From: Elusimicrobia bacterium GWA2_56_46 | Lineage (GTDB): Bacteria; Elusimicrobiota; Elusimicrobia; Elusimicrobiales; UBA9959 | Assembly: GCA_001799575.1 (NCBI GenBank) | Contig: MGTT01000018.1 | Span: forward strand, 13,404-77,403 | DNA length: 64,000 nt | Direction of reading: 5' to 3' | Shown: one piece after another, positions 1 through 64,000 of the stretch | Layout: every line of letters starts with the position of its first letter | How positions within the stretch are numbered: position 1 is the stretch's first letter | Made by a program: the position numbers and the translations under genes | The notes under the pieces: generated by a model | What the model saw: only the letters and a program-made list of their open reading frames with translations | Databases searched by the model: none | What the model was told of the DNA's origin: nothing

Positions 1-1012
1 GGCGGTCAGCAAGGCCGGCTATCGCTCCCGTATCCCACGGCCGCTCCAGAACGAACGCATTTTCACCGTCTTTAAAAAGTTCGCTCACCCCGGCGTATCG
101 TGTGGTGATCACAGCCAGGCCCATAGCCATCGCCTCAAGAACCGCCAGGCCGAAAGTGTCCATGGGCGTGGGGTTTATAAAAATATCTCCGGCGCTGTAA
201 AGATCCCGGATATCGCTCCATTCGTTTTCGCAGATAAGCCGCAGACCTAGTCCGGCGGCCAGGGCGGCGAACGGCTCCGCGCGGAACGGACCGGCCGCGA
301 TAAGAACGCTGTGCTTAGCGCAGCGGGCGGAGGCAAGCCCCTTTATGGCGAACTCAAGCCCTTTCCAGGAATCACCGATGTACACAAAAATCAGATCTCC
401 GGGGGACAGGGACAGCAGCGCGCGCGCCGCTGCGCGGCGGACATGGCGCTCAACCGGCGAAAAATAAGAGGGATCCACGCCGTGCCTGATCACCGACAAC
501 CGGTCCCGCCCCACCCCGTAAGCCGCCGAGATCTCCCCGGCGGAACGCTCGGAGGCGGCGACCACGCTTTTATAGCGGTAAGGCGCGAAGCGTTTTTTTT
601 CTATAAAAGCCCGGAGCGCCCTGTTCCTGGAACGCAGGCGCGGCCGATCCATAGTGAACGGCACGGAGGCCATCTTCTCCACTTCCACCGGCTGGGGATC
701 ATTATGCATGACGATCACGTCCTGCCAGACGGTGAGCAGATGGCTGACCACCAGGTCATGGCTCCCTTTCAGAAAAGGGAGCAGCGCCCCGAATGGTGAG
801 GCCCAGATGCGGTTGGAACCGCGCAGACAAGGGAAACGATGCAGAAAAATATTTTCAGGCAGTGCCCGCCTTTCCTCGCCCGAAAGCAGCAGCCGCGAAG
901 CGTACAGGTGCGTCTCATGCCCGCGCTTCGAAAACTCCCGCGCCAGGGAAAGCACTACACGCGAGATGCCGTTGTTCCTGGAAAGGGCCTGCAGGACCAA
1001 AGCAAGGTTCAT
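1..1012 (-). CDS. Glycosyltransferase family 4 (GT-B, group 1); C-terminus cut by window edge
   Basis: My own minus-strand translation from the ATG at 1012-1010 gives MNLALVLQALSRNNGISRVVLSLAREFSKRGHETHLY... and stays open to position 1. It includes DIFINPTPMDTFGLAVLEAMAMGLAVITT, a GT1 E-x7-E region. There is an ATGA overlap with the upstream deacetylase stop. It is absent from the ORF track because it runs off the window. Confidence 0.8.
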   Translation of the reverse strand, partial: MNLALVLQALSRNNGISRVVLSLAREFSKRGHETHLYASRLLLSGEERRALPENIFLHRFPCLRGSNRIWASPFGALLPFLKGSHDLVVSHLLTVWQDVIVMHNDPQPVEVEKMASVPFTMDRPRLRSRNRALRAFIEKKRFAPYRYKSVVAASERSAGEISAAYGVGRDRLSVIRHGVDPSYFSPVERHVRRAAARALLSLSPGDLIFVYIGDSWKGLEFAIKGLASARCAKHSVLIAAGPFRAEPFAALAAGLGLRLICENEWSDIRDLYSAGDIFINPTPMDTFGLAVLEAMAMGLAVITTRYAGVSELFKDGENAFVLERPWDTGAIAGLADR

Positions 1013-1731
1013 AAGAGAGAACGCTTCCCCGCCTGCCGCAGGCGCATCGCGAAATTTAAAAGCCCGCTCTTCCCGCTTACGATGCGCCGCGGAACGGAGA
1101 AAATGTCTCCGTCCCCCTCCTCCGTGGCGAAGCCTATTTTATAGCCGGCTTCGGCCAGGGCGCGCCGGGCGTCGGGCGTATAACCGCCATAAGGATAGGC
1201 GAACCAGGAAACTTCGGAACCGAGCTCCGCCTCAAGCTCCGCCTTGGAACGTAAGGCTTCTTCCGTCAGCGCAACCCCGTCCAGACCCCTGAAATCTCTG
1301 TGCGAAACCCCGTGGGAGCCTATTGTCCAGCCCTCGTCCCTGAGCGTCCTGAGCCCGGAGGGCGAAAGCAGGCGGTTCGGGGAATCGGCGGCTTCGCCGT
1401 CCCAGAACGCGCTCTTTCCGAAACCGGAAGAGACCATAAAAAGCGCGGCGGAAAAGCCATTGCTTTTCAGAACCGGCAAGGCGCGGGTAAGCACGCTTTC
1501 AAAGGCGTCGTCGAAAGTGATCAGGAACGGTTTTTTTGGAAGGCGAGCCGACAGACCGAGACGGGCCTTAAGATACTCCTCCGGGTCGGCGGTGCGGTAG
1601 CCCAGCAAAGCCATGAGTTTCATCTGATTCAGGAAATTTTCCGGCGTGACACAGGTATTGGAATTAACGTCGAAAGCCGATGGTTCGGCTATCTTATGGT
1701 AGACCAGCACCGGAATACGGGGATGGGGCAT
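1009..1731 (-). CDS. Polysaccharide deacetylase (NodB/CE4 family)
   Basis: 240 aa with NodB-type motifs LITFDDAF and GSHGVSHRDF. Translationally coupled to the downstream GT4 gene. Confidence 0.8.
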   Translation of the reverse strand: MPHPRIPVLVYHKIAEPSAFDVNSNTCVTPENFLNQMKLMALLGYRTADPEEYLKARLGLSARLPKKPFLITFDDAFESVLTRALPVLKSNGFSAALFMVSSGFGKSAFWDGEAADSPNRLLSPSGLRTLRDEGWTIGSHGVSHRDFRGLDGVALTEEALRSKAELEAELGSEVSWFAYPYGGYTPDARRALAEAGYKIGFATEEGDGDIFSVPRRIVSGKSGLLNFAMRLRQAGKRSLL

Positions 1732-1774
1732 TTGATTCCATTATCCTTTTTTTAAGCGGCGATTTCAATTTCAA

Positions 1775-1803
1775 TTGCAAAAAAACGTTCCTTTTGCTAA
1801 CAT
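1775..1803 (+). promoter_or_regulatory. Candidate sigma70 promoter of rplU, giving a very short or absent leader
   Basis: TTGCAA (1775-1780), 17 nt, TAACAT (1798-1803). The ATG is at 1813 with no SD in between. Confidence 0.3.
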
Positions 1804-1812
1804 ATATCTACT

Positions 1813-2124
1813 ATGTACGCAATAATCGAAACAGGCGGCAAACAATACTGGGTCGTTCCCGGCGAAATTCTGCAGGTTGAACGGCTTACGGCCAAAACGG
1901 GCGAAGAAGTGACTTTCAACGCTTTATGGACCGCGTCGCAGGAAGAAAAGAACGCGGCCCCCGGCAAATCCCCCTCGGCCAAAGTGACGGCCAAGGTAGT
2001 GAGACATCTCAGAGGCGAGAAGCTCATAATTTTCAGAAAGCGGCCCAAAAAGGCCTATGAAAAAAGTTCGGGCCACCGCCAGGAACTGACCGAGCTTCAG
2101 GTAAAAGACATTCAGTTGTCCTAA
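1813..2124 (+). CDS. rplU: 50S ribosomal protein L21
   Basis: Canonical N-terminus [14 protein letters not shown], 103 aa, followed directly by rpmA. Confidence 0.95.
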
Positions 2125-2138
2125 GAGGTTTTAAAACT

Positions 2139-2402
2139 ATGGCAGGAACAAAATCACAGGGTTCATCCACTAACGGAAGGGACAGTCACGGCCAGCGTCT
2201 TGGCGTGAAACGCTACGGAAGTCAGAACGTAAAAGCCGGGGAAGTCCTGGTCAGGCAGCGCGGAACCAAATTCCTGGCCGGCCTCAACGTGGGAAAAGGC
2301 TCGGACGACACGCTGTTCTCAAAAGTGACGGGAGTAGTAAAATTTGAATGGGCGAAGCGCAATAAGAAACAGATCAGCGTTTATCCTCAGGTTTCCAAGT
2401 AA
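2139..2402 (+). CDS. rpmA: 50S ribosomal protein L27
   Basis: Contains [20 protein letters not shown]...VRQRGTKF, 87 aa. AAGAGG SD lies 10 nt upstream. Confidence 0.95.
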
Positions 2403-2418
2403 CCTCCGGGCCGTCCAA

Positions 2419-2452
2419 ACCTCCCATAAACCGCTAAGTGGGAGGTTTTTTG
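2419..2452 (+). terminator. Intrinsic terminator/attenuator between rpmA and obg
   Basis: An 8-9 bp stem (ACCTCCCA at 2419-2426 with TGGGAGGT at 2439-2446), a 12-nt loop, then T6 at 2446-2451. Confidence 0.6.
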
Positions 2453-2501
2453 TTATCCGGGCGGAACATTTATTATGCTGAAACAGGGACGATCGGAAAG
2501 A

Positions 2502-3839
2502 ATGGATTTTATAGATACAGCAAAAGTCTACCTCCGCGCGGGGAAAGGCGGGGACGGCTGCGCCTCGTTCCGCAGGGAAAAATTCGTGCCTTACGGCGGC
2601 CCGAACGGCGGGAACGGCGGAAAAGGCGGCGATATTTATTTCGAGGCTTCCACGAATATCACCACTCTTTACGAGATCTCCAGGCATCCCCATATCAGGG
2701 CGGAGGAAGGCGGCCCCGGGCAGAGCAACAACATGAGCGGGCTTAAGGGCCCGGACATCGTTAATTATGTTCCCTGCGGCACCATCATAAAACTGGAAGG
2801 CCGCTTGGCGGCGGATCTCAAGAATCACGGCGACCGCTTTCTCGCGGCGCGCGGCGGGCGCGGCGGGCGCGGCAATATGTCTTTCAAGACCAAGTTTAAC
2901 ACCGCCCCCAGAATCTCGGAGAACGGCGAGCCAGGGCAGGAGTTCACCGCCGAGCTGGAACTGAGCGTCCTGGCGGACGTAGGGCTGGTGGGTTTCCCCA
3001 ACGCCGGCAAATCCACGCTGCTCGCCACCATCTCCGCGGCCAGGCCCAAAGTCGCGGCCTATCCTTTTACCACCCTCAGCCCGCATCTGGGCATCGTGTC
3101 GCATAAAGGCAAAACTTTCGCCGCGGCCGATATTCCCGGCCTTATAGAGGGCGCGCACGAAGGCAAGGGACTGGGCGACTTGTTCTTAAAACACGTCCTC
3201 CGGACAAAGATGCTGATCCACCTGGTGGATCCGGCCGGTTTCGGAAAATTAAAGCCCGCGGAATCCGTTACAGTGATCGCCAGGGAACTTAAAACCTACC
3301 ATCCGGAACTGGCCAGGAAGCAGCGCATCCTCGTTGTCAGCAAAGCCGATCTGCCCGAAGCGAAGAAAGTCCACGCCGCGCTCGTCAAAAGATACAAGAA
3401 ACACCCGGTATTCCTGATCTCCGCGGCCACCGGTTTCGGGGTTACGGGTTTGCTCGACTATCTCATCTCTCTACTGCCCGGAATAAAGGCGCCGGAGATC
3501 TATAAACCGGAACCTGACGGCGACGTCAACGCCCTGCACAAGCCTGTAAAAGAGGGTTTCAAGATCGGCGAGGGCCCGGACGGACTGATGGAAGCGAACA
3601 GCGAAGCGCTGAATACTATTATCGCCATGACCAATTTCAGCCAGCCCGATTCGATCAACCGTCTCAGGCGGATCTTCAAACTTATAGGGTTGGACAAAGC
3701 TCTGAAGAAAGCGGGTGTGGTTCCGGGCGACCAGGTGAGGATAGCCGGCAGAGAGTTCGAATGGTCCGAGCACCAGGTCACCCCCCCCCACAAGCGCTCC
3801 AAGTTCGCCTACAAATACCAGACCAAAACCGGCTTCTGA
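2502..3839 (+). CDS. obg: GTPase Obg/CgtA with C-terminal OCT-like extension
   Basis: Family-typical start MDFIDTAKVYLRAGKGGDGCASFRREKF, so the internal ATG at 2502 is preferred over 2475. Gly-rich Obg fold, G1 motif GFPNAGKST, and DIPGLIEGA. Confidence 0.9.
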   Translation: MDFIDTAKVYLRAGKGGDGCASFRREKFVPYGGPNGGNGGKGGDIYFEASTNITTLYEISRHPHIRAEEGGPGQSNNMSGLKGPDIVNYVPCGTIIKLEGRLAADLKNHGDRFLAARGGRGGRGNMSFKTKFNTAPRISENGEPGQEFTAELELSVLADVGLVGFPNAGKSTLLATISAARPKVAAYPFTTLSPHLGIVSHKGKTFAAADIPGLIEGAHEGKGLGDLFLKHVLRTKMLIHLVDPAGFGKLKPAESVTVIARELKTYHPELARKQRILVVSKADLPEAKKVHAALVKRYKKHPVFLISAATGFGVTGLLDYLISLLPGIKAPEIYKPEPDGDVNALHKPVKEGFKIGEGPDGLMEANSEALNTIIAMTNFSQPDSINRLRRIFKLIGLDKALKKAGVVPGDQVRIAGREFEWSEHQVTPPHKRSKFAYKYQTKTGF

Positions 3840-3920
3840 TCCGAAAGAGGAACCGCCGGATCAGCGGGCTTTGACTAGCACCCCGCAGAAACCTATTCAG
3901 CCGGTCGTAAAAATTAATTT

Positions 3921-4496
3921 ATGGAAATATTAAAAATCGAAGATATTTTCGGAGACCTGCCGGAACTTGAAACCCCGCGTCTGATACTGAGGAAATTGAA
4001 AGCGGAGGACGCGGAGGATATGTTTGAGTACGCCTCGGATCCTGAGGTGGCCAGGGATGTTACTTGGCCGCCGCATAAACACATAGATGATTCCGTGGCG
4101 TTTTTAAATTCCGTTCTCCAAAAATACTCAAAAAAAGAAGTCGAGGGGTGGGGCGTGGCCTTGAAAGAAAGCGGGAAACTTATCGGCACCTGCGGCTTTG
4201 TCTGGTGGAAGCCGGAACATGCAAAAGCTGAAATAGGCTATGCTCTCTCCCGCAAATACTGGGGCCGCGGCCTGATGACCGAGGCCGTGACCGCGGTTAT
4301 GGATTTTGGGTTCGACAAAATGAAACTGAATCGACTGGAGGCCCGTTGCACAGCCGCCAACATCGGCTCGGAAAAAGTAATGCGCAAGAACGGCATGAAA
4401 TACGAGGGGATATTGCGCGACGTCCTTTACGTGAAAGGCGCCTTTATGACCCTGAAATCATACTCCATACTAAGATCCGAATTCCATCCCGCCTAA
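3921..4496 (+). CDS. GNAT family N-acetyltransferase (RimJ/RimL-like)
   Basis: 191 aa with RLILRKL...IGYALSRKYWGRGLMTEA...NIGSEKVMRKNGM, a typical acetyl-CoA binding core. Confidence 0.8.
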   Translation: MEILKIEDIFGDLPELETPRLILRKLKAEDAEDMFEYASDPEVARDVTWPPHKHIDDSVAFLNSVLQKYSKKEVEGWGVALKESGKLIGTCGFVWWKPEHAKAEIGYALSRKYWGRGLMTEAVTAVMDFGFDKMKLNRLEARCTAANIGSEKVMRKNGMKYEGILRDVLYVKGAFMTLKSYSILRSEFHPA

Positions 4497-5560
4497 GGGA
4501 GATGGTCCCCCGATATCTGCACTATCAGGGTTTCTCTTCTGAAGCGGTAGCCGCGGGCGAAGGCGGTGTTGCTCAGGAGCAGCGAGGGGGTGGAGGCTAT
4601 GGTGGAATAGATCCTGAACCTTTTTATTTTCGGTTTAGCCGACGGTTCCAGCAAATTGGCCTTGGCTATCTCCTGCAGCGTGTCCATAGCCCAGTAGACG
4701 GGCCAGATAAAAGCGGCCCGCAGGGCCGGCTCGGTCTTGGGAATAGAAGCGAGGAAACCCTCGCTCAGATCCAGTTGATCCACCGCCCAGGAAATCCACT
4801 TGTAAACCACCGGGCGAAGACGCGCCATATTTCCCGGCTCAAGCAGATCTCCCGGTTTCAGGGCGACACCATCCAGCTCGGACTGCGGCAGGTAACAGCG
4901 GCCGATGCGCAGATCCGCCGACATATCCTTCAGTATGTTTGTTATCTGCAGGGCCGAGCCTATGAGCGCGGCATCCGCTTCCGAGGGCAATTGCCCGAGA
5001 TTAATATTGCAGCGGCGGATATGCTCCCGGTAAAGACGCGCCCAGAAAACGCCGGGTTCTCCTCCGATCAGGGCGCAGTATTTTTTGAGGTCGTCTTCGG
5101 TCCCGAACGCGGCCGCGGCCGGCGCGGCGCCCGACGGCTGAAAGGCGTCCAGATCCATTTCCATTCCCCCGGCCACGCCGTTCACCAGCGCTTTAAGCTG
5201 GGCCAGCTCCCGCTCCGGCAAGGCCGCGTAAAAAGCGGCGATCTTTTCAAATTTTGAAAGCAGCGTCTTTTCTTTCTTGTCGGGTACGCTCCGCGCGGCC
5301 CGTTCTATCAACTCCGCCAGCCGCCCGGCGTTGGTTTTGTCCTCCAGGCCCCTGAAAAGCCCCAGAATTTCCCGCTTCGCGGCGGCGTCTATACCCGGAC
5401 AGTCCGCTACGGTGTCCATGGCGCGGGCGACAAGGTAGCCCAGGGCCAGGGAAGTCCTTAAAGGTTCCGGCAGGATATTAACGCTGAGATAAAGTGTTCT
5501 TGAAACCGCTTTCAGAATATTTTTCAGATCCCCGTAAAAACCGGTTTGGACATTTTTCAT
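4493..5560 (-). CDS. Squalene/phytoene synthase family protein
   Basis: 355 aa with SRTLYLSVNILP...YLVARAMDTVAD and NILKDMSADL, two DxxxD-type Asp-rich motifs. Its stop overlaps the convergent GNAT stop. Confidence 0.7.
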   Translation of the reverse strand: MKNVQTGFYGDLKNILKAVSRTLYLSVNILPEPLRTSLALGYLVARAMDTVADCPGIDAAAKREILGLFRGLEDKTNAGRLAELIERAARSVPDKKEKTLLSKFEKIAAFYAALPERELAQLKALVNGVAGGMEMDLDAFQPSGAAPAAAAFGTEDDLKKYCALIGGEPGVFWARLYREHIRRCNINLGQLPSEADAALIGSALQITNILKDMSADLRIGRCYLPQSELDGVALKPGDLLEPGNMARLRPVVYKWISWAVDQLDLSEGFLASIPKTEPALRAAFIWPVYWAMDTLQEIAKANLLEPSAKPKIKRFRIYSTIASTPSLLLSNTAFARGYRFRRETLIVQISGDHLP

Positions 5561-5569
5561 AAATAGATC

Positions 5570-6700
5570 TTATCGGCCGCCACCCCCGTCCCTTCCGGGA
5601 ATTATCTTGCCCAGGACGCGGGGGCCGCGCGCGCCGGTGGCGGACGGGCAGTGGTTCCTCTTTCCGCCAAGCGCCAGCCAGGCAAGCAGCGCGAAGCAGG
5701 CGGGCTCCTTGGCCAGCGGGTCTATACCCAGTTCCGCGATGCTTTTTACTTCGATGCCGGGAAGAACCGAGGCAAGATTGCGCATCAGAACCGGATTCAG
5801 CGCCCCCCCGCCGCTGACTATCAGCTCGCGCGTCCCCCGGGGGGCGAATTTTTTGAAAGCCAGGGCGATGGACGCGGCCGTAAAATAATTCAGGGTGGCC
5901 AGGAGATCGTATTTATTTTTACGATCCGGCCGGCCGAAATGTTTTTTAATGAAACCCGCGGAAAACTCGCTGCGATCCAGCGACTTCGGCGGTTTCGACG
6001 AGAAGAACGGGAGTTTCAGCAGCTTCGACACTTTCTCCCGGTCGGCCCTGCCAGCGGCGGCCCAGCGCCCCTCCGCGTCATAATTCTTTTTTCCCCCGCT
6101 CAGTATGACGGCCGCCGTATCCATCAGCGCGTTCCCCGGCCCCGTGTCGAAACCGGAAGTCCTGATCCCCTTTCCGACAAAAGAGATATTTCCCACGCCG
6201 CCGATATTCTGCAGGGCCGCCGGCCGTCCGCCGCCGAACAGATATTCGTCCATAAAAGGAATGAGCGGCGCGCCTTCCCCGCCGGCCGCCATATCCGCCG
6301 GCCTGAAATCCGAGACCACGGGCCGCCCCGTTTCCTCGGAAATGAATGACGCTTCGCCTATCTGCAGGGTGCTGCCGCCCCTGCCCGGCTGATGAAAAAC
6401 GGTCTGGCCGTGGGATCCTATTACCGATATGTCTTTACAGGAGAGCCCGTGTTCCCGGCAGAAACGCTTTACCAGGCCGGCCCAGATACGGCCCAGTTCG
6501 AAATCAAGGGCGGAAAGTTCCGGGGCCTTCATGTCCATGGCGGAAAGTATGCGCCTTTGCAGTCCGGCGCCGTAGGGATAGGTTTTGTGCGCCAGAACTT
6601 TGAGAGGTTTCCCGCACCGCGCGACGGAACACAGCGCTATTGAGAGCCCGTCGGCCGAAGTCCCCGACATCAACCCGAGAATTTTTATAATTTTCTTCAT
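5570..6700 (-). CDS. anmK: Anhydro-N-acetylmuramic acid kinase
   Basis: N-terminus ILGLMSGTSADGLSIAL, 376 aa, with the AnmK/ASKHA pattern. Confidence 0.88.
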   Translation of the reverse strand: MKKIIKILGLMSGTSADGLSIALCSVARCGKPLKVLAHKTYPYGAGLQRRILSAMDMKAPELSALDFELGRIWAGLVKRFCREHGLSCKDISVIGSHGQTVFHQPGRGGSTLQIGEASFISEETGRPVVSDFRPADMAAGGEGAPLIPFMDEYLFGGGRPAALQNIGGVGNISFVGKGIRTSGFDTGPGNALMDTAAVILSGGKKNYDAEGRWAAAGRADREKVSKLLKLPFFSSKPPKSLDRSEFSAGFIKKHFGRPDRKNKYDLLATLNYFTAASIALAFKKFAPRGTRELIVSGGGALNPVLMRNLASVLPGIEVKSIAELGIDPLAKEPACFALLAWLALGGKRNHCPSATGARGPRVLGKIIPGRDGGGGR

Positions 6701-6713
6701 AGTACAGCGATAT

Positions 6714-6748
6714 GAGCTTATGGCCTAAAGCTTATGGCTTATGGCGGG
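6714..6748. repeat. Heptamer-periodic array R1
   Basis: GAGCTTA TGGCCTA AAGCTTA TGGCTTA TGGCGGG. Spans the anmK-cysK spacer and the last codons of cysK (AISHKL*). Confidence 0.7.
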
Positions 6749-7678
6749 CGCGGCGCCATCTTCAAACAGCCAGGTGCTCAGGTAACGCTCGCCGGTATCG
6801 GGCAGAATGACCACTACGGTCTTCCCGGCGGCCTCCGGCCTGGCGGCCACAAGGGCGGCGGCATGCATGGCCGCTCCGCCGGAGATGCCGGTACAGAGGC
6901 CCTCTTCGGTCATAAGACGCCTGGCCATGAGGCCCGCCTCGTCGTCCCTGACCCTGATAATTTCGTCTATGCTCTCTGTTTTGAGCACGGCCGGAACAAA
7001 ACCCGCGCCTATGCCCTGTATTTTATGCGGCCCGGCCGGGGATCCGGAAAGCACCGAAGAGGTGTACGGTTCCACGGCTATTATTTTTACGCCGGGCCTG
7101 CGCTCTTTAAGGACCTCCGAAACGCCGGTGATGGTTCCGCCGGTGCCGACCCCGGCCACAAAATAGTCCACTTTTCCGCCGGTGTCTTTCCAGATCTCCT
7201 CGGCGGTGGTCTTACGGTGGCTCTCCGGGTTGGCCGGATTTTCGAACTGCTGCGGCATGAAAGCGCCGGGATTCGCGGCCAGAAGTTCTCCGGCTTTGAT
7301 TAAGGCGCCTTTCATTCCCTCCGCGCCCGGAGTCAGAACCAGTTCTGCCCCCAGCGCTTTTAAGATCTTGCGCCGCTCGACGCTCATGGTTTCCGGCATG
7401 GTCAGCATAAGCCGGTAGCCCCGCACCGCGCAGACGAAAGCAAGCCCTATGCCGGTATTACCGCTGGTCGGCTCTATTATCAGGCTCCTTTCCTTTATAA
7501 GTCCCCTCGCGCGGGCGTCTTCCAGCATGGCGAGGGCTATGCGATCCTTGACGCTGGACATCGGGTTGAAAGATTCAAGCTTGGCCAGCACCAGGGCCCG
7601 GCCGGCGGCCGTCACGCGGTTGATCCTGACCAGCGGCGTGCCGCCTATAAGTTCCGTGACGTCGTTGGCGTATTTCAT
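6725..7678 (-). CDS. cysK: Cysteine synthase A (O-acetylserine sulfhydrylase)
   Basis: Contains [12 protein letters not shown]...[14 protein letters not shown]...[10 protein letters not shown]. The start at 7678 gives an ATGA overlap with the cysE stop. The longer ORF start at 7741 would overlap cysE by 67 nt. Confidence 0.92.
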
Positions 7679-8292
7679 GGCTTCAACCTTTTCTTCAACT
7701 CCTCCACTTCGGCGCGCAGGACTTTTATTTCCTCTCCGCAAACGTCAAAAAGTTTATTATGATCAAGCTGGGTGGTCTCCCCGGCGCCGCCCTCCCTGGG
7801 TTTGGCCGGGACGCCGAAAACCGTGGTATTCGGCGGGACATCCTTCAGCACCACCGAACCGGCGCCTATGCGCGCGTGCTCGCCTATGACAATGGCGCCC
7901 AGCACGATAGCGCCGGCCCCTATCACGGAACCGCTGCCGATGGTGGGGTGTCTTTTCTTTTTCTCAAGGCTGGTGCCGCCCAGCACCACGCCCTGGTACA
8001 TGAGCACATCGTCGCCTATCTCGGACGTCTCGCCGATCACAACGCCCATACCGTGGTCGATAAAGAACCGCCGCCCGATGACCGCGCCTGGGTGGATCTC
8101 TATGCCGGTCAGCGCCCGCCCCGCCTGTGAAAGAAGCCGCGCCGGCAGGCGCAGGCCAAGAGTCCACAACCGGTGGGAAACGCGGTGCAGCCAGACGGCG
8201 TGCAGGCCGGGATAACAGGTGAGCACTTCCGTGAAACTCCGCGCCGCGGGATCTTTCAGGAACACGTTCTTTATATCTTCCAGGATATGCAT
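7675..8292 (-). CDS. cysE: Serine O-acetyltransferase
   Basis: Hexapeptide-repeat core [44 protein letters not shown], 205 aa, upstream of cysK. Confidence 0.9.
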
Positions 8293-8364
8293 CCGCTAAA
8301 TTATATGATTTTTTTTATGTATAATTGCCCTATCACTATCACAACCTGAACGAGGTGGCATATT

Positions 8365-9309
8365 ATGAACAAGAAAGATTTTTTGAGGGTGGCCGACTAC
8401 ACCAGGGACGAAATAAAAGAGATCTTCGAGCTTACCGGCAGAATAAAAGCGCGCCAGAAAAAAGGCGACCCCGCCAGGCCGCTGGAAGGGCGCACCCTCG
8501 GCATGATCTTCCAGAAATCCTCCACGCGGACCCGCGTCTCTTTCGAAGTCGGCATGTATCAGCTGGGCGGATATCCGCTGTTCCTGAGCGCCAACGACCT
8601 CCAACTCAAGCGCGGCGAGACGATAGCCGACACCGCGCGCGTCCTCTCGCGCATGCTGGACGCCATCATGATCCGCACCTACGCCCACAGCGAGGTGGAG
8701 GAACTGGCCCGGCACGCGAGCGTGCCGGTGATCAACGGCCTTACCGATTCCCACCACCCCTGCCAGATCATGGCCGATATCTACACCGTCATGGAACATA
8801 AGAAAAACGTGAAAGGCCTGACCGTGGCCTGGGTCGGAGACGGCAACAACGTCCTCCACTCCTGGATAGAGGGCGCCCCGCTCACCGGCATGAATCTCAG
8901 AATGGCCGTCCCGCCCGGCTATGAACCGGACAAGGAAATCCTGCAATTCGGCGTGGATCTGGCCAGGAAAGAGAACACGCAGATGCTGCTGACCAACGAC
9001 CCGGTGGAAGCCGTTAAGGGCGCGGACGTCATTTATACGGATGTCTGGGTGAGCATGGGGCAGGACGCCGAGAAAGAGAAGAAGCTCCGCGATTTCAAGG
9101 GTTTCCAGATAAACGCCGGCCTTATGAAGCACGCCGCCGAAGATTACCTCTTCATGCACTGCCTGCCGGCGCACCGCGGGGAAGAGGTTTCCGCGGAGAT
9201 CATAGACGGGGAGCACTCCATCGTGTTCGACGAGGCGGAGAACCGCATGCACGTGCAGAAAGCCATACTGGCCGCGCATATGCTCAGGGGAAAAACCGTA
9301 AAAATATAG
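8365..9309 (+). CDS. argF: Ornithine carbamoyltransferase
   Basis: STRTR, HPCQ, DVWVSMG and HCLPAHRGEE motifs, 314 aa. GAGGTGG SD. Confidence 0.9.
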   Translation: MNKKDFLRVADYTRDEIKEIFELTGRIKARQKKGDPARPLEGRTLGMIFQKSSTRTRVSFEVGMYQLGGYPLFLSANDLQLKRGETIADTARVLSRMLDAIMIRTYAHSEVEELARHASVPVINGLTDSHHPCQIMADIYTVMEHKKNVKGLTVAWVGDGNNVLHSWIEGAPLTGMNLRMAVPPGYEPDKEILQFGVDLARKENTQMLLTNDPVEAVKGADVIYTDVWVSMGQDAEKEKKLRDFKGFQINAGLMKHAAEDYLFMHCLPAHRGEEVSAEIIDGEHSIVFDEAENRMHVQKAILAAHMLRGKTVKI

Positions 9310-9316
9310 CGCAAGT

Positions 9317-10951
9317 ATGCAACTCCCGCCGGATACTTTCAAGGCAGTGTTCGATTCTCTGGAGCAGTCCGAAGAGACTTTCTTCATCACGGATCTTGAC
9401 GGAGTCATCGTCTACGCCAATCCCGCCTTTGAGCGCCTCACCGGCTACGCGGTAAAAGAGGTCGAGGGCAAAAACGCCAAAATCCTCAAGAGCGGCGAGC
9501 ATCCCGCGGAACTCTACGCGGAAATGTGGACTACCATTAAAAACGGAAGCCCCTGGAAAGGCCGCCTCCTGAATAAAAGGAAGGACGGCTCTCTCTATAC
9601 GGAAGAACTCCACATCTGCCCCGTCAAAGACGGCGGCGTCATCAAACATTTCTTGGCGATACTCCGCGATATCACCGAGCAGCTGCGCGCGGAAAGAGAA
9701 ATCCGTCTGCTGCAGGCGGTCACGCAGAAAATAGCCGAAGCCGCGGACCTCAAATCAGCGCTGGTCTTTGTCCTGCAGCAGATCTGCGAGACCACCGGCT
9801 GGATCCTGGGCGAAGCGTATCTCCTTTCCCCGGACAGGAAGCAGCTTGAATTCTTCGCCGCGTGGACCGCGGAACCGGAAAAGCTTAAACCGTTCCTGGA
9901 AGTGAGCCTGAAAACCGTTTTCCCCCCCGGCATCGGGCTTCCGGGACGGGTCTGGGCCTCCGGAAAGGCGGATTGGATCCCGGATGTGACCAAGGACGCC
10001 AACTTCCCACGCGCGGCGATCGCCGTACAAGCAGGGTTGAAAGGAGGCATGGGTATTCCCGTGTTCGCCGGGACGGAATTAGTCCTGGTAATGGATTTTT
10101 TTACGCATAAGCCGCGCGAACGGCAGGATGAACATCAGGTCGCGCTTGTCTCCACAATTTCCAGCCAGCTCGGGGGCATGTTTCTGCGGAAAAAGGCCGA
10201 GGAAGAAAGCGCAAAGATACGCGAACAGCTGCTCCAGTCGCAGAAGATGGAGGCTTTGGGGCTCCTGGCGGGGCAGCTCTCGCACGACTTCAACAACCTG
10301 CTGACCATAATTATAGGTTCCATGGAACTGATCATGGAGGACATAGACAAGAAAAGCGTCACCATGAAACTCGCCCAGGGAATACTCCAGGCGTCTAAAG
10401 AGTCGGCCAATCTCATACGGCAGCTCCTTATCTTCGCCCGCCGCCAGGAATACGTCGCCAAAGTAGTGAATCTGAACGACGTTGTAACCGAAACAGGGAT
10501 ACTGCTGGACCGGCTGATCGGAACGAGTATCAAGATAGCCTACGACCTGCACCCGGATCTCTCGGAAGTCACGATGGAACCTGAACAGTTCAAGCAGGCC
10601 CTGATAAATCTGGTCATAAACGCCAAAGACGCCATGCCCTCCGGCGGCGCCATAACGATACGGACTTTCAACCAGTCGGCGTCCGCGGATCCCTCCTCCA
10701 CATTAAAAACCGGGGATTACGCCGTGGTGGAAGTCTCGGACACCGGCCCGGGCATCCCCCCGCAGATCCTGCAGCACATCTTTGAGCCGTTCTTCACCAC
10801 CAAGCCTAAAGGCAAAGGCACCGGCCTCGGCCTCTCTATGGTCTACGGAGTGGTGACGCAGTACAAAGGCGAGGTTCTTGTAAATTCCAGGCCCGGGCAT
10901 GGAACCGTCTTCACGATACGCCTCCCCAAAGCCGAATGCTTCAAGTGTTAA
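9317..10951 (+). CDS. Cytoplasmic PAS-GAF sensor histidine kinase (no adjacent response regulator)
   Basis: PAS ([21 protein letters not shown]), a GAF-like middle region, H-box [10 protein letters not shown], and HATPase G-boxes DTGPGI and GTGLGLS. I saw no TM segment. Confidence 0.85.
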
Positions 10952-10970
10952 CCTCCCGTCCATTTACCCC

Positions 10971-10999
10971 TTGACAGTTTTTTATTATATTGGTATAGT
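10971..10999 (+). promoter_or_regulatory. Candidate sigma70 promoter of the Rrf2-hcp stress operon
   Basis: TTGACA (10971-10976), 17 nt, TATAGT (10994-10999), located 68 nt upstream of the Rrf2 ATG. Confidence 0.45.
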
Positions 11000-11066
11000 A
11001 GTACCACAATACTTCTGCAAGCCTTGCGCCGGAGGCCGGACCGGCGCCTTTTCCGGAGGACACTCT

Positions 11067-11474
11067 ATGCGGACAATACTGAAAATCTCTGACGCGGCGG
11101 CCATAGCCCTGCACGCGGTAGACCTGCTGGGCAAAGCCCCGCGGCGCCCGCAAAGCGCGGCGGGAATAGCCCGCGAACTGGGCGTATCCTACAACCACCT
11201 TTCCAAAGTAATGCAGCGCCTGACCAAAGCCGGTTTCGTCACCCCCCTCAGAGGCCCGAAAGGCGGCTTCGCCCTGGCCCCCAAAACCCCCGGCGCCGAG
11301 CTCAGGCGCGTTATCGAAGCCATAGAAGGCCCTCTTGATTTTTCGGACTGCCTTATGGAAAACAAGGTTTGCGGCAGGAGCGGCTGCCGCTTCAGCGAAC
11401 TGCTGGCGGACACCAATAAAAGGCTGGAGAAACTGTTATCGCAAAAAGTATCGGCTTTCGTAAAGAATAGGTAG
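11067..11474 (+). CDS. Rrf2 family transcriptional regulator (NsrR/IscR-like, three-Cys cluster site)
   Basis: Starts MRTILKISDAAAIALHAV, with wHTH IARELGVSYNHLSKVMQRLTKAGFV and Cys triad CLMENKVCGRSGC. The internal ATG at 11067 is preferred over the ORF-track start at 10899. Confidence 0.85.
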   Translation: MRTILKISDAAAIALHAVDLLGKAPRRPQSAAGIARELGVSYNHLSKVMQRLTKAGFVTPLRGPKGGFALAPKTPGAELRRVIEAIEGPLDFSDCLMENKVCGRSGCRFSELLADTNKRLEKLLSQKVSAFVKNR

Positions 11475-11495
11475 AATTAAAAGGAGAAAATAAAT

Positions 11496-13154
11496 ATGGA
11501 AATGTTCTGTTATCAATGCGAACAGGCGGCTAAAGGCACGGGGTGCACGGTGCAGGGCGTATGCGGAAAAGATCCGCAGACCGCCGGAATGCAGGATCTG
11601 CTGTTGTGGCAGACAAAGGGCGTGGCGATGTACGCCCACAGGGCCCGCAAGCTGGGTTTAAAGACCAGGGCGGCCGACCATTTTGTGGTCGAAGCCCTGT
11701 TCACCACGGTCACTAACGTTAATTTCGACCCGAAAGTCATAGCCGGCCTGGTTCAGAAAGGCCAGGCGGTGAAAGATCTGACCCGCGCGGCTCTGGAAAG
11801 CGCCGCCAAGGCCGCTGAAACGCTCAAAGGCCCGGCCGCCTGGCAGGCTCCCGGAGACTACGCGGCCCTCCTAAAGGAGAGCGAAAAGATAGGCATAGAG
11901 CCGGAGATAAAAGCGCTGGGAGCCGACAGGGCGGGCCTGGCGGAACTGCTCACCTACGGCCTCAAAGGCACGGCGGCATACGCCGATCACGCCCGGATCC
12001 TGGGGATTGAAGACGATTCGGTCTACGCTTTCTTCCACGAAGCTTTGGACTTCCTGACCCGGGAAAACCCGTCCGTGGACGAACTCTTCGGCTATAATAT
12101 GCGCTGCGGCGAGGTGAACCTGAAGGTGATGGGGATGCTGGATACGGCCAACACCGGCGCCTACGGCCACCCCGTACCGGCCAAAGTGCGCGTGAATCCG
12201 CTTAAGGGCAAGGCGCTGCTGGTCTCCGGCCATGACCTCAAAGACCTGGAAAACATCCTCAGACAGACCGAGGGAAAAGGGATAAACGTCTATACCCACG
12301 GCGAGATGCTCCCCGCGCACGGCTACCCCGGCCTGAAGAAATACAGGCACCTGGCCGGAAATTACGGCGGCGCCTGGCAGGATCAGCAGAAAGAATTCGC
12401 GGCTTTTCCCGGCGCCATAGTCATGACCACCAACTGCATACAGCGCCCCGCCGAATCCTATAAGGGCAGGATCTTCACCAGCGGCCTGGTGGCCTGGCCC
12501 GGCGTCACGCACATAACCGGCGGGAACTTCTCCCCCGCCGTTAACGCCGCCCTCGCGGCGGAAGGCTTCGCTTCCGACGGGGAGAATAAGGAGATCCTGG
12601 TCGGTTTCGGCCATAACGCCGTCATGGGCGTGGCGGGAAAGGTTATCGACGCCGTAAAAACAGGGCAGATAAAACGCTTCTTCCTTATAGGCGGCTGCGA
12701 CGGGGCCAAACCGGGACGCAACTACTATACCGAATTCGCGGAAAAAGCTCCGAAAGACACCGTCATCCTGACGCTGGCCTGCGGCAAGTACAGGTTCAAC
12801 AAAATGGAATTCGGCGACATCGGCGGCATACCCAGGCTGCTGGATCTGGGGCAGTGCAACGACGCGTATTCAGCCGTCCAGGTGGCGCTCGCGTTGTCGA
12901 AAGCCTTTAATGCCGGAGTCAACGAACTCCCCCTGACGATGATCCTGTCGTGGTACGAGCAGAAAGCGGTCTGCATACTCCTGAGCCTGCTGTCGCTGGG
13001 CATCAAGAACATAAGGCTCGGCCCCACACTGCCCGCCTTCGTGACGCCCGCCGTGCTTAAGGTGCTGGTGGAGAAGTTCAACATCATGCCGGTAACCACG
13101 GCCGAAAAGGATCTTGAAGCGATAATGGGAACGGTTGTATATGATACCAGATAA
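11496..13154 (+). CDS. hcp: Hydroxylamine reductase / hybrid-cluster protein
   Basis: N-terminal Cys motif MFCYQCEQAAKGTGCTVQGVCGK, 552 aa. AAGGAG SD lies 9 nt upstream. Confidence 0.93.
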   Translation: MEMFCYQCEQAAKGTGCTVQGVCGKDPQTAGMQDLLLWQTKGVAMYAHRARKLGLKTRAADHFVVEALFTTVTNVNFDPKVIAGLVQKGQAVKDLTRAALESAAKAAETLKGPAAWQAPGDYAALLKESEKIGIEPEIKALGADRAGLAELLTYGLKGTAAYADHARILGIEDDSVYAFFHEALDFLTRENPSVDELFGYNMRCGEVNLKVMGMLDTANTGAYGHPVPAKVRVNPLKGKALLVSGHDLKDLENILRQTEGKGINVYTHGEMLPAHGYPGLKKYRHLAGNYGGAWQDQQKEFAAFPGAIVMTTNCIQRPAESYKGRIFTSGLVAWPGVTHITGGNFSPAVNAALAAEGFASDGENKEILVGFGHNAVMGVAGKVIDAVKTGQIKRFFLIGGCDGAKPGRNYYTEFAEKAPKDTVILTLACGKYRFNKMEFGDIGGIPRLLDLGQCNDAYSAVQVALALSKAFNAGVNELPLTMILSWYEQKAVCILLSLLSLGIKNIRLGPTLPAFVTPAVLKVLVEKFNIMPVTTAEKDLEAIMGTVVYDTR

Positions 13155-13899
13155 AAAACTTCTGGAAGCCGCCTACGCCCGCTTCAACAAAAGCGAGTTC
13201 ATCCACCCGGATCCGCTGGAATTCGTCTACCACTACGAGGCGCCAGCGGACCGGGAGGCGGCCGGCTTTATCGCCGCCGCGCTGGCTTACGGCAACGTCT
13301 CGCAGATCCTGAAAAGCGTGGAAAAAGTGCTGGCGCCCATGGGGCCCTCGCCGGCGCGCTGGCTGGCAAAAACCTCCGCAAAGGAAATAACCGGGAAGTT
13401 CGGCGCGTTCAAGCACCGCTTCACCACCGGCCGGGAACTGGCGGTTTTCCTTATCAATCTTAAATCCGCCCTCGAAAAGCACCATTCGCTTGAAAACTTA
13501 TTTTTAAAACATTACAGGCCGGCTGAGGAGACTCTGGCCGAAGCCGTATACGCTTTTGTGGACGATTTTAATCTGAAAGCCCGCGCCCCCACTTTGACGC
13601 CCTGCCCCGAAAAAAAAAGCTCGTTCAAACGACTCAATCTTTTCCTGCGCTGGATGGTAAGACATGACGCGGTAGACCCCGGCGTCTGGAAGAAAGTGCC
13701 GCCCGCCAAGCTGATAGTCCCTCTGGACACCCATATGTTCCAGGTGGCGCGGGAGCTCGGCCTTACCGGGAGAAAGGATGCCTCCATGAAAACGGCCCTT
13801 GAGATCACCGCCGCTTTCAGGAAAGTCAGCCCTCCGGATCCGGTACGCTACGACTTTGCCCTGACGCGCGCCGGCATAAGGCGCCGTGGCGGCGTTTAA
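13141..13899 (+). CDS. TIGR02757/DUF2400 family protein
   Basis: FIHPDPLEFVYHY...DREAAGFIAAALAYGNVSQI matches my recollection of the family signature. The ATG at 13141 overlaps the hcp stop (13152-13154) by 14 nt. The ORF-track start at 13135 is TTG. Confidence 0.65.
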   Translation: MIPDKKLLEAAYARFNKSEFIHPDPLEFVYHYEAPADREAAGFIAAALAYGNVSQILKSVEKVLAPMGPSPARWLAKTSAKEITGKFGAFKHRFTTGRELAVFLINLKSALEKHHSLENLFLKHYRPAEETLAEAVYAFVDDFNLKARAPTLTPCPEKKSSFKRLNLFLRWMVRHDAVDPGVWKKVPPAKLIVPLDTHMFQVARELGLTGRKDASMKTALEITAAFRKVSPPDPVRYDFALTRAGIRRRGGV

Positions 13900-13944
13900 C
13901 CGCTTTTTTATTTGTTAGAATATCCACAGCAACGGGGAGGAAAA

Positions 13945-14517
13945 ATGAAACTTAAAGGAACCCAGACTGAAAAGAACCTGCTCGCGGCTTTCGCCGGCGA
14001 ATCGCAGGCCAGGAACCGCTACACTTATTTCGCCGGCATCGCGAAAAAGGAAGGCTACGTCCAGATCTCCAAAATATTCGAGGAAACCGCGGATCAGGAA
14101 AAGGAACACGCTAAAAGGTTCTTCAAGCTGCTGGAAGGCGGGGACGTCATGGTGGAAGCCGCTTTCCCCGCCGGCGTCCTGGGAACCACGAAAGACAATC
14201 TCAAGGCCGCCGCCGACGGGGAGGCCTTTGAATGGGGAAATCTTTACCCGGTATTCGCCAAAAAAGCCAGGGAAGAAGGCTTCGAGGAAGTCGCCGGAAT
14301 ATTCGAATACATTTCAACGGCCGAAAAGCAGCATGAGCGGCGATACCGCGCCCTTTTAAAAAACATCGGGGACGGCAAAGTCTTTAAAAAAGACGGAGCA
14401 ACGATCTGGCGCTGTCTTAACTGCGGTTATACGCATAAGGGCGCGGAAGCCCCGGAAAACTGCCCTGCCTGCGCGCATCCCAGGGCCTATTACGAAGTGC
14501 TGGCGGAAAACTGGTAA
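13945..14517 (+). CDS. rbr: Rubrerythrin
   Basis: Starts MKLKGTQTEKNLLAAFAGESQARNRYTYF. C-terminal rubredoxin-like CxxC...CxxC (CLNCGY...CPACAH). GGGGAGG SD precedes the ATG at 13945. Confidence 0.92.
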   Translation: MKLKGTQTEKNLLAAFAGESQARNRYTYFAGIAKKEGYVQISKIFEETADQEKEHAKRFFKLLEGGDVMVEAAFPAGVLGTTKDNLKAAADGEAFEWGNLYPVFAKKAREEGFEEVAGIFEYISTAEKQHERRYRALLKNIGDGKVFKKDGATIWRCLNCGYTHKGAEAPENCPACAHPRAYYEVLAENW

Positions 14518-14528
14518 AGAGGCTATTT

Positions 14529-15080
14529 ATGGACGAAAATATCAACGAACAGGAAGAAAAAAGGGAAATTGCAAAACGAACCGTGACGATGCAGGGCAGG
14601 GCTGTGACCCTGGCAGGAGACGAGATCAGGGTCGGAATGACGGCGCCGGATTTCAAGGTCACGGACAACGATATGCTCCCCATGAAGTTCTCCCGGACCT
14701 ACGGCGGAAAGGTCGCGGTCATCTCAGCGGTTCCGTCGCTTGACACTCCCGTCTGCGATCTGGAAACCCGCCGGTTCAACAAGGAAGCCGAAGCGCTCGG
14801 CCCGGACGTGAACGTCCTGACCATAAGCATGGATCTGCCTTTCGCCCAGAAACGCTGGTGCGGGGCCGCCGGCGTAAAAGCCGTAAAGGTATATTCGGAC
14901 TACCAGAAAGCCGATTTCGGAAAATCTTACGGGGTGCTGATAAAAGAACTGCGCCTGCTGGCGCGCGCGGTTTTTATCGTGGACAAGGACGGCATAGTCA
15001 AGTACGTCCAGCTCTGTCCCGAAGTCGCCAAAGAACCGGATTACGACGAAGTTCTGACCGCGCTCCGGGCGTTGGTATAG
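14529..15080 (+). CDS. tpx: Thiol peroxidase (Tpx-type peroxiredoxin)
   Basis: APDFKV...[21 protein letters not shown]...FAQKRWCG motif, 183 aa with a short acidic N-terminal extension. Confidence 0.88.
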
Positions 15081-15098
15081 GGGTCAGGTTAGGGAGGA
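15075..15098. repeat. Heptamer-periodic array R3 (short)
   Basis: GTATAGG GGTCAGG TTAGGGA GG. Contains the tpx stop and the dfx SD. Confidence 0.45.
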
Positions 15099-15102
15099 AA
15101 TT

Positions 15103-15483
15103 ATGGCTGAAATAAAGGAAATATACAAGTGCGACGTCTGCGGCAATATCGTGGAAGTACTGCACGGCGGGCCCGGAGTTCTCGTCTGCTGCGGGGCGGA
15201 TATGCGGCTGTTCTTTGAAAACACCACCGACGCCTCCAAAGAGAAGCATGTCCCGGTCATTGAAAAAAGCAGGACGGGGTATAAGGTGAAAGTGGGAAGC
15301 GTCCCCCACCCGATGGAAGAAAAACACTACATAGCGTGGATCGAACTTGTGGCCGACGGCAGGTCATACAGGGAGTTTCTGAAACCGGGCCAGGCGCCGG
15401 AAGCCGTATTCTGCCTGTGCTTCGAGCCTAAAGAAGTTTACGCCAGGGAATACTGCAATCTTCACGGCCTCTGGAAAGCGTAA
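15103..15483 (+). CDS. dfx: Desulfoferrodoxin (2Fe superoxide reductase)
   Basis: N-terminal desulforedoxin CDVCGN...CCG. The SOR centre is KEKHVPVI...HPMEEKHYI...CNLHGLW. 126 aa. Confidence 0.9.
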
Positions 15484-15498
15484 AACAGGAGTTTAATT

Positions 15499-15660
15499 AT
15501 GAAGAAATATGTGTGCAAACTTTGCGGTTACGTCTATGACCCCCAGCTCGGAGACCCGGACAACAATGTTCCGCCCGGCACCCCTTTTGAAAAAGTGCCG
15601 GACACCTGGGTCTGCCCCCTCTGCGGGGCCGGCAAGGACGAATTCGAGCCGCAGAATTAG
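15499..15660 (+). CDS. Rubredoxin
   Basis: 53-aa ORF below the track cutoff, translated by me as [53 protein letters not shown]. It has two CxxCG knuckles. Confidence 0.9.
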
Positions 15661-17324
15661 CGAAACTTTTCTCTGACACAGTCCGCTTCGCGGTTCATGC
15701 CGCCGCGGTCGAACAGGTCGGCAAGTTTCCCGGCGCCCTCTTTATCCACCGTCAGGTCGTATACGAATATTGAATACCCGGCGCCGAACGCGGGCTTGCG
15801 GCTTTTAAGCCAGTCAAAGGTTCTCTTGTCCGGATAATAGGTGCTCTGGAGATTCGTGGCCGAAACCGCCAGCAGCAGTTTATCCATGCGGCATACATCC
15901 TCCCCGGTTCCGGGCAGATTCACACTGGAGGTAACGCCGAGCGGCGCATACTTTATCCCGTAATACTCCGGGCGGGCCGTGCCGAAATAAGAAAAAACTA
16001 CTGGAGGATTCCCCTCTTTTCTCAGCCGGGAGGCGAGGGTCTTCACGTCCTGGCCCCAGTCCAGGTTGGAATCCACCAGGAATTTATAGCCGTTGGCCGA
16101 TCCTCCGGCCAGTTCGTTGAAATAGGCCAGATAATGCGGCCCAGTCCCGGCAAGCCCCCATACCCACAGAATGAGCAAAGGCGCCAGAGCATAACGCAGC
16201 AGCTTTCTCTTTGCGGCATAAACCGCGCCCAGGCCGGCCAGCGCGGCCAGGAAAGGCATGACGGGCAGTATATGGCGGACGCCTATCTGAACCCTGGCCG
16301 TCATAGAAACCGCGAAATAGACGAGCGGCGGCAGAACCAGCCAGAGGTAGTCTCTTCTGAAAGAATTTTTCATGGATGCCAGCCCGATCAGGGCCAGGGC
16401 CGACACCGCCAGCGGAGTCTTAATGATCAGCGCAAGCGGGAAATACCACCATACCCCGCTGATGGAATGCTCTCCCCATGCGAAAGAAGACCGCCCCTGG
16501 CCCATTTGTTTAAGCGTCCCCCCTAAACCGGAAAAATACGATCCCAGATCCAGCCTGTAGACCAGCGCCAGCGCAAACAGCGCCGCGACAAGATAGACCG
16601 CGCAATACCACAGAAGCCTCGCAAAACGCATTCTGGGGCCCGGCAGAAGATTATACGCGGCCCAGAACGCGATCATGAGCGGAGGAAGCATGAACATACT
16701 GAATTTGGAAGCCAGGGCCAGGCCCGTGGCCAGGCCCGCCAGGATCGCATAACGGTACTTTCCGGCCCCGGCGGCGGCCGGAGAGGAAAAGAGATAGCCG
16801 AAACAGAAAGCCGCGAAATAAAAAACAGTCGGCGCCGCATCGGTGGTGATAAGGGCGTTATTCGAGATAAAGACCGGCATCAGGGAAAAAACCGCGACTG
16901 AAACCGCGGCGGGCTCCGGGCCGGAGATCTTAGAAACAAAAAGCCGGATAAAAAAAACCAGCAGGCCGCTCCAGAGAACCAGGGAAAAGACGCGCGCGGT
17001 GTCCAGCAGCTTTCCGGCGGATGCCGTGTTCTGGTAAAGGAACAAGTCCCCGTAAGAGTAGATGGCGGACCGGGTGAAATAAGGGTGGGCGGAGAAGATG
17101 TTAGGTTTATAGACCAGCAGCGGCAGGGCGTCAACCGTCTCGGCCAGGGGCGGATGGCCCGTAAGGAGCGTCATGTCTTTGCCGGTAAGCAGGTATGAAT
17201 AGCCGCTTGAAAGGTGAACGGTTTCGTCGTAAGTCGGGGCGGCGGACCTGATGAAAGCCAGCCCCATGACAAAATGAGCGGCCAGCGCCGCCGCGCACAG
17301 AACCAGGACATTTTTTCTGTTCAT
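15657..17324 (-). CDS. Polytopic membrane glycosyltransferase (GT39/ArnT/PMT-like)
   Basis: 555 aa with about 10 or more hydrophobic segments, an N-terminal [11 protein letters not shown] loop typical of the DxD/ExD-like PMT_2 family, and a soluble C-terminal domain. Confidence 0.7.
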
Positions 17325-17326
17325 TC

Positions 17327-17342
17327 AAGGAATATAATACAA
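17327..17342 (-). promoter_or_regulatory. Shared 16-nt motif TTGTATTATATTCCTT immediately upstream of the GT39-like start codon
   Basis: The identical 16-mer also lies upstream of nadK (59370-59385). It contains a TG-TATTAT extended -10-like element ending 9 nt before the ATG. Confidence 0.35.
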
Positions 17343-17520
17343 AAAGCCGCCGGGGGTTCGACACAGGACATCCCGCCGGGGCGCGCAAACAAGCCATTAA
17401 TTGGTTAATTATCTGCAATTTGTGTTTAGTATATGGATTTATATATTATAGGCCTTGATTTTTATAATATTTTCTGGTAGGATTATAGTATTCATATTAT
17501 ATTGCCGGACAGGAGAATTT

Positions 17521-18972
17521 ATGCCCAAAGAGATCGCCAACAAGCCAGTAACCCTTAAAAACTTCCTTGAGATCCCGTATGACGAACTCGAAGCTATGAA
17601 CCTGAAAGCGGCGGAAGAAGCCGAATCGCTCTCCGTAGCCGAACTCATGGAAAAATATCGCACATATCTCCACAAAGAAAAGCGCATTAAGGCCGTTACG
17701 CTCTGCTTCTCGGACATCGAGGGACGCTTCCATATGCTCGACTATGACAAGCAATATTTCCTGAGAGCGGCCGACAATCTCACCTTTGACGGCTCCTCCA
17801 TCCGCGGATTTTCCGCCCAGAAAGAATCGGATCTGAGGCTGGGGACGGATTGGCGCAGCATTTTCTGGCTTCCTTCCGACGTCTTCGGGCCGGGCAAGGT
17901 GATCCTGTTCGCCACGGTACTTAACCGGGACAAGACGCCTTATGAATCCGACTTTCGCGCGCACCTGGCCGGACTTGCCAATGAACTTAAAAAGACGAGG
18001 GGAATTACCGCTAACGTCGCCGCGGAAGTGGAGGGCTTCCTGGTTAACGGGCTCAACGCCGAGCAGAGATACAATAATTCAGCCGGATTCGACCTCATCT
18101 CCACCGGCGGATATTTCCATTCCCTCCCCCTGGACCGCCTGAAACTGTTCATCGACACCGCGGCCGAGGCGCAAAGGGCGATGGGTTTCAGGAACGAAAA
18201 AGACCACCCGGAAGTGGCGCCCTCGCAGTTCGAACTCAATTTCTCGTACGCGGACGCCGTACGCGCCTGCGATATGATCCAGCTATACAAACTGGTCTGC
18301 CGTCAGGTCGCCGCGAATATGGGAATGACCGCCACGTTCCTCCCAAAACCGATCTCAGGGGTGAACGGAAGCGGGATGCATCTCAATCTTTCTTTTTTTA
18401 AGGGCGGCAGGAATATCTTCTACGATAAAAAAGGAGAGGACGGCCTGTCCTCCACGGCCTGGGACGCGATCTCCAGGATACTCAACCACGCGCAGGAACT
18501 TTCCCTCATCCTGAACTCAAGCGTTAACGCCTACCGCCGCCTGGATCCGCATTTCGAAGCCCCTAACCAGATAAAGGTCTCTTCGGTCGACCGCGGCGCG
18601 ATGATCCGCATCCCGGCCGGGAACGAGACGTCCGCCCGGATAGAGATCCGCTCCGTGGGACCGGACGCCAATCCCTACCTGGCGCTGCACGCGCTCCTCC
18701 ATACCGCGCTCAACGGCGCGCCCCTCACAAAAAACGGGGACAAACGGGACCGTATGCGCTACCTCCCCGGAAACATTTATGACGCGATCCGCATCTTCCG
18801 CGGGAGCGATTTCATTAAAAAGGCCATGGGCGCGGCCTCGCACGATAAGTACGCCTCCCACAAACAGGCCGCCGCCGACCGGAGCCCTAAAGAACTGGGC
18901 GGGATCGTAAAAACATCGGAAGTTCTTTTTCACCACGAAGTGACGAACCAGATGCTCTGGCACAAATTTTAA
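17521..18972 (+). CDS. glnA: Glutamine synthetase family protein
   Basis: Catalytic-domain motifs EVAPSQFELNF, KPISGVNGSGMHLNLS and NAYRRL...R(I)EIRSVGPDANPYL. The ATG at 17521 has a GGAGAA SD, and the upstream ORF-track start lies in an AT-rich spacer. Confidence 0.85.
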   Translation: MPKEIANKPVTLKNFLEIPYDELEAMNLKAAEEAESLSVAELMEKYRTYLHKEKRIKAVTLCFSDIEGRFHMLDYDKQYFLRAADNLTFDGSSIRGFSAQKESDLRLGTDWRSIFWLPSDVFGPGKVILFATVLNRDKTPYESDFRAHLAGLANELKKTRGITANVAAEVEGFLVNGLNAEQRYNNSAGFDLISTGGYFHSLPLDRLKLFIDTAAEAQRAMGFRNEKDHPEVAPSQFELNFSYADAVRACDMIQLYKLVCRQVAANMGMTATFLPKPISGVNGSGMHLNLSFFKGGRNIFYDKKGEDGLSSTAWDAISRILNHAQELSLILNSSVNAYRRLDPHFEAPNQIKVSSVDRGAMIRIPAGNETSARIEIRSVGPDANPYLALHALLHTALNGAPLTKNGDKRDRMRYLPGNIYDAIRIFRGSDFIKKAMGAASHDKYASHKQAAADRSPKELGGIVKTSEVLFHHEVTNQMLWHKF

Positions 18973-19034
18973 CCCGGATCCTCGGGCAGAGAGATCCGGG
19001 CTAAAGAAAGGCGTGAAGAGCCAGGAGCAACTCT

Positions 19035-21356
19035 TTACTTTTTACCCTTTGAGTTCTTTATCGCCGCCCTGACTTTTTCCGGCGTGAAAGGCGCGTCAAA
19101 GAGCCTTATGCCGGCCGCATTGTAAACCGCGTTGGCCACCGCCGGCAGAGGCCCGTTGATGCCTATTTCCGATACCGACTTGGCCCCGAAAGGTCCGTTG
19201 GGTTCGTAAGTCGGGATAAGAATGGTTCTGATCGGCGGCATATCCGCCGTGTTGAAGATCTTATACCGCCGGAAACTGGCGTTAAGCGGCGTCCCGTTGG
19301 CGGAAAATTCCATCTCCTCCGAAAGCGTGTGGCCTATGCCGTTCAGCACGGCGCCGTCGTTCTGCCCCTCGGCCAGTTCCGGATTGATGGCGGTGCCGCA
19401 ATCCACGCACGAAACGTAATCAAGTATCTTTATCCTCCCCGTCTCCATGTCCACTTCCACCTCCGCGAAATTAGCCGCGAACGGAGGCGGCGAGGTGTGG
19501 GCGTAATGCGAGGCCGAAGCGATGATCTGGTGCTGGTCGTAATAGTAAAGCGAGGTGTTCGCCACCTCGGAGAGTCCGCACGACGCGCCATCTTTGGCGA
19601 CAACCCTGCCGTTTTCCAGCCGGAGGTCTTCTTTCTGTCTGCCCAGGATCTTCGCCCCCACCGCCAGGATCATGTCGCGGACCTTTTCGGCGGTCTTCTT
19701 GACCGCATTGCCGGAGATGAAAGTGGTGGAGGAGGCGTAAGCTCCCACATCAAACGGCGTCAGATCGGTGTCGGACGAATAGACGACAAGATCCCCGGCT
19801 TTCACGCCCAGCACCTCGGCCGCTATCTGGGCCAGAATGGTGTCGGAACCGGTACCCAGGTCCGCCGCGCCGACCATAAGGTTGAATGAGCCGTCCTCGT
19901 TCATTTTAATGGTGGCGCTGGCCATATCCACTTCGGGTATGCCCGAGCCCTGCATCATGCAGGCCATGCCCAGTCCGCGCCTCACCGGTCCGGTCTGGCC
20001 TTTATACTTTTCTTTTTTGGCCTGCCAGCCGGCGGCTTTCAAACCCGCCTCTATGCCGTCATAAAGGCCTATGGAGGTTATCACCTGCTCAACGCCCTCG
20101 CGGCCCTCGCCCATCGCCTTGAACACCGGGGAGCCCTCTCCGAGCCGGATATAATTCATCTTACGGAATTCCACCGGATCCATGCCTATCTTTTCCGCCA
20201 TTATATCCATCTGCGACTCCCAGGCGAAAAATCCCTGGGTGGCGCCGTACCCGCGGTAGGCACCGGAGACCGGCAGATTGGTATAAACGCTTCTGCCTGT
20301 GAACTTGATATTATTCTTCACCTTGTACATCGGAATAGTGTGCGAACCGGAACACATCATTACCGTCAGGGCGTGCGAGCCGTAAGCGCCGGTATTCAGG
20401 ACTATATCCATCTCCGCGTCGGTTATCGTGCCGTCTTTCCTGACTCCGGTCTTCAGCCGCACCGCGGCCGGATGGCGGGTACGGGAGGAGATGAAAGTTT
20501 CCCTGCGCGTGTATTCTATCTTCACGGGCTTTCCCGTTTTAAGCGACAGAGCGGCCGTTACATCCTCCAGCAGGATCTCCTGCTTGGAACCGAAGCCGCC
20601 GCCGATGCGGGGCTTTATGACGCGTATCTTTTTAACCGGCATTTTGAGGGCCTGGGCCACGATGCGCCTCACGTGGAACGGCACCTGCGTGGAGGTCCTG
20701 ATGACCAGCCGGCCGAAATGATCGAAACTTGTTATGACCGTATGCGGTTCTATGGCGCAATGCTGGAGATACGGCATCCTGTAGGTGCGCTCTACCACGA
20801 AATCCGCGTCCCCGAACCATTTCCCGTTTTTAACCTCGAACTCGAACCTGGCGGCTATATTATGTTTCGCATCGGGAATGTTTTTGGAATCCTCTTCGTC
20901 GTGAATAACGGGAGCGCCGTCCCTCATGGCTTCAAAAGTGTCGAATACCGCGGGAAGGATCTCGTACTCCACTTTTATAAGTTTAAGCGCCTCTTCCGCC
21001 GCCTCGGGCGTCTCGGCGGCCACGGCGGCGACCCGGTCTCCGACGAAACGCATCTTGTTGTCCAGGATGTAGGTATCGTAGGGCGAAGGCTCGGGATAGC
21101 CCTGGCCGGCCGTGGTATGCGGAACCCGGGGCACGTTCTTATAGGTAAGCACGGCTTTTACGCCGGGAACCCTTTCAGCTTCTCTGGTATCTATATTTTT
21201 GATGCGGGCATGGGCGTAAGGGCTCCAGAGGATGCGGCCGTAAAGCATGCCGTTGAGATCCACGTCGTCGGTGAAAACCGGTTCGCCGCAGGCCAGGCCC
21301 AGGGCATCCATCTTCAGCGCGCGCCTGTTGACCACTTTTAAATTTTTAGTATCCAT
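19035..21356 (-). CDS. Xanthine dehydrogenase family molybdopterin-binding large subunit (set 1)
   Basis: 773 aa from MDTKNLKVVNRRALKMDALGLACGEPVFTDD, with GGGFGSK and the aldehyde-oxidase/XDH a/b-hammerhead pattern. The internal start at 21356 avoids overlap with the FeS subunit. Confidence 0.88.
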   Translation of the reverse strand: MDTKNLKVVNRRALKMDALGLACGEPVFTDDVDLNGMLYGRILWSPYAHARIKNIDTREAERVPGVKAVLTYKNVPRVPHTTAGQGYPEPSPYDTYILDNKMRFVGDRVAAVAAETPEAAEEALKLIKVEYEILPAVFDTFEAMRDGAPVIHDEEDSKNIPDAKHNIAARFEFEVKNGKWFGDADFVVERTYRMPYLQHCAIEPHTVITSFDHFGRLVIRTSTQVPFHVRRIVAQALKMPVKKIRVIKPRIGGGFGSKQEILLEDVTAALSLKTGKPVKIEYTRRETFISSRTRHPAAVRLKTGVRKDGTITDAEMDIVLNTGAYGSHALTVMMCSGSHTIPMYKVKNNIKFTGRSVYTNLPVSGAYRGYGATQGFFAWESQMDIMAEKIGMDPVEFRKMNYIRLGEGSPVFKAMGEGREGVEQVITSIGLYDGIEAGLKAAGWQAKKEKYKGQTGPVRRGLGMACMMQGSGIPEVDMASATIKMNEDGSFNLMVGAADLGTGSDTILAQIAAEVLGVKAGDLVVYSSDTDLTPFDVGAYASSTTFISGNAVKKTAEKVRDMILAVGAKILGRQKEDLRLENGRVVAKDGASCGLSEVANTSLYYYDQHQIIASASHYAHTSPPPFAANFAEVEVDMETGRIKILDYVSCVDCGTAINPELAEGQNDGAVLNGIGHTLSEEMEFSANGTPLNASFRRYKIFNTADMPPIRTILIPTYEPNGPFGAKSVSEIGINGPLPAVANAVYNAAGIRLFDAPFTPEKVRAAIKNSKGKK

Positions 21357-21364
21357 AAATTTTC

Positions 21365-21889
21365 CTAAACCCCGGACACCCTGCCCTTGCCGCGCAGTTT
21401 TTTCGCGGCGGCTTTCACCGCCTTGATCTGCTTCACGTAGCCGGTACAGCGGCAGAGGTTGCCGTCCAGATATTTTTTTATTTCTTCCTCGGACGGTTCC
21501 GGATTCACATCCAGCAGATGTTTGGATGACAGGATCATGCCGGGAATACAGAAACCGCACTGCACCGCCCCCGCCTCCACAAAAGCCTCCTGAAGCGGAT
21601 GGGGATCCCTGACCGTACCCAGACCCTCTATGGTCGTGATCGCGGCGCCGTGCGCGGTGAAAGCCGGGATCAGGCAGGCGAGCGCCGGCTTGCCGTTGAA
21701 GATCACCGTGCAGGAACCGCAGTCTCCGGTATCGCAGCCTTTTTTGGCGCCTTTATAGCCGTACCGCCGCAGGGCGTCCAGCAGAAATTCCGTATTCTTC
21801 ACGGCGAAAGTTCTTTTGGCGCCGTTGACGCCGAGACTTATCTCGAATACGCCGTTCACGGCCTCAAGCCCTGTAGTTTTTTTCTTCAT
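21365..21889 (-). CDS. (2Fe-2S)-binding small subunit (set 1)
   Basis: CDTGDCGSCTV and CGFCIPGM...LCRCTGY motifs, 174 aa. Confidence 0.9.
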   Translation of the reverse strand: MKKKTTGLEAVNGVFEISLGVNGAKRTFAVKNTEFLLDALRRYGYKGAKKGCDTGDCGSCTVIFNGKPALACLIPAFTAHGAAITTIEGLGTVRDPHPLQEAFVEAGAVQCGFCIPGMILSSKHLLDVNPEPSEEEIKKYLDGNLCRCTGYVKQIKAVKAAAKKLRGKGRVSGV

Positions 21890-21895
21890 ACTTTT

Positions 21896-21923
21896 CTCGC
21901 CTCTACCCTATACCCTTTCTTTA
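21896..21923. repeat. Heptamer-periodic array R4 (short)
   Basis: CTCGCCT CTACCCT ATACCCT TTCTTTA. Lies across the FAD#1 stop and the FeS#1 start spacer. Confidence 0.45.
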
Positions 21924-22738
21924 ATAAATCTCTTGAAAAGGCTTACGGCCACTTCCTTTTTGAATTCCCCGGCGCGTGCGGCGTCAAGATCCCGCCCTAA
22001 TTCCAGGACAGCCGCGTCTATGGAAACGGGAGCGAGTTTGGCGCCGGATAAGACGCGTTCGGCCGATTCCGCCCTGAACGGCCTGGGAGAGAGCGCGCCT
22101 ACGGCCACGCGCAGTTCTTTCACGACCCCGGCTTTCATCCATATACCCATAAAAAGCGTCAGGTACGCCTCCCAACTGGCCTCCGTTTTGGCGAATTTTT
22201 CGAACCGGCAGGCCCAGTTCCTGGTTTTACCCGGTATAATGATCTCAAGGATCAGAGAGTCCCGGCCGGGCCTGAACCTGAATTCAGGCTGATACAGCGC
22301 GGAGAACGGAATTGTCTTTACGCCCGTCTTTGTGAGTACCCTTACCTTGGCGTCCAGGCCAAGCAGTACCGCCGGGAAAATATTGAAAGAATGCGGCCTG
22401 GCGATATTGCCGCCGATAGTGGCCATATTCCGTATAAGCTGGCTGGAGCAGCGGGCCGCCGCGGCGGAAATAACTCCGCCGGCCCAGCGCTTCGCCAGCT
22501 TTGAATTGTCTATCGCGTCAAAGGTCGCCGTCGCGCCGATGACCAGATCGCCGCCCCGTTTTTTAACATAACCCAGCGGCAGATTCTTCAGATCCACGAA
22601 ATTCTCCACCGTTTCGGGCAAAGTCTTAGCCGCAAGGGTTCCCCCGGCCACGGCCATGGCTTCGGTTTTGCGGTTGAGCAGCCCGGCCAAAGCCGCCCCG
22701 GGCGTTTCAGGAAAACTGTAATATTTTATATGGTTCAT
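21908..22738 (-). CDS. FAD-binding medium subunit, CO dehydrogenase flavoprotein-like (set 1)
   Basis: 276 aa with AGGT..., IRNMATIGGNIA, and a C-terminal CO-dehydrogenase flavoprotein-like region. Confidence 0.85.
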   Translation of the reverse strand: MNHIKYYSFPETPGAALAGLLNRKTEAMAVAGGTLAAKTLPETVENFVDLKNLPLGYVKKRGGDLVIGATATFDAIDNSKLAKRWAGGVISAAAARCSSQLIRNMATIGGNIARPHSFNIFPAVLLGLDAKVRVLTKTGVKTIPFSALYQPEFRFRPGRDSLILEIIIPGKTRNWACRFEKFAKTEASWEAYLTLFMGIWMKAGVVKELRVAVGALSPRPFRAESAERVLSGAKLAPVSIDAAVLELGRDLDAARAGEFKKEVAVSLFKRFIKERV

Positions 22739-22740
22739 CT

Positions 22741-22785
22741 CTCTCCTTACTTCCCTGCCTCCTTATCCCCTTTACCCTCCCCAAA
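22741..22785. repeat. C-tract heptamer-like array R5
   Basis: CTCCTTA CTTCCCT GCCTCCT TATCCCC TTTACCC TCCCC. Encodes the PmbA-like C-terminus GEGKGDKEAGK* and the SD of FAD#1. The mRNA strand is G-tract rich. Confidence 0.5.
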
Positions 22786-24510
22786 GTACGGGTGCGGCAG
22801 ATATGGCAGCCGGTCCGGTTTCTGCTCCGTTTTTTTAAGTTCCATTTCCTGTACCAGGATGGACGGAGTGATAATAGCCGCGGGCACATCAGCGCGATTG
22901 TAGAACAAAGGGCCTGACTGATAAAAATTATGAACGTAGTAATCGTCCGAAGTCAAAACGATATCGCGCAAAGCCCTGAAACTTACGCCGTCAAATTCCA
23001 CCCCGTTGATCAGCTCCTCGGCGCCGTCTTTGACATAGGCCTTGTAAACCAGCATGGGTTTGGCCATGAGATCCTCCAGCCGTTTTGAACCCCCGCCGGC
23101 CATGCGCCGCACTATTATCGCGTACTCAAGCCCGAGCTCTTTCGCCATAGCCAGTAATTTTTTCTTCAGTTCTTCTTTCGGCGCCGTTTTTTCGGACAGA
23201 ATGAACACATTTCCCGGCCGCGCCGAAAAGAACTCGTCATAAGCGCCCCGGCCGTGCCCGTTGGAGGTTTTAAACTGTTTGACGGGAGCGCGGGACATAT
23301 AAAAATTGGCAAGTCTGCCGTTCTTCACAAGTTCCAGTTTCCCGGGCCGCACGCCCTCGTTGTCTATTTTATAAGAACCGTAGAGCGCCGCGCCGCCGGA
23401 TTGCGTTTGAAGCGGGTCGTCATAAACGCTGAGGAAAGGCGCCATGACGCGCATTCCAAGTTTATCCGTCAGGGCGCCGGAATCCACGTACCACTTCCTG
23501 GACTCATCGTTATCAGCCCAGATCGTCCTGACGAAAGAAATATTTTCCACGAACAGTTGATTGAAAAACTCGGCCGCGGCCTGGTCTTCGAACAGGACGG
23601 GGCCCAGATAGACCCCGGCGGTGGAAGAATCCACCAGATAGCTCATCCGCCCGGCGAATTCCTCGGTCCTGGCGGCAAGAATATCGAAACCTGGCACGGC
23701 GCCGGGCAACTGATAATTGAATTCCATTTCATCGTTTATTTTAAGGCCTTCCCTGGTCTGCGCGCCGGCGGAAATGGTAAGAGAAAGCGCGTCCCCGTAT
23801 ACCCGGTACCTGGAACCTTCGCTGTTAATAAAGCGGTTGACCCGCAGAGTATGATTCAGATTTACATCCGAGTTTTGTATCTTGGGATATTTTCTGAAAA
23901 CAGCCGATAGGCGCCTTACGGTTTCTTCCCACACGGACGTCTCGAAAGCCCCGGTAGCGACGCGATCCTCAATAAGCGCTTCAGGCTTTTCCACGGAAAG
24001 ATCGCCGTAGATTTCCTTGATGCCTTTTTTTTCCATATACGCTTTTTTCTGGGAATATTTTTCAAGCGCGGCTTTATAAGCCTGGTCGGTGAGCGACCAG
24101 AGCGAGAAACGCAGGGCGTTGTAATCGTCCTCCACCGGGATGTTGGCGGAAAAAGGTTTATAAGCCTGGAAATCGCTCCCGGCATAATTGGTATTATCCA
24201 GCTCCCGGCTGCCTATCCTGACGTCGGCCGCCAGCTCCCTTGAGGCATAAATAGTTTTACGGAGGATGGCCCCAAACGAAGCCGAGATATAAGTATTGGT
24301 TGAATCCACTACATAATAGGCGGCGTAATACGGCTTGGCCAGATCGTCCATTTTAAGCCTGGCCATGGAGCGCCCCAGTTCGTCATCCATGGCCTTAAGC
24401 ACCTGGTCGTCGGCAGCGTAAGCGGAAAGGATAAAGGATGAGGGATGAAGGATGAGACAAAACATGATAAAAATCCGAAACCCGCACATTTTTTTCATAA
24501 ATATCACCAT
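22747..24510 (-). CDS. Exported TldE/PmbA-like protein (metal site degenerate)
   Basis: TldD/PmbA-family fold by similarity to the neighbouring gene. The position equivalent to HExxxH reads FFNQLFVEN. Hydrophobic signal peptide ending SAYA|AD. Start is ambiguous (24522, 24510 or 24498); 24510 has the best SD spacing. Confidence 0.7.
   Translation of the reverse strand: MVIFMKKMCGFRIFIMFCLILHPSSFILSAYAADDQVLKAMDDELGRSMARLKMDDLAKPYYAAYYVVDSTNTYISASFGAILRKTIYASRELAADVRIGSRELDNTNYAGSDFQAYKPFSANIPVEDDYNALRFSLWSLTDQAYKAALEKYSQKKAYMEKKGIKEIYGDLSVEKPEALIEDRVATGAFETSVWEETVRRLSAVFRKYPKIQNSDVNLNHTLRVNRFINSEGSRYRVYGDALSLTISAGAQTREGLKINDEMEFNYQLPGAVPGFDILAARTEEFAGRMSYLVDSSTAGVYLGPVLFEDQAAAEFFNQLFVENISFVRTIWADNDESRKWYVDSGALTDKLGMRVMAPFLSVYDDPLQTQSGGAALYGSYKIDNEGVRPGKLELVKNGRLANFYMSRAPVKQFKTSNGHGRGAYDEFFSARPGNVFILSEKTAPKEELKKKLLAMAKELGLEYAIIVRRMAGGGSKRLEDLMAKPMLVYKAYVKDGAEELINGVEFDGVSFRALRDIVLTSDDYYVHNFYQSGPLFYNRADVPAAIITPSILVQEMELKKTEQKPDRLPYLPHPYFGEGKGDKEAGK
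24424..24458. repeat. Heptamer-periodic array R6
   Basis: GGAAAGG ATAAAGG ATGAGGG ATGAAGG ATGAGAC. Lies inside the signal-peptide coding region of the PmbA-like gene (LILHPSSFILS). Confidence 0.7.
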
Positions 24511-24512
24511 AA

Positions 24513-24540
24513 CATCCCTCATCCTTCAGTTCACTTATCC
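24513..24540. repeat. Heptamer-periodic array R7, inverted relative to R6
   Basis: CATCCCT CATCCTT CAGTTCA CTTATCC. 24513-24526 is the exact reverse complement of 24434-24447 (14 bp). Confidence 0.7.
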
Positions 24541-26219
24541 GTAAACGGCGGCTTCAGCACCGGCGGTTTGGCGTTGGATTTCTGCACTTTTTCCGTTTCC
24601 AGCTCCGAAAAAAGCAGGCTCGGCGAAATGCCGGAATTAGGCACCCAGCCCGATTCCGCGCCGCAGCTCCCTTCAAAGGGAATAAGATCATCCGCCGTCA
24701 GCATTATCCTGGCAAAAGTCTGGAGAGGCGTGCCTATGATGTTCAGACCGCGCACCGCCTCGTCAGGTCGCCCGTCGGGATAAACCTTGTACGCCAGGTT
24801 GGCCTGCACCGAAAAAGTCTGCGGCAGGGAACGCCGCGTGATCGTAAACCCCCCGGAAATATCTTTTACTATAAGTCCGTAGGATTTCCCGCTTTTCTTA
24901 ACTTCCTCAATAAGCCGGGCGCGCAGTTCGGCATACGGAACTTTTTTAGAGGATTCCACGATCAGATTCCCCTGCCGCGCCACGGTTCCGTGGCCGGGGG
25001 AACGGCGGCCATGGCCGTTAGAGACTGGAAAGCCCTTGATCGGCGAACGGCCCATTAAAAATCCTTTCAGCACGCCTTTGTCCACAAGGACGGCGCGCTC
25101 GGCCCTGACGGCCTCGTCATCGTATTTATAGTACCCGCGCAGAAATTGGCCGTTAAGATCGTGGATCGTGGGATCGTCGTAGACCGTAAGGAAATCCGGC
25201 ATGATCAGCTGCCCCACTTTTTTGGTGAAAGTCTGGCCGGACTCCTCGCTTTTCTGACGGTGTCCCTCAGCCCTGTGGCCGAAGATCTCATGAAAAAAAA
25301 CTCCGGCCGCCCGGCTGTCAAGTATCGCGGGGCCGCTGTAAGGTTCGCTGGCCGGAACGGAACGCAGCGCCGCCAGCTCCGCTATGGAATTATCGATGTC
25401 TTTTAAAACCGTCTCTTCAGCGGGCAGATCCTCCGGAACGTCAAAATCATAGCTCCTGAAACGTTCAATATCCATTCCGTCGGGGGTACGGCTTGAAAGC
25501 GAGTACATCACGCGCATATAAGTATTCCCGGTCACGATGCGCGCTTCCTCGGAATTTACCATATAGCGGTTGATAACCTCTACGGAAAAACCGGCGTAGG
25601 AATTGTATATAAAATCGTATTTTTTAAACTTTTCGGAGAGCCGTCTTGTCATTTCCGCGATCTTTTTCCTGTCGAATACCGGAAACTGCGCCCTCTCATA
25701 GAACACGGCGCCGGAAGACGCTGAGAAATCGTCGGATTTATCCTCTTCCTCCGCGGTTACGCTCTTGTTCATCTTCACTTTGGCATATTGATCCAGGGCG
25801 CTTTTATAATTCGTATCGGTCAGAACCCAGAGCTTGCTTCTTATGGCGTCGGCATCCGCTTCCAGCGGCACGGATCCGTAGGCCTGATTTTTTGAACTCG
25901 CGCCGGCATTATCTCCCTTTACCTCATGGGTATTGTCCAGCGTCTTGTCCCCTACCCTGACATCCACGTCAAAACTTCTGTTTCCGTTATCATTCTCTCC
26001 GTATATAGCTCCCTCCACGGCGTACACGCTGTAACTCCTCTTATCATAGACTTCGTAGCCTATGTAATGGAGCGGAGCTTTTTCGGCGTTCTTCAGCTTA
26101 TCGTAGGAGCGCGTGAGTTCCGAAGCCATGGCGTTCAATAGGACGTCATTTTTGGCGTCCTGCGCCCGTACCTGGCCGGAACACATGGCCACAGCCGCGA
26201 TCAGCAAAATCTTTCTCAT
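24531..26219 (-). CDS. Exported TldD-like metallopeptidase
   Basis: 562 aa with signal peptide MRKILLIAAVAMCSGQVRAQ, metalloprotease motif FFHEIFGHRAEGH, and NGHGRR. ATGA overlap with the upstream FAD-subunit stop. Confidence 0.78.
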   Translation of the reverse strand: MRKILLIAAVAMCSGQVRAQDAKNDVLLNAMASELTRSYDKLKNAEKAPLHYIGYEVYDKRSYSVYAVEGAIYGENDNGNRSFDVDVRVGDKTLDNTHEVKGDNAGASSKNQAYGSVPLEADADAIRSKLWVLTDTNYKSALDQYAKVKMNKSVTAEEEDKSDDFSASSGAVFYERAQFPVFDRKKIAEMTRRLSEKFKKYDFIYNSYAGFSVEVINRYMVNSEEARIVTGNTYMRVMYSLSSRTPDGMDIERFRSYDFDVPEDLPAEETVLKDIDNSIAELAALRSVPASEPYSGPAILDSRAAGVFFHEIFGHRAEGHRQKSEESGQTFTKKVGQLIMPDFLTVYDDPTIHDLNGQFLRGYYKYDDEAVRAERAVLVDKGVLKGFLMGRSPIKGFPVSNGHGRRSPGHGTVARQGNLIVESSKKVPYAELRARLIEEVKKSGKSYGLIVKDISGGFTITRRSLPQTFSVQANLAYKVYPDGRPDEAVRGLNIIGTPLQTFARIMLTADDLIPFEGSCGAESGWVPNSGISPSLLFSELETEKVQKSNAKPPVLKPPFTDK

Positions 26220-27076
26220 AAATTTTCTCCTCGCCGGCCTATCCGCCCAAGCGCTCTTGCAAGCAGCACTCCGGCCATTTCGCGCCGGTAGGCGGCTTCC
26301 GAACGGACATCGGTTATCGGACTGACCTCGGCCTTCACCAGTGCCGCGGCCGTGCGGGCATTCTCTTCGTTCAGTATGCGGCCGGCCAGGTAATCCGCGG
26401 TTTTACGCGCCAGCAGGGGCACGGGGGCCACGGAGGCCAGGGCTATGGATGCGGTTTTCACGCTTCCCCCGTCCATTTCCAGGGCCGCCGCCACGGAAAC
26501 TTTTGAAATGCCGAAATAAGACCGCGGCCCCAGCTTCAGATACGCTCCCTCGTGTTTCCACTTGGGGATTTCGAACGCTATTATAAGTTCGTCTTTTTTC
26601 AGGGCTGTCTTTTTGGGGCCTTTAAAAAGGGCGGCCAGGGGAAGTTTGCGCCTTTTGCCTTTAAGCTCAAGCCAGACCCAGGCTTTTTCGGCGCAAAGGG
26701 CGCACGCGCCGTCGGAGCAGGGGCTGGCGTTGGCGGCATTGCCGCCTATGGTCGCCATATTTCTCAAAGAGGGGCTCGCGAAATGGGGAATGGCGGCGTG
26801 CAGAACCGGAAGCCACCGGCCGACCAGCCGGGATCCCTCCAGTTCCGAGATCTTAACCCCGGCGCCGATAATAACGGCCGCCGCCGTCTCCTTTATACCC
26901 CTCAATTCCTTCAAATCGCTTATATCAACCCAGGTTTCGGCGGAGTTCAGCCCGGTATTGGCCCCCGTAACTAGATCGGTTCCGCCGGCGAGATATTTGC
27001 GTTTAGGGGATATCGAAGGCAGGAGCTTCCAAAGCGCCTTAAGATTCGCGGGTTTTACAACGGTCGCATGGGGCAT
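26216..27076 (-). CDS. FAD-binding medium subunit (set 2)
   Basis: 286 aa with YLAGGTDLV, LRNMATIGGNAANASP, and a C-terminal CODH-flavoprotein-like region. Confidence 0.85.
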   Translation of the reverse strand: MPHATVVKPANLKALWKLLPSISPKRKYLAGGTDLVTGANTGLNSAETWVDISDLKELRGIKETAAAVIIGAGVKISELEGSRLVGRWLPVLHAAIPHFASPSLRNMATIGGNAANASPCSDGACALCAEKAWVWLELKGKRRKLPLAALFKGPKKTALKKDELIIAFEIPKWKHEGAYLKLGPRSYFGISKVSVAAALEMDGGSVKTASIALASVAPVPLLARKTADYLAGRILNEENARTAAALVKAEVSPITDVRSEAAYRREMAGVLLARALGRIGRRGENL

Positions 27077-27089
27077 AATCAGAACGCTT

Positions 27090-27134
27090 TAAGCCATAAG
27101 CCGTAGGCCATACTGGCGCCCGTATGGCCTATAG
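27090..27134. repeat. Heptamer-periodic array R2 with internal 10-bp hairpin
   Basis: TAAGCCA TAAGCCG TAGGCCA TACTGGC GCCCGTA TGGCCTA TAGCAAT. The stem pairs 27104-27113 with 27122-27131. Lies in the spacer between FeS#2 and FAD#2. Confidence 0.7.
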
Positions 27135-27614
27135 CAATTGTTTGGCTTTTTCCACGGCGCTTATTATTTTTTCGTAACCGGTGCAGCGGCACAGATTGCC
27201 GGTCAGGCCCAGTTTGATATCTTCAAGGGTCGCCCCGGGATTTTCCCTTAAAAGCGCCTCCGAAGCCATGATCGCCCCGGGGGTGCAGAAACCGCACTGC
27301 ACCGCGCCTTCTTCCATGAAAGTTCTTTGCAGGGGATGCAGGCCGCCGTCCCGGCCCTTGAGGCCTTCTATGGTCGTTAAATGTTTTCCGTGCAGCTGGA
27401 CGGCCATCATCAGGCAGGAGTTGACGGCTTTCCCGTCCACAAGCACCAGGCAGGCGCCGCACTCGCCCTCTCCGCAGCCTTCCTTTGTGCCTTTAAGGCC
27501 AAGGTCTTCGCGGATGAATTCCAGCAGGGTTCTGGAAGGGTCTATTTCCCGCTCCACTTTCCCGCCGTTGACAGCGCACCTGATGTTGAACGTCCCGCCG
27601 CGCCTATTTTCCAT
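27129..27614 (-). CDS. (2Fe-2S)-binding small subunit (set 2)
   Basis: CGEGECGACLV and CGFCTPGA...LCRCTGY, 161 aa. Confidence 0.9.
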   Translation of the reverse strand: MENRRGGTFNIRCAVNGGKVEREIDPSRTLLEFIREDLGLKGTKEGCGEGECGACLVLVDGKAVNSCLMMAVQLHGKHLTTIEGLKGRDGGLHPLQRTFMEEGAVQCGFCTPGAIMASEALLRENPGATLEDIKLGLTGNLCRCTGYEKIISAVEKAKQLL

Positions 27615-27617
27615 GGG

Positions 27618-28934
27618 CTAGAAATCAAACCCCATACCGAGCAGAAATTTCACGCCGCTCAGCGTTATATGATCGGACTCGCCGGACACTCCGCCGCGGG
27701 TGAAGTCCATCGTATTCATTTCATAGCGCAGTTCGGCGACCAATTGCGTCTTGTCTGCTATCTTTATCCGCATACCGACGGGTACCCGGAGCATGAGGCC
27801 GATGGCGAATTCATCCACGGGCTTAGAGAACACGCTGGACTGCGTGAACCCTTTGACATAAGGCAGGGTGATGGAATTGAGCGACATCCCCAGGCCTATG
27901 CCCAGATACGGGTCGATCTTCTCCCCGGGATGCCGGATGAGCAGATCACCGCTGATGCCGAAAGTTTTGACCGTGGCGTAGTCGTTGACGGAGAACTTGA
28001 AACTACCGGGTGCCAGGCCGTTGAGGCTCCAGGTGGTGTCCTGCGCCGCGATATTGCGCTTCTCGTAGGAGAATTCAATGTCTCCTCCAAGGGCCTTGTT
28101 GCCGAAACCGCCCACGCGGAAAGCCAGGGGTCCGAAACCCTCGGTCTTAAGCTTGTCCCACGTAACGCTCTTGAAATACGAGGGATTGCCGCAGCCGGTG
28201 CAGTAAAGGCCAAGGTCATTATAGGCCGCGCTGCCGGCGCTGTTGGTTATGCGGATATTCCCATTGGAATTGGTGAATTCCAGTTTCATGTCCGGAGAGC
28301 CGAAACCCATAAAAACGTCAAAAAAACCGTACTGGTATTTTCCGCGGACCCTGGGGGCGGCCGCCTGCTGAACCGCAGGCTGCGCGTAGGCCGGCTGTTC
28401 ATACGCCTGCGGCTGGGGCTGCGCCTGCTGCGTGGCCGCGTCTCCCACCCAGTCTTTTTCTACATCCACCTGGGAAGCGCCTATCGCCTGGGCGGTCTCG
28501 GTTTTGATAAGGCGGGCGTTGACTTCTATCTTGCCCGCCTGCATCTCCACCAGGGTGCCCGTCACTATCGCCTGGACTCCGAGGAGTTTTCCGAGCTGCT
28601 GGGTCGAGGTGGCGTCCATCATGCCGGTGGACTGGAGCTTAAGCTCCCCCATGACCTTATCCAGCAGGCTGCGCTCCACTACCTCGAATTTCTGCTGTTT
28701 TATCAGGCGCATGGTTATGCGCTCGGAGACGATGGCGCCGTCTTTCGCGGCGGCCCTGCCGTCGGCGTAGGAAAAAGGCAGAATGGCTATTTTTTTATTG
28801 GTGAGCCCGGCTCCGGCTTCGCTTATCTCTTTGGCTATCTGGTCGTACTTATCCTCCGCGAAAGCCGTGCCGCCCAGATTAAAAAACACCGTCCCCATCA
28901 GCAACATAACCGCAATCTTAATATTACGCCTCAT
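27618..28934 (-). CDS. Outer-membrane protein: N-terminal FlgO/CsgG/LpoB-like periplasmic domain, Q/P-rich linker, C-terminal beta-barrel
   Basis: Signal peptide MRRNIKIAVMLLMGTVFFNLGGTAFA. Contains KKIAILPFSY...ERSLLDKVMGELKLQ...QQLGKLLGVQAIVTGTL, linker QQAQPQPQAYEQPAYAQPAVQQ, alternating-hydrophobic strands, and the terminal GMGFDF beta-signal. Confidence 0.7.
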   Translation of the reverse strand: MRRNIKIAVMLLMGTVFFNLGGTAFAEDKYDQIAKEISEAGAGLTNKKIAILPFSYADGRAAAKDGAIVSERITMRLIKQQKFEVVERSLLDKVMGELKLQSTGMMDATSTQQLGKLLGVQAIVTGTLVEMQAGKIEVNARLIKTETAQAIGASQVDVEKDWVGDAATQQAQPQPQAYEQPAYAQPAVQQAAAPRVRGKYQYGFFDVFMGFGSPDMKLEFTNSNGNIRITNSAGSAAYNDLGLYCTGCGNPSYFKSVTWDKLKTEGFGPLAFRVGGFGNKALGGDIEFSYEKRNIAAQDTTWSLNGLAPGSFKFSVNDYATVKTFGISGDLLIRHPGEKIDPYLGIGLGMSLNSITLPYVKGFTQSSVFSKPVDEFAIGLMLRVPVGMRIKIADKTQLVAELRYEMNTMDFTRGGVSGESDHITLSGVKFLLGMGFDF

Positions 28935-28965
28935 TTTTATCTCCTCCTGCCCAATACCGCCAAAT

Positions 28966-31260
28966 TCAGCTCTTCTTGCCGTTCAAACCGTTCCAGACTT
29001 TCTCCGGCAGCAAAGGCACTGTCCTCACCCGCGCGCCGGAGGCGTTCATTATCGCGTTGCCCACGGCCGGGGCCACGCCTATCAAAGGGACTTCTCCTAT
29101 GCCTTTGGCCTTGTACGGGCCCCCGGCATAGGGTTTCTCTATGAATGTTATATCATATTCGGGTTTGTCAGCGGTAGTGGCCAGCACGTAATCGGTGAAA
29201 TTGGGGTTAAGCATGATCCCGTTTTTGTACGCCAGATTTTCGTAAAGCGCCCAGCTCATCCCCTGCAGCAGCCCGCCCTGGGCCTGGCCTTCCGCAAGCC
29301 CCGGATTGATGATCCTGCCCGCGTCGTAGGCGGCGTAAATCTTAAGAACTTTCGTCACGCCGGTCTTAAGATCCACCTCCACATCGGCCACGTCGGCGGA
29401 GTAAGAATAAGTGACATAGGCATCGCCCTGGCCGTCGCCCATATCATAGGAAGTGCGGGGCGCGACATACCAGCCCTGTTCGCCCATTTTCATACGGCGG
29501 TTCCAGCACTCCTTCACCGTTTCGGCGAAAGTCACCGAAACTTCGCCTATGGAAAACAGCCCCTCGGCCGCTCTCATGGGCCCGGAGCCGTCCGCGCCTT
29601 TGGCGAGCAGCAGCTCGAAAGCCGTCTTAAAGATATTGTCCCGCATCGGAGCGGCGGCTTCTATAATGGCGTTGCCGCTCATAAGCGTGGTGCGGCTGGC
29701 GACGGTGGGACCGGAATCAGAAACCTTGGAAGTATCCACTTCTTCCAGCTTTATGTTTTCGTAAGGGGCGTTCAGGGTCTCGGCGCAGATCTGACTCAGC
29801 ACGGTCAGGGCGCCCTGGCCCATCTCGGTATTACCGACATTCACCCCCACGGTGGCGTCCTTGTAAATGTTCACATAAGCGCCTGCGCGGTCAAGATACC
29901 GGCCCTTGGCGCCCAGCCCTACCCCGTAATACGCCACGGACACTCCCAGTCCCCTCGCAATCTCCCCTTTATCCTTTATCCTTAAGCCTTTAGCCTTCCT
30001 TCTGTCCCAATTCGATCTTTTTTTCACGGTTTCGAGAAGTTTCTCCAGGCCGCAGGAAGCGCCGATAATCTGGCCGGTGGCGGTCTTGTCTCCGGGGCGC
30101 AGGATATTCTTGAGGCGCAGCCGGACGGGATCCATTTCCAGCTTGTGCGCCAGTTCGTCCACCAGGGATTCCTGGGCAAAGCAGATCTGCGGCTGGCCGA
30201 AGCCCCTGAAAGCTCCGCAGGGCACTTTATTGGTGGCCGCGGCATAGGCCTCTATGCGGATATTTTCGATCCGGTATGGCCCGGCCGCGTGCACGGCTCC
30301 GCGCCACAGGACTATAGGCGAAAGCGTGGCGTAGGCGCCCCCGTCCAGAACGTACTTGACCACGCAGGCCGTGATCTTCCCGTCCCTGTCCGCCGCGTAG
30401 GCAACTCTGGACCAGGACGGATGGCGTTTGGACATGGAGTTGAAATCTTCTTTGCGGTCATAGATAAGCCTGACCGGTCTGCCGACCTTGAGCGCGCAGA
30501 CAGAGGCGTGAGAGGCCACCAGGGCCGGGACGTCTTCTTTGCCGCCGAAGCCGCCGCCGGTCACGGTCTGGATGACTTTCACTTTGTGATAACCAAGATC
30601 CGCCGCGGCCGCCACGGCATCCAGCACATAGAACGGACACTGGGTCGAACTGTAGACGGTCAGCCCGCCGTCCGGTTCCGGCACGGCCGTCACGCCCTGG
30701 GTTTCCAGATAAGCGTGTACCTGGTAGTTGGTCGAGAATTCCTCTTCCACCACCACGTGGGCGTCCCTTATGGCTTGATCCGGGTTACCTTTCTTAATGA
30801 CAAATTTAGCGAAAACATTATCGTCCCCGTGGAGTTTTACGGCGTTTTTTTCCAGCGCTCTCAGGGGATCGTCCAGAAAAGGAAGTTCTTTATACTTTAT
30901 CTCCACCAGGCGCGCGGCGGCAACTGCGGCTTTCCGGGTTTCAGCCACCACAAGGGCGATCGTTTCCCCCTGGAACCTCGCTTCGGTCTCCGGCAGAAAA
31001 GGGTAGTCGCTCGACACAAGCGGCCATTTATTGGGGCCTTTCACGTCCTTGTATGTGACCAAAGTCACATAGCCGGGGACTTTTTCGGCTTTGGCGGCGG
31101 AGATTGAGAGGATCTTTATGCGGGGTTTGGGGCAGCGGACGGCGGCGGCGTAAAGCAGGCCGGCGAAGTCCTGGTCGGCCGCGTATCTGGCCCGGCCCGT
31201 CGCCTTTATGAAAGCGTCTTTCCTGGGCAGCGACTTTCCCACGAATGAAAACTTGTCCAT
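28966..31260 (-). CDS. Xanthine dehydrogenase family molybdopterin-binding large subunit (set 2)
   Basis: 764 aa, MDKFSFVGKSLPRKDAFIKATGRARYAAD..., with GGGFGGKED and the XDH/aldehyde oxidase pattern. Confidence 0.88.
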   Translation of the reverse strand: MDKFSFVGKSLPRKDAFIKATGRARYAADQDFAGLLYAAAVRCPKPRIKILSISAAKAEKVPGYVTLVTYKDVKGPNKWPLVSSDYPFLPETEARFQGETIALVVAETRKAAVAAARLVEIKYKELPFLDDPLRALEKNAVKLHGDDNVFAKFVIKKGNPDQAIRDAHVVVEEEFSTNYQVHAYLETQGVTAVPEPDGGLTVYSSTQCPFYVLDAVAAAADLGYHKVKVIQTVTGGGFGGKEDVPALVASHASVCALKVGRPVRLIYDRKEDFNSMSKRHPSWSRVAYAADRDGKITACVVKYVLDGGAYATLSPIVLWRGAVHAAGPYRIENIRIEAYAAATNKVPCGAFRGFGQPQICFAQESLVDELAHKLEMDPVRLRLKNILRPGDKTATGQIIGASCGLEKLLETVKKRSNWDRRKAKGLRIKDKGEIARGLGVSVAYYGVGLGAKGRYLDRAGAYVNIYKDATVGVNVGNTEMGQGALTVLSQICAETLNAPYENIKLEEVDTSKVSDSGPTVASRTTLMSGNAIIEAAAPMRDNIFKTAFELLLAKGADGSGPMRAAEGLFSIGEVSVTFAETVKECWNRRMKMGEQGWYVAPRTSYDMGDGQGDAYVTYSYSADVADVEVDLKTGVTKVLKIYAAYDAGRIINPGLAEGQAQGGLLQGMSWALYENLAYKNGIMLNPNFTDYVLATTADKPEYDITFIEKPYAGGPYKAKGIGEVPLIGVAPAVGNAIMNASGARVRTVPLLPEKVWNGLNGKKS
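29964..30000. repeat. Heptamer-periodic array R8 inside the Mo subunit #2 CDS
   Basis: ATCCTTT ATCCTTA AGCCTTT AGCCTTC (29971-29998). Encodes RKAKGLRIKDKGE in frame. Same unit family as R9. Confidence 0.65.
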
Positions 31261-31266
31261 CAGTTC

Positions 31267-31315
31267 TGACCTTTATCCTTTAGCCTTTGGCCTTAAGCCT
31301 TTCCCCTCACCCTCA
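31267..31315. repeat. Heptamer-periodic array R9
   Basis: TGACCTT TATCCTT TAGCCTT TGGCCTT AAGCCTT TCCCCTC ACCCTCA. Spans the xdhC C-terminus (HMRVRGKA*) and the spacer before Mo#2. Confidence 0.75.
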
Positions 31316-32102
31316 TATGCCCGCCGCCGCGTTTGTAATGCAGTTGAATTATCTCCGCCAGGATCGAGACGGCTATCTCGCCCGGCGTCTTGCCGCCCAG
31401 ATCAAGCCCGATCGGAGAATAAACCCGTTTGTCTTTCAGCGGATAAAGTTTTTTTCCGCCGACCCGGCGGAACACTTCCCGCACCTTTTCGGCGCTGCCT
31501 ATCATGCCGATATAAGGCGCTTTCGTTTTCATGGCCTCTTCCAGACATTCCCTGTCCAGGGCGTGTCCGCGCGTGACTATGACCACATAGGTATCTTCGT
31601 CCACGCCGGCGCGCGCGACAGCCTCGTGCGGATTTTCGAGAATTATCCCGGAGGCGCTGGGGAATCTTTCCTTGTTGGCGAATTCCGGCCTGTCGTCCGC
31701 GACCAGGCAGGGGTACCCGGCGAGGTTTGCGGCCTCGGCTATTTTCACGCCCACATGGCCGGCGCCGAGTATAAGTATTTTAAGAGGGTTTTTGTATACG
31801 TCTATGAATATTTCCACCCGGCCCATGCAGATCATACCGGTATTCCCGGCGGGCTTCAGATCAAAAATGAATTTACCGCCCAGACCTTTCCTGACGCAGG
31901 CCACGGCCTGTTTTATGGCCAGCGCTTCCAGCGCCCCCCCGCCGACGGTACCCTCTATGGCGCCGTTCTCGAACACCAGCATTTTGGCGCCCGCCTCGCG
32001 CGGCGTGGAGCCGTCCACGGAAATCACCGTGACAAAAGCGGCGTTCTTTCCGGCGTCGATGGCTTCGCCCAGTATTTTGATGAGGTTTCCGGAACCTTTC
32101 AT
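31293..32102 (-). CDS. xdhC: XdhC/CoxI family molybdoenzyme maturation protein
   Basis: Contains AFVTVISVDGSTPREAGAKMLV...GTVGGG, Rossmann ILGAGHVG and IVTRGH. The start at 32102 (MKGSG) gives a TAATG junction with the upstream gene. Confidence 0.85.
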   Translation of the reverse strand: MKGSGNLIKILGEAIDAGKNAAFVTVISVDGSTPREAGAKMLVFENGAIEGTVGGGALEALAIKQAVACVRKGLGGKFIFDLKPAGNTGMICMGRVEIFIDVYKNPLKILILGAGHVGVKIAEAANLAGYPCLVADDRPEFANKERFPSASGIILENPHEAVARAGVDEDTYVVIVTRGHALDRECLEEAMKTKAPYIGMIGSAEKVREVFRRVGGKKLYPLKDKRVYSPIGLDLGGKTPGEIAVSILAEIIQLHYKRGGGHMRVRGKA

Positions 32103-32629
32103 TATTTCAGCACCCACTCGTCAAGCGTCTTGTCCGTTCCGTATTCCACGATCTCTACGGCGGTCGAATCTTTTCCCAGGGCTTTCGCCCATTCGTTCGC
32201 CACGATCTTCACCAGTTGTTCCTGCTGGGCTCTCTCCAGATTGTTGAAGCGCTCGTCCACATAAACACGCAGCGCGTCGCCCTTGTAGCCGATATCGGCC
32301 ACCCCCAGCGTGTTCAGGGAGCCCGAACCTTTTTCCTTGATTTTTTGGATCAAAGCGTCCTTAACTCCGGCGGAGGTCTTGACGTCATCGGCCGCCGCGG
32401 GAACTTCAGCCGGCGCGGTCGCCGAATTGGCTGAAGACGAATATCCGGCGATCTTGCCGGCCAGGGCAAGCGCCAGGACGATAAGGAGTATTTTCAACGG
32501 AAGCGAGCCCGGTTTCCCGGCTATCCCGGATTCCGTTCTGGCGCCAAGTTTTATATTGCATCGCGGACATCTTTTCGCGTTCTCATCCGCTTCGGTCGAG
32601 CAGTTATAACATTTCTTGGTCTTACCCAT
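32102..32629 (-). CDS. Zinc-ribbon membrane-anchored protein, function unknown
   Basis: 175 aa with CYNCSTEADENAKRCPRCN, one TM segment (LKILLIVLALALAGKIAGY), and a soluble C-terminal domain. Confidence 0.6.
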   Translation of the reverse strand: MGKTKKCYNCSTEADENAKRCPRCNIKLGARTESGIAGKPGSLPLKILLIVLALALAGKIAGYSSSANSATAPAEVPAAADDVKTSAGVKDALIQKIKEKGSGSLNTLGVADIGYKGDALRVYVDERFNNLERAQQEQLVKIVANEWAKALGKDSTAVEIVEYGTDKTLDEWVLK

Positions 32630-32707
32630 AGTTCGTCACCTCGTCCGGAAAATCTACCGCCGTACATTATATAAATTATCCCGCGCAGTGCTCCGGCCGG
32701 ATAGTGA

Positions 32708-33394
32708 TCAGCGGTCGCCAGCAGGCAGCCGCGAGTATTCCTCCGGGGTATCGAAATCGCGGATAATGCCGCCGTCTTCCACGGTCAGATCCGCGGGCGT
32801 CACCGATGGATGATGCGTAACCCAGTGCAGCCCCTTCCCGGCCGGGCCGTCAAAGCAGAGCTGAAAATAGCGACGGGGAATAATTATCGGGTGGCCGCGT
32901 TTAAAAAAAAGGGTAGAGGGTAGAGGGTGGAGGGTAGAGTTATCGGAATTCTGACCTGTGACTTGTGACCTGTGACTTGTGACCCACGGCTGCCCCGCTT
33001 CGCGTCTGCACCTGGGGATGACAAGGAAATCTTTGTGTAAACGCCAAAAGCCAGCTATCAATTTATAGGTTTCCGGCTTTATAAGCGGCTGATCTACCAG
33101 GCAGATCATTGCGGCTTCGGCTTCCGGGCCGGCCATTTTAAGGCCGGCCCTTACCGAGGCTATCTGGCCCAGTTCGGGCGTCCCGTTAAAGGCGATCTTC
33201 TCTTCCTTTGGCCGCCAGGCCGCCAGGACCTCCGCGCGGTTGGCGCCAAGCACAACGATAGTTTCCCCGGCCCCGGCGGCCTTTGCGCCGGCAAGCGCCG
33301 TCCCAAGGAAAGTCGCGCCCTTATATTCCAACAGGGCTTTTGTCCGCCCCATGCGGCTGGAATCACCCGCCGCAAGTATAATAGCAGAAATCAT
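32708..33394 (-). CDS. mocA: MobA-like NTP transferase, probable molybdenum cofactor cytidylyltransferase, carrying an in-frame repeat-derived insertion
   Basis: N-terminus MISAIILAAGDSSRMGRTKALL and the later KRGHPIIIP motif. Residues about 135-170 (WVTSHRSQVTGQNSDNSTLHPLPSTLFF) are encoded by the heptamer array at 32911-32987. Confidence 0.75.
   Translation of the reverse strand: MISAIILAAGDSSRMGRTKALLEYKGATFLGTALAGAKAAGAGETIVVLGANRAEVLAAWRPKEEKIAFNGTPELGQIASVRAGLKMAGPEAEAAMICLVDQPLIKPETYKLIAGFWRLHKDFLVIPRCRREAGQPWVTSHRSQVTGQNSDNSTLHPLPSTLFFKRGHPIIIPRRYFQLCFDGPAGKGLHWVTHHPSVTPADLTVEDGGIIRDFDTPEEYSRLPAGDR
32911..32987. repeat. Heptamer-periodic array R10 (11 units) inside mocA
   Basis: GGGTAGA GGGTAGA GGGTGGA GGGTAGA GTTATCG GAATTCT GACCTGT GACTTGT GACCTGT GACTTGT GACCCAC, preceded by A8. 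Confidence 0.85.
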
Positions 33395-33411
33395 AGTCTT
33401 CGTCCCGGCTC

Positions 33412-33747
33412 TCAGCAGGAGACGCCCTTAAAAATCTTTTCGCCAACCGGCACAAACGACAGAAATATGCTCCTGAACAGCTTCCCGTGGTTCGGAACCA
33501 GCAGGTGAACCAGCTCATGAACAACTACCGCCTCCTGGAACTTGCGCGATTTGGCAAACAAGGCGGTATTAAAAGTTATCTGCCCGGCGGTAGAACAGGA
33601 CGCCCATTTTTTTGTCATTTTCTGAAAGCGTATCCGGGAAGGTTCGGCATGAATCTTTTTAGCCCAAGCCGAAACCAATCGCTGGAATTTCACTTCCGCC
33701 TCGGCGGGTTTTACGTTGACTCGTTTTGGTGTTATACAGGCCGCCAT
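33412..33747 (-). CDS. Small M48/DUF45 (YgjP/SprT-like) zinc metallohydrolase associated with hsdR
   Basis: About 111 aa with WASCSTAGQITFN and HExxH (VVHELVHLLVPNHG). TGATG junction with the hsdR stop. Confidence 0.7.
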   Translation of the reverse strand: MAACITPKRVNVKPAEAEVKFQRLVSAWAKKIHAEPSRIRFQKMTKKWASCSTAGQITFNTALFAKSRKFQEAVVVHELVHLLVPNHGKLFRSIFLSFVPVGEKIFKGVSC

Positions 33748-36608
33748 CACGCTTTCCGCATCTCAAGTATATTTTTAACTATCCGCACCATCTTCTCTTT
33801 GCCGGCGGCCGGCAGCAGTATTTTGTAGAGCTCAGCCTTCAACTGACGCATCTCCGCGGCATTATCCCTGTAATGCGGATGCTTCTGAACAAGCGCGTCA
33901 ATTTCTGCCGCCAGTTTTTCCGATTCCGCAATGCTTTCGCTCTTTAAAACCCAGTAGGCGGTAAAGGTATTTTCATCAAAGTTTTTTTCCTTCCGCTCTT
34001 TCTGGGCGCCCTGGTACTTCCGGTATAGTTCCTCTATCTCTTTCAGCGCGGCCTCAGTAGTAAGCTGGCGGTTTTCGTAGCCCTCAAGAATAGCTTCCGC
34101 CCTTTCTTTTATAGAGATAAGATGCGGCTGGCCGTCAGTGTCAACAATGCGGATTATCTGTATGACAAGGTTTATAACTTTAGCCTTGCCGGTATTTGTG
34201 GATTTTATGGCTGTGATTATTTCCTCATTCAATTTTACTGTGTTGGTCGGGGCCTCCAGGTATGCCCCGACTTTTTCGCGCACAAGGCTTTCCGTTTTGC
34301 GCATGAAGTCCGGGGCGGCTATCGGCCTTGGGCTGAAAAACTTGCGTATTATGCCGTATAGAGCCGCCAGCTTGAGATAATCATCCATGTGTTTGCGCAG
34401 GAAAACATCCGGGGAAATTATCTCGTAAAGCATTTCCAGTTCTTTGTAAAAATCAAAGAAAGCCTTTCTATCTTCTTTGTCGGCCAGGGCTTCTATGGCG
34501 CGTTCAACAGTTTTGTCGTCAACTTTGCCCTGACAGAGCGCCAGGTATTTTGGCGCGGTATCGGTCATTAAAGCGGCAAAGCGCCCTTTAAGCGCCTCAA
34601 GATTTTTTATAACTCCGCTTACAATATCGGAATCAAAGGCGAGGGCGCGCTCAAGCCTCTCAAATATGCCCACAAAGTCCAGGACAAATCCGCAGGGTTT
34701 GGCTTTGCCGGAACTGTCCTCATAGGGACGGTTTACCCTGGCTATGGCCTGTAAAAGGGCGTGGTCGCGCATGGGCTTATCTAGATACATGCAATAGAGC
34801 AGGGGTGCGTCATAACCCGTAAGCAGCTTATCGGTAACTATCAAGATTTTAGGCATCATATCCGGCTTAAGAAAAGCTTTGCGCACTTTCTTCTCTTCAG
34901 TTTCGGATATATAGAATTCTTTTTTTAATCCATCGTCGTTATGCCCCTTGGTGTAAACAACGCGGGAATACTCCGGCGGCAGATGTTTATCCAGGGCTTT
35001 CTTATACAATGCGCAGGCCTCGCGATCCACCGCCACAAAGAATGCCTTGTAGCCGAGCGGCTCAACGTTGTTGGTGAAATGCTCCGCCGCATATTTGGCC
35101 ACCTTTTCCACCCGGTCATGGCCTTTAAGGAAGTTGCGCAGGTTTACGGCGCGCTCCAGTATTTTATTGAGTTCCTCAATGTCGCTGATTCCTTCGGCCT
35201 CCGCAAGGGCGAAGAATTCCTTTTCAAGCTGATCCTGCGGCACACGTATTTCGTTGGGGGCAAGCGCGTAGTGCAGGGGGCGCGTGGTTCCATCTTCGAT
35301 GGATTCCGCTATGGAGTATTTATCCAGGTAACCTTTATCATCTTCTTTACCGAAGATCTTGAATGTCCCTTTGCCATAAGCGGTTTTATCAATGGGGGTG
35401 CCGGTAAATCCGATAAACGTAGCGTTGGGCAGCGCCGCCACCAGATAATTGCCCAGGTCGCCGCCGGTACTGCGGTGCGCTTCGTCTATAAGCACAAAAA
35501 TATCCGGTCTGTCGGACAGGCATTCATCGGCGCGGTCAAATTTATGGATCATGGAAACAATAAGGCCGCGGTACCCGCTTTTTAAAAGCGCGCGCAGCTC
35601 TTTTTTGTTCTCCACCGGTTTATGGGAGTCCCCGCCCAGCATGTTCACCAGCCAGCCGGAGAGCTGGCCTTCAAGCTCGTTGCGGTCCACCAGCATAAGA
35701 ACAGTGGGCTTGGCAGGCAGCCGCAGTATAAGTTCCGCGGCCTTTATCATAGTAAAGGTTTTTCCCGAGCCCTGCGTATGCCAGACAAGGCCTGTCTTTT
35801 TGAGCGGATCCAGGGCGCGCGCCACTATCTTTTCTATCGCGCGGCTCTGATGCTGGCGTAGTACGGCTTTTTTGAGCTCGTCGTCCTTGGTGAAGAAGAT
35901 AATCCAATCGCCAATAAGTTTTAAAAACCGCTCCCGTCCGAAGAATGTCTTTACCTTTTTTTCAAAATTGCCGGGCTCTTCATCTTTCCAGTTAAAGACG
36001 CTCTTTCGGTCGAAGTTCCAGGTGGCGGCATAATAAAAATCCAGGATGTGGGTAATGTCAAAGACCTGGGGAGAAGTTATAAGTTCAGGGGTTTCCTTGT
36101 GGTACCGGTACACCTGAACAAGCGCATCCTCAATATCTTTTTTAGCGTTTTTAGCCTCAACAATGGCCACTGGGATCCCGTTGACCACAAACATCACATC
36201 TGCGCGGTTGCGGCTTTTGCCGTTAGTATATGACCACTCATCCGATATGTTAAAAACGTTGTTGCCGGGGTTCGCGTAATCAACCAGGGTAACGTTCCGC
36301 TCCTGTTTTTCGCTCTCGACGTAGACGGAATTCCTGCCGCGCAGCCACTTGAGTATTTCACAGTTGCCTTCAATATTATTGCGGACATTTTCAATCCTGC
36401 CGATTATGGCATCCACGTTCGCAATGGTTACGATGCCGGGATTAAGATCAATTAACTTGCGGCGGAGAGTCTCGTATAAGAAAAGCCCGCTCTCGCCCTG
36501 GCGCAGCGTCAGGGCTTCGTCCTGGGACAGGTAAACCCAACCGATGTCCACGGCATATCTCACCAAAGGATTCTGCACAGTAGCTTTTTCGTTGTCAAGG
36601 TTAGGCAT
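33747..36608 (-). CDS. hsdR: Type I restriction enzyme R subunit
   Basis: 953 aa with N-terminal nuclease region VNGIPVAIVEAKN, helicase motif I WHTQGSGKT, motif II LIDEAHRS, and later motifs TDKLLTGYDAP and QAIARVNR. Confidence 0.93.
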   Translation of the reverse strand: MPNLDNEKATVQNPLVRYAVDIGWVYLSQDEALTLRQGESGLFLYETLRRKLIDLNPGIVTIANVDAIIGRIENVRNNIEGNCEILKWLRGRNSVYVESEKQERNVTLVDYANPGNNVFNISDEWSYTNGKSRNRADVMFVVNGIPVAIVEAKNAKKDIEDALVQVYRYHKETPELITSPQVFDITHILDFYYAATWNFDRKSVFNWKDEEPGNFEKKVKTFFGRERFLKLIGDWIIFFTKDDELKKAVLRQHQSRAIEKIVARALDPLKKTGLVWHTQGSGKTFTMIKAAELILRLPAKPTVLMLVDRNELEGQLSGWLVNMLGGDSHKPVENKKELRALLKSGYRGLIVSMIHKFDRADECLSDRPDIFVLIDEAHRSTGGDLGNYLVAALPNATFIGFTGTPIDKTAYGKGTFKIFGKEDDKGYLDKYSIAESIEDGTTRPLHYALAPNEIRVPQDQLEKEFFALAEAEGISDIEELNKILERAVNLRNFLKGHDRVEKVAKYAAEHFTNNVEPLGYKAFFVAVDREACALYKKALDKHLPPEYSRVVYTKGHNDDGLKKEFYISETEEKKVRKAFLKPDMMPKILIVTDKLLTGYDAPLLYCMYLDKPMRDHALLQAIARVNRPYEDSSGKAKPCGFVLDFVGIFERLERALAFDSDIVSGVIKNLEALKGRFAALMTDTAPKYLALCQGKVDDKTVERAIEALADKEDRKAFFDFYKELEMLYEIISPDVFLRKHMDDYLKLAALYGIIRKFFSPRPIAAPDFMRKTESLVREKVGAYLEAPTNTVKLNEEIITAIKSTNTGKAKVINLVIQIIRIVDTDGQPHLISIKERAEAILEGYENRQLTTEAALKEIEELYRKYQGAQKERKEKNFDENTFTAYWVLKSESIAESEKLAAEIDALVQKHPHYRDNAAEMRQLKAELYKILLPAAGKEKMVRIVKNILEMRKA

Positions 36609-36611
36609 ATT

Positions 36612-37751
36612 TTATTCACTGATCCGCACTTTCCCGGTCATAAGTTGATTAAGAGTTGAAGCGAAGAGTGCTTTTAAATCAGCCAGCCTCTTCTTGCTTC
36701 CATCAATGCTTCCATCTAGTTTTCCTAATACGGCCCCAATTTCAGCTTGCTCATCCTTCTGCGGAAAGGCAATCGCAGCAGAATGAACCAAATTCCTATT
36801 TAAAGTGGGGACACTAACCCCGCCAGAATATTTTTTAAAGTTAAACTGCTGGAAGAAGTAGTGGATAAATTTTGGATTATTCCCATGGAAGTCTGAAACG
36901 AACAATGAGGTGTTTAATGGCCAGTAATCATTACTCATATAAAACGATAGACTGATGGTTCCGCTTCTCCCAGTCATAACGCCAGGGCCTTTGCAGGCTC
37001 CAACTTTGTGATATCCAACTATACCGTTTGATCCGATCACCGGAATATTCCCCGATTCACGACTTTGAACAGGCAAATCATAACCCCTTTGAAGTGTTAT
37101 AAAGTTTCCGAATAGTCCAACATCCCAACTTTTGGGGATTTCTCCGATTTCGCTTTGCTTCAGTGGTTCGCCGCGAAGGCCTTCGTTGAAGATTTTTGAT
37201 AGCGTGGCGGCTTTAAGTTCGCGCAGGTTCGACACCATTCTTTCCTGGTTCTCCACCGCCTTCTGAATCTTTGAAAGCGCATCGGCAATATGTTTCTGCT
37301 CTGATTTTGACGGGCACGGAAGAAGTTGTTCCTTTAAAATTTTAAAATGACGATTATATCCACGATTAGGGATATTCAACCGCTTAAAAACGTAAAAAAG
37401 AAATTTCGGGTCAAAAAATTCTTTGTTCGCTTTAATTAATTTTGTTCCATCGGCTCCAGTAGCAAATGGGAAATCTATATACTTAAAAATCCTGGTATGA
37501 TCCCCGAAAATAATTAACGGGATAGAATCTTTGTAGACTTTCGCCTCATCATTGGTATATCCGGCAATAAGTTCATGCCCTTGGTCGACAATAGGGTATC
37601 TCCCCGCAGTTTTATATGCGCTTTTTGCTTCCGAACCTTTTGATTCTGCCCATTTTTTATCTATAGCGACATCGAAAGGCTTAACCCCCCAATCTCCCGG
37701 TATTTCTCCGATTTCGGTCTGTTTGAATTCGCCGGTTTTTGTTGTGGTCAT
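36612..37751 (-). CDS. hsdS: Type I restriction enzyme S (specificity) subunit, two TRDs
   Basis: 379 aa. Duplicated TRD entry motif (TEIGEIPGDWGV and SEIGEIPKSWDV) and two conserved coiled-coil spacers. The region is visibly AT-rich. Confidence 0.9.
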   Translation of the reverse strand: MTTTKTGEFKQTEIGEIPGDWGVKPFDVAIDKKWAESKGSEAKSAYKTAGRYPIVDQGHELIAGYTNDEAKVYKDSIPLIIFGDHTRIFKYIDFPFATGADGTKLIKANKEFFDPKFLFYVFKRLNIPNRGYNRHFKILKEQLLPCPSKSEQKHIADALSKIQKAVENQERMVSNLRELKAATLSKIFNEGLRGEPLKQSEIGEIPKSWDVGLFGNFITLQRGYDLPVQSRESGNIPVIGSNGIVGYHKVGACKGPGVMTGRSGTISLSFYMSNDYWPLNTSLFVSDFHGNNPKFIHYFFQQFNFKKYSGGVSVPTLNRNLVHSAAIAFPQKDEQAEIGAVLGKLDGSIDGSKKRLADLKALFASTLNQLMTGKVRISE

Positions 37752-38818
37752 AAAGTCAGCCGGTTACGCGCGGCATAAATGGCCTCATGCAATTTTTTTT
37801 CAAGCACACTTCGCGGCGGCAGCTCCGTCATATATTCGGCCACCCGGATGCCGCTTTTACCGAGCTGCAAAAGCTCTATCTCCTCGTGCGCGCCGCCGGC
37901 GCAGAGGATGAGGCCTATGGGCGTATTTTCACCCGGCTGTTTCTCATACTTTTCCAGCCAGCGCAGATAAAGCTCCATCTGGCCTTTGTATTCAGGTTTG
38001 AATTTATCAAGTTTCAACTCAATCGCCACCAGCCGTTTAAGTTTGCGATGAAAAAAGAGCAGATCGACATAATAGTCGTTGCTCCCCAATTGAATTCTTT
38101 TTTGACGGGCCACAAAGGTGAATCCTACGCCCAGCTCCAGAATAAACGCCTCCATCTCCCTGAGGATAGCCTCTTCCACATCTTTCTCTTGATAAGCTCC
38201 TTTGAGCCCCAGAAAATCAAGAAAATACGGATCCCTGAAAACAAGATCGGGCGTCAGCTTATCCTCATCGCGTAATTTCGCAAGCTCCAGTTGCGCAAGT
38301 TGGGCCGGTTTTCTGGACAATGCGGTTCTTTCAAACAACATACCGCTTATTTTCTTTTCCAACGTGCGGGTATTCCAGCCCTCAATGCGGCACATCTCCG
38401 CATAAAATTCCCGTTTAAGCGGGTTTTCAATATAAATGAGTCTTTTAAAATGGGTCCAGGTTAATTGTCTCCGCAGCGCGGAGACAATCTTTTCGTCCGG
38501 GAACGCTTCCGCGAAGCAAATCATGTGGCGCAGGCTTTTTTCCGAAAATCCCTCCCCATATTCCGCCGACAATTGTCTCCCCGCCGCGGAGACAATCTGT
38601 CCGCCGTATTCGGCGCGTTTGCCGCCCAAAACATCCAGACTTACACGTCTACCGATGTTCCAATAAAGGGAAACCATGCCGGCATTAACGACATGCGCCA
38701 CATATCCACGGGATGCCTCAATAATGGTCTTAACATCCCCTATCAGTTTAAGCACAATCCGCTCTTGCCGGGGATTTGAAGAATTGGGCAAAAGCGCCTT
38801 GCTACGAGACAGTTTCAT
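37748..38818 (-). CDS. YhcG-like PDDEXK nuclease (DUF1016) inserted between hsdM and hsdS
   Basis: Contains SLYWNIGRRV..., QLTWTHF, and a PD-(D/E)xK core YYVDLLFFHRKLKRLVAIELK. The start at 38818 lies 1 nt after the hsdM stop. Confidence 0.8.
   Translation of the reverse strand: MKLSRSKALLPNSSNPRQERIVLKLIGDVKTIIEASRGYVAHVVNAGMVSLYWNIGRRVSLDVLGGKRAEYGGQIVSAAGRQLSAEYGEGFSEKSLRHMICFAEAFPDEKIVSALRRQLTWTHFKRLIYIENPLKREFYAEMCRIEGWNTRTLEKKISGMLFERTALSRKPAQLAQLELAKLRDEDKLTPDLVFRDPYFLDFLGLKGAYQEKDVEEAILREMEAFILELGVGFTFVARQKRIQLGSNDYYVDLLFFHRKLKRLVAIELKLDKFKPEYKGQMELYLRWLEKYEKQPGENTPIGLILCAGGAHEEIELLQLGKSGIRVAEYMTELPPRSVLEKKLHEAIYAARNRLTL
38464..38596. repeat. Two near-identical palindromic 25-nt elements, 108 bp apart, inside the YhcG-like CDS
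   Basis: ATTGTCTCCGC agc GCGGAGACAAT (38464-38488, 11-bp arms) and ATTGTCTCC ccgccgc GGAGACAAT (38572-38596, 9-bp arms). Confidence 0.75.
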
Positions 38819-38819
38819 T

Positions 38820-40676
38820 TTATTTTCCCCCACCCCACCTGTACCCCATTTTTGTGAAGATGCCCTTAAGCTCCTTCTCCGCCTCGATCTGCTCCGCGGT
38901 GATTTTAGCAAGGTCGTTAAGGATAAGCTGTATATCCCTGTGCTCCACGGCCTGGCCGGTTTCTATGAAGCGGGACGGAGAGATATTATAATCATGCTTT
39001 TCGGCTATCTCGGCGCAGGGCATTACCTTAAGGAACTTTTCAACATCGGCCCCGGAATGGAACGCCGTGGCTATTTTCTCCACGACGGAATCCGGCAGAT
39101 AGTTCTTGGGTCTGCCCTTTTCAAAATCTTCGCCGGCGTTTATGAGAATTATTTTTCCTTTCCTATCGGCGGACTTGTGCTTGTTTATTACCAGTATAAG
39201 TCCGGCGGCGGGGGTGTTGTAGAACAGATTATCCGGCAGCATTATCACCGCCTCAATAAGATCCTTATCCACAAACCATTTACGGAGATTTTTCTCCTTA
39301 TTGTTGTCGCCCTGGCTGCCGCTGCCGCGGCTGGCGGCGCCGGTATCCAGCACTATCGCAGCCCGGCCTCTGGGTTTTAGCGAAGCGTGTATGTGCTGCG
39401 CCCACGCCCAGTCGGCGCTTGAGCCCGGCGCATAGCCTCCGCGCGGGGAAAAACGGTCGTATGGATCGTTTTCATAGAAATTAGGGTCTATATTGTCCTG
39501 GTTCCACATGGGGTTTGTTACCACAATATCAAAAGGCTTAAGCCCGCCGGCTTCAAGGAACTTTGGATTGGTCATGGTGTTGCCGCGGACAACCTCGCCT
39601 TCCATGTCGTGGACAACCATGTTCATCCGGGCGATAGCAAAGCTGGAGCCGGTCAATTCCTGCCCGCGCAGTTTGAGCGGTTTTTTAACTTTATCTTTCC
39701 CCTCACGGCGCAGCAGCTCAAGCTCACACTTTACCAGGAGCCCGCCGGAGCCGGAGCAGGGGTCATAAACTTCTTCGCCCTGCTTAGGGACCATAAGCTT
39801 GGCTATAAGCCAGCCAACTTCCTTAGGCGTAAAATATTCCCCGGCGCTCTGCCCCTGATTTTCCGCGAATTTACGCAGAAGATATTCATATGCCCTGCCA
39901 AGAAAGTCCGGCTCCACATCATTTATGCCAAGACGGTATTTAGGATCGCTTAATTTTTCGATAAGCTTGGAAAGAGCTTCGTCGCTGATTTCCCGCTCGC
40001 CGTTATGGGTGGCGTTAAAATCCTCTCTATCAATAACCCCCTGCAACGATTCGTTTTCTTTGGCTATCAGGCGCAGAGCATTGGTTATTCTTTCTCCGAG
40101 CGTTTTCGGAATCTTTGAGGGAGGATATTTAAACTCCTTGCGGCCGCTCAACACGGGCCAGCGGGCTTCCTCCGGGATATAAAAGCGCACCATGCCGTGG
40201 TCGGCTTCGATAATTTCCATGGCGGACATCTCATCGCCGTAGTCCTTCACAAGACGGGCGATTTCGTCTTCAAAAACATCCGAAAGGCGTTTTATGAAAA
40301 GCAGGGGCAGAATATAGTCTTTGAATTTTGGAGCGTCCTTTTCTCCACGGATTGAGCAGGCGGCCTGCCAAAGCATGGATTCCATGTCCTTTATCCCCAT
40401 AAAATCAGCACTACCCTCCGGAGTCTCCGCGGTTAGGCTGCCTGGTTTGCGCTTTTGAGCTTCGACTTCACTAAAATACGCCAAGAGATCCGAATAGTCC
40501 TTACCAAGGGCCTTTATATAATCCCTTACAACAATGGAAATACGCGGGTTTGGGTCGAACCTGCTGTTTTCCCAACGGTTTATTGTCGGGTATGAAAGCT
40601 TAAGCTTTTCGGCAAGTTTTTGTTGGCTTATTCCCGCTCTCTTGCGCAGTTCTTTAATTACCTCTGAAAATTGCAT
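38820..40676 (-). CDS. hsdM: Type I R-M N6-adenine DNA methyltransferase M subunit with N-terminal XRE-type HTH domain
   Basis: 618 aa. Residues 1-60 form an HTH_3 domain (IKELRKRAGISQQKLAEKLKLSYPTINRWENS). Then HsdM_N (LPLLFIKRLSDVF), motif I DPCSGSGG and motif IV VTNPMW. Confidence 0.9.
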   Translation of the reverse strand: MQFSEVIKELRKRAGISQQKLAEKLKLSYPTINRWENSRFDPNPRISIVVRDYIKALGKDYSDLLAYFSEVEAQKRKPGSLTAETPEGSADFMGIKDMESMLWQAACSIRGEKDAPKFKDYILPLLFIKRLSDVFEDEIARLVKDYGDEMSAMEIIEADHGMVRFYIPEEARWPVLSGRKEFKYPPSKIPKTLGERITNALRLIAKENESLQGVIDREDFNATHNGEREISDEALSKLIEKLSDPKYRLGINDVEPDFLGRAYEYLLRKFAENQGQSAGEYFTPKEVGWLIAKLMVPKQGEEVYDPCSGSGGLLVKCELELLRREGKDKVKKPLKLRGQELTGSSFAIARMNMVVHDMEGEVVRGNTMTNPKFLEAGGLKPFDIVVTNPMWNQDNIDPNFYENDPYDRFSPRGGYAPGSSADWAWAQHIHASLKPRGRAAIVLDTGAASRGSGSQGDNNKEKNLRKWFVDKDLIEAVIMLPDNLFYNTPAAGLILVINKHKSADRKGKIILINAGEDFEKGRPKNYLPDSVVEKIATAFHSGADVEKFLKVMPCAEIAEKHDYNISPSRFIETGQAVEHRDIQLILNDLAKITAEQIEAEKELKGIFTKMGYRWGGGK

Positions 40677-40696
40677 ATTTTATACTCCTTTCTGCG

Positions 40697-40734
40697 TATA
40701 TCATATGATATATCACACGATTATAAGTTGTCAA
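40697..40734 (-). promoter_or_regulatory. Candidate hsdM promoter with a perfect 16-bp palindromic operator over the -10
   Basis: On the minus strand: TTGACA (40734-40729), 16 nt, TATATC (40712-40707). The palindrome TATATCATATGATATA occupies 40697-40712, and an AAAGGAG SD precedes the ATG at 40676. Confidence 0.45.
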
Positions 40735-40750
40735 GGGCCCTTTGGATAGC

Positions 40751-40778
40751 ACCCTCTACCCTGAACCCTATACCCTAT
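40751..40778. repeat. Heptamer-periodic array R11
   Basis: ACCCTCT ACCCTGA ACCCTAT ACCCTAT, the complement of the GGGTAGA family. Lies at the right edge of the R-M island. Confidence 0.7.
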
Positions 40779-40904
40779 ATTTCCGCCGTGGCCCGAAAGG
40801 CCTATGACAAAGACGGCAGAAAAACAATGGAATGGGCCGGATGGCCCTTGGTAAGCCCAGCCACATGGGGTAAACTTTGGAAGCGGAGATACCGGTTCCA
40901 ACTC

Positions 40905-41870
40905 ATGAAAAGAATAATCCTTGCAGCGGCGGCATGGCTTCTCTTCCCCGTCGGGATTTATGCCGGGGACGCGTTTAACCAGGCCCCCGAATTTTCCGGG
41001 GACATAAACCAGGTGGTTTCGGCGTGGCGGGAGAAATGCGGAAAAGCCGCCGTTTATTCCAACCCGGACTGCCGCATTCATGAGTGCGACCTGCTGCCGT
41101 CCAACTGCCGCCCGGGCCGCCTGCTGCTTTTCCGCGGAGAACCTAAATTAAACGAACACCCAGCCGTTTCCGGACTCTATCGCGCCGCTTTGAGCGGAAG
41201 CGATTTTTACGCCGCCGGCAAGGATCCCGTGGGTTTGGCCGAAAAATTAAAAAGCGAACTGGAACCGGTCCGCCCCATGAAAGCGGTTCCCAAAAAAGAA
41301 CTGGGTGAAAACGAGAACGAAATAGTCCTTGCCGGAGACGCCGCCAAACACGACTGGTACTGGCGTTACGATAAAGACGGAGAAGAAGACCCGTCTCTCA
41401 AAAGAGCGTTTCCCGGAAAGTACGCAAAAACGAAGCGGGAAGCCTTTTCGTTCATGGAAACCATTTTCTACTTTCACAAGGACGGGCCTTTTTTGAAATA
41501 CAAAGATCCCGGGCTTGGCATTATTTCCATCGATCCGTTCGTTTCTTTCAGCCTGAACGCCGAAGTCGCCATCGGCTTTCCGATCTCCGATCTACAGATG
41601 GAGAGCGCCCTCTCCCACGCACCTATCTCCGGAACCCCCTATCTTATCATCGCTTCGGTTCCCGAATCCGAAATCGTGAGGCAATGCGGCGAGGAGATCC
41701 AGGAGCCAGGCACTATCCTGGATCCGGCCCAAAACTGCCGTGGCTATAACGACTACAATGAACACGAATTATCCGCGTTCGTCTTCACAAAGCCGGAATA
41801 TATTCTAAGCTCAGTGCCGATGCCTAAAGATTTTATAGAAGCCTGGATCAACCGGGGCGCGCTGAAATAA
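40905..41870 (+). CDS. Secreted hypothetical protein (possible R-S-E ADP-ribosyltransferase-like fold)
   Basis: The start at MKRIILAAAAWLLFPVGIYAGDAF is chosen for its signal peptide. Motif-like strings LLLFRG, PFVSFSL and NEHELSAFVF occur in that order. I recognise no family with confidence. Confidence 0.55.
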   Translation: MKRIILAAAAWLLFPVGIYAGDAFNQAPEFSGDINQVVSAWREKCGKAAVYSNPDCRIHECDLLPSNCRPGRLLLFRGEPKLNEHPAVSGLYRAALSGSDFYAAGKDPVGLAEKLKSELEPVRPMKAVPKKELGENENEIVLAGDAAKHDWYWRYDKDGEEDPSLKRAFPGKYAKTKREAFSFMETIFYFHKDGPFLKYKDPGLGIISIDPFVSFSLNAEVAIGFPISDLQMESALSHAPISGTPYLIIASVPESEIVRQCGEEIQEPGTILDPAQNCRGYNDYNEHELSAFVFTKPEYILSSVPMPKDFIEAWINRGALK

Positions 41871-41880
41871 AGCGGCCGCG

Positions 41881-43248
41881 TTATTTTCCGCGCAGCAGTT
41901 TTGCCGCGGCCTTATTGGCTTTTTCAGCCAGCTTAAATTCATCCACGTTAACAAGCCGCCCGTCTTTCACCACAACCCGGCCGTTCACGATGGTGTATTT
42001 AGTCCGATGCGAGGCGCCGCAGAACAGCAGGGAAGCCAGCGGATCGGACTTGGAACCGGCGAAGTCCAGCCCGCTCACGTCGAAGATCGCGATGTCCGCC
42101 GCCTTGCCGGGCTCTATCGAACCGAGATCGGTACGGCCCAGCACTTCGGCGCCTCCGCGCGTGGCCAGTTTGAACGCGTCGCGGGCCGGCATGGCCTCCA
42201 CGCCGGCTTTCACGCGCTGCACCAGCATGGCCTGGCGTATCTCGCCGAGCATATCGGAAGAATCGTTGGAGGCGGAGCCGTCCACCGCCAGGCCCACCGG
42301 CACTTTATGCTTCAGGAACATGCGGACAGGCGCGATACCGGAACCGAGGCGCAGATTTGAACAGGGACAATGCGCCACGCCGGTCTTTGTCCCGCCCAGC
42401 TTCCGGGCTTCTTTCTCATTTAGATGAACGCAGTGGGCGAACCAGGCATTCCCCCCGGAAACCCAGCCCACGGATTCCATATAGTCCAGCGGCCGCATCT
42501 TAAAAAGTTTTTTGCAGAAGTCTTCCTCGTCCAGGGTCTCGGCCAGATGCGTGTGCATCCGCACACCCCACTTGGCGGCCATTTCGGCGGTAAGTTTCAG
42601 CAGTTCGGTGGTCACCGAAAAGGGAGAACAAGGCGCCAGCGCCACCTGCGTCATGGCGAACTTTTTTTTGTCGTGGTATTTATGAACCAGGCGCTCGCAG
42701 TCCTTCATGATGAAGTCTTCGCTCTGCACCACCTCGTCCGGAGGCAGCCCGCCTTTCGACCGCCCGCGCGACATGGAGCCGCGGGTGGGATGAAACCGCA
42801 TCCCTATTTCCCGCGCGGCCTCTATCTGGGTATCTATAAAAAAACCGCTGTTCTTTCTGGGGAAAAGATAAAGATGGTCAGTGCTCGTGGTACAGCCGGT
42901 CAGCAGCAGTTCGCCCAGGCCGGCCTGTGTGCTGACATAAACGGCTTCCGGGGAGAGATGCCGCCAGATCCCGTATAGATAGGTAAGCCAGTCGAAAAGC
43001 TTCGCGTCCTGCACCGCGGGCAAATTGCGGGTCAGGGTCTGGTAAAGATGGTGATGGGTGTTGATAAATCCTGGCAGAACCACGCAGTTTTTGGCGTCGA
43101 TGACGGTGTCGGCCTTGACTTTGAGGCCTTTGCCGATCTTTTTTATTTCCGGGCCCTCGATATAAACGTCGCCGCCCTTTATCTCCCGGCCCTCACCGTC
43201 CATGGTCGCCAGAACCAGCGCGTTTTTGATCAGGATGGTTTTATTCAT
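41881..43248 (-). CDS. Amidohydrolase, 8-oxoguanine deaminase / chlorohydrolase-like
   Basis: 455 aa with PGFINTHHHLYQTLTR metal motif, HTHLAET, and AVDGSASND. Confidence 0.8.
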   Translation of the reverse strand: MNKTILIKNALVLATMDGEGREIKGGDVYIEGPEIKKIGKGLKVKADTVIDAKNCVVLPGFINTHHHLYQTLTRNLPAVQDAKLFDWLTYLYGIWRHLSPEAVYVSTQAGLGELLLTGCTTSTDHLYLFPRKNSGFFIDTQIEAAREIGMRFHPTRGSMSRGRSKGGLPPDEVVQSEDFIMKDCERLVHKYHDKKKFAMTQVALAPCSPFSVTTELLKLTAEMAAKWGVRMHTHLAETLDEEDFCKKLFKMRPLDYMESVGWVSGGNAWFAHCVHLNEKEARKLGGTKTGVAHCPCSNLRLGSGIAPVRMFLKHKVPVGLAVDGSASNDSSDMLGEIRQAMLVQRVKAGVEAMPARDAFKLATRGGAEVLGRTDLGSIEPGKAADIAIFDVSGLDFAGSKSDPLASLLFCGASHRTKYTIVNGRVVVKDGRLVNVDEFKLAEKANKAAAKLLRGK

Positions 43249-43363
43249 AATGACGGATCCTTATTAGGCGGTAATCGGTTACAGTGAAACGGCCACGCCG
43301 CGCGGCGGAACGGAAAGCGCGGCACTGCGATATTATAGTAAAATATTTTGTACGGAGCCCCTT

Positions 43364-45820
43364 ATGAAAAACAAGACGACTTTCCTCAGCGACGCCCAGC
43401 TTAGGGCTGAAATGGACCGCTGCCTTTATTGCGAGGAGAAACCCTGCAAGGCGGCCTGTCCGGCGGACTGCTCCCCGGCCGATTTCATCATGGCGGCGCG
43501 CCTGATGGAGAAATCGGACTACAAACGCGCGGCCAAGCTTATCATGGGGCACAACACTTTCGGCGGCGTCTGCGGGGCCGTCTGCCCCGACTGGTTCTGC
43601 GTCAAGGCCTGCTCCAGAAAACTTTTCGACAACCCCATAAACATACCCGCCGTCCAGGCCGCCATCGTCCAGAAAGCCAAAGAGCTCGGCGTAATGGACG
43701 GCTTTAAAAAAGCGGAACCTAACGGGAAAAAAGCGGCGATCATCGGCGCGGGCCCCGCGGGGCTGGGAGCGGCGGCCGTGCTGGCCCAACTGGGATACAA
43801 AGCCGATATTTTTGAAAAAGAAAAACGGGCCGGCGGCGCCTGCAGCCTTATACCGGACAAACGCCTCCCGAAAGAGATCCTGCGCACCGAGCTGGAATTC
43901 ATCAAAACACTGGGCGACATAAGTATAAAGACCGGGCAGTCCGTCAAAAACCCCGAAGCCCTGCTCAAAAAATATGACGCCGTCATCGTGACCGCGGGCG
44001 TAGCCGCCCAGATAAAGCTCAATATCCCCAATGAGAACCTGGGGGTGGAAGGCCTTGAGTTCCTGGCAAACCGCCGCAAATACTCTCTTAAAGGCAAGAA
44101 TGTCGCCGTGATAGGCGGCGGGGCCGTCGCGGCCGACTGCGCCGCTACGGCGCTGGAAGCCGGCGCCCGCAAAGCCGAGATCTTCACGCGCAAGAATGCC
44201 GGCCAGATCCAGCTGCCGGAAAAAGAGCTCCGCGACCTCATTAAAGCCGGCATTGACATCAATGCCAAGTCCCGCCTCACCGGCATTCTGGCCGAAGGGA
44301 AAAAAGTTAAAGGCATAACCATTACGCGGCTGGACGAAAAGGGAAACGACATCAAAGGTTCCTGCCAGGTGCGTTCGGACATAGATTTCGTCGTCCTTGC
44401 CATAAAAAATCTGCCGGTTTTCAAAGAAAAGAAAATGAGAGGTCTGTTCTACGCCGGCGACGCCAGGAACGGCGCGTCCTCCGTGGTGGAATCCGTGGCC
44501 TCGGCAAAGAACGCGGCCCTCGAAGCGGACGCTTTCATCCGCGGCGTCCAGCCCGCGCCCGCCGCCGACAAGAAAAGCACTATCATACTTAAAGGCAGGG
44601 AGATGCTGCCCGTGGATCTGACCACCGACTTTTTCGGCCGCAAAATACGTTCCCCTTTCATCATCTCGGCCAGCCCCCACTCCGACGGCTACGCCCAGGT
44701 GAAAGCGGCCTACGAGGCCGGCTGGCCCGGCGTGGTAATGAAAACCGCTTTCGACGGACTGGATATTCACATACCTTCAGAGTACATGGTCACGTTCAAT
44801 GAGTCCACCTACGGCAATTCCGATAATGTTTCCGGCCACCCGCTGGACAGGGTCTGCCGCGAAGTGGAGAAGCTGGTCAGGGAATACCCGGATCGGATGA
44901 CGGCGGCCTCCACCGGCGGCCCCGTGACCGGGAATGACGAGGCGGATCGCAGGGTCTGGCAGGCCAATACGCTGAAACTCGAACGCGCCGGAGCGATGGC
45001 CGTGGAATATTCGCTCTCCTGCCCGCAGGGCGGGGACGGCACAAAAGGCGATATAGTATCCCAGGATCCGGAGCTCTCGGCGAAGATAGTCGGCTGGGTG
45101 ATGGAAGTTTCCGATCCCGGAATACCTAAACTCTTCAAGCTGACGGGAGCGGTCACCTCCATCTACCAGGTGGTGGACGCCATCCGCAAGGTTTACGAAA
45201 AATACCCGCATAAGAAAGCCGGCATCACGCTGGCCAACTCTTTCCCGGCGCTCGCTTTCCGCAAGGGCGGAAAGGGCCCCTGGGAGGAGGGAATGATCGT
45301 AGGCATGAGCGGCGAAGGCGTGGCGCCCATCAGCAACCTGACTCTCTCGAAAGCCGCGAAGCTGAACGTTCCGGTCTCCGGGAACGGCGGGCCCATGGAT
45401 TACAAAGCCGCGGCCCATTTCCTGGCCCTTGGCGCGGGCTCCGTGCAGTTCTGCACTATCGTCATGAAATACGGCTTCGGCATTATAAACGAACTGAACT
45501 GGGGCCTAAGCCACCTGCTGGAAGAGAAAGGTCTTGGCTCGGTGAAAGAACTTATCGGCCTCTCGCTCCCGAATCCGGTTACCGGCTTCATGGATCTTTC
45601 TTCCGTGAAAGGTATTCCAGAAGCCGACCCGGATCTCTGCATGCACTGCGGGAACTGCCTCCGCTGCGGCTACCTGGCTATCGCCCTGGACAAAAACAAA
45701 GTCCCGAAAGCGGACGCCTCCAAGTGTATAGGCTGCTCACTTTGCGTTAAAAAATGCTTCGCCGGGGCGCTGCGCATGAGGAAGCGCACCGCGGCCGAAC
45801 AGAAAGTGACGCCGGAATAG
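43364..45820 (+). CDS. Fused dihydropyrimidine-dehydrogenase-like oxidoreductase (GltD-like NAD(P)/FAD module, PreA/DHODH-like TIM barrel, and 2x[4Fe-4S])
   Basis: 818 aa with N-terminal Cys-rich CLYCEEKPCKAACP, IIGAGPAGLGAA, VIGGGAVAADCA, a DHODH-like middle region, and C-terminal CMHCGNCLRC and CIGCSLCVKKC. Confidence 0.8.
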   Translation: MKNKTTFLSDAQLRAEMDRCLYCEEKPCKAACPADCSPADFIMAARLMEKSDYKRAAKLIMGHNTFGGVCGAVCPDWFCVKACSRKLFDNPINIPAVQAAIVQKAKELGVMDGFKKAEPNGKKAAIIGAGPAGLGAAAVLAQLGYKADIFEKEKRAGGACSLIPDKRLPKEILRTELEFIKTLGDISIKTGQSVKNPEALLKKYDAVIVTAGVAAQIKLNIPNENLGVEGLEFLANRRKYSLKGKNVAVIGGGAVAADCAATALEAGARKAEIFTRKNAGQIQLPEKELRDLIKAGIDINAKSRLTGILAEGKKVKGITITRLDEKGNDIKGSCQVRSDIDFVVLAIKNLPVFKEKKMRGLFYAGDARNGASSVVESVASAKNAALEADAFIRGVQPAPAADKKSTIILKGREMLPVDLTTDFFGRKIRSPFIISASPHSDGYAQVKAAYEAGWPGVVMKTAFDGLDIHIPSEYMVTFNESTYGNSDNVSGHPLDRVCREVEKLVREYPDRMTAASTGGPVTGNDEADRRVWQANTLKLERAGAMAVEYSLSCPQGGDGTKGDIVSQDPELSAKIVGWVMEVSDPGIPKLFKLTGAVTSIYQVVDAIRKVYEKYPHKKAGITLANSFPALAFRKGGKGPWEEGMIVGMSGEGVAPISNLTLSKAAKLNVPVSGNGGPMDYKAAAHFLALGAGSVQFCTIVMKYGFGIINELNWGLSHLLEEKGLGSVKELIGLSLPNPVTGFMDLSSVKGIPEADPDLCMHCGNCLRCGYLAIALDKNKVPKADASKCIGCSLCVKKCFAGALRMRKRTAAEQKVTPE

Positions 45821-45833
45821 GGGCCGCAAAACC

Positions 45834-47159
45834 ATGAAAAAAACCATCCTGATAAAAAACGCCCTGATCGCCACGCTGGGGCCGAACAACAAACTGCTTA
45901 AAGACCACGCCATCCTGGTGGAAGACGGCCTGATAAAAAAAATCGCTCCCGGGAAGTCTTTCAAAGGAAAATATTCAAAAGTGATAGACGGCGCCGGCAA
46001 GCTGGCCATGCCCGGCTTTATCAACGCCCATATGCACTTTTACAGCACCTTCGCCCGGGGGCTCGGCAAGGCCAAACCCTCCAGGAATTTCACCGAGGTG
46101 CTGGAAAACCTCTGGTGGCGCCTGGACAAACGGCTGACCGAGCAGGACAACTATTACAGCGCCCTCATTCCACTGATAGACGCCGTGCGGAAAGGCACGA
46201 CCACGATCTTCGACCACCACGCCAGCCCTTTCTCGGCGCGGGGCTCCCTCAAAACCATAGAAAAAGCCGTAAGGGAAACGGGGCTGCGGGCCTCGCTCTG
46301 CTATGAGCTCTCTGACCGGGACGGCAAGGACGCCGCCGCGGCGGGGCTGGAAGAGAACACGGAATTTATAAAATACGCCGCCGGCCTGGACGACAACCGG
46401 ATAAAAGCGATGTTCGGCCTGCACGCCTCTTTCACCGTTACCGACGCCACGCTTGAGGAAGCCGCCTACCGCGGCCACACGCTTAAGACCGGCTTCCACG
46501 TCCACACCGCGGAGTCCCAGGGAGACCAGCTTTACGCCGAGGCGCATCACAAGCTGCGCGTAGTGGAACGCCTGGAAAAATTCGGCATACTGGGCCCCAG
46601 ATCCATAGCCGCCCACTGCGTACACATCAATGAAAAAGAAATGGACATCCTGGCCCGCACCCATACCGCCGTCGCGCACAATCCCCAGTCCAACGCCAAC
46701 AACGCGGTCGGCATCGCCGACATCGTAACGATGGCGAACAGGGGCGTCCTGGCGGGCCTCGGCACGGACGCCATGACGCTCAATATGCTGGAGGAAGTCC
46801 GCGCCGGGGTCTGGCTGCAGCATCTTAAACACGATCCCTCGCAGGGCTTCGCCGAGCCCGTCCGCGCCCTGCTCTCGAATAACGCCGAGATAGCCGGCCG
46901 TCATTTCAGGAACGTGGGAATACTGAAAGAAGGCTGGTGCGCGGATATCGTCCTGCTGGACTACCGTCCCCCCACTCCTTTCGGCGCGGATAATTTCTAC
47001 GGACACCTGGTTTTCGGCGTCTCCCAAAGCGCCGTGGACACCACCATAGCCTCGGGGCGGATCCTGATGGAGAACAAAAAATTAAAACTGGATCTGGACG
47101 AGGAAGAAGTCTCAAGGAAATCATCCGAACTGGCCAAAAAACTCTGGAGCCGGTTTTAG
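45834..47159 (+). CDS. ssnA: SsnA-like putative aminohydrolase
   Basis: 441 aa with PGFINAHMHFYSTFARG, FHVHTAES, and GLGTDAM. SsnA family pattern, next to the DPD-like gene as in ygfK-ssnA neighbourhoods. Confidence 0.78.
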   Translation: MKKTILIKNALIATLGPNNKLLKDHAILVEDGLIKKIAPGKSFKGKYSKVIDGAGKLAMPGFINAHMHFYSTFARGLGKAKPSRNFTEVLENLWWRLDKRLTEQDNYYSALIPLIDAVRKGTTTIFDHHASPFSARGSLKTIEKAVRETGLRASLCYELSDRDGKDAAAAGLEENTEFIKYAAGLDDNRIKAMFGLHASFTVTDATLEEAAYRGHTLKTGFHVHTAESQGDQLYAEAHHKLRVVERLEKFGILGPRSIAAHCVHINEKEMDILARTHTAVAHNPQSNANNAVGIADIVTMANRGVLAGLGTDAMTLNMLEEVRAGVWLQHLKHDPSQGFAEPVRALLSNNAEIAGRHFRNVGILKEGWCADIVLLDYRPPTPFGADNFYGHLVFGVSQSAVDTTIASGRILMENKKLKLDLDEEEVSRKSSELAKKLWSRF

Positions 47160-47179
47160 CCGGAGCATCCCCTTCGAAC

Positions 47180-48352
47180 TCAGAACTCTTTTCGACCGCC
47201 GGCCCGGAAGATGGAACCGCGCCCGAATCTGCCCCGTATCGCCTCCACTACCTTGTGCACTTCTTCCAGCCTTTTTTCTTCCCCTTCAAAGAGCGACTCC
47301 CTCTCCCCGGCCGGCATCAGCCCCGAAACTTTAACGCCCAGAAGGCGTATTTTTCCCCCGCCGCGATCGAAGGCCCCGTAAAGCCGCCTGATCCGCTCAT
47401 ATATAACCTCGGTATAATTAGTGGCAAAAGCGAGAGTTCCGGCGCGGGTAAAAGTTTCAAAGCCTTTCAGACGGATTTTAAGGGTGATGGTGCGGCCTTT
47501 TACGCCGCCCTCCCTCAGGCGGGAAGAGACCTTGTCGCACAAGGCCAGAAGCGCTCCGGAAAGATTCCGCTCGTCCGCCGTGTCCTCATCAAAAGTAAAT
47601 TCGTTGCTCACCGACTTGGCCTCTCCCTCCATTACCAGTTCCCGGTCATCGCGGCCCAACGCCAGCTCCCGCAGTTCGGAACCGCGTCCGCCAAGCAGCG
47701 CGTGGAGTTCCTCGACGGAAGTTTCGGCCAGCCGGCCTATGGTATGTATGCCCCGCCCCCTCAGAAGATCCGCCGTCTTGGATCCCAGTCCCCAGAGGCG
47801 GCAGATGTCCAGAGGACGTAAGAATTCGCGCACCTGCCCGGCCCGCACCTCCACCAGCCCGTCCGGTTTTTCAAGGTCGGACGCGATTTTAGCGGCCATC
47901 TTGGTCGGGGCCAGCCCCACAGAAGCCGTAAGCCCGGTTTCGGCCTTTATGCGCGCTTTTATCAGACGGCAAACATCCAGAGGAGTTCCAAACAGTTTAT
48001 AGCTGTTGGTAATATCCAGAAACGCCTCATCTATGCTTACAGGCTCTATGTCCGGGGTGAAATCGTAGAAGATCCCGTGTATTATCTCCGCCGCCGCCGA
48101 ATATTTTTTAAAATCGGGCGGAAGAAACGCGCCTTGTGGACATCTGCGCCAGGCTTCGGATATGGGCATGGCCGACCTGACGCCGAACTTACGGGCTTCG
48201 TAAGAGCAGGTCGAGACCACGCCGCGCCCCCTGCCGCCTTTAGGGTCTGCTCCCACTATCACAGGCCTGCCGCGCAGCGACGGCTCGTCGCGCTGCTCTA
48301 CAGCGGCGAAAAAAGCGTCCATATCCACGTGCGCTATATATTTTTCGGCCAT
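47180..48352 (-). CDS. dinB: DNA polymerase IV (Y-family)
   Basis: Contains IAHVDMDAFFAAVEQRD, SIDEAFLD, and HhH RLWGLGSKT. 390 aa. Confidence 0.92.
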   Translation of the reverse strand: MAEKYIAHVDMDAFFAAVEQRDEPSLRGRPVIVGADPKGGRGRGVVSTCSYEARKFGVRSAMPISEAWRRCPQGAFLPPDFKKYSAAAEIIHGIFYDFTPDIEPVSIDEAFLDITNSYKLFGTPLDVCRLIKARIKAETGLTASVGLAPTKMAAKIASDLEKPDGLVEVRAGQVREFLRPLDICRLWGLGSKTADLLRGRGIHTIGRLAETSVEELHALLGGRGSELRELALGRDDRELVMEGEAKSVSNEFTFDEDTADERNLSGALLALCDKVSSRLREGGVKGRTITLKIRLKGFETFTRAGTLAFATNYTEVIYERIRRLYGAFDRGGGKIRLLGVKVSGLMPAGERESLFEGEEKRLEEVHKVVEAIRGRFGRGSIFRAGGRKEF

Positions 48353-48424
48353 GATTCACCCGCCATACACTATCCTAATAAATCCGCGCCGCCAAGCCAA
48401 ACCGGAAAAAATTTTAAACGCCCC

Positions 48425-48453
48425 TTGACAAACCTCCCGGGCGGGGCTAGACT
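48425..48453 (+). promoter_or_regulatory. Candidate sigma70 promoter of the SLT gene
   Basis: TTGACA (48425-48430), 17 nt, TAGACT (48448-48453), about 40 nt upstream of the ATG at 48494. Confidence 0.45.
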
Positions 48454-48493
48454 GTAAACAGAAAGGATTGACATGTTAATGAAGCAATAGATT

Positions 48494-49318
48494 ATGAAGA
48501 ATGCTATGTTGTTGACAATTTCAGCCGCGTTGCTGCACCCGGCCGCTGTCAGTGTGTATGGCCAGTCTTTCGACGAGTTGGCGGAACTGAAAACCGGCAA
48601 TTCCATTCACACCGCGAACCTCCCCACCCCGGGGGCCGCGTACGGTATTGAAAAAATTGGAAAAAACGAAGAGATCCAGGCTTTGGGGCCTATGCCCGAA
48701 GATCTGGCTTTCCTGATGCGCCCCCCCGCCGACTATGATCCGGAAGCGCCTGTTATCGATATTTTCTCCATGGCGCGGTCAAAAGGCTACGCGGATGCGG
48801 ATATACCTTACCTTCGCATTGCCGCCATGGAATCCGCCATGCAGGGCGTAGACCTTGAACTTGTTCTGGCCATTATGATGAAAGAATCCAGCTTCAATCC
48901 AAAAGCCCATAACAAGAAGTACGGCGCCTCCGGACTGATGCAGCTCCTTCCCGGGGTCGCCAAATGGATGGGGCTCAAAAACGCCAGGGAAATCTGGCGG
49001 CCCGAAGTGAACATAAAATACGGGGTCAAATACCTCAAGTATTTGTCGGAGCTTTTCGATGATCCCGAATGCGATATCGCAGCTTTAAAAGCGGACGACG
49101 TTTCCAAAAACATGGCTCTGCGGAGGATCATAGCGGCCTATAACGCGGGCCCCGGAACGGTCGCCAAGTATATGAAAGGAACTCACGCCGCTAAGTACAG
49201 CGGCATTCCGCCGTTCAGAGAAACCCGGAACTATCTCGTAAAAGTAGACGAGTATTTCAGGGAATTTAAAGATCTGAACCTTCAGACCCGTAACTCTTTG
49301 CGGCCGCCGGCCCGGTAG
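48494..49318 (+). CDS. Lytic transglycosylase (SLT domain), exported
   Basis: Signal-like N-terminus, with MKESSFNPKAHNKKYGASGLMQLLP and AAYNAGPG motifs. Confidence 0.85.
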   Translation: MKNAMLLTISAALLHPAAVSVYGQSFDELAELKTGNSIHTANLPTPGAAYGIEKIGKNEEIQALGPMPEDLAFLMRPPADYDPEAPVIDIFSMARSKGYADADIPYLRIAAMESAMQGVDLELVLAIMMKESSFNPKAHNKKYGASGLMQLLPGVAKWMGLKNAREIWRPEVNIKYGVKYLKYLSELFDDPECDIAALKADDVSKNMALRRIIAAYNAGPGTVAKYMKGTHAAKYSGIPPFRETRNYLVKVDEYFREFKDLNLQTRNSLRPPAR

Positions 49319-49407
49319 ATGGCCATTACACGACGCTCCCTCAGCAGACCGATACGTTAAAAGCGCGGCCTGATTTTATATGCTGTAATGACCGGGGGGT
49401 ACGATAT

Positions 49408-49827
49408 ATGCGATATTTATTCTTGATGTTTCTTCTGGCCGCCGCGGTTCCGCAGACGGCGCAGGCGCAGTCCGGAGGCGAGCGCCGCCAAGCCTGGAAA
49501 TCCCGAAGCGCGGAAGAACTAAACAGGGATATAGCGGCGCTGGAAGAGGCCGTAAAGAGGAACCCGGCCGATATTGAACTGTATATCCGGCTGGGCTTCG
49601 CCTACGCAAAACTCGAAAAAGCCGACGACGCGCAAAGGGCCTTTGAAAACGCGGTGCGGCTGGATCCCAAAAAAGCCATCGCCCATTATATGCTGGGCCT
49701 CATCTATGAAAAAAAAGGCTTAAGGGAGAAAGCCCTGGCCGCCTGGCAGGCCTGCCTTGAGAACGCCGCGGAGCCCCATCTGCGGGAGACGGCGTTGAAA
49801 CACCTGCACCATCTAAGGGCTAATTGA
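49408..49827 (+). CDS. Exported TPR-repeat protein
   Basis: Signal peptide MRYLFLMFLLAAAVPQTAQAQ, followed by TPR-like helices (YIRLGFAYAKLEKADDAQRAFENAVRLDP...). Confidence 0.7.
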   Translation: MRYLFLMFLLAAAVPQTAQAQSGGERRQAWKSRSAEELNRDIAALEEAVKRNPADIELYIRLGFAYAKLEKADDAQRAFENAVRLDPKKAIAHYMLGLIYEKKGLREKALAAWQACLENAAEPHLRETALKHLHHLRAN

Positions 49828-50459
49828 TGAAGACGATAAGACTTTTTCTTTCGCTGCCCGCCCTGGGTTTCCTGGCCGCCTGCGCCGCCCCCCAGGTGGC
49901 CGTAAATCCGCGCGCCGATTTCTCGGCCATCAAACGCGTGGCCGTGCTGCCGTTCAACGGCCCCAGGGGCGACCTGGCCGCCGATATGCTGACCCAGAGC
50001 CTGCTGGCGCACGGCGCGGAAGTTATCGAACGCCAGCGTCTGGACGCCGTACTGAAAGAGCAGTCTCTTTCCGCTTCCACCTCTTTCGATTCCGTGACGG
50101 CCAAGCAGCTGGGGAAACTCCTGGGGGTGGACGCCATCTTCGTCGGCACCGTGGCCGAAAGTACGCCGCAGACCAGCTACCTGGTCAGCGGGGCCGATAA
50201 TCCCATTGTGACGAACGTGACGCAGGTCTCCGGAGGCTCCGTCTATTCCGAAGGCTCCGTGCCCGGTATGCCCAACTCGCAGCTCTTCAGCACCACGGCC
50301 AACGTCTCGCTGATCTCGCGCATGATCGAGATCCAGACCGGCTCCATAATGTGGTCCGCCTCCATGTCCTACGAAGGCTTCGACGTGACTTCGGCCATGA
50401 GGGGCATCTCCGAATCTTTTACCCGCTCCCTGGCCCCCATCTGGCCCGGGCTTTACTAA
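49827..50459 (+). CDS. Lipoprotein with FlgO/CsgG/LpoB-like domain
   Basis: Lipobox LAAC. Contains KRVAVLPFNG...ERQRLDAVLKEQ...KQLGKLLGVDAIFVGTV, paralogous to the N-terminal domain of the OMP at 27618-28934. The ATG at 49827 forms a TGATG junction with the TPR gene. Confidence 0.7.
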   Translation: MKTIRLFLSLPALGFLAACAAPQVAVNPRADFSAIKRVAVLPFNGPRGDLAADMLTQSLLAHGAEVIERQRLDAVLKEQSLSASTSFDSVTAKQLGKLLGVDAIFVGTVAESTPQTSYLVSGADNPIVTNVTQVSGGSVYSEGSVPGMPNSQLFSTTANVSLISRMIEIQTGSIMWSASMSYEGFDVTSAMRGISESFTRSLAPIWPGLY

Positions 50460-50863
50460 TCCATCAGGCGCTTCTGGCCCTCCAGGCGCCTTATTTCCTC
50501 CACGTCCTGCGTGAATTCAAGGCAGCCGATATATTTCTTCTTCTCGTCGCGCAGGGCGTAGAATTCTATAAGTATCTTGTGTTTCGGAGCGCCTTTTTCA
50601 ACCTCCAGGTCTATCCAGAAACGCGCTTTCTCCCTGGAACCGGCTTTCATCTCCGCTATAAGTTTTTCCACCATGGCCAGGCTTTTTTCCGGATGGCATT
50701 GCCGGAAATTCATGCCCATGGACTCCATGGGCCGCCTGAACAGCCTTGTCTCGTGCTTGTTCCAGCCCACCACCTCATCGTTGGCGTCGATGACCGTCAC
50801 CTCGGCCGGTATACATTCCACCATCGCCTTCACCATGTCCGCGCTCATCTTGTCAAAAAGCAT
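50456..50863 (-). CDS. Small PAS-domain protein (DUF438-associated type)
   Basis: 135 aa with EVTVIDANDEVVGWNKHETRLFRRP...FRQCHPEKS...IGCLEFTQDV. Confidence 0.6.
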   Translation of the reverse strand: MLFDKMSADMVKAMVECIPAEVTVIDANDEVVGWNKHETRLFRRPMESMGMNFRQCHPEKSLAMVEKLIAEMKAGSREKARFWIDLEVEKGAPKHKILIEFYALRDEKKKYIGCLEFTQDVEEIRRLEGQKRLMD

Positions 50864-50908
50864 GCTGCCTCCCTGAAATAGCGAAACCGTAAAAAATTAT
50901 AGCATTCC

Positions 50909-51577
50909 TCACATAAGGTTCCGCTGCTTAAAACTGGCGAACGCCTCCTTTGTCACTATCACGTGGTCCAGCACCTCTATGCCCAGCAGTTTGCCGGCCT
51001 GCACAAGCCGCTTGTTCAGGCTCAGATCCTCGTCGGAGGGTTCAAGGCAGCCCGAGGGATGGTTATGCGCCAGTATTATTCCCGCGGCCAGGTTCCTGAC
51101 GGCCGGCTCAAAAACCTCGCGCGGGTGCACCAGGTTGTAGTTGAGCGTCCCGATGGAGACTATGTCCCTTTTTATTTCCTGGTTGCGCGTGTCCAGATAA
51201 AAAGCGACAAAATGCTCCTTTTTATTTTCCCTGATATCCCGGAGCTCTTCCCAGACGTCGCGCGGCTTCAGGTAGATATTGCACTTCTTGCCGGTGAAGA
51301 AGCGCCTGCCCAGTTCGAAAGCGGCCGCTATCTCGCAGGCCTTCACGGGGCCGAGGCCGGGATGCGCCTTAAGGCTTTCAAAACCGGCGTTGGTGATGTT
51401 CTCCTGCCGGAATTCCCCCAGGAGATCCCCGGCCAGATCCAGCACCCCGCGCTTTGCCGTGCCGGTCCTTAAAAGTATGGCCAGGAGTTCGGGGGCCGAC
51501 AGTTTCCCCGGCCCATAGCGCATCAGTTTCTCCCTCGGCCGCTCCAGCTTCTCCATTTCCATTATATCTTTACACAT
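50909..51577 (-). CDS. radC: RadC-like JAB/MPN domain protein
   Basis: Contains PREKLMRYGPGKLSAPELLAILLRTG, HhH, and JAMM motif ILAHNHPSG...PSDED. Start ambiguous (51577, 51562 or 51556). Confidence 0.88.
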   Translation of the reverse strand: MCKDIMEMEKLERPREKLMRYGPGKLSAPELLAILLRTGTAKRGVLDLAGDLLGEFRQENITNAGFESLKAHPGLGPVKACEIAAAFELGRRFFTGKKCNIYLKPRDVWEELRDIRENKKEHFVAFYLDTRNQEIKRDIVSIGTLNYNLVHPREVFEPAVRNLAAGIILAHNHPSGCLEPSDEDLSLNKRLVQAGKLLGIEVLDHVIVTKEAFASFKQRNLM

Positions 51578-51590
51578 AATCCCTCCTTGC

Positions 51591-51660
51591 AGGATTCCGG
51601 ATTTAAGATTGCCGGAATGTCTCTTAATTTTGAATCTTCAATCCGCAATCCGGAATCGTT
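51591..51660. repeat. Heptamer-periodic array R14 (10 units) in the radC divergent spacer
   Basis: ...AATTTTG AATCTTC AATCCGC AATCCGG AATCGTT. A 10-bp inverted repeat pairs ATTCCGGATT (51594-51603) with AATCCGGAAT (51647-51656). Confidence 0.7.
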
Positions 51661-51721
51661 TTCCCCATATAGTATAGATGACGACCCCGACAGCGTACTG
51701 TCGCGCAACTTTTCGTATAAT

Positions 51722-52408
51722 ATGGATATGGAAACCGATAAATTCGCGCGATATGCGGCGGTAAGGAACACTATAAACAAGGTTCTCTGCGTGGTAATAA
51801 AAACGGCGGGCGACAATGTGACCGTGCTCACCAGGAACGGAGAGAGAATGACTTTCAAGGCCCAGTACCTGGAACCGGCGCCGGAAACCGAAGCGGAATC
51901 GCTCAAGCTGATGATAGAGCAGTTGAAAAGGGAGGAGGAGAGCAAAAAAACGGGCGCCGTGAGAACGGCGGATCCAGAACTGATACGCTCCGCCTGCGAC
52001 AAATTTATCCGGCACATCGCCCTCAGATATCCCAAGTCGGGCGAAGCTTTCAGGGTCTTCTGGTCCGAGATCCTGGCCATAGCCGGGGATCAGCCCGGCA
52101 GAACCTGGGAGATGAAGCCCAACACTTCCAGCAATCCCTGCCCGGTACTGAAAGTCCACAACCCGGCCACTCAGAAGCGGGTATACTGCGTGAATCTGCT
52201 GGCCGGTTACGGTCTGAGGATGGAGATCAAGAAAGAATTCCTGCCGCCGGGCTGCGAGGCTCTGTTCCCCATAGACCACGCCATGTTCGGCGCGGGCCGG
52301 GCCGTGGAGCTGAGTTACAGGGATTTCACCCCGGAAAAACGCAAACCCTACCTGGACTGCATAAAAACCATTTACGAAAAAGACGTCCGCCCGGAACAAC
52401 CCGCCTGA
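51722..52408 (+). CDS. Hypothetical protein
   Basis: The open frame runs 51587-52408. The first 45 codons, starting at a TTG, are encoded by the heptamer array, so I prefer the ATG at 51722 or 51728, just after a TATAAT. No recognisable motifs. Confidence 0.5.
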   Translation: MDMETDKFARYAAVRNTINKVLCVVIKTAGDNVTVLTRNGERMTFKAQYLEPAPETEAESLKLMIEQLKREEESKKTGAVRTADPELIRSACDKFIRHIALRYPKSGEAFRVFWSEILAIAGDQPGRTWEMKPNTSSNPCPVLKVHNPATQKRVYCVNLLAGYGLRMEIKKEFLPPGCEALFPIDHAMFGAGRAVELSYRDFTPEKRKPYLDCIKTIYEKDVRPEQPA

Positions 52409-52464
52409 ACCATACGACGGCCGGATTTGCGGCCTCTCTCCTCCAGCCCAAATCTCCCGCTGAC

Positions 52465-52605
52465 AATGGAAAATGGCGGCGGGTTGCAAGTTCGGGGGCC
52501 TGCCAGCCATGGGGCCCATCGGGCCTGCGGCCGGCCCGGCGACTTCGCGCCGGTTCCTCCTCGGCCCGATCCGACCCATGGCTGTCACCCCTCCAACTTT
52601 ACCCC
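52465..52605 (+). repeat. Structured ~141-nt repeat, copy A
   Basis: Homologous to the reverse complement of 53692-53833. Arms 52504-52525 and 52563-52584 pair 10+1+8 bp around a GC-rich apical hairpin (CCGGCG ACTTCG CGCCGG). Confidence 0.75.
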
Positions 52606-52811
52606 TTATTGGATTGGGGATGATAGTCCCTTGACTTATTCCCGCTTTGGGACAGCCGTGAGCCAAAAGGCTCGGGACGGTATAGGCCCAAAAACTGTTG
52701 ATTAATAGGCCTCTGTGCTCATGCTTAAGAAGTGCTGGGAAGCCATAATATATTCAAGCGAGTACGAGACGTAGGTTCAAGACGGCAAAATCGGATGAGG
52801 AGGGTAAATTT

Positions 52812-53306
52812 ATGAAGAGAGTCATGATAGTTGCGGTTATGATGACTATTTCGGATGCTTCTTATGCTGCCGGGAGTGCCAGAAGCCAGCTTTCAGGCCT
52901 ATCGGCTGATATTTCTGTTAACGTACCGGCCGAGGTTAACACTACAAAGCAGATTTTCAAAACCAAGCTCCCCCCTACTACTGTCCGGGAATGCGCGGAA
53001 CAGATACAGGTGCTTTCCAGGCAACTGGACGCCGTCACCGATCATGCCCAGGCCAGTGCCATTCTGACTGAGATGGGGAGAATTGATTCTTTACTGCAGG
53101 AACTAAACCGGCCATCCTCTGCTTTGCCACCGTACAATCCTAACCCTGCCACTGTCCGGGAATGCGTGGAGCAGATACAGGTGCTTTCCAGGCAACTGGA
53201 CGCCGTCACCGATCATGCCCAGGCCAGTGCCATTCTGACTGAGATGGGGAGAATTAATTCTTTACTGCAGGAACTAAACCGGGCATACATGGATAATTCC
53301 TTGTAA
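52812..53306 (+). CDS. Small exported protein with two near-identical 44-aa helical repeats
   Basis: GAGGAGGG SD and signal peptide MKRVMIVAVMMTISDASYA. The segment TVRECxEQIQVLSRQLDAVTDHAQASAILTEMGRIxSLLQELNR occurs twice. Confidence 0.65.
   Translation: MKRVMIVAVMMTISDASYAAGSARSQLSGLSADISVNVPAEVNTTKQIFKTKLPPTTVRECAEQIQVLSRQLDAVTDHAQASAILTEMGRIDSLLQELNRPSSALPPYNPNPATVRECVEQIQVLSRQLDAVTDHAQASAILTEMGRINSLLQELNRAYMDNSL
52980..53282 (+). repeat. Two 132-bp direct repeats (3 mismatches) separated by 39 bp inside the CDS at 52812-53306
   Basis: 52980-53111 and 53151-53282, period 171 bp. Confidence 0.85.
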
Positions 53307-53394
53307 CTGACCTCTCCTTAAATCTGAAAATAACGCTTCCTATCGCAGTCTGTGTTGGCGTCTGGACTGGCAACCCTCCGTCTCCTTAATGTTT

Positions 53395-53503
53395 TTCTGG
53401 ACAGGCCGCAGCCCTGGCCGCAACGTCCACCCCGAACTTGCAGCCGCCGGCGCCGGGAGCGCCATTTGCGGTTAAATTTTTGGCGGCGGGGTACAGGGGA
53501 TAA
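53395..53503. repeat. Rearranged or partial copies of the structured repeat (C)
   Basis: 53395-53470 resembles B 53761-53830 (…CCCCGAACTTGCAGCC…GCCATTT…). 53481-53503 (TGGCGGCGGGGTACAGGGGATAA) resembles the other end of B at 53685-53707. Confidence 0.55.
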
Positions 53504-53504
53504 A

Positions 53505-53547
53505 GTGACACACAACTTAATTAAGCAGGAATTAAGTTGTGTGTCAC
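53505..53547. repeat. Perfect 18-bp stem / 7-nt loop hairpin
   Basis: GTGACACACAACTTAATT aagcagg AATTAAGTTGTGTGTCAC. It occupies the position where copy B has its 20-bp stem. Confidence 0.8.
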
Positions 53548-53683
53548 CCTTATCCAAAGTTGGTGCGTTTCCAGACTTCCGTGGCCCCCATTAAAATCAT
53601 CATCTCTTCATTGGAAACCATCTTGCAATTTGGGCGCCTCGCGGGCAAAATAAAGGTTTGTTTTTTAAGCTGTATTTGGAAGG

Positions 53684-53833
53684 ATGGCGGCGGGGTATAA
53701 TTGGAGGGGTAGCGGCCATGTGGCTCTTCGGGCCGAGGAGGAACCGGCGCGAAGTCGCCGGGCCGGCCGCAGGCCCGAAGAGCCACATGGCTGACAGGCC
53801 CCCGAACTTGCAGCCCGCCGCCATTTCTCCATT
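53684..53833 (-). repeat. Structured ~150-nt repeat, copy B (complete)
   Basis: A perfect 20-bp stem pairs 53715-53734 with 53772-53791, and an outer 11-bp stem pairs 53684-53694 with 53814-53824. The apical region is the same as in copy A. Confidence 0.8.
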
Positions 53834-53841
53834 CCCCCCCC
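53834..53841. repeat. C8 homopolymer tract between repeat B and the putative promoter of the 53890 gene
   Basis: CCCCCCCC at 53834-53841, followed by TTGCCG-17 nt-TAAGCT and a (TA)4-5 stretch. Confidence 0.6.
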
Positions 53842-53889
53842 TTGCCGCGCGCGGTTCTGTCTGGTAAGCTATATATATAGGAAAAGCCG

Positions 53890-55281
53890 ATGAGAACTGA
53901 ATTATTTCTGGCGTTGCTTCTTCTGCCGTTGCGGCCGCTTGTAGCGGCGGGAGCGGGCGAGGGCGTCCCCTGGGGCTCCGAGACGGACGGGCAGTACCGC
54001 GCCTGGGACTGGATCTCCGCTTTTACCGAAGAAGACAGGAACACCTGGGACGGCCTTGACGCCGACGGACAGGAAGCGCTCCTGAAACGCGCCGGGGACG
54101 CCTGCCTGGCGGCCGACAGAGCGTCGCTGGCCGCGCAAACACGGGGAGAAGCCGGAGTGCTCTCCGCGCTGCCGGACGAAACGCTTGACCAGCTTTCTAT
54201 CTGCGTTGAAAACGGCAAAACCAGGGCGGGTGCCTTAAGGGAGAAACGGGACAGGCTGAATCAGATAATACTCCGCTCTAAAAACCGACAGCTTTCACGG
54301 GCGGACCTGACTTGGCTTGAAGCCAACTCTATACGGCTTAAAGATCCCTCTTTTAACGACGCGGCGGCGGCCGGGGAAATAGAGCGGCAGAATAAGACAG
54401 CCCAAAAGAGAAGCCGGAACGCGGAAAAGAAATATTCGAGATTAAAGGAAGGAAAACCGCTGACTTCCGCCGGCCTCGCCTCGATCTATGATGGTTCCGG
54501 ATCGAAAGGCAAGGATTCGCCGCAGTACCCGGAGACAATCGCCCTTAAAGATAGAACAAATGCGAAGCTTTCCATCCCCGGGCCGGAAACGAGGGGCCCC
54601 AGGAAAAAACTGACTTCCTCCGCCCCGCCCGAACTGGCGCTTGCCCCGGACAAGATCCGGAACGGTTCCCCAAAAGCGGGGGAAGAGACGAGAGTAGAAA
54701 GGAAGATTGCTTCTCCATTCCCTGAGGAGGATGTGGCGCAGCTTGATAAAGTGGTTCAAAAGTTAAAAAGCAACTGGCTTGAGAAAGGCCACACTTCCGG
54801 CAGATGGGGGAATCTCAAGCAGACTCTCCACATGGCAAAAAAACAGGCGGACGGCACCGGTTCCGGCTGCCGCGACTGGAGCGAGGAAGTCTCCATGGCC
54901 ATAAACCGCGATCCCCAGGCAGGAAAAAAATACGAGGCCGGCGTCCTTTGCGGAGCTAAAGTCCCCTACCTGGCGCAGCATTGCGTCACGGTTTTTTATC
55001 CTAAAGGTTCCGACCCGAACGATCCGTCGACCCAAGTCTGGCACTATGACGCCTGGGCGTCGAAAACCAAAAGCGGCCCCGTGGAAGAGCAGCTATGCTC
55101 CAATCCGATCCCTATCGAACAGGATTTCACTTCTAAATGGCCTTTCGGGCAGGTTCCGACCGGAACTCATCATATAAGCTTTTACGGCATTAAGAAAACG
55201 GGGGATCCCGAAATCATCAGAGAACTAGGCGGGTATCAGACGAACATGGTTTTCAACCGGGAATGCCCCTCCGGCAGGTAG
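53890..55281 (+). CDS. Exported hypothetical protein, C-terminal transglutaminase/papain-like Cys-His-Asp candidate domain
   Basis: Signal-like N-terminus MRTELFLALLLLPLRPLVAAGAG and a charged low-complexity middle. The C-terminus has GSGCRDWSEE, then about 37 aa to AQHCVTVFYP, then about 23 aa to WHYDAW. Confidence 0.6.
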   Translation: MRTELFLALLLLPLRPLVAAGAGEGVPWGSETDGQYRAWDWISAFTEEDRNTWDGLDADGQEALLKRAGDACLAADRASLAAQTRGEAGVLSALPDETLDQLSICVENGKTRAGALREKRDRLNQIILRSKNRQLSRADLTWLEANSIRLKDPSFNDAAAAGEIERQNKTAQKRSRNAEKKYSRLKEGKPLTSAGLASIYDGSGSKGKDSPQYPETIALKDRTNAKLSIPGPETRGPRKKLTSSAPPELALAPDKIRNGSPKAGEETRVERKIASPFPEEDVAQLDKVVQKLKSNWLEKGHTSGRWGNLKQTLHMAKKQADGTGSGCRDWSEEVSMAINRDPQAGKKYEAGVLCGAKVPYLAQHCVTVFYPKGSDPNDPSTQVWHYDAWASKTKSGPVEEQLCSNPIPIEQDFTSKWPFGQVPTGTHHISFYGIKKTGDPEIIRELGGYQTNMVFNRECPSGR

Positions 55282-55286
55282 TACCT

Positions 55287-56036
55287 CTATTCTTTCCGTC
55301 CGGCGCTCAATATTTTTATGGCGGAGTTCGCTATCACCAGGCCGAAGATCCCGGTGACGGTCGGCAGGCTGCCCAGCGCGGCCCGCCTGCGGCCTCTCTC
55401 GTAAAACTGAGTTTCCGGATCTAGCTGCCGCGCTTTCCTCAATTCCCCCACGGGTTCCAGCGAATAAACGCAGGTGAGATCCAGCGGCGTGCCGTTCTTC
55501 CTGAGCAGGTTCCTCAGCGCGGCCGCGAGAGGGCAGCCGCGCACCTCCCCCAGCGGACCGACCCTTATAGCGCCCGGATCGGTGCGCAGGGCGGCGCCCA
55601 TGGAGGCTATCAGCGGCAGACGGCGCTTCACGGTTTCCGAGATCAGGCCGGCCTTGGGCCCCAGCGAGTCTATGGCGTCTATCACCATGTCCGGAGCGCC
55701 CTCAAGTATGGCCTCGAATGTTTCGGGGCCGGCGAAAAGATCCAGCGCTTCCACGCGGCAATCCGGGTTGATGTCGCGCACCCGGCCGGCGGCCAGGGCC
55801 GACTTGTGTTTCCCAAGCGTGGAACCCAGCGCGTACAACTGGCGGTTTATATTGCTGGCTCTTATGACGTCAAAATCCACCAGTCGCAGGCGCCCCACTC
55901 CGGCCCGGGCCAGCCCCTCCACGGCGTAGCCGCCCACGGCCCCGAGCCCCACCACGGTCACGAACGAGTTCTTCAGGCGGTTTACGCCCTCCTCGCCCAG
56001 CATCAGCCTTATGCGCGCCAGTCTGTCTTCGGTCAT
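55287..56036 (-). CDS. tcdA: tRNA threonylcarbamoyladenosine dehydratase (ThiF/MoeB-like E1 fold)
   Basis: Contains VVGLGAVGGYAVEGLARAGVGRLRLVDFDVIRASNINRQ, 249 aa. Confidence 0.82.
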   Translation of the reverse strand: MTEDRLARIRLMLGEEGVNRLKNSFVTVVGLGAVGGYAVEGLARAGVGRLRLVDFDVIRASNINRQLYALGSTLGKHKSALAAGRVRDINPDCRVEALDLFAGPETFEAILEGAPDMVIDAIDSLGPKAGLISETVKRRLPLIASMGAALRTDPGAIRVGPLGEVRGCPLAAALRNLLRKNGTPLDLTCVYSLEPVGELRKARQLDPETQFYERGRRRAALGSLPTVTGIFGLVIANSAIKILSAGRKE

Positions 56037-56800
56037 AATTGAGAAAATAATTCGCCCAGGAACGTTTCGGCGTTGCGCCAGCTCAGTGTGCCCAGCGCCT
56101 CGGGGGTCTGCCCCAGGGCCGCGGCCGCCGCGCCGATCACTTCTACCACACCCTGCGGCCCCGGACGCCGGCCGGGTAAGGCCGGTCCGGGGGATTCGGT
56201 CTCGAACAGCAGCCTTTCAGGCGGCGCGGCCAGGAGGGCTTTGCGCATTTTCTCCCGTTCAGGGTCCAGTACCGCGCCGCTGAAGGAAAAATAAGCGCCA
56301 AGGCCGGCTAATTCACCCGTCATTTCGGGAGGCCCGCCGTAGGCGTGCAGCATAAAAGCCGGCGGCCGTTCCTCTTTGAGGACTTCAAGCAGCCTGCCCC
56401 AGGCCCTGACGCAGTGGATCGAGACCGGCCTTTCAAGTTTTTTGGCCAGCCTGAGCTGCGCCCTGAAACTCTCCTCCTGCTCCGCAAAATCGGAAGACGC
56501 GGCCTTATCAAGGCCGATTTCGCCCACGCAGGACGGCGAGCGGGAAAGAAAACCCTCAAGGAGTCCAAGCCAGCCGGGCCGGACCTTTCCTACAAACCAG
56601 GGATGCAGTCCGAAGCACGGAATAATGCCCTTATGGCCCGCGGCCAGGGCCGAAACCCGCTCCCAGTCGGCGGGACTGGTGCCGTTGCAGAGCATGCCCG
56701 CTACTCCGGCCGCCGAAGCCCGCTCCAGAGCGTCCTCCGTTTCAGCCCCGTTCGAATAATTCTGAAGGTGGTTATGCGCGTCGAAAAGGCGTGTTTTCAT
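56033..56800 (-). CDS. tatD: TatD family metal-dependent hydrolase
   Basis: Contains LFDAHNHLQ, EIGLD, VSIHCV, and MLHAYGG. 255 aa. Overlaps the recN 3' end by 29 nt. Confidence 0.85.
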   Translation of the reverse strand: MKTRLFDAHNHLQNYSNGAETEDALERASAAGVAGMLCNGTSPADWERVSALAAGHKGIIPCFGLHPWFVGKVRPGWLGLLEGFLSRSPSCVGEIGLDKAASSDFAEQEESFRAQLRLAKKLERPVSIHCVRAWGRLLEVLKEERPPAFMLHAYGGPPEMTGELAGLGAYFSFSGAVLDPEREKMRKALLAAPPERLLFETESPGPALPGRRPGPQGVVEVIGAAAAALGQTPEALGTLSWRNAETFLGELFSQL

Positions 56801-58454
56801 CGGCTTCTTTTATCAGTTCGCGGGCGTGTTTAAGGCCCAGTTCGGTGGACTTGGTTTTGCCGCCGAGCATACGGGCTATCTCCAGGACTCCGGCTTCCGG
56901 CTCCAGCCTGGAAACCTTTACCACAGCCGTGCCGCCGCTTAAATTCTTTTCCACGTAATAGTGCGCCCCCGCGAAAGCCGCGATCTGCGGCATATGGGTA
57001 ATACAGAAAAGCTGCTTTGTCCCGGACAGGGCCGAGAGTTTTTTCCCGAGGAGGCGGGCTACGGTGCTGCCCACGCCGGTATCCACCTCGTCGAAGACGA
57101 GCACCGGAATATTATCGTTTCCGGCCAGCACCGTTTTAAGCCCCAGCATGACGCGCGACATCTCTCCGCCGGAGGCGGTGAGTTTCAGCGGCTTCAGCGG
57201 ATAGCCCGGATTGGCCGAGAACAGGAACTCCACCGCATCCATGCCGGAAGAAGTGAAATGCCCGTCCTCGGTTTCTACCGCGACGGAGAACCGGACATCC
57301 CTGAAACCCAGGCCGGCGATCTCGGAGAGCACGGCGGAAGAGAGTTTTTTGGCGGCGGCCGAGCGCCCGGCATGGAGGGCCTCGCCCAGCTTTGCCAGCC
57401 GGCTTTCGGCTTTTTCCAGCGCGGCCGACAGCTCCTTCTTGTCGAAAGAAGAATTCTCAAGCCCGTTTATTTTCTCCCTCAATTCCTCCGCTTTTTTCAG
57501 CGTGTCGGAGAGTTCGGGGCCGTATTTTTTTTTCAGCGTGGAGAACTTCTCAAGGCGGGAAAGAACCGCGTCCAGCCCGGCTGGATCCGTGTCCAGGCCC
57601 TTGGAGTAGCGATAGAGACTTTCCTCGATATCTTTCAGAGCGAGAACGGCCTGCGCGAGCGCTTCCTTGATGGGCTCTGAAGTCCCGTCCAGCTCCGAAA
57701 GTGCTTCCAGATCCTTCAGCGCTTTCTCAAGCCCGGACAAAGCGGGCGCGTCTCCGGCGGAGAGCAGTTCATAGGCCCGGCTGGAAAGGGTGAAAAGTTT
57801 CTGGGCGTTCTTCAGGCGGGGATACCGGGCCTGGAGTTCCTCTTCCTCCCCCTCCCTGATCTCCGCCGACTCTATTTCCTTCAACTGGAACCGGTAAAGT
57901 TCCAGAAGCCGGGCGCGTTCCTCTTCGGAAAGGGAAACCGAATTAAGCCTCTCAAGCAGCCCGCGCCGCTGGCCGAACGCTTCGCCGTAAGCCGCGGCCT
58001 CTTTTTCAAGCCGCCCGTAGCGATCCAGGAGCGCCAGCTGGACTTCGGGCTTCATGAGGCTCTGATGCTCGTTCTGGCCGTGGAAATCCACCAGCGCGTC
58101 GCCGAGCCCTGACAGGAAAGCGGCCGTCACGGGACGGCCCTCAAAAAAACCCCTGGTCTTGCCGCCGGCGTCCAACTGCCGGCGCACGGAAAACTCAGCC
58201 CCCTTAACGCCGTGGGCCGCCGCCAGTTTTTTCGGCAAAGAAGCGGAACTGAAAACCCCGGAAACCTCCGCCTGGGCGGCGCCCGTCCTGACAAGCTCCG
58301 AATTCGCCCGCTCGCCCAGCAGAAAGCCTATGGCTTCCACGATTATGGATTTGCCCGCGCCGGTCTCGCCGGTGAAAACGTTAAGCCCCGGCCCGAACTC
58401 CAGGCTGAGCCGGTCAATAACCGCGAAGTTTTTTATCTCAAGCTTTTTCAGCAT
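56772..58454 (-). CDS. recN: DNA repair protein RecN
   Basis: Starts MLKKLEIKNFAVIDRLSLEFGPGLNVFTGETGAGKSI, with a long coiled coil and C-terminal ASGGEMSRVMLGLK...LVFDEVDTGVG. Confidence 0.93.
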   Translation of the reverse strand: MLKKLEIKNFAVIDRLSLEFGPGLNVFTGETGAGKSIIVEAIGFLLGERANSELVRTGAAQAEVSGVFSSASLPKKLAAAHGVKGAEFSVRRQLDAGGKTRGFFEGRPVTAAFLSGLGDALVDFHGQNEHQSLMKPEVQLALLDRYGRLEKEAAAYGEAFGQRRGLLERLNSVSLSEEERARLLELYRFQLKEIESAEIREGEEEELQARYPRLKNAQKLFTLSSRAYELLSAGDAPALSGLEKALKDLEALSELDGTSEPIKEALAQAVLALKDIEESLYRYSKGLDTDPAGLDAVLSRLEKFSTLKKKYGPELSDTLKKAEELREKINGLENSSFDKKELSAALEKAESRLAKLGEALHAGRSAAAKKLSSAVLSEIAGLGFRDVRFSVAVETEDGHFTSSGMDAVEFLFSANPGYPLKPLKLTASGGEMSRVMLGLKTVLAGNDNIPVLVFDEVDTGVGSTVARLLGKKLSALSGTKQLFCITHMPQIAAFAGAHYYVEKNLSGGTAVVKVSRLEPEAGVLEIARMLGGKTKSTELGLKHARELIKEADENTPFRRA

Positions 58455-58457
58455 CCC

Positions 58458-59369
58458 TTATCTCTCTCCCCATCGCAGTTTCCTGCGCAGAATGTCGAAG
58501 TAGGAGAAATCCCGCGGCGCCAGCATCTCGAAGTTCTTCGGATATTTGCGGATAACCACCCGGTCGGCGGGTTGCAGCACGCAATTTTCCTGACCGTCCA
58601 GGGAAAGGGAAACGCTGTGGCCCCCGCACCGCAACTTTGCCCGCAGGACGACGCTTTCCGGTCCTCCCGCGCCCAGGTCCGCCTGCTCAAAAGCGCGGGA
58701 CCGGCCGCCCACCTCTATCGTGATGTCCTCCAGTGAGGACAGCACGATGGGGCGGTGGGTCAGAGTGTGCGGGCAGATGGGCGACAGGAGAAAAACTTCC
58801 AGTTCAGGCAGCACAATGGGACCCAGCGCCGCCAGATTGTAGGCCGTGGAGCCGGTCGGGGTGGAAATGATAAGCCCGTCCCCGAAATATTCGCTCAAGA
58901 GCTGCCTGCCGAAGAAAGCGCGCAGGGAGAACGCGCGGGCCTCCGTGCTGCGTATGACGCAGTCGTTCAGGGCCGGATACGGGCCGAAGACCCTGCCGCC
59001 GCCGCGGAACACTTCCACCGACAGCAGCTGCCTCCTGATCCTCCTGAAACTATTGTTCAGAAAACTGTCCAGATGTTTTTTAAAATTGGAGCGTTCCACA
59101 CCGCTCAAAAAACCGAGCCCCCCGGCATTGATGCCCAGCACCGGGATGCCGTATTTGATGACGTGCCGGGCGGCGTAAAGCACCGTGCCGTCCCCGCCGA
59201 CGGTAATGGCGGCGTCGGCCCGCCCGAATTTGCAAACCACGTCGTTGACGCAGACCCTTGAAACCCTGACGCCCCTGGCTTTCAGGGTCCGCTCGATGCC
59301 CGCCGCGAAAGTAATGGCTTTCTTCCTCTTGGAATTATAAAAAAGCACCACGCTTTTAACCCGTTTCAT
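58458..59369 (-). CDS. nadK: NAD(+) kinase
   Basis: Contains ITVGGDGTVLYAAR, GINAGGLGFL, and ISTPTGSTAYNLAALGP. 303 aa. Confidence 0.9.
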   Translation of the reverse strand: MKRVKSVVLFYNSKRKKAITFAAGIERTLKARGVRVSRVCVNDVVCKFGRADAAITVGGDGTVLYAARHVIKYGIPVLGINAGGLGFLSGVERSNFKKHLDSFLNNSFRRIRRQLLSVEVFRGGGRVFGPYPALNDCVIRSTEARAFSLRAFFGRQLLSEYFGDGLIISTPTGSTAYNLAALGPIVLPELEVFLLSPICPHTLTHRPIVLSSLEDITIEVGGRSRAFEQADLGAGGPESVVLRAKLRCGGHSVSLSLDGQENCVLQPADRVVIRKYPKNFEMLAPRDFSYFDILRRKLRWGER

Positions 59370-59385
59370 AAGGAATATAATACAA
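59370..59385 (-). promoter_or_regulatory. Shared 16-nt motif TTGTATTATATTCCTT abutting the nadK start codon
   Basis: Identical to 17327-17342. TATTAT ends 7 nt before the A of the ATG (59369) and no SD is present, a leaderless-type geometry. Confidence 0.35.
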
Positions 59386-59687
59386 TAAGGGGACGCCCTT
59401 AGTTAATTAGTTTTTTCATGATGTCGCACCGCCCGCTTAATGCCTTTCCTCTTAATCTTGCGGCGCTGGCGGATGGCTCGCTCAAGTTGTCGGCATAGGC
59501 CCAAAGACCGGCAAAATTTTCCCTTAAGACCCTTGGTGAAACCCGCGGTTTTCGTTAAACTATGGCTATGGCAAGTATTCAGATGTTGTTGATCCTGAGC
59601 AATATCGACATTGGAAAGGAAGCACTTCCAGGTTGGATTCAGCCGTTTTTAACTTGGCGCACATATTAGATATGGGAGGCAATAGTC

Positions 59688-60167
59688 ATGAAGAAAATAA
59701 TTACAAGTTTGATATTTTTGGCATCTTCGGTAGTTTTTGCGAGGGCCGGAGGAGACGCTTCGAACCAGTTGGGGTTAGTTGCCCAGCTTAACCCGTCAGT
59801 TCCTACACCCGCGCCGGCTTTAGTTATCTCCCAGCCGCACGAATTTACGAGGATGTCTTCAGTGCTTCTTCCCTCGGAGACGCATTCAAGCGACTGGTAC
59901 GTACTTACGGAATCCGGATACCTCAGCAAGAACGGTAAAAGTCTCGGCTATACCGGCCAAGGCAGCCTCGCCGTCGATAGGGACAACTGGTACGTACTTA
60001 CGGAATCCGGATACCTCAGCAGGAACGGCAAAAGTCTCGGCTATACCGGCCAAGGCAGCCTCGCCGTCGATGGGGACAACTGGTACGTACTTACGGAATC
60101 CGGATACCTCAGCAGGAACGATAAAAGTCTCGGCTATACCGGCAAAGGCAGCCTCGCCGTCGACTAA
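59688..60167 (+). CDS. Small exported protein with three tandem 31-aa repeats
   Basis: GGGAGG SD and signal peptide MKKIITSLIFLASSVVFARA. The unit (D)NWYVLTESGYLSRNGKSLGYTGQGSLAVD occurs three times, encoded by 3 x 93 bp near-identical DNA. Confidence 0.7.
   Translation: MKKIITSLIFLASSVVFARAGGDASNQLGLVAQLNPSVPTPAPALVISQPHEFTRMSSVLLPSETHSSDWYVLTESGYLSKNGKSLGYTGQGSLAVDRDNWYVLTESGYLSRNGKSLGYTGQGSLAVDGDNWYVLTESGYLSRNDKSLGYTGKGSLAVD
59893..60167 (+). repeat. 3 x 93-bp tandem repeat inside the CDS at 59688-60167
   Basis: Units start at 59893, 59986 and 60079, with about 3 mismatches between neighbouring units. Confidence 0.9.
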
Positions 60168-60194
60168 CCGAAAGCTACAGTTGCAATTTTCAGG

Positions 60195-62198
60195 TTAAAT
60201 TTTCATCTCAACCGGTTCGCCGGGGCGGTTCTCTATCAGGCGCTCGTCTCCGGGGGCGGGGCCGCTTTTCACCGCTATTTTGGAGCCTCCGGCGAGCACG
60301 CGGACTTCCAGGCCGGGAGCTTTCAGAATCCAATCCAGGCCCTCCCCGCGGCCCAGGCCGGTGTAGCCGGCCGCCTTGTACCGCAAGTCCGGGCCGGAAA
60401 CCCAGTCGGGCCGGACCTCCGATCCGCGGAAAAGCACGCTGTCTTCCGGCCAGGCGCGCTCCACCCGCGCGCCGCCGGCCTCAAGTTTAACCAGCTCCGC
60501 CGCCAGTTCCGCCGGGCGCGGGCCGTAGGGCAGGATCACTTTCTTTATCCGCACACGTCCGCCGAGCTCCGCCAGGCCGCTCCAGTCGCGGCGGGCCAGC
60601 GTGGAAATAAATACGCCCTCCACCTCCCGGAAACCGTAGAAAAGCGCCGCATCGGCGCACTTGCGGCCGCTTGTCCCGGGGTTAAAAAGAAAAAGACCGT
60701 TCCCGCGCCGGACGATAACGGAGCGGGTATCGGAGTCGGAAAACGCGGACACAACGCTTCTTTCCGGCAGGAAGCCGGCGGCGAATACAGCGAGGAGCGG
60801 CGCAGCCGCCAGGGCGTACAAACGGCGCCTTCTGAAACCCAACAGCGGCGCGTGCAGCAGAACCAGCACGAAAACCGAGAAAGCCGCGAGGGTCAGAGCG
60901 GACGGCGGGCTTACCGGAATGGAAGAAAATTTTACGGCCGCGAAAGCTTTCACCAGCCGGATGAACAAAGCCGCGCCAAGGTCGGCCATGGTTTTAACTA
61001 CGGAGAACAGCGCGGGCGGCCAGGGAACAATTAGAACGGCAAAACCAAGCCCCATGATAACGCCGGAAGCCGGCACCAGGAGCACATTGGAGAAAATGGA
61101 GATCAGGGAGATCTTATGGAAATAAAGCGCCATCAGCGGATACAGGCCGGCCTGGGCAAAAAAGCTGACCAGCAGGATGCGGCTGAGGGAAAGCGCGGGG
61201 CCTTTCAGACGCAGCAGGCCGTCCCAGAGCGTCATCCCCGCCGTTATCCCGTAGGAAGCGACGAAAGACATCTGGAAACCGGCGTCAAAAAGGGCCGCGG
61301 GCTCCGCCAGGAGTATGGCGAAACACGCGATGACCAGACCCTGGAAAACCCCGGAATCTCTGTCAAGCAGATAGCCGGCCAGCGCGGCGGAGAACATCAC
61401 ATAACCGCGGACCAGCGGCGCTTCGAGGCCCGCCGTAAGCACGTAGAAACCGGCGCACGCCAGCGCCGCCAGCCCGGAATACTTTTTCCGGACCCCGAGC
61501 CTGGAACACAGGAAATAAACCAGGAAAGTTACAAAACCCACGTTCGAGCCGGACGCCACCAGGAGGTGCATGGCGCCCGAATCCTGGAAAGCGGTTTTAA
61601 GTTCCTCGGAAACGCTTTTCTTCTCGCCCAGCACCACGCCGCCGAGGACCGCGGCGCGGTCGGCCTTGAAATTATCCTCGAAAATTTTAAGCGCCCTGGC
61701 GCGGAAAGCCGCCGCGAGCCTGATGGGGAGGGGCGCCTTTTTTATTATTTCAGGACGCTCCCCCCTGGCCTCGGCGCTTATGCCCCGCGCGGCGAGATAG
61801 TTCCGCCAGTCGAGGCTGCCGGGAACGACGTGATTGAACGGTTCGGATAAAACGGCGGTAAAAGCTATTTTGTCGCCGTAGGAGGCGCCGCCCATGTCGC
61901 GAGCATAAGCCATCACCACGGTATCCGCGGGTGCCCCGTCCGCGGAGGTAACTTCCAGCGCGAAGCGCCAGAAACCGCCGCCGCTTACCGGATACCGGGC
62001 CACGCGGCCTTCCAGGCGGCTGTCCGGCTCCGGCAGCGGGAAAAGGCCCCCCGGGCCCGCCCGCGGGCCGGCGGCCGTTTTAAAGGTCAGGGATCGCAAC
62101 ACGGCGCCGGCGCGGGTATCCGAGTTAAACACCAATATAACCGCGGCCCAGCACAAAAGCAGGAGGAACAGCGGCCTTTTATAATAGGAAAACCGCAT
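60195..62198 (-). CDS. comEC: DNA internalization-related competence protein ComEC/Rec2
   Basis: 667 aa with an N-terminal DUF4131-like region, a polytopic Competence domain (SGAMHLLVASGSNVGF), and a C-terminal metallo-beta-lactamase-like remnant. Confidence 0.85.
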   Translation of the reverse strand: MRFSYYKRPLFLLLLCWAAVILVFNSDTRAGAVLRSLTFKTAAGPRAGPGGLFPLPEPDSRLEGRVARYPVSGGGFWRFALEVTSADGAPADTVVMAYARDMGGASYGDKIAFTAVLSEPFNHVVPGSLDWRNYLAARGISAEARGERPEIIKKAPLPIRLAAAFRARALKIFEDNFKADRAAVLGGVVLGEKKSVSEELKTAFQDSGAMHLLVASGSNVGFVTFLVYFLCSRLGVRKKYSGLAALACAGFYVLTAGLEAPLVRGYVMFSAALAGYLLDRDSGVFQGLVIACFAILLAEPAALFDAGFQMSFVASYGITAGMTLWDGLLRLKGPALSLSRILLVSFFAQAGLYPLMALYFHKISLISIFSNVLLVPASGVIMGLGFAVLIVPWPPALFSVVKTMADLGAALFIRLVKAFAAVKFSSIPVSPPSALTLAAFSVFVLVLLHAPLLGFRRRRLYALAAAPLLAVFAAGFLPERSVVSAFSDSDTRSVIVRRGNGLFLFNPGTSGRKCADAALFYGFREVEGVFISTLARRDWSGLAELGGRVRIKKVILPYGPRPAELAAELVKLEAGGARVERAWPEDSVLFRGSEVRPDWVSGPDLRYKAAGYTGLGRGEGLDWILKAPGLEVRVLAGGSKIAVKSGPAPGDERLIENRPGEPVEMKI

Positions 62199-62299
62199 AG
62201 GTCAGCGGATAGGGGTCAGGGGATAGGGTAGAGGGTTTAGGGTAAAAACAGAAGATATAGATAACTCCACCCTAAACCCTTTCCCCTATACCCTTCCCT
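62199..62299. repeat. Paired G-rich/C-rich heptamer arrays R12 forming an imperfect long hairpin between recR and comEC
   Basis: GGTCAGC GGATAGG GGTCAGG GGATAGG GTAGAGG GTTTAGG GT ... CCCTAAA CCCTTTC CCCTATA CCCTTCC. The perfect 11-bp core pairs 62233-62243 with 62269-62279. Confidence 0.8.
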
Positions 62300-62892
62300 T
62301 ACACTTTTGTTCTCCCTTTCAGGGCGTGGCCTAAGGTCACTTCATCCATGTAGTCTATATCGCCGCCCAGCGGCACGCCGCAGGCGATGCGCGTGATCCC
62401 GGCCACGTAATCCTTTAAAAGCCCGGTGAGATAGATGGCGGTGGTCTCGCCTTCGGTGTCGGGATTGGTGGCGATTATCAGCTCGGTCACCGCGCCGTCG
62501 GCCCGGCGAACCCGCTCGACAAGTTCCTTAAGTTTGAGGCCCTCGGAATTGATACCGTCCATCGGAGAAATTACGCCGTGCAGGACGTGGTAGACGCCGT
62601 TGAAAGTTTTGGCTTTCTCTATGGCCGCCACATCCTGCGTCTGGGACACCACGCAGATAACGAACCGGTCCCTCGAATGATCCGAACAGATCTCGCAGAG
62701 CTCGCCATCCGCGTAGTTGCAGCATTCCCGGCAGTAACCGACCGAATTTTTCACCCCTCTCAGCGCCTCAACCAGCTCTTCTATCTGAATGGCCGGGGTT
62801 TTGACGACGTAAAGGGCGAAGCGTTCCGCCTGCTTGGGGCCGACCCCGGGAAACCGCCTGAAAAGGGTGATGACTTTGTCCAGGGCTTTCAT
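62299..62892 (-). CDS. recR: Recombination protein RecR
   Basis: Contains LFRRFPGVGPKQAERFA, zinc finger CRECCNYADGELCEIC, and Toprim VCVVSQTQDV. 197 aa. ATGA overlap with the dnaX stop. Confidence 0.93.
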   Translation of the reverse strand: MKALDKVITLFRRFPGVGPKQAERFALYVVKTPAIQIEELVEALRGVKNSVGYCRECCNYADGELCEICSDHSRDRFVICVVSQTQDVAAIEKAKTFNGVYHVLHGVISPMDGINSEGLKLKELVERVRRADGAVTELIIATNPDTEGETTAIYLTGLLKDYVAGITRIACGVPLGGDIDYMDEVTLGHALKGRTKV

Positions 62893-64000
62893 TTGATCTT
62901 CTGGATCCTGGTTATGCGGCCGTGGAAAACCTTATTCAGGTGTTTAAGTTCGGACTCTTCCTCCGGCGCGTTCCGCCCGCCGGCGTCTTCCCATTTGAGC
63001 TCGGCGGCCTGGCCGGGCCCCGGAACTTCCGCCGGCTGAGGTATCGCTCCGGGAGCAAGCCCCGCGTCGGAGTACGCATCAGGCTCATCCGCGTCCTGCT
63101 CCAGGACTTCCGCCGTTTCCAACGGCTGCTCCGCGTCCTTATCCGGCGCTGAAGCGGTCCCGGCGTTTTTGTTATGCTCCACCGTCAGGCCTATCCTGCG
63201 TCCGGCCGCGCGCTCAAGAATTTCTTCAAGTTCCTTACCGGCCTTTTCTATGATACCGGCTTCGAACTCATTGGCGGCGGCGAGCTTCCAGGTGTTTTCA
63301 TGGTCAAAGGAGACCCTGACTGAAAGGAGGATATTATAAAGCATGGGTTTTTTGACGGAAACCGCGCCAAGCAGGCGTTTCCAGAGCGCGGAAGAGGGGA
63401 GAACGGCGAGGGATGAGGGATGAGGGATGAGGGATGAGGGGTTAAGGGTCAGGGCAGATTTTTCATTTTTTTTTTGCTGGCCGGCTGAATCCGGAGCGGG
63501 CCAGGCTGCGTCCGGGGCCGGGGCGCCGGAAGCGAGGCGGCTTTCAAGCGCTTCGAGCCTTTTTACCAGGGCGTCCAGATCCTGCGGCGTTTCGATCAGG
63601 GTAAAAAGGGCTATCTCCGCGGCCAGGGCCGGGGAATCGGAAAATTTAACCTCGTCTATGACGGCGTTGAGCTTCCTGGAAAGCCGAGCCAGGGCAAGCG
63701 GGGAACAGTCCTTTTCCAGAACCGCCGACAGCGCCGTCGGGACTTTTGAGAATCCCTGGAGATGGAGAAAGGTCTCGGAAAGCGTGTTGCGCAGATCCCG
63801 CAGGATCGTTATGGGATCATAACCTTCCCTGGAAATCTTCTCAAAACCGGCGTAAAGGGCGGCCGCGTCCCTTTTGACGAGCGCAAGAGCCGCGTCCCTT
63901 ATCAGGTCGGGGCCGGCGTGGCCCAGAAGCTCGTTCAGAACGTCCAATTCCACCGAACCCTTGCCGAATGAAGCGGCGCGGTCAAGCAGCGTCAGGGCGT
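62889..64000 (-). CDS. dnaX: DNA polymerase III subunit tau/gamma, C-terminal part (N-terminus outside window)
   Basis: The frame stays open to position 64000 (ALTLLDRAASFGKGSVELDVLNELLGH...), covering domain III then a low-complexity linker and the C-terminal region. The track start at 63953 is an internal GTG. Confidence 0.85.
   Translation of the reverse strand, partial: ALTLLDRAASFGKGSVELDVLNELLGHAGPDLIRDAALALVKRDAAALYAGFEKISREGYDPITILRDLRNTLSETFLHLQGFSKVPTALSAVLEKDCSPLALARLSRKLNAVIDEVKFSDSPALAAEIALFTLIETPQDLDALVKRLEALESRLASGAPAPDAAWPAPDSAGQQKKNEKSALTLNPSSLIPHPSSLAVLPSSALWKRLLGAVSVKKPMLYNILLSVRVSFDHENTWKLAAANEFEAGIIEKAGKELEEILERAAGRRIGLTVEHNKNAGTASAPDKDAEQPLETAEVLEQDADEPDAYSDAGLAPGAIPQPAEVPGPGQAAELKWEDAGGRNAPEEESELKHLNKVFHGRITRIQKIK
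63408..63456. repeat. Heptamer-periodic array R13 inside dnaX
   Basis: GAGGGAT x4, then GAGGGGT TAAGGGT CAGGGCA. Encodes ...LTLNPSSLIPHPSSLAV... in frame, 10 nt downstream (on the mRNA) of the A10 run. Confidence 0.85.
63466..63475 (-). promoter_or_regulatory. A10 slippery run inside dnaX (candidate tau/gamma recoding site)
   Basis: The minus strand reads CAG CAA AAA AAA AAT GAA AAA TCT GCC CTG ACC. The -1 frame hits TGA immediately after the run, and the +1 frame hits TGA five codons later. Confidence 0.45.

Follow-up and report, generated by a model that had tools for sequence, protein, structure and literature searches.

Dispersed arrays of degenerate tandem heptamers at gene junctions and inside genes of a groundwater Elusimicrobia genome

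A groundwater Elusimicrobia genome assembled from a metagenome carries real, lineage-specific arrays of tandem heptamers, which we analyzed in a stretch of 64,000 nucleotides, referred to here as the window. An earlier note had described them as a dispersed family of degenerate heptamer arrays that is not coding-derived, occurs in both orientations, and lies at gene boundaries as well as, in frame, within ORFs; this core reading is supported. The arrays belong to a kind of repeat that has already been described and whose origin has no explanation yet. On balance we lean, with moderate confidence, toward a lineage-specific population of slippage-type heptanucleotide SSRs that is filtered by selection, of the same kind as the STRR, Xanthomonas, Geobacter and Beggiatoaceae arrays. 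Stop codons, ribosome-binding purine tracts and mRNA hairpins are best read as secondary roles of these arrays.

Detection of heptamer arrays

Period 7 accounted for 12 of the 39 rows reported for the window by Tandem Repeats Finder (TRF), with 2.1-4.9 copies (at least 3.3 copies in 9 of the 12) and 73-100% matches. Together with a lag-7 scan, these rows identify tandem head-to-tail 7-nt units in at least 3 copies, as in heptanucleotide long SSRs. The near-perfect copies of STRR-like repeats are not the rule, as most arrays show 73-92% matches and only that at 63408-63440 is perfect, over 4.7 units (TRF). In the lag scan, segments of 21 nt were scored for self-matches. At the strictest cut-off (at least 17 of 21), lag 7 gave 8 regions, with 0-2 at each of the other lags from 4 to 15 and 3 at the harmonic lag 14. 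The earlier note had made its case depend on a genome-wide excess of period-7 signal over dinucleotide-shuffled controls, and such an excess is present in the window. Compared with 30 dinucleotide-preserving shuffles of the window, lag 7 gave 8 regions versus 0.13 at a cut-off of at least 16 of 21, 13 versus a mean of 0.83 (maximum 3; other lags 0-8) at 15 of 21, and 16 versus 3.3 at 14 of 21. Heptamers are over-represented against both other unit lengths and chance, as is typical of heptanucleotide SSRs.

Two of the 13 lag-7 regions were dropped, 2841-2870 as GC-rich noise and 41568-41595 as a chance match of two copies; the other 11 remain as solid arrays. Inclusion of 21891-21918, the partner arms 24513-24527, 51592-51621 and 62265-62298, and the weak relic at 15075-15100 leads to about 13-16 arrays over 57 kb, with few unit families per genome, a dispersal like that of heptanucleotide SSRs (Table 1). 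The "14 or more" loci first claimed is a fair count, and the eight repeat examples originally quoted all match the letters of the window. Assembly errors do not explain the arrays: in six independent assemblies (Logan SRR6483123 and SRR3309152; ENA ERZ28564140, ERZ27254730 and ERZ909593; JGI 3300025011), the sequence over those of the arrays at 24417, 27082, 29956 and 31260 that each one spans agrees with the window at 99.9-100% identity.

Table 1. Heptamer arrays of the window and their genetic context
Position	Strand	Form	Units	Context
6714..6746	.	single array	sense (-) CATAAGC CATAAGC TTTAGGC CATAAGC	last codons and TAG stop (6725-6727) of cysK (6725-7741); fills spacer before anmK (start 6700)
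15075..15100	+	weak relic, ~3 units	TATAGGG GTCAGGT TAGGGAG	between AhpC-like gene and dfx (15103-15483); upstream TAG stop and GGGAGG ribosome-binding site
21891..21918	.	single array	sense (-) AAAGGGT ATAGGGT AGAGGCG AGAAAAG	TAG stop (21908-21910) of FAD subunit 21908-22738; ribosome-binding site of Fer2 gene (start 21889)
24418..24459	.	3' arm of inverted pair	sense (-) CATCCTT CATCCCT CATCCTT TATCCTT	translated within signal peptide (LILHPSSFILS) of PmbA/TldD-like gene, likely start 24498
24513..24527	.	5' arm paired with 24418..24459	sense GAAGGATGAGGGATG	just past stop (24531-24533) of upstream PmbA-like gene
27084..27113	.	single array	sense GTATGGC CTACGGC TTATGGC TTAAAGC	spacer between Fer2 stop (27129) and FAD subunit start (27076)
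29958..30000	-	in-frame array	AAGGCTA AAGGCTT AAGGATA AAGGATA AAGGGGA	variable loop DRRKAKGLRIKDKGE of Mo subunit 28966-31260
31264..31307	-	single array	AAGGCTT AAGGCCA AAGGCTA AAGGATA AAGGTCA	directly after conserved xdhC sequence CATATGAGGGTG; xdhC tail and stop (31293-31295)
32910..32939	-	in-frame array	sense (CTACCCT)x4	mocA (32708-33394), encoding STLHPLPSTLF
32952..32986	-	in-frame array	sense (GTCACAR)x4.7	mocA, encoding WVTSHRSQVTGQ
40751..40779	.	single array	ACCCTCT ACCCTGA ACCCTAT ACCCTAT	~75 nt upstream of HTH-hsdM start (40676)
51592..51660	.	inverted pair	GGATTCC GGATTTA AGATTGC ... AATCTTC AATCCGC AATCCGG AATCG	upstream of radC ribosome-binding site and start (51577)
62207..62246	.	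3' arm	sense C-rich ACCCTAA ACCCTCT ACCCTAT CCCCTGA CCCCTAT	recR-comEC spacer
62265..62298	.	5' arm	sense G-rich TAAGGGA AGGGTAT AGGGGAA AGGGTTT AGGGT	begins at recR stop
63397..63455	-	in-frame array	sense (CATCCCT)x4 and degenerate units	dnaX, encoding SALTLNPSSLIPHPSSLAV; insertion between conserved QKKNEK and LPSSALWKRLLG

Arrays at gene junctions

Within spacers, the stop-containing, purine-rich orientation of the arrays provides an upstream stop codon together with ribosome-binding-like AAGG or GAGG tracts. The array at 31264, for example, places purine-rich ribosome-binding-like units ahead of the Mo-subunit start (31260); in orthologues without the array, the xdhC tail consists of 4-5 codons and is followed by a spacer of ~10 nt. 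The array at 27084 is the reverse-complement family of that at 6714, and at 40751 the G-rich strand is the sense strand of the downstream gene. The earlier proposal that arrays supply the ends of reading frames stands: the stops of cysK, xdhC and the FAD subunit 21908-22738 lie inside arrays, and the UGA stop of the PmbA-like gene 24531-26219 is found a few bases upstream of the 24513-24527 arm, on its side of the predicted hairpin. The supply of SD sequences, also proposed, holds weakly for dfx, where the relic falls below the statistical threshold, and is poor for the FAD gene 26216-27076, where an SD-like motif is lacking; it is good for the Mo subunit and the Fer2 gene.

Inverted pairs

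Several of the spacer arrays have an inverted-pair or hairpin form that was overlooked in the earlier note. In polycistronic mRNA, inverted pairs are predicted to form imperfect hairpins whose arms measure 30-45 nt. Four of the six pairs folded had z-scores of -3.9 to -5.1 and the other two -2.5 and -1.15, versus -0.2 to +2.1 for three single arrays. The predicted hairpin of the 24418/24513 pair contains a start codon (dG -48.5 kcal/mol, z -4.9), and the 62207/62265 pair has a predicted fold of -48.1 kcal/mol (z -3.9); the hairpin predicted upstream of radC is weak (z -1.15). The intergenic imperfect palindrome that forms a hairpin, characteristic of REP/REPIN elements, is found only among the inverted pairs, in the four with the lowest z-scores. 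Such hairpins may influence mRNA stability or translation.

Arrays within coding regions

The earlier note had placed arrays in frame in three genes and a signal peptide, and all of these were verified: the genes are mocA, dnaX and the Mo subunit 28966-31260, and the signal peptide is that of the PmbA-like gene. Arrays in ORFs are translated in all three phases and yield low-complexity peptides with a 7-residue period; no species examined has a coding array out of frame. The loop of the Mo subunit is 3-7 residues shorter in array-free orthologues. The mocA insert, flanked on each side by a half that aligns to PDB 2WE9, measures ~5 residues in array-free genomes versus 20-70 in array-bearing ones, and the RNA of the whole composite mocA array is unstructured (z +2.1). 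The insert in dnaX is missing in L026, the closest relative. The mocA array at 32910..32939 also has G-quadruplex potential on its complementary strand.

Only stop-free orientations, or units mutated to lose in-frame stops, persist in ORFs. A stop codon occurs in the consensus unit of 4 of 19 interior and 13 of 25 junction arrays, against 31% of random heptamers. The Mo-loop exceptions examined, those of the window and of L002, have changes such as AAGGCTG to AAGGCTT, by which the stop stays out of frame. Survival of arrays is limited to places where 20-60 extra bases are harmless, namely spacers with co-directional genes on both sides, the terminal codons of genes, one signal peptide, and linkers or variable loops at protein surfaces. 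The arrays had been characterized as "drifting"; their degeneracy is borne out and can be explained in part, as the variant units in ORFs are those that remove in-frame stops, and those in spacers retain a 4-5-nt core while the remaining positions vary.

Distribution among relatives

Repeat families of the window are also found in related Elusimicrobia. The loci fetched with the Mo subunit (17 from Elusimicrobia and one outgroup, 310 kb) contained 39 lag-7 regions versus 0-12 at non-harmonic lags, and 650 kb of recR loci from unrelated bacteria contained no lag-7 regions. Arrays are absent or only short in the near relatives L013, L014, L026 and L027. Orthologous sites in other species hold unrelated heptamers, or 8-mers; a high birth rate combined with few tolerant sites would yield unrelated units at the same sites. 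L014, although ~90% identical to L001, holds 8-mers or non-homologous sequence wherever L001 has an array in a spacer, a difference that suggests replacement rather than drift.

The same units recur at unlinked loci. Within one genome, 21% of unit pairs from unlinked loci are within one mismatch of each other; the share is 9.3% for pairs from different genomes and 2.3-2.7% for 7-mers drawn at random from the genomes (permutation p = 0.003), so that within-genome recurrence is ~8 times that of random 7-mers. The flanks of recurring copies, when compared, shared nothing. L006 carries GGGAATC, as in Xanthomonas; L007 has, at 9045-9078, an array (ATTCTGA CTCCTGA ATTCTGA CTTCTGA) that fits the MTYCTGA of Geobacter exactly; and GGGTAGA and GTCACAA occur in unrelated viral contigs as well.

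Comparison with known repeats

Cyanobacterial STRRs, named in the earlier note as the nearest precedent, have the consensus units CCCCAGT, TTGGTCA and CAACAGT, none of which is among the array consensus units found here. As in Calothrix and Nostoc, the arrays are dispersed families of tandem heptamers, several per genome, mostly non-coding and of unexplained origin. They are not STRRs in the strict sense, the host being a member of the Elusimicrobiota rather than a cyanobacterium, and descriptions of STRRs give near-perfect, often longer arrays. Kinship with STRRs holds, but they are neither the sole nor the nearest precedent; parallels in Xanthomonas/Nostoc, Geobacter and Beggiatoaceae are closer.

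That heptanucleotides are in excess among the long SSRs of bacteria has been described before (Mrazek 2007, as summarised in PMC4692102 and PMC4679880). The GGGAATC arrays of Xanthomonas and GGGGAYT arrays of Nostoc lie between aligned ORFs, either alone or paired in inverted orientation, at positions conserved among related genomes although variable in length and sequence (Rehm et al. 2015, PMC4692102). The Elusimicrobia arrays resemble these in their 7-nt units with a preference for about four copies, in their single and inverted-pair forms between aligned ORFs, in sites that related genomes have in common while array length and sequence vary, in their dispersal mostly between co-directional ORFs near stop or start codons, and in having no link to surface or virulence genes. 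They differ in having many unit families, most without G-tracts, in being more degenerate, in that several are translated in frame within enzymes, and in that one site holds unrelated units in different species.

Geobacter metallireducens has GGGACCG x4 at 49 intergenic and intragenic sites, as well as MTYCTGA x5 (Aklujkar et al. 2009, PMC2700814). These too are elements of four to five units between and within genes, but every family there keeps to a single tight consensus and has been annotated as a putative binding site or regulatory RNA, whereas the Elusimicrobia families grade into one another. In marine Beggiatoaceae, TAACTGA arrays are located ahead of start codons and extend over stop codons (MacGregor 2015, PMC4679880). 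With 2-6 copies, they share with the present arrays the placement directly before start codons and over upstream stops, the restriction of the stop-containing orientation to gene ends, and occasional in-frame copies at protein peripheries. TAACTGA is, however, a single unit with a strong orientation bias, in contrast to the many units and both orientations seen here.

REP/REPIN elements are intergenic, hairpin-forming dispersed repeats, and Rickettsia palindromic elements are in-frame insertions in loops of conserved proteins; both are unitary palindromes of 20-150 nt, and REPs are tied to RAYT transposases. The Elusimicrobia arrays likewise include intergenic hairpin-forming dispersed repeats and in-frame copies in loops of conserved proteins, but they are tandem heptamers.

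Origin of the arrays

According to the slippage reading that we favor, replication slippage or template switching in a 7-nt register would produce short tandem duplications, which would grow to ~4-5 units and later decay through point substitution; inverted pairs could arise by template switching onto the opposite strand. The arrays of the present population are not hypermutable switches. Several observations argue against slippage. Unit sharing at unlinked loci counts against it because local slippage should give each locus its own unit, and the identical units in distant taxa and unrelated viral contigs, as well as the replacement pattern in L014, are further points against it. Pure slippage does not account for the preference for ~4-5 units, even in units without G-tracts, and we know of no biochemical reason for a 7-nt register.

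It is also conceivable, if rather unlikely, that the arrays are miniature self-propagating repeats, resembling REP/REPIN, Rickettsia palindromic elements and cyanobacterial small dispersed repeats, whose trans-acting machinery would set the 7- or 8-nt register and copy genome-preferred units to new loci, in frame into genes included. The within-genome sharing of units, far above compositional expectation, is consistent with such copying, as are the few sites repeatedly taken by unrelated units, the identical units in unrelated contigs, the REPIN-like architecture of the inverted pairs, and the complete replacement of arrays between L001 and L014, which includes a switch to a dispersed 8-mer family. 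The copies nevertheless share no conserved flanks or terminal motifs and show no clear target-site duplications; among 50 window ORFs, Pfam scans revealed no transposase, RAYT (IS200/IS605-like) transposase or reverse transcriptase; and the identity of the six assemblies at the arrays gives no sign of current activity.

We consider it improbable that the arrays are cis-regulatory sites at which a single-strand RNA- or DNA-binding protein of the cold-shock, S1 or CsrA type reads a 4-5-nt core every 7 nt and thereby controls translation or mRNA fate of the downstream gene. Many arrays do hold a core and vary the rest (AAGG-NNN, ACCCT-NN, CAGG-NNN, CCACT-NN), mismatches are somewhat concentrated in columns (sum of squares 645 vs 603 +/- 18), and start codons follow the arrays within tens of bases. 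Nostoc heptamer repeats altered reporter expression (bioRxiv 10.1101/2022.06.06.494920), and an equal proposal has been made for TAACTGA arrays (PMC4679880). However, families occur in both orientations and within coding loops, and orthologous sites of close relatives have unrelated units or nothing, which argues against conserved gene-specific regulation. Spacers favor the purine-rich sense strand by about 10 to 2-3 (counted by eye, with no formal test), a bias predicted equally by stop-codon constraints.

Selection for four G-tracts, as in G-quadruplex elements like the GGGNATC arrays of Xanthomonas and Nostoc, is a still more doubtful explanation. At least four tracts of G3+ with variable loops are present in the window arrays at 32911, 40752, 62212, 62277 and 63410, and in L006, where the unit is GGGAATC itself; arrays contain 5 of the 10 canonical quadruplex motifs of the window, for which shuffles give 3.8 +/- 2.0. 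Such tracts are lacking in the other ~8 arrays, and most arrays (AAGGCTA, GTCACAA, CATAAGC, GATTGAA, GTGCAAA) cannot form three-tetrad quadruplexes, although they equal the others in length, location and dispersal.

Phase-variable contingency loci, in which copy-number change toggles genes, are suggested by SSRs near start codons and inside ORFs with a unit that is not a multiple of 3, but are very improbable, given the near-identity of the arrays in six assemblies (consensus assemblies, in which minor variants are invisible), the degenerate units, which suppress slippage, the conserved frame of all coding arrays, and the involvement of housekeeping enzymes rather than surface, virulence or restriction genes, the hosts being cysK, xdhC, mocA, xanthine-dehydrogenase-family subunits, dnaX and the recR-comEC spacer.

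Detection of heptamer arrays

Every array example quoted in the earlier note was recovered at its coordinates on re-reading the sequence, and the period-7 signal was in large excess over dinucleotide-shuffled controls. In a lag scan of the window, which scores 21-nt segments with at least 17 positions matching the base p nt downstream, eight regions were found at p = 7, three at its harmonic p = 14, and 0-2 at the remaining values of p within 4-15. At a lag-7 threshold of >=15/21, 13 regions were observed against a mean of 0.83 (maximum 3) in 30 dinucleotide-preserving shuffles of the window; the corresponding figures were 8 against 0.13 at >=16/21 and 16 against 3.3 at >=14/21. This comparison rules out a chance origin of the arrays. 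Two of the 13 regions were discarded (see table), and the addition of 21891-21918, three partner arms and a weak relic 5' of dfx brings the window total to about 13-16 arrays. Tandem Repeats Finder gave period-7 rows in 12 of 39 cases, and the same arrays also yielded period-14 and period-21 rows. All strong arrays lie in minus-strand gene blocks (~62% of the window), a plus-strand block holding only the weak dfx relic; GC skew is negative throughout the window.

We are highly confident in classing the arrays as heptanucleotide simple-sequence repeats of the STRR (cyanobacterial heptanucleotide tandem repeat) or long-SSR kind. The kinship with STRR drawn in the earlier note thus stands, but STRR are not the sole precedent and closer ones exist. 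Cyanobacterial heptamer arrays have been on record since 1990, with Xanthomonas, Geobacter, Beggiatoaceae and others added later. The phenomenon is thus already described elsewhere; for Elusimicrobia, full-text literature searches turned up no earlier account.

The earlier note had also raised the possibility of assembly artefacts. Six other assemblies from different runs and projects (Logan SRR6483123 and SRR3309152; ENA ERZ28564140, ERZ27254730 and ERZ909593; JGI 3300025011) match the window at 99.9-100% identity over the arrays at 24417, 27082, 29956 and 31260, whichever each covers, so the arrays are not assembly artefacts. At the consensus level, no copy-number or strain-level polymorphism was seen across the six in the arrays that each covers. 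Longer heptamer arrays apparently break short-read assemblies, as in the metagenome contig L028, which starts inside one, and array counts from metagenome-assembled genomes are therefore probably underestimates.

Features of the window and of related loci (positions without prefix are window positions)
Position	Feature	Remarks
2841-2870	Lag-7 region (>=15/21)	Discarded as an array: GC-rich noise
19035-31260	Two paralogous xanthine-dehydrogenase-family clusters (FAD, 2Fe-2S, Mo subunits)	Either side of the PmbA/TldD-like pair
21891-21918	Array	
21908-22738	FAD subunit gene	Stop inside array
22747-26219	PmbA/TldD-like gene pair	Missing in L001, L013; found in L002
24412-24550	Inverted pair	Predicted hairpin, dG -48.5 kcal/mol, z -4.9; start codon enclosed
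24531-26219	PmbA-like gene	Stop a few bases upstream of the 24513-27 arm
27618-28934	CsgG/FlgO-like lipoprotein gene	Within the second xanthine-dehydrogenase-family cluster
28966-31260	Mo subunit gene	Variable loop encoded by array
33372-41911	8.5-kb island	YgjP-like, type I restriction hsdR and hsdS, DUF1016/YhcG nuclease and HTH-fused hsdM genes, and a 399-residue ORF without Pfam match; ~56 nt instead in L001; also absent from L002, L013
41568-41595	Lag-7 region (>=15/21)	Discarded as an array: two-copy match
51578-51665	Inverted pair	Predicted z -1.15
52973-53286	Tandem repeat, 171 nt x 1.8 copies, 95% matches	Unrelated to heptamers
59893-60163	Tandem repeat, 93 nt x 2.9 copies, 96% matches	Within ORF 59688-60167; unrelated to heptamers
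62199-62310	Inverted pair	Predicted hairpin, dG -48.1 kcal/mol, z -3.9
63463-63476 (- strand)	Ten-A run, then TGA in -1 frame, in dnaX (CAAAAAAAAAATGAAAAA)	Kept in window, L026, L027, L028
L001 6966-7021, 7292-7323, 21470-21498; L014 6397-6451, 9924-9957	Dispersed 8-nt family AGCAAGAC / AGTACGAC / AGCGCGGC	
L022 2320-2361	Independent assembly of the region; replaces window 28418-28476	~58 nt of the CsgG-like gene swapped for ~40 nt, gene called as two pieces; could be strain variant or scaffold gap
L028 1-67	(AGGGATG)x8 or more	

Array sites in genes and spacers

Pfam annotation of the window ORFs and comparison with orthologues (L001 and other loci, fetched from relatives) show the arrays to be confined to tolerant positions. 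At the 3' end of xdhC the array directly follows the conserved CATATGAGGGTG, with AAGGCTA-type units in the window, AAAGCGG in L001, GTCACAA in L004 and L007, and the 8-mer AGCGCGGC in L014; L003, which is without the conserved xdhC end, has GAGGGAT x6 directly 5' of the Mo-subunit start. In array-free genomes the xdhC stop falls 4-5 codons further on and is followed by a spacer of ~10 nt. Units in the Mo-subunit loop are AAGGCTG in L002 and L004 (degenerate in L001), GTGCAAA in L003 and AATCGGG in L006; L014 retains just a similar peptide, the L016 peptide is closely similar to that of L003, and the loop is 3-7 residues shorter in array-free orthologues.

Two arrays in mocA form an in-frame insert between the conserved VIPRCRR and KRGHPIIIP; SQVTGQNSDNSTLHPLPSTLF is a predicted MocA peptide. 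This insert measures ~5 residues in array-free genomes against 20-70 in array-bearing ones; the halves of MocA align to PDB 2WE9, relative to which the insert amounts to about 35 extra residues. A composite of GTCACAA and CTACCCT is common to the window and L004 and more diverged in L007 and L016, and the site holds 8-mers in L001 and L014. The dnaX array (predicted DnaX peptide LNPSSLIPHPSSL) encodes 19 residues between QKKNEK and LPSSALWKRLLG, which are joined straight to one another in L026, the closest relative. Part of a signal peptide, MKKMCGFRIFIMFCLILHPSSFILSAYA, is encoded by a further array. The genes cysK, xdhC and that of the FAD subunit 21908-22738 end inside arrays, whereas the PmbA-like gene ends just outside one (see table). 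The arrays put unexpected low-complexity inserts into conserved enzymes and move predicted gene ends.

Distribution among genomes

For the Mo-subunit gene, the nearest relatives at species level all come from metagenome-assembled genomes of Elusimicrobia (up to 85% amino-acid identity). Among 18 Mo-subunit loci (17 Elusimicrobia and one Peptococcaceae outgroup, 310 kb), 39 lag-7 regions were found against 0-12 at non-harmonic lags. No lag-7 region was found in 67 recR loci of unrelated bacteria (650 kb), which gave signal only at the codon-multiple lags 6, 9, 12 and 15. Occurrence within Elusimicrobia is patchy: 10 arrays were counted in the 22 kb of L001 and ~13 in the 64 kb of the window, no arrays were found in L005, L008, L013 and L017, and L026 and L027, the nearest relatives at recR, gave no lag-7 region above threshold.

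L014 has 8-mers only, 7-mer arrays being absent, although it is ~90% identical to and collinear with L001. Each spacer array of L001 coincides with a break in the L014 alignment or a locally unalignable stretch, where L014 has non-homologous sequence or 8-mers. The 8-nt family in these two genomes fills the loop of mocA and the 3' end of xdhC, the exact 7-mer sites of other genomes. Worth recording are this 7-to-8-nt contrast between ~90% identical genomes, the repeated in-frame presence of arrays in the same enzyme loops, and the replacement of one unit by another at fixed sites.

When units are compared over rotation and strand, 21% of pairs from unlinked loci of the same genome differ by at most one mismatch; pairs from different genomes do so in 9.3% of cases, and random genomic 7-mers in 2.3-2.7% (permutation p = 0.003). 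No shared flanks were found for copies of the same family. Some units match those of other phyla (GGGAATC in L006, MTYCTGA in L007), and a few unrelated viral contigs contain GGGTAGA and GTCACAA in arrays some four units long. Among 2.9 million viral contigs, only 3 and 7, differing in GC content, matched exact 21-22-nt arrays of two families; the units thus recur elsewhere, but the matches do not bear on origin, and a viral or mobile source was not adopted. L111, an unrelated IMG/VR viral contig (7.7 kb, 38% GC), carries five lag-7 arrays, among them GGGTAGA / CTACCTT as an inverted pair, and heptamer-array-rich genomes therefore exist well outside Elusimicrobia.

Orientation and predicted RNA structure

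An in-frame array of at least three heptamers is translated in all three phases. In accord with this, the consensus unit includes a stop codon in just 4 of the 19 interior coding arrays; junction arrays have one in 13 of 25 cases, and random heptamers in 31%. In the Mo-loop exceptions inspected (window and L002), variant units prevent the stop from falling in frame; L002, for instance, has AAGGCTT in place of AAGGCTG. This constraint accounts for the C-rich sense orientation of GTCACAA, CTACCCT and CATCCCT inside ORFs, and for the placement of their G-rich, stop-containing complements and of AAGG-type units at gene ends, where both also supply ribosome-binding-like tracts. Mismatches are modestly concentrated by unit column (sum of squares 645 vs 603 +/- 18; invariant columns 125 vs 117 +/- 4.8), which is only suggestive of a core-plus-variable unit structure in a test diluted by flanking units.

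Single arrays are predicted to be unstructured as RNA (z -0.2 to +2.1, three cases tested). Several spacer arrays are inverted pairs with both arms from one unit family, the same two types as in the Xanthomonas heptamers (Rehm et al.). Four of six pairs tested are predicted to form long imperfect hairpins; the window pairs are tabulated, and the L001 pairs gave predicted z of -4.3 to -5.1 (three pairs) and -2.5 (a fourth). Most hairpins are not followed by a T-run, as judged by eye, which speaks against a terminator function. An Rfam scan of the whole window gave no family at the gathering score; arrays and hairpins are thus not a described RNA.

Origin of the arrays

We lean towards an origin by slippage or template switching. 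Arrays would arise and grow in a 7-nt register, as hypothesized by Mrazek et al. (relayed in passages of PMC4692102 and PMC4679880); strong selection would remove all but those that lie at tolerant sites and in orientations compatible with stop codons; and survivors may secondarily provide stop codons, ribosome-binding tracts or mRNA hairpins. Slippage does not explain the within-genome sharing of units, the unrelated flanks, the cross-phylum units, the viral recurrences, the L001/L014 differences or the mild column concentration.

Because genomes share units internally and the same sites are hit again and again, active copying is the main alternative, albeit an unlikely one. Here a lineage-specific micro-repeat system with a trans-acting factor would fix the register (7 nt for the majority of these genomes, 8 nt for a family in the L001/L014 lineage) and would seed new loci, with no need for homologous flanks, with arrays of a few units preferred by the genome, striking the same tolerant protein loops repeatedly and in frame. 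Such a system, if real, would offer a concrete and comparatively tractable mechanism for bacterial heptamer repeats, a puzzle now 35 years old. That a larger mobile element surrounds the arrays was rejected, same-family flanks being unrelated and no clear target duplication being seen between filled and empty dnaX sites. That the arrays are protein-binding sites is improbable, as orthologous sites of close relatives carry unrelated units or none. G-quadruplex formation is less probable still, and was discarded as a unifying property because it fits only a sub-family (5 of about 13 arrays). Phase variation is very improbable given the near-identity of the six assemblies and the stop-codon pattern.

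This clade provides useful natural contrasts for weighing slippage against active spreading: genomes at 80-90% identity with many arrays or with none, a lineage with 8-mers at 7-mer sites, and three enzyme loops with repeatedly gained, translated arrays.

The ten-A run of dnaX resembles a slippery site that may yield the short gamma form of DnaX, via frameshifting or transcriptional slippage. The heptamer array begins ~10 nt downstream of this run, where the tau-only part starts.

Follow-up and report, generated by a model that had tools for sequence, protein, structure and literature searches.

What are the two inverted, hairpin-forming repeats that enclose an orphan gene in the genome of an Elusimicrobia bacterium, and how did they come to lie there? 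Members of the Elusimicrobia are nearly all uncultured, and we know of no account of their mobile DNA that goes further than standard IS annotation. A preliminary description of the 64,000-nt stretch of DNA analyzed here (the window) had reported two repeats of about 140 nt in opposite orientations, and both proved to be real. They are inverted imperfect palindromes that are 89% identical to each other. Copy A occupies 52465-52618, with its better-pairing strand (the "model" strand) on the minus strand, and copy B occupies 53679-53832, with the model strand on the plus strand. Their inverted arms (52471-52605 and 53692-53826) extend over 135 nt, are 89% complementary, and are separated by 1,086 nt; BLASTN aligned A with B at 88.7% identity over 142 nt. 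A covariance model of the family scored A at 165.7 bits (E = 5e-50) and B at 154.7 bits and recognized exactly these two copies in the window (166 and 155 bits), while the opposite strands scored 38 bits and the rest of the window at most 11 bits.

Copy B is a variant in which an internal loop has been closed, resulting in a perfect 20-bp stem (53715-53734 with 53772-53791, 20/20), and an outer 11-bp stem, ATGGCGGCGGG/CCCGCCGCCAT, closes its fold. Both stems had been pointed out from the sequence by eye, and both were reproduced. Compared with shuffled sequences, B folded strongly as RNA (-104.2 kcal/mol, z = -10.4) and as single-stranded DNA (-58.6, z = -9.0); the folding of A, whose right-hand P1 arm is degraded, was weak (z = -2.4 to -3.9). 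Over 130 nt, copy A matches the family consensus at 97.7% identity. Copy B differs from the consensus at 14 sites, nine of which fall within the 20 nt that close the internal loop (Fisher p = 6e-6), a loop that is still present in most family copies. This clustering of differences indicates that B, not A, is the derived copy of the pair. The two pairing-preserving double substitutions noted between A and B (G:C to T:A at pair 50:141 and A:T to T:A at pair 58:135) were also recovered, and among 37 aligned copies they occur in B only.

The repeats belong to a large family. The searches yielded more than 130 copies of 140-180 nt in at least 12 Elusimicrobia MAGs and in metagenomes (16, and later 46, loci in genomes and 80 in metagenomes), with top covariance model scores of 171 bits and with at least 16, at least 11, and at least 8 copies in three of the MAGs. 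The copies are intergenic and occur in both orientations, and some are tandem or nested. Many lie at contig ends, that is, assemblies break at this family. Matches outside the Elusimicrobia were limited to a 20-nt seed; a viral origin was rejected, as the seed was missing from 2.9 million viral contigs. The family had been called unclassified, and it remains so: Rfam 15 at gathering thresholds matched nothing in the window or at 22 loci, the best sub-threshold match being the plant MIR1437 hairpin (37.6 bits, compared with a gathering score of 168), and a permissive scan of 52350-53950 retrieved only generic long-hairpin miRNA models. Similarly, ARAGORN detected no tRNA or tmRNA in the window or beside the smpB-adjacent copy in L020. 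Our literature search found no paper on Elusimicrobia repeats, and a 2024 survey of MITEs includes neither this phylum nor IS1380. The family, which is about 150 nt long and non-coding, is restricted to the Elusimicrobia and apparently undescribed, and its alignment and covariance model provide a ready annotation tool for Elusimicrobia genomes.

The substitution patterns among copies show a hairpin whose pairing is evidently maintained by selection, particularly on one strand. At consensus pairs, 97.6% of the alignment cells were paired, and the compensatory changes suspected from A and B alone proved genuine across the family: both sides had changed at 11 pairs, whereas shuffled alignments gave 3.4±1.1 such pairs and slid controls gave 1-4. 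Entire helices have been exchanged between copies with pairing kept. On the model strand, consensus pairs included 31 G·U versus 9 A·C, and this strand was the better folder in 90 of 97 copies. Since G·U counts in MFE structures were equal between the strands, we set the energy-based asymmetry aside and used the consensus-pair comparison instead. Several unpaired nucleotides are also conserved, namely a GAGGAGGAA bulge, a CGAAGU loop, and a GCA/GA junction, and the conserved junction motif is kept in two circularly permuted hairpin topologies. The central junction and the apex form the most conserved part, and the terminal stem varies by lineage; the P1 arms (for example, TGGAGAAATGGCGGCGGG/CCCGCCGCCATCCTTCCA) are terminal inverted repeats with lineage-specific sequence and constant pairing. 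Such a constraint on the fold, with covarying stems, a favored strand, and a junction that survives permutation, is unusual for a selfish repeat and suggests that a specific protein or RNA interacts with it.

Could the conservation reflect small proteins encoded by the repeats? Open frames do cover the copies (52427-52705 and 52473-52634 on the plus strand, 53600-53824 on the minus strand), and in both copies an ATG is preceded by a GGAG-like sequence. However, family members differ by indels of 1, 2, and 25 nt and have lengths that are not multiples of three, most subfamilies have no ATG, and the variability per codon phase (0.20/0.18/0.18) reveals neither a period-3 signal nor a third-position excess. 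Conservation tracks base pairing rather than codons, in agreement with the original suggestion of structure over coding. The probability that these frames are genes is close to nil, and the similar "peptides" translated from the two copies are a by-product of the repeat.

A favored strand would also be expected if the hairpin functioned above all as a structured RNA, with the model strand being transcribed, and acted as a small antisense or terminator RNA or as a protein-sponging hairpin, with its spread being secondary. Copy number and spread have been argued to be secondary for ERIC, Correia, and REP transcripts. The strand-specific pairing, the conserved unpaired nucleotides, and the persistence of the junction through circular permutation suit such an RNA, as do a U-rich tract located 3' of the hairpin on the model strand, the position of some copies upstream of 16S rRNA genes, and a type II hairpin that two species carry at orthologous positions after uvrC, with differing stems and a shared loop. 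Yet the Rfam comparison above yielded no match, a consensus scan for promoters or terminators inside the hairpins detected none, and orientation relative to downstream genes showed no preference (24/24); the insertion polymorphism, nesting, tandem arrays, and carriage within an IS likewise weigh against this role. A GTATAAT sequence in the basal loop was considered as a promoter and rejected, as its key -10 positions are not conserved across copies. Overall, we consider a primary RNA function possible but doubtful. It is compatible with a MITE-like nature of the repeat, and if the fold does act as RNA, the family would constitute a new multi-copy class of structured RNA.

The way in which the pair reached its locus could be examined in a relative, L335, where the genes p273 and p463 are just 59 nt apart and form an exact empty site. 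Positions 1400-1477 of L335 align to 52336-52413 of the window, and the adjacent position 1478 aligns from 53835 on, with the junctions at 52413/52414 and 53834/53835 and one edge at the outer end of B. The hairpin was not found in L332-L335. The 59-nt distance in L335 identifies 52414-53834 as what appears to be a discrete insertion of 1,421 nt, composed of an outer module, A, the gene p164, repeat remnants, and B, and situated between the stop codon of p273 and the promoter of p463. This comparison shows the A-p164-B block to be present or absent as a unit with its edge at the outer end of B, although a single empty site may represent an insertion in the lineage of the window or a precise deletion in that of L335. 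A and B had been described as bracketing the gene at 52812-53306; the empty site extends this to the ends of the inserted unit. As also described, B abuts the promoter region of the gene at 53890, and since that promoter sequence already exists in the empty site, it is not part of B.

The edges of the unit carry further detail. The tetranucleotide CCAT lies on both sides of the insertion as a direct repeat (52410-52413 on the left and 53828-53831 on the right, the latter overlapping the final bases of the outer end of B), and the empty site has a single TCAT. Being short, one base off the empty site, and overlapping the end of B, this 4-nt repeat is TSD-like only; it fits the short duplications made by the IS1380 family. 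Single copies elsewhere have no consistent flanking duplication visible. The left edge lies 51 nt beyond A, which makes the two ends of the unit asymmetric. Within the inserted segment, the outer module beyond A contains a small GC hairpin (GGCCG-gatttg-CGGCC, 52419-52434), and small GGCC hairpins of the same kind occur on the corresponding side in many other copies. Between this small hairpin and A lies a putative degenerate GGCTGTCCCAAA box (CAGCCCAAAT, 52444-52453), recognized by comparison with the flank that is conserved in other copies. The inner side of A bears a GGCTGTCCCAA box (52647-52657, minus strand), and in L007 this box is present on both hairpin flanks in inverted orientation. 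An outer GGCTGTCCCAA box as a general repeat was rejected, given its single occurrence in the window, at chance level.

Further comparisons between relatives show similar variation. At the position of a clean 81-nt spacer in the window (3840-3920), L018 carries the repeats, and L056, the closest species, entirely lacks 52409-55286. The spacer between uvrC and T2SS-F ranges from 0.58 to 3.7 kb, and its extra genes are bounded by hairpins.

The inverted arrangement of A and B had also been read as a possible substrate for inversion. On this account, site-specific or homologous recombination would invert the 1.1-kb segment and serve as a phase-variable switch of p164, for which the length, identity, and spacing of the repeats given above would be suitable. 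However, all 12 independent assemblies share the same orientation and are 100% identical over 52301-53950, barring assembly gaps (one each in L050 and L051: an N-filled scaffold gap and a 23-nt deletion within A). Moreover, the window has no invertase, the promoter-like sequence of p463 lies outside the segment and is already present in the empty site, and 89% identity with clustered differences speaks against ongoing gene conversion between the arms. Inversion is thus a highly improbable role for these repeats.

The cargo of the unit, p164 (52812-53306, plus strand), was taken from the ORF list and is an orphan ORF of 164 aa whose N-terminus is signal-peptide-like and which contains an internal tandem duplication. 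It matched no Pfam family, and 5.8 billion proteins included a single relative, this same gene in a form that has one repeat unit. The locus offers a concrete example of an orphan gene brought in as a block bounded by hairpins. The general link to small secreted-protein genes that had been drawn from this neighborhood did not hold across the family, whose neighbors are diverse housekeeping, toxin-antitoxin, and defense genes.

The copies are arranged with a clear polarity. All seven independent inverted pairs have the polarity of A and B, and all bracket accessory genes. Where a gene abuts the hairpin with its 3' end, the better-folding strand is antisense to that gene in 39 of 49 cases. Series of copies in one orientation border small accessory genes, BrnT/A and HTH antitoxin-like genes among them; the arrays comprise at most four sites and are terminated by an inverted copy. 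The family delimits small islets of accessory genes, some of toxin-antitoxin or defense type, that lie among conserved core genes. When 381 neighboring ORFs were clustered, only ORF6N proteins recurred.

This arrangement recalls integrons, and the hairpins might be attC-like single-stranded recombination sites of the CALIN type, in which the bottom strand folds and the recombinase is encoded elsewhere. As in chromosomal integrons, the sites of any one genome closely resemble each other. At 120-180 nt, they resemble the ~120-nt VCR-type attC sites in length, in being imperfect palindromes with unpaired features that distinguish the strands, and in having a folded strand antisense to the upstream ORF, as attC bottom strands do (PMC2727003); like attC, they flank small accessory and toxin-antitoxin genes, in same-orientation series. 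The resemblance ends at the boundaries, where attC sites carry a conserved AAC (R'') and GTT (R') that pair with each other (PMC2727003), whereas the Elusimicrobia hairpins end in GGCGGCGGG…CCCGCCGCC or lineage variants; their AAC and GTT triplets stand in reverse order in a poorly paired inner segment. Without R/L boxes, the strand-distinguishing bulges and loops are not mappable onto attC features. In addition, neither an integrase nor attI was found near any array examined, the sites are dispersed singly among housekeeping genes rather than gathered in one array, and attC sites do not typically form fixed-polarity inverted pairs or cassette-less tandems, occur as nested insertions, or lie within an IS. 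We consider an attC-like identity very unlikely.

What, then, could have mobilized the repeats? The preliminary description saw no transposase or recombinase in the window, and we likewise found none there or near 10 multi-copy loci; the 20 proteins analyzed on the flanks of multi-copy loci included no recombinase either. The only transposases near copies were those of IS1380 in L014 and L021. In L014, positions 5104-6921 constitute an IS that encloses a hairpin and has a DDE transposase (PF13701, E = 1e-50) and 17-nt IRs, and a 278-nt MITE at positions 1083-1360 shares these IRs and the hairpin. L021, L138, and L013 have this left end too, and as in L014 the hairpin is placed between the left IR of the IS and the start of its transposase. 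In one lineage, the hairpin forms a built-in left-end component of an IS1380-family IS and of its transposase-less derivative. IRs of the IS1380 type are missing from the window copies and from most others, and no IS sharing the hairpin's own termini was found. In L015, a MITE with the same IRs was considered as the "empty" version of the hairpin-bearing IS1380 MITE and rejected, given its unrelated interior.

Long-palindrome MITEs have been described in several bacteria, such as the enterobacterial ERIC/IRU (~127 nt), the Neisseria Correia element (~100-155 nt), and the Coxiella QMITE2 (PMC10969869, PMC3184786). Like them, the Elusimicrobia repeat is a small intergenic element without coding function that is present in many copies and folds over its full length into one long hairpin; it is well within the ~500 bp that bounds MITEs in size, and its copies occur in both orientations, nested or in tandem, with presence and absence varying between relatives; as with MITEs, at least one version (L014a) is an IS minus its transposase. 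A MITE-like non-autonomous element, one of the identities first proposed, is indeed the closest known kind. However, typical MITEs are AT-rich (PMC10969869), whereas the Elusimicrobia repeat is GC-rich, most conserved in its center, constrained in pairing on one strand, and oriented by the 3' ends of genes; it also has no cognate transposase with the hairpin's own ends, and its flanking duplication is only TSD-like. A precedent comes from Acinetobacter, in which class 1 integrons lie between paired identical MITEs and are mobilized by them (PMC10969869, figure 3). There, as here, two inverted non-autonomous repeats bound a cargo segment that is inserted in one piece and bordered by short direct repeats; the A-B unit differs in that its cargo is a single orphan ORF, its ends are 89% rather than fully identical, one end has the extra 51-nt module, and it is known from sequence alone.

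REPs are palindromes of 20-40 nt with a conserved 5' tetranucleotide, and the RAYT (HUH Y1) gene is flanked by them. The Elusimicrobia loci resemble REP/BIME and NIME/RIME mosaics in their clustered palindromic modules (small GGCC hairpins, GGACAGCCGTG…CACGGCTGTCC, large hairpins, and CCCGCCC boxes), for example in L018, where the small palindrome GGACAGCCGTG-cgttaa-CACGGCTGTCC lies beside a large hairpin. They also occupy variable intergenic spots, like REP/BIME, and recognition of the structure on one strand is plausible. Unlike REPs, the Elusimicrobia hairpin is ~150 nt long, and neither a GTAG-type guide tetranucleotide nor a RAYT gene was seen at the loci examined.

Overall, A and B are probably copies of a MITE-like or mosaic intergenic, structure-constrained, non-autonomous repeat, and as a pair they probably bound a 1,421-nt composite insertion carrying an orphan gene. 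Such a unit would have been moved in trans by an enzyme that recognizes the folded single strand or the ends of the hairpin unit, with an IS1380-type transposase or a structure-specific recombinase as candidates. The conserved junction motif may be the recognition site of this enzyme or of another protein, and, as a side effect, the strong hairpins could insulate the inserted gene transcriptionally.

Three observations are unexpected for a plain MITE and are left unexplained by it: the permuted junction motif, the strand-specific wobble bias, and the rule of orientation to the upstream gene. The hairpin might also be the recognition site of an integron-independent cassette-shuffling system of the Elusimicrobia, in which a trans-acting protein would insert or excise hairpin-bounded cassettes, with fixed polarity, between core genes; we regard such a system as unlikely. 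In it, the folded strand antisense to the upstream gene would carry the conserved GCA/GA-GGAAC junction, the two permuted topologies would be two presentations of one protein-binding junction, and the ORF6N DNA-binding proteins that recur next to the hairpins might serve as the partner or as an accessory factor. A partner that is a recombinase acting on folded single strands would imply a second route of gene-cassette mobility, independent of integrons.

Lastly, the partial copies mentioned in the preliminary description were located between p164 and B. The 3' arm of a third copy in the orientation of B (GACAGGCC…CCCCGAACTTGCAGCCGCCG) lies at 53400-53449 on the plus strand, and the 5' start of a copy (TGGCGGCGGGGTACAGGGG) lies at 53481-53499 on the same strand. 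The latter runs straight into an unrelated hairpin (53498-53555) with a perfect 18-bp stem (53505-53522 with 53530-53547) that extends imperfectly on both sides.

Copies A (52465-52618, minus strand) and B (53679-53832, plus strand) are well supported as members of a new non-coding, structure-constrained interspersed repeat that bound a small insertion in the window. They form an inverted pair of 135 nt with 89% complementarity (arms 52471-52605 and 53692-53826), and BLASTN aligned them at 88.7% over 142 nt and returned no further full copy in the 64-kb window. Copy B carries a perfect 20-bp stem and a closing stem of 11 bp; its RNA fold (-104.2 kcal/mol, z = -10.4) was far better than those of shuffled controls, and the corresponding values for single-stranded DNA were -58.6 and z = -9.0. 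The fold of copy A is weaker (z from -2.4 to -3.9). Pieces of additional copies occupy 53400-53449 and 53481-53499; after them, at 53505-53547, comes a perfect 18-bp hairpin that is unrelated to them. With a covariance model, copy A reached 165.7 bits and copy B 154.7 bits; the opposite strands of both reached 38 bits, and the rest of the window had no score above 11 bits. Since the pair, stems, folds and fragments were all reproduced and the model scores agreed, the preliminary description of the repeat was accurate. Its suggestion that the copies serve as substrates for inversion of the segment between them was rejected.

The hairpin family is real and limited to Elusimicrobia. In the genome collection, an exact 41-nt core recovered 16 loci and a 20-nt apical seed recovered 46; in six matches from other phyla, the seed alone matched. 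At least 16, 11 and 8 copies were present in three MAGs. Contig ends harbored many of the copies, and others were arranged in tandem (locus L043) or interrupted by further insertions. In metagenomes the 20-nt seed matched at least 80 loci, contributing at least about 88 more copies, and it had no match in viral contigs. An unbiased sample of Elusimicrobia sequence surrounding ThiF genes (~0.28 Mb) yielded a single weak match, so the window's two copies, 1.1 kb apart, constitute a local cluster. The lineage of the window is that of groundwater Elusimicrobia MAGs such as GCA_001799775.1. One contig binned as "uncultured archaeon" (L007, CAZJQY010000101.1) carries the full Elusimicrobia-specific hairpin with both outer boxes and was probably mis-binned. 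A known Rfam family had been considered as a trivial explanation, but no Rfam family matched the hairpin; no tRNA or tmRNA was involved at the hairpin loci, and our literature search turned up no paper on repeats of this kind in Elusimicrobia. A 2'-dG-II purine riboswitch (RF03165, 84.6 bits) at L002 7224-7294, in an Elusimicrobia MAG, is unrelated to the hairpins. In two MAGs, 16S rRNA genes have hairpins 0.6-0.8 kb upstream of them (L043 2990-3242, in tandem, with 16S at 3836; L015 1374-1672, with 16S at 1-543).

The fold is under selection, with one strand preferred. When 37 copies were aligned with MAFFT and analyzed with RNAalifold, 30 pairs were predicted and 97.6% of their cells were paired. 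Both-sided changes occurred at 11 pairs, compared with 3.4±1.1 in column shuffles (0/500 reached 11) and 1-4 pairs in slid controls. In some lineages the basal stem is wholly different with pairing kept, as in CGAAAAACCGGCGCCG / CGGCGCCGGTTTTTCG of L036, and the enlarged copy set contained entire helix swaps (TCGGGCC/GGCCCGA to TTTAGTC/GACTAAA). At consensus pair positions, the model strand, which is the better-pairing one (minus for A, plus for B), had 31 G·U against 9 A·C. Energy asymmetry also favored this strand in 90/97 copies, but we set it aside, since the minimum-free-energy structures of the two strands had equal G·U counts. A coding role was rejected: copies differ by 1-nt indels and, in one subfamily, a 25-nt insertion, their lengths (149-181 nt) do not favor multiples of three, the three codon phases vary about equally (0.20/0.18/0.18), and the ATG of the window's ORFs is missing from most subfamilies.

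In the commonest subfamily, the segment GGGTTGGA / TGGGCCCC makes up a 4×4 internal loop; in others it is completely paired, by many different sequences. Copy B is such a closed variant: of the 14 differences that separate it from the consensus, 9 fall within those 20 nt (p = 6e-6). This clustering suggests that B arose in one templated event, or descends from a closed subfamily, and not that A and B compensated step by step. In another copy (L173 6883-7017) the apical hairpin is precisely absent (…GGAACCGG|CCGCAGG…), as would be consistent with deletion between the flanking short CCGG repeats.

Diverged copies, here termed type II, came to light through adjacency and not through the apical seed. 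They comprise six distinct sequences (L002 1238-1370, L012 1427-1559, L138 943-1075, L151 ~1526, L254 3021-3155, L255 ~7368-7429), among them copies at the orthologous site after uvrC in two species, and none occurs in the window. These hairpins retain the outer shell, namely the outer closing stem P1 and GGGGTGAC…/…GGCAGGACCCC, while their long stem differs from that of the window type, covaries from copy to copy and is capped by an invariant 24-nt loop, A-CCC-GCAGG-NN-GCCGAGGGAAC-G. In the window type these motifs recur as GCCGAGGAGGAAC and CGCAGGC, which flank the apical hairpin, one on each side. The local arrangement CC(C)-GCA-GG / CC-GA-GG(G) is common to both types but opens to opposite ends, a circular permutation. 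Such conservation of a junction would not be expected of a plain MITE recognized at its termini, and we treat it as evidence for a putative sequence- and structure-specific partner.

Comparison with an empty site defined the insertion. At L335 (also L334) the order is RadC, a gene like p273 (the 5' flanking gene), 59 nt, and a gene like p463, which encodes the 463-aa protein 3' of B and has only ten relatives; no hairpin is present there. L335 1400-1477 aligns to window 52336-52413 and the adjacent L335 1478 to window 53835, so the 1,421 nt of 52414-53834 form a single block that a genome has or lacks as a whole. It contains a 51-nt outer module, A, the 164-aa orphan ORF p164 (52812-53306, plus strand), the remnants, the 18-bp hairpin and B, whose outer end is the block's right edge. 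CCAT occurs on both flanks (52410-52413 and 53828-53831) and the empty site has one TCAT. Copy B does adjoin the p463 promoter region, as first described, but the empty site has an intact promoter-like sequence, which is therefore not part of B. In the closest species (L056, ThiF 90% identical), 52409-55286 is entirely missing and a ~200-nt spacer (5178-5375) holds a related "family 2" hairpin instead; L018 has at least 330 nt of mosaic repeats, hairpin included, against the window's clean 81-nt spacer (3840-3920). Both comparisons agree with the mobility evidence from L335. The interval between p273 and ThiF is variable: L335 has p463 but not the A-p164-B block, and L066 has unrelated genes (RNase H-like, exonuclease, a 515-aa secreted protein). 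Within p164, a 143-nt direct duplication (52973-53115 / 53144-53286; period 171 nt, 96% identical) encodes a repeated unit of 57 aa; other assemblies of the locus have a 107-aa, single-unit version, reflecting either assembly collapse or real length polymorphism.

The family is also linked to an IS1380-family element (L014 5104-6921), whose 448-aa transposase (PF13701, E = 1e-50) lies between 17-nt inverted repeats and which encloses a hairpin between its left repeat and the start of the transposase. On the same contig, a 278-nt element (1083-1360) has the repeats and hairpin without the transposase, and is thus a true MITE. The left end and hairpin recur in L021, L138 and L013, and a second MITE derivative (L015 1106-1331) has L014-type repeats around an unrelated interior. 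That interior (…GGGTGACGGGGGATCTGGATTAGCGAAACCGTACCGGAAGGAGCC…) looks structured and recurs near hairpins in L008, L009, L023 and L040. The window copies belong to the L014 hairpin subfamily (89% identity) and have no IS1380-type terminal repeats; occurring in differing surroundings, the hairpin is a module that travelled in several shells. Other small insertions often target it at identical positions in independent copies: AGCCCTTTTGGCTC…GAAGCCAAAAGAGCTGGGC after GCAGGCCC, and TCATTAGAGGTTCCC… after CCTGTCAC (L137 ~1591-1796, L145 12261-12409, L188 3646-3798; L013 ~2460, L045 ~1001). A GAGCCAAAAGGCTC mini-hairpin related to such elements adjoins copy A (52660-52673). A second hairpin family (AAGGAAACGGCAGGCCTGC…GGCGTGCCGGGGGCATGGGGCTGCCGGGCACGC; L010 263, L033 2835, L038 444 and 819, L039 490, L045 280, L056 5257) shares the first ~30 nt of its leader with the window family and often stands in tandem with it. 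L018 (~290-330, reverse strand) bears a REP-like perfect palindrome, GGACAGCCGTG-cgttaa-CACGGCTGTCC, built of the GGCTGTCC box, which flanks many hairpins and also accompanies small GGGCC-N4-GGCCC hairpins.

Across loci, paired hairpins lie 0.3-5.5 kb apart and enclose accessory genes (XRE-type HTH, a BrnT/BrnA-like pair, ORF6N, lipoprotein, DUF2971, AbiEi-like and, in L014, a protease/porin/IS block), with core genes (uvrC, murJ and a T2SS-F gene among them) outside and no recombinase among the flanking genes. Between uvrC and the T2SS-F gene, the spacer spans 0.58 to 3.7 kb across five genomes, and the additional genes in it are bounded by hairpins. The A/B polarity, with model-strand 3' ends outward, is shared by all seven independent inverted pairs (7/7, p = 0.016). 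Genes whose 3' end is no more than 120 nt from a hairpin run in the direction of the non-model strand at 39/49 sites (p = 4e-5); downstream gene starts show no orientation bias (24/24). A possible RNA role, as antisense, terminator or protein-binding hairpin, is compatible with the data as a whole and not exclusive of other readings. Flanking genes are diverse overall, so the proposed link to small secreted-protein genes does not generalize.

Among the identities first proposed, we favor a MITE-like non-autonomous element, given the 278-nt MITE of L014 and the 1,421-nt block with its empty site in L335. Such an element would be mobilized in trans, and its paired copies could carry cargo, as known for MITE-flanked integrons (PMC10969869). 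The hairpin resembles attC (PMC2727003) in its strand-specific constraint, permuted conserved junction and orientation rule; however, the AAC…GTT boundaries that define such sites are lacking and there is no integrase, so we did not file it as attC. A less likely alternative is that the hairpin serves as the site of a cassette-recombination system not yet described. The repeat is more structured than routine and best classed as a new MITE or intergenic-mosaic-repeat variant, for which we infer both a reader of the fold and a way of moving. The sole protein family recurring beside hairpins in different contexts is ORF6N (PF10543), with six distinct genes (L002 1451-2062, L029 1076-1690, L188 3021-3560, L208 3317-3643 and 4829-5371, and a truncated one in L025), each in the same orientation as its hairpin and ~120 nt or less away, two with hairpins on both sides. 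These proteins could be a candidate cognate DNA-binding partner or mere frequent cargo.
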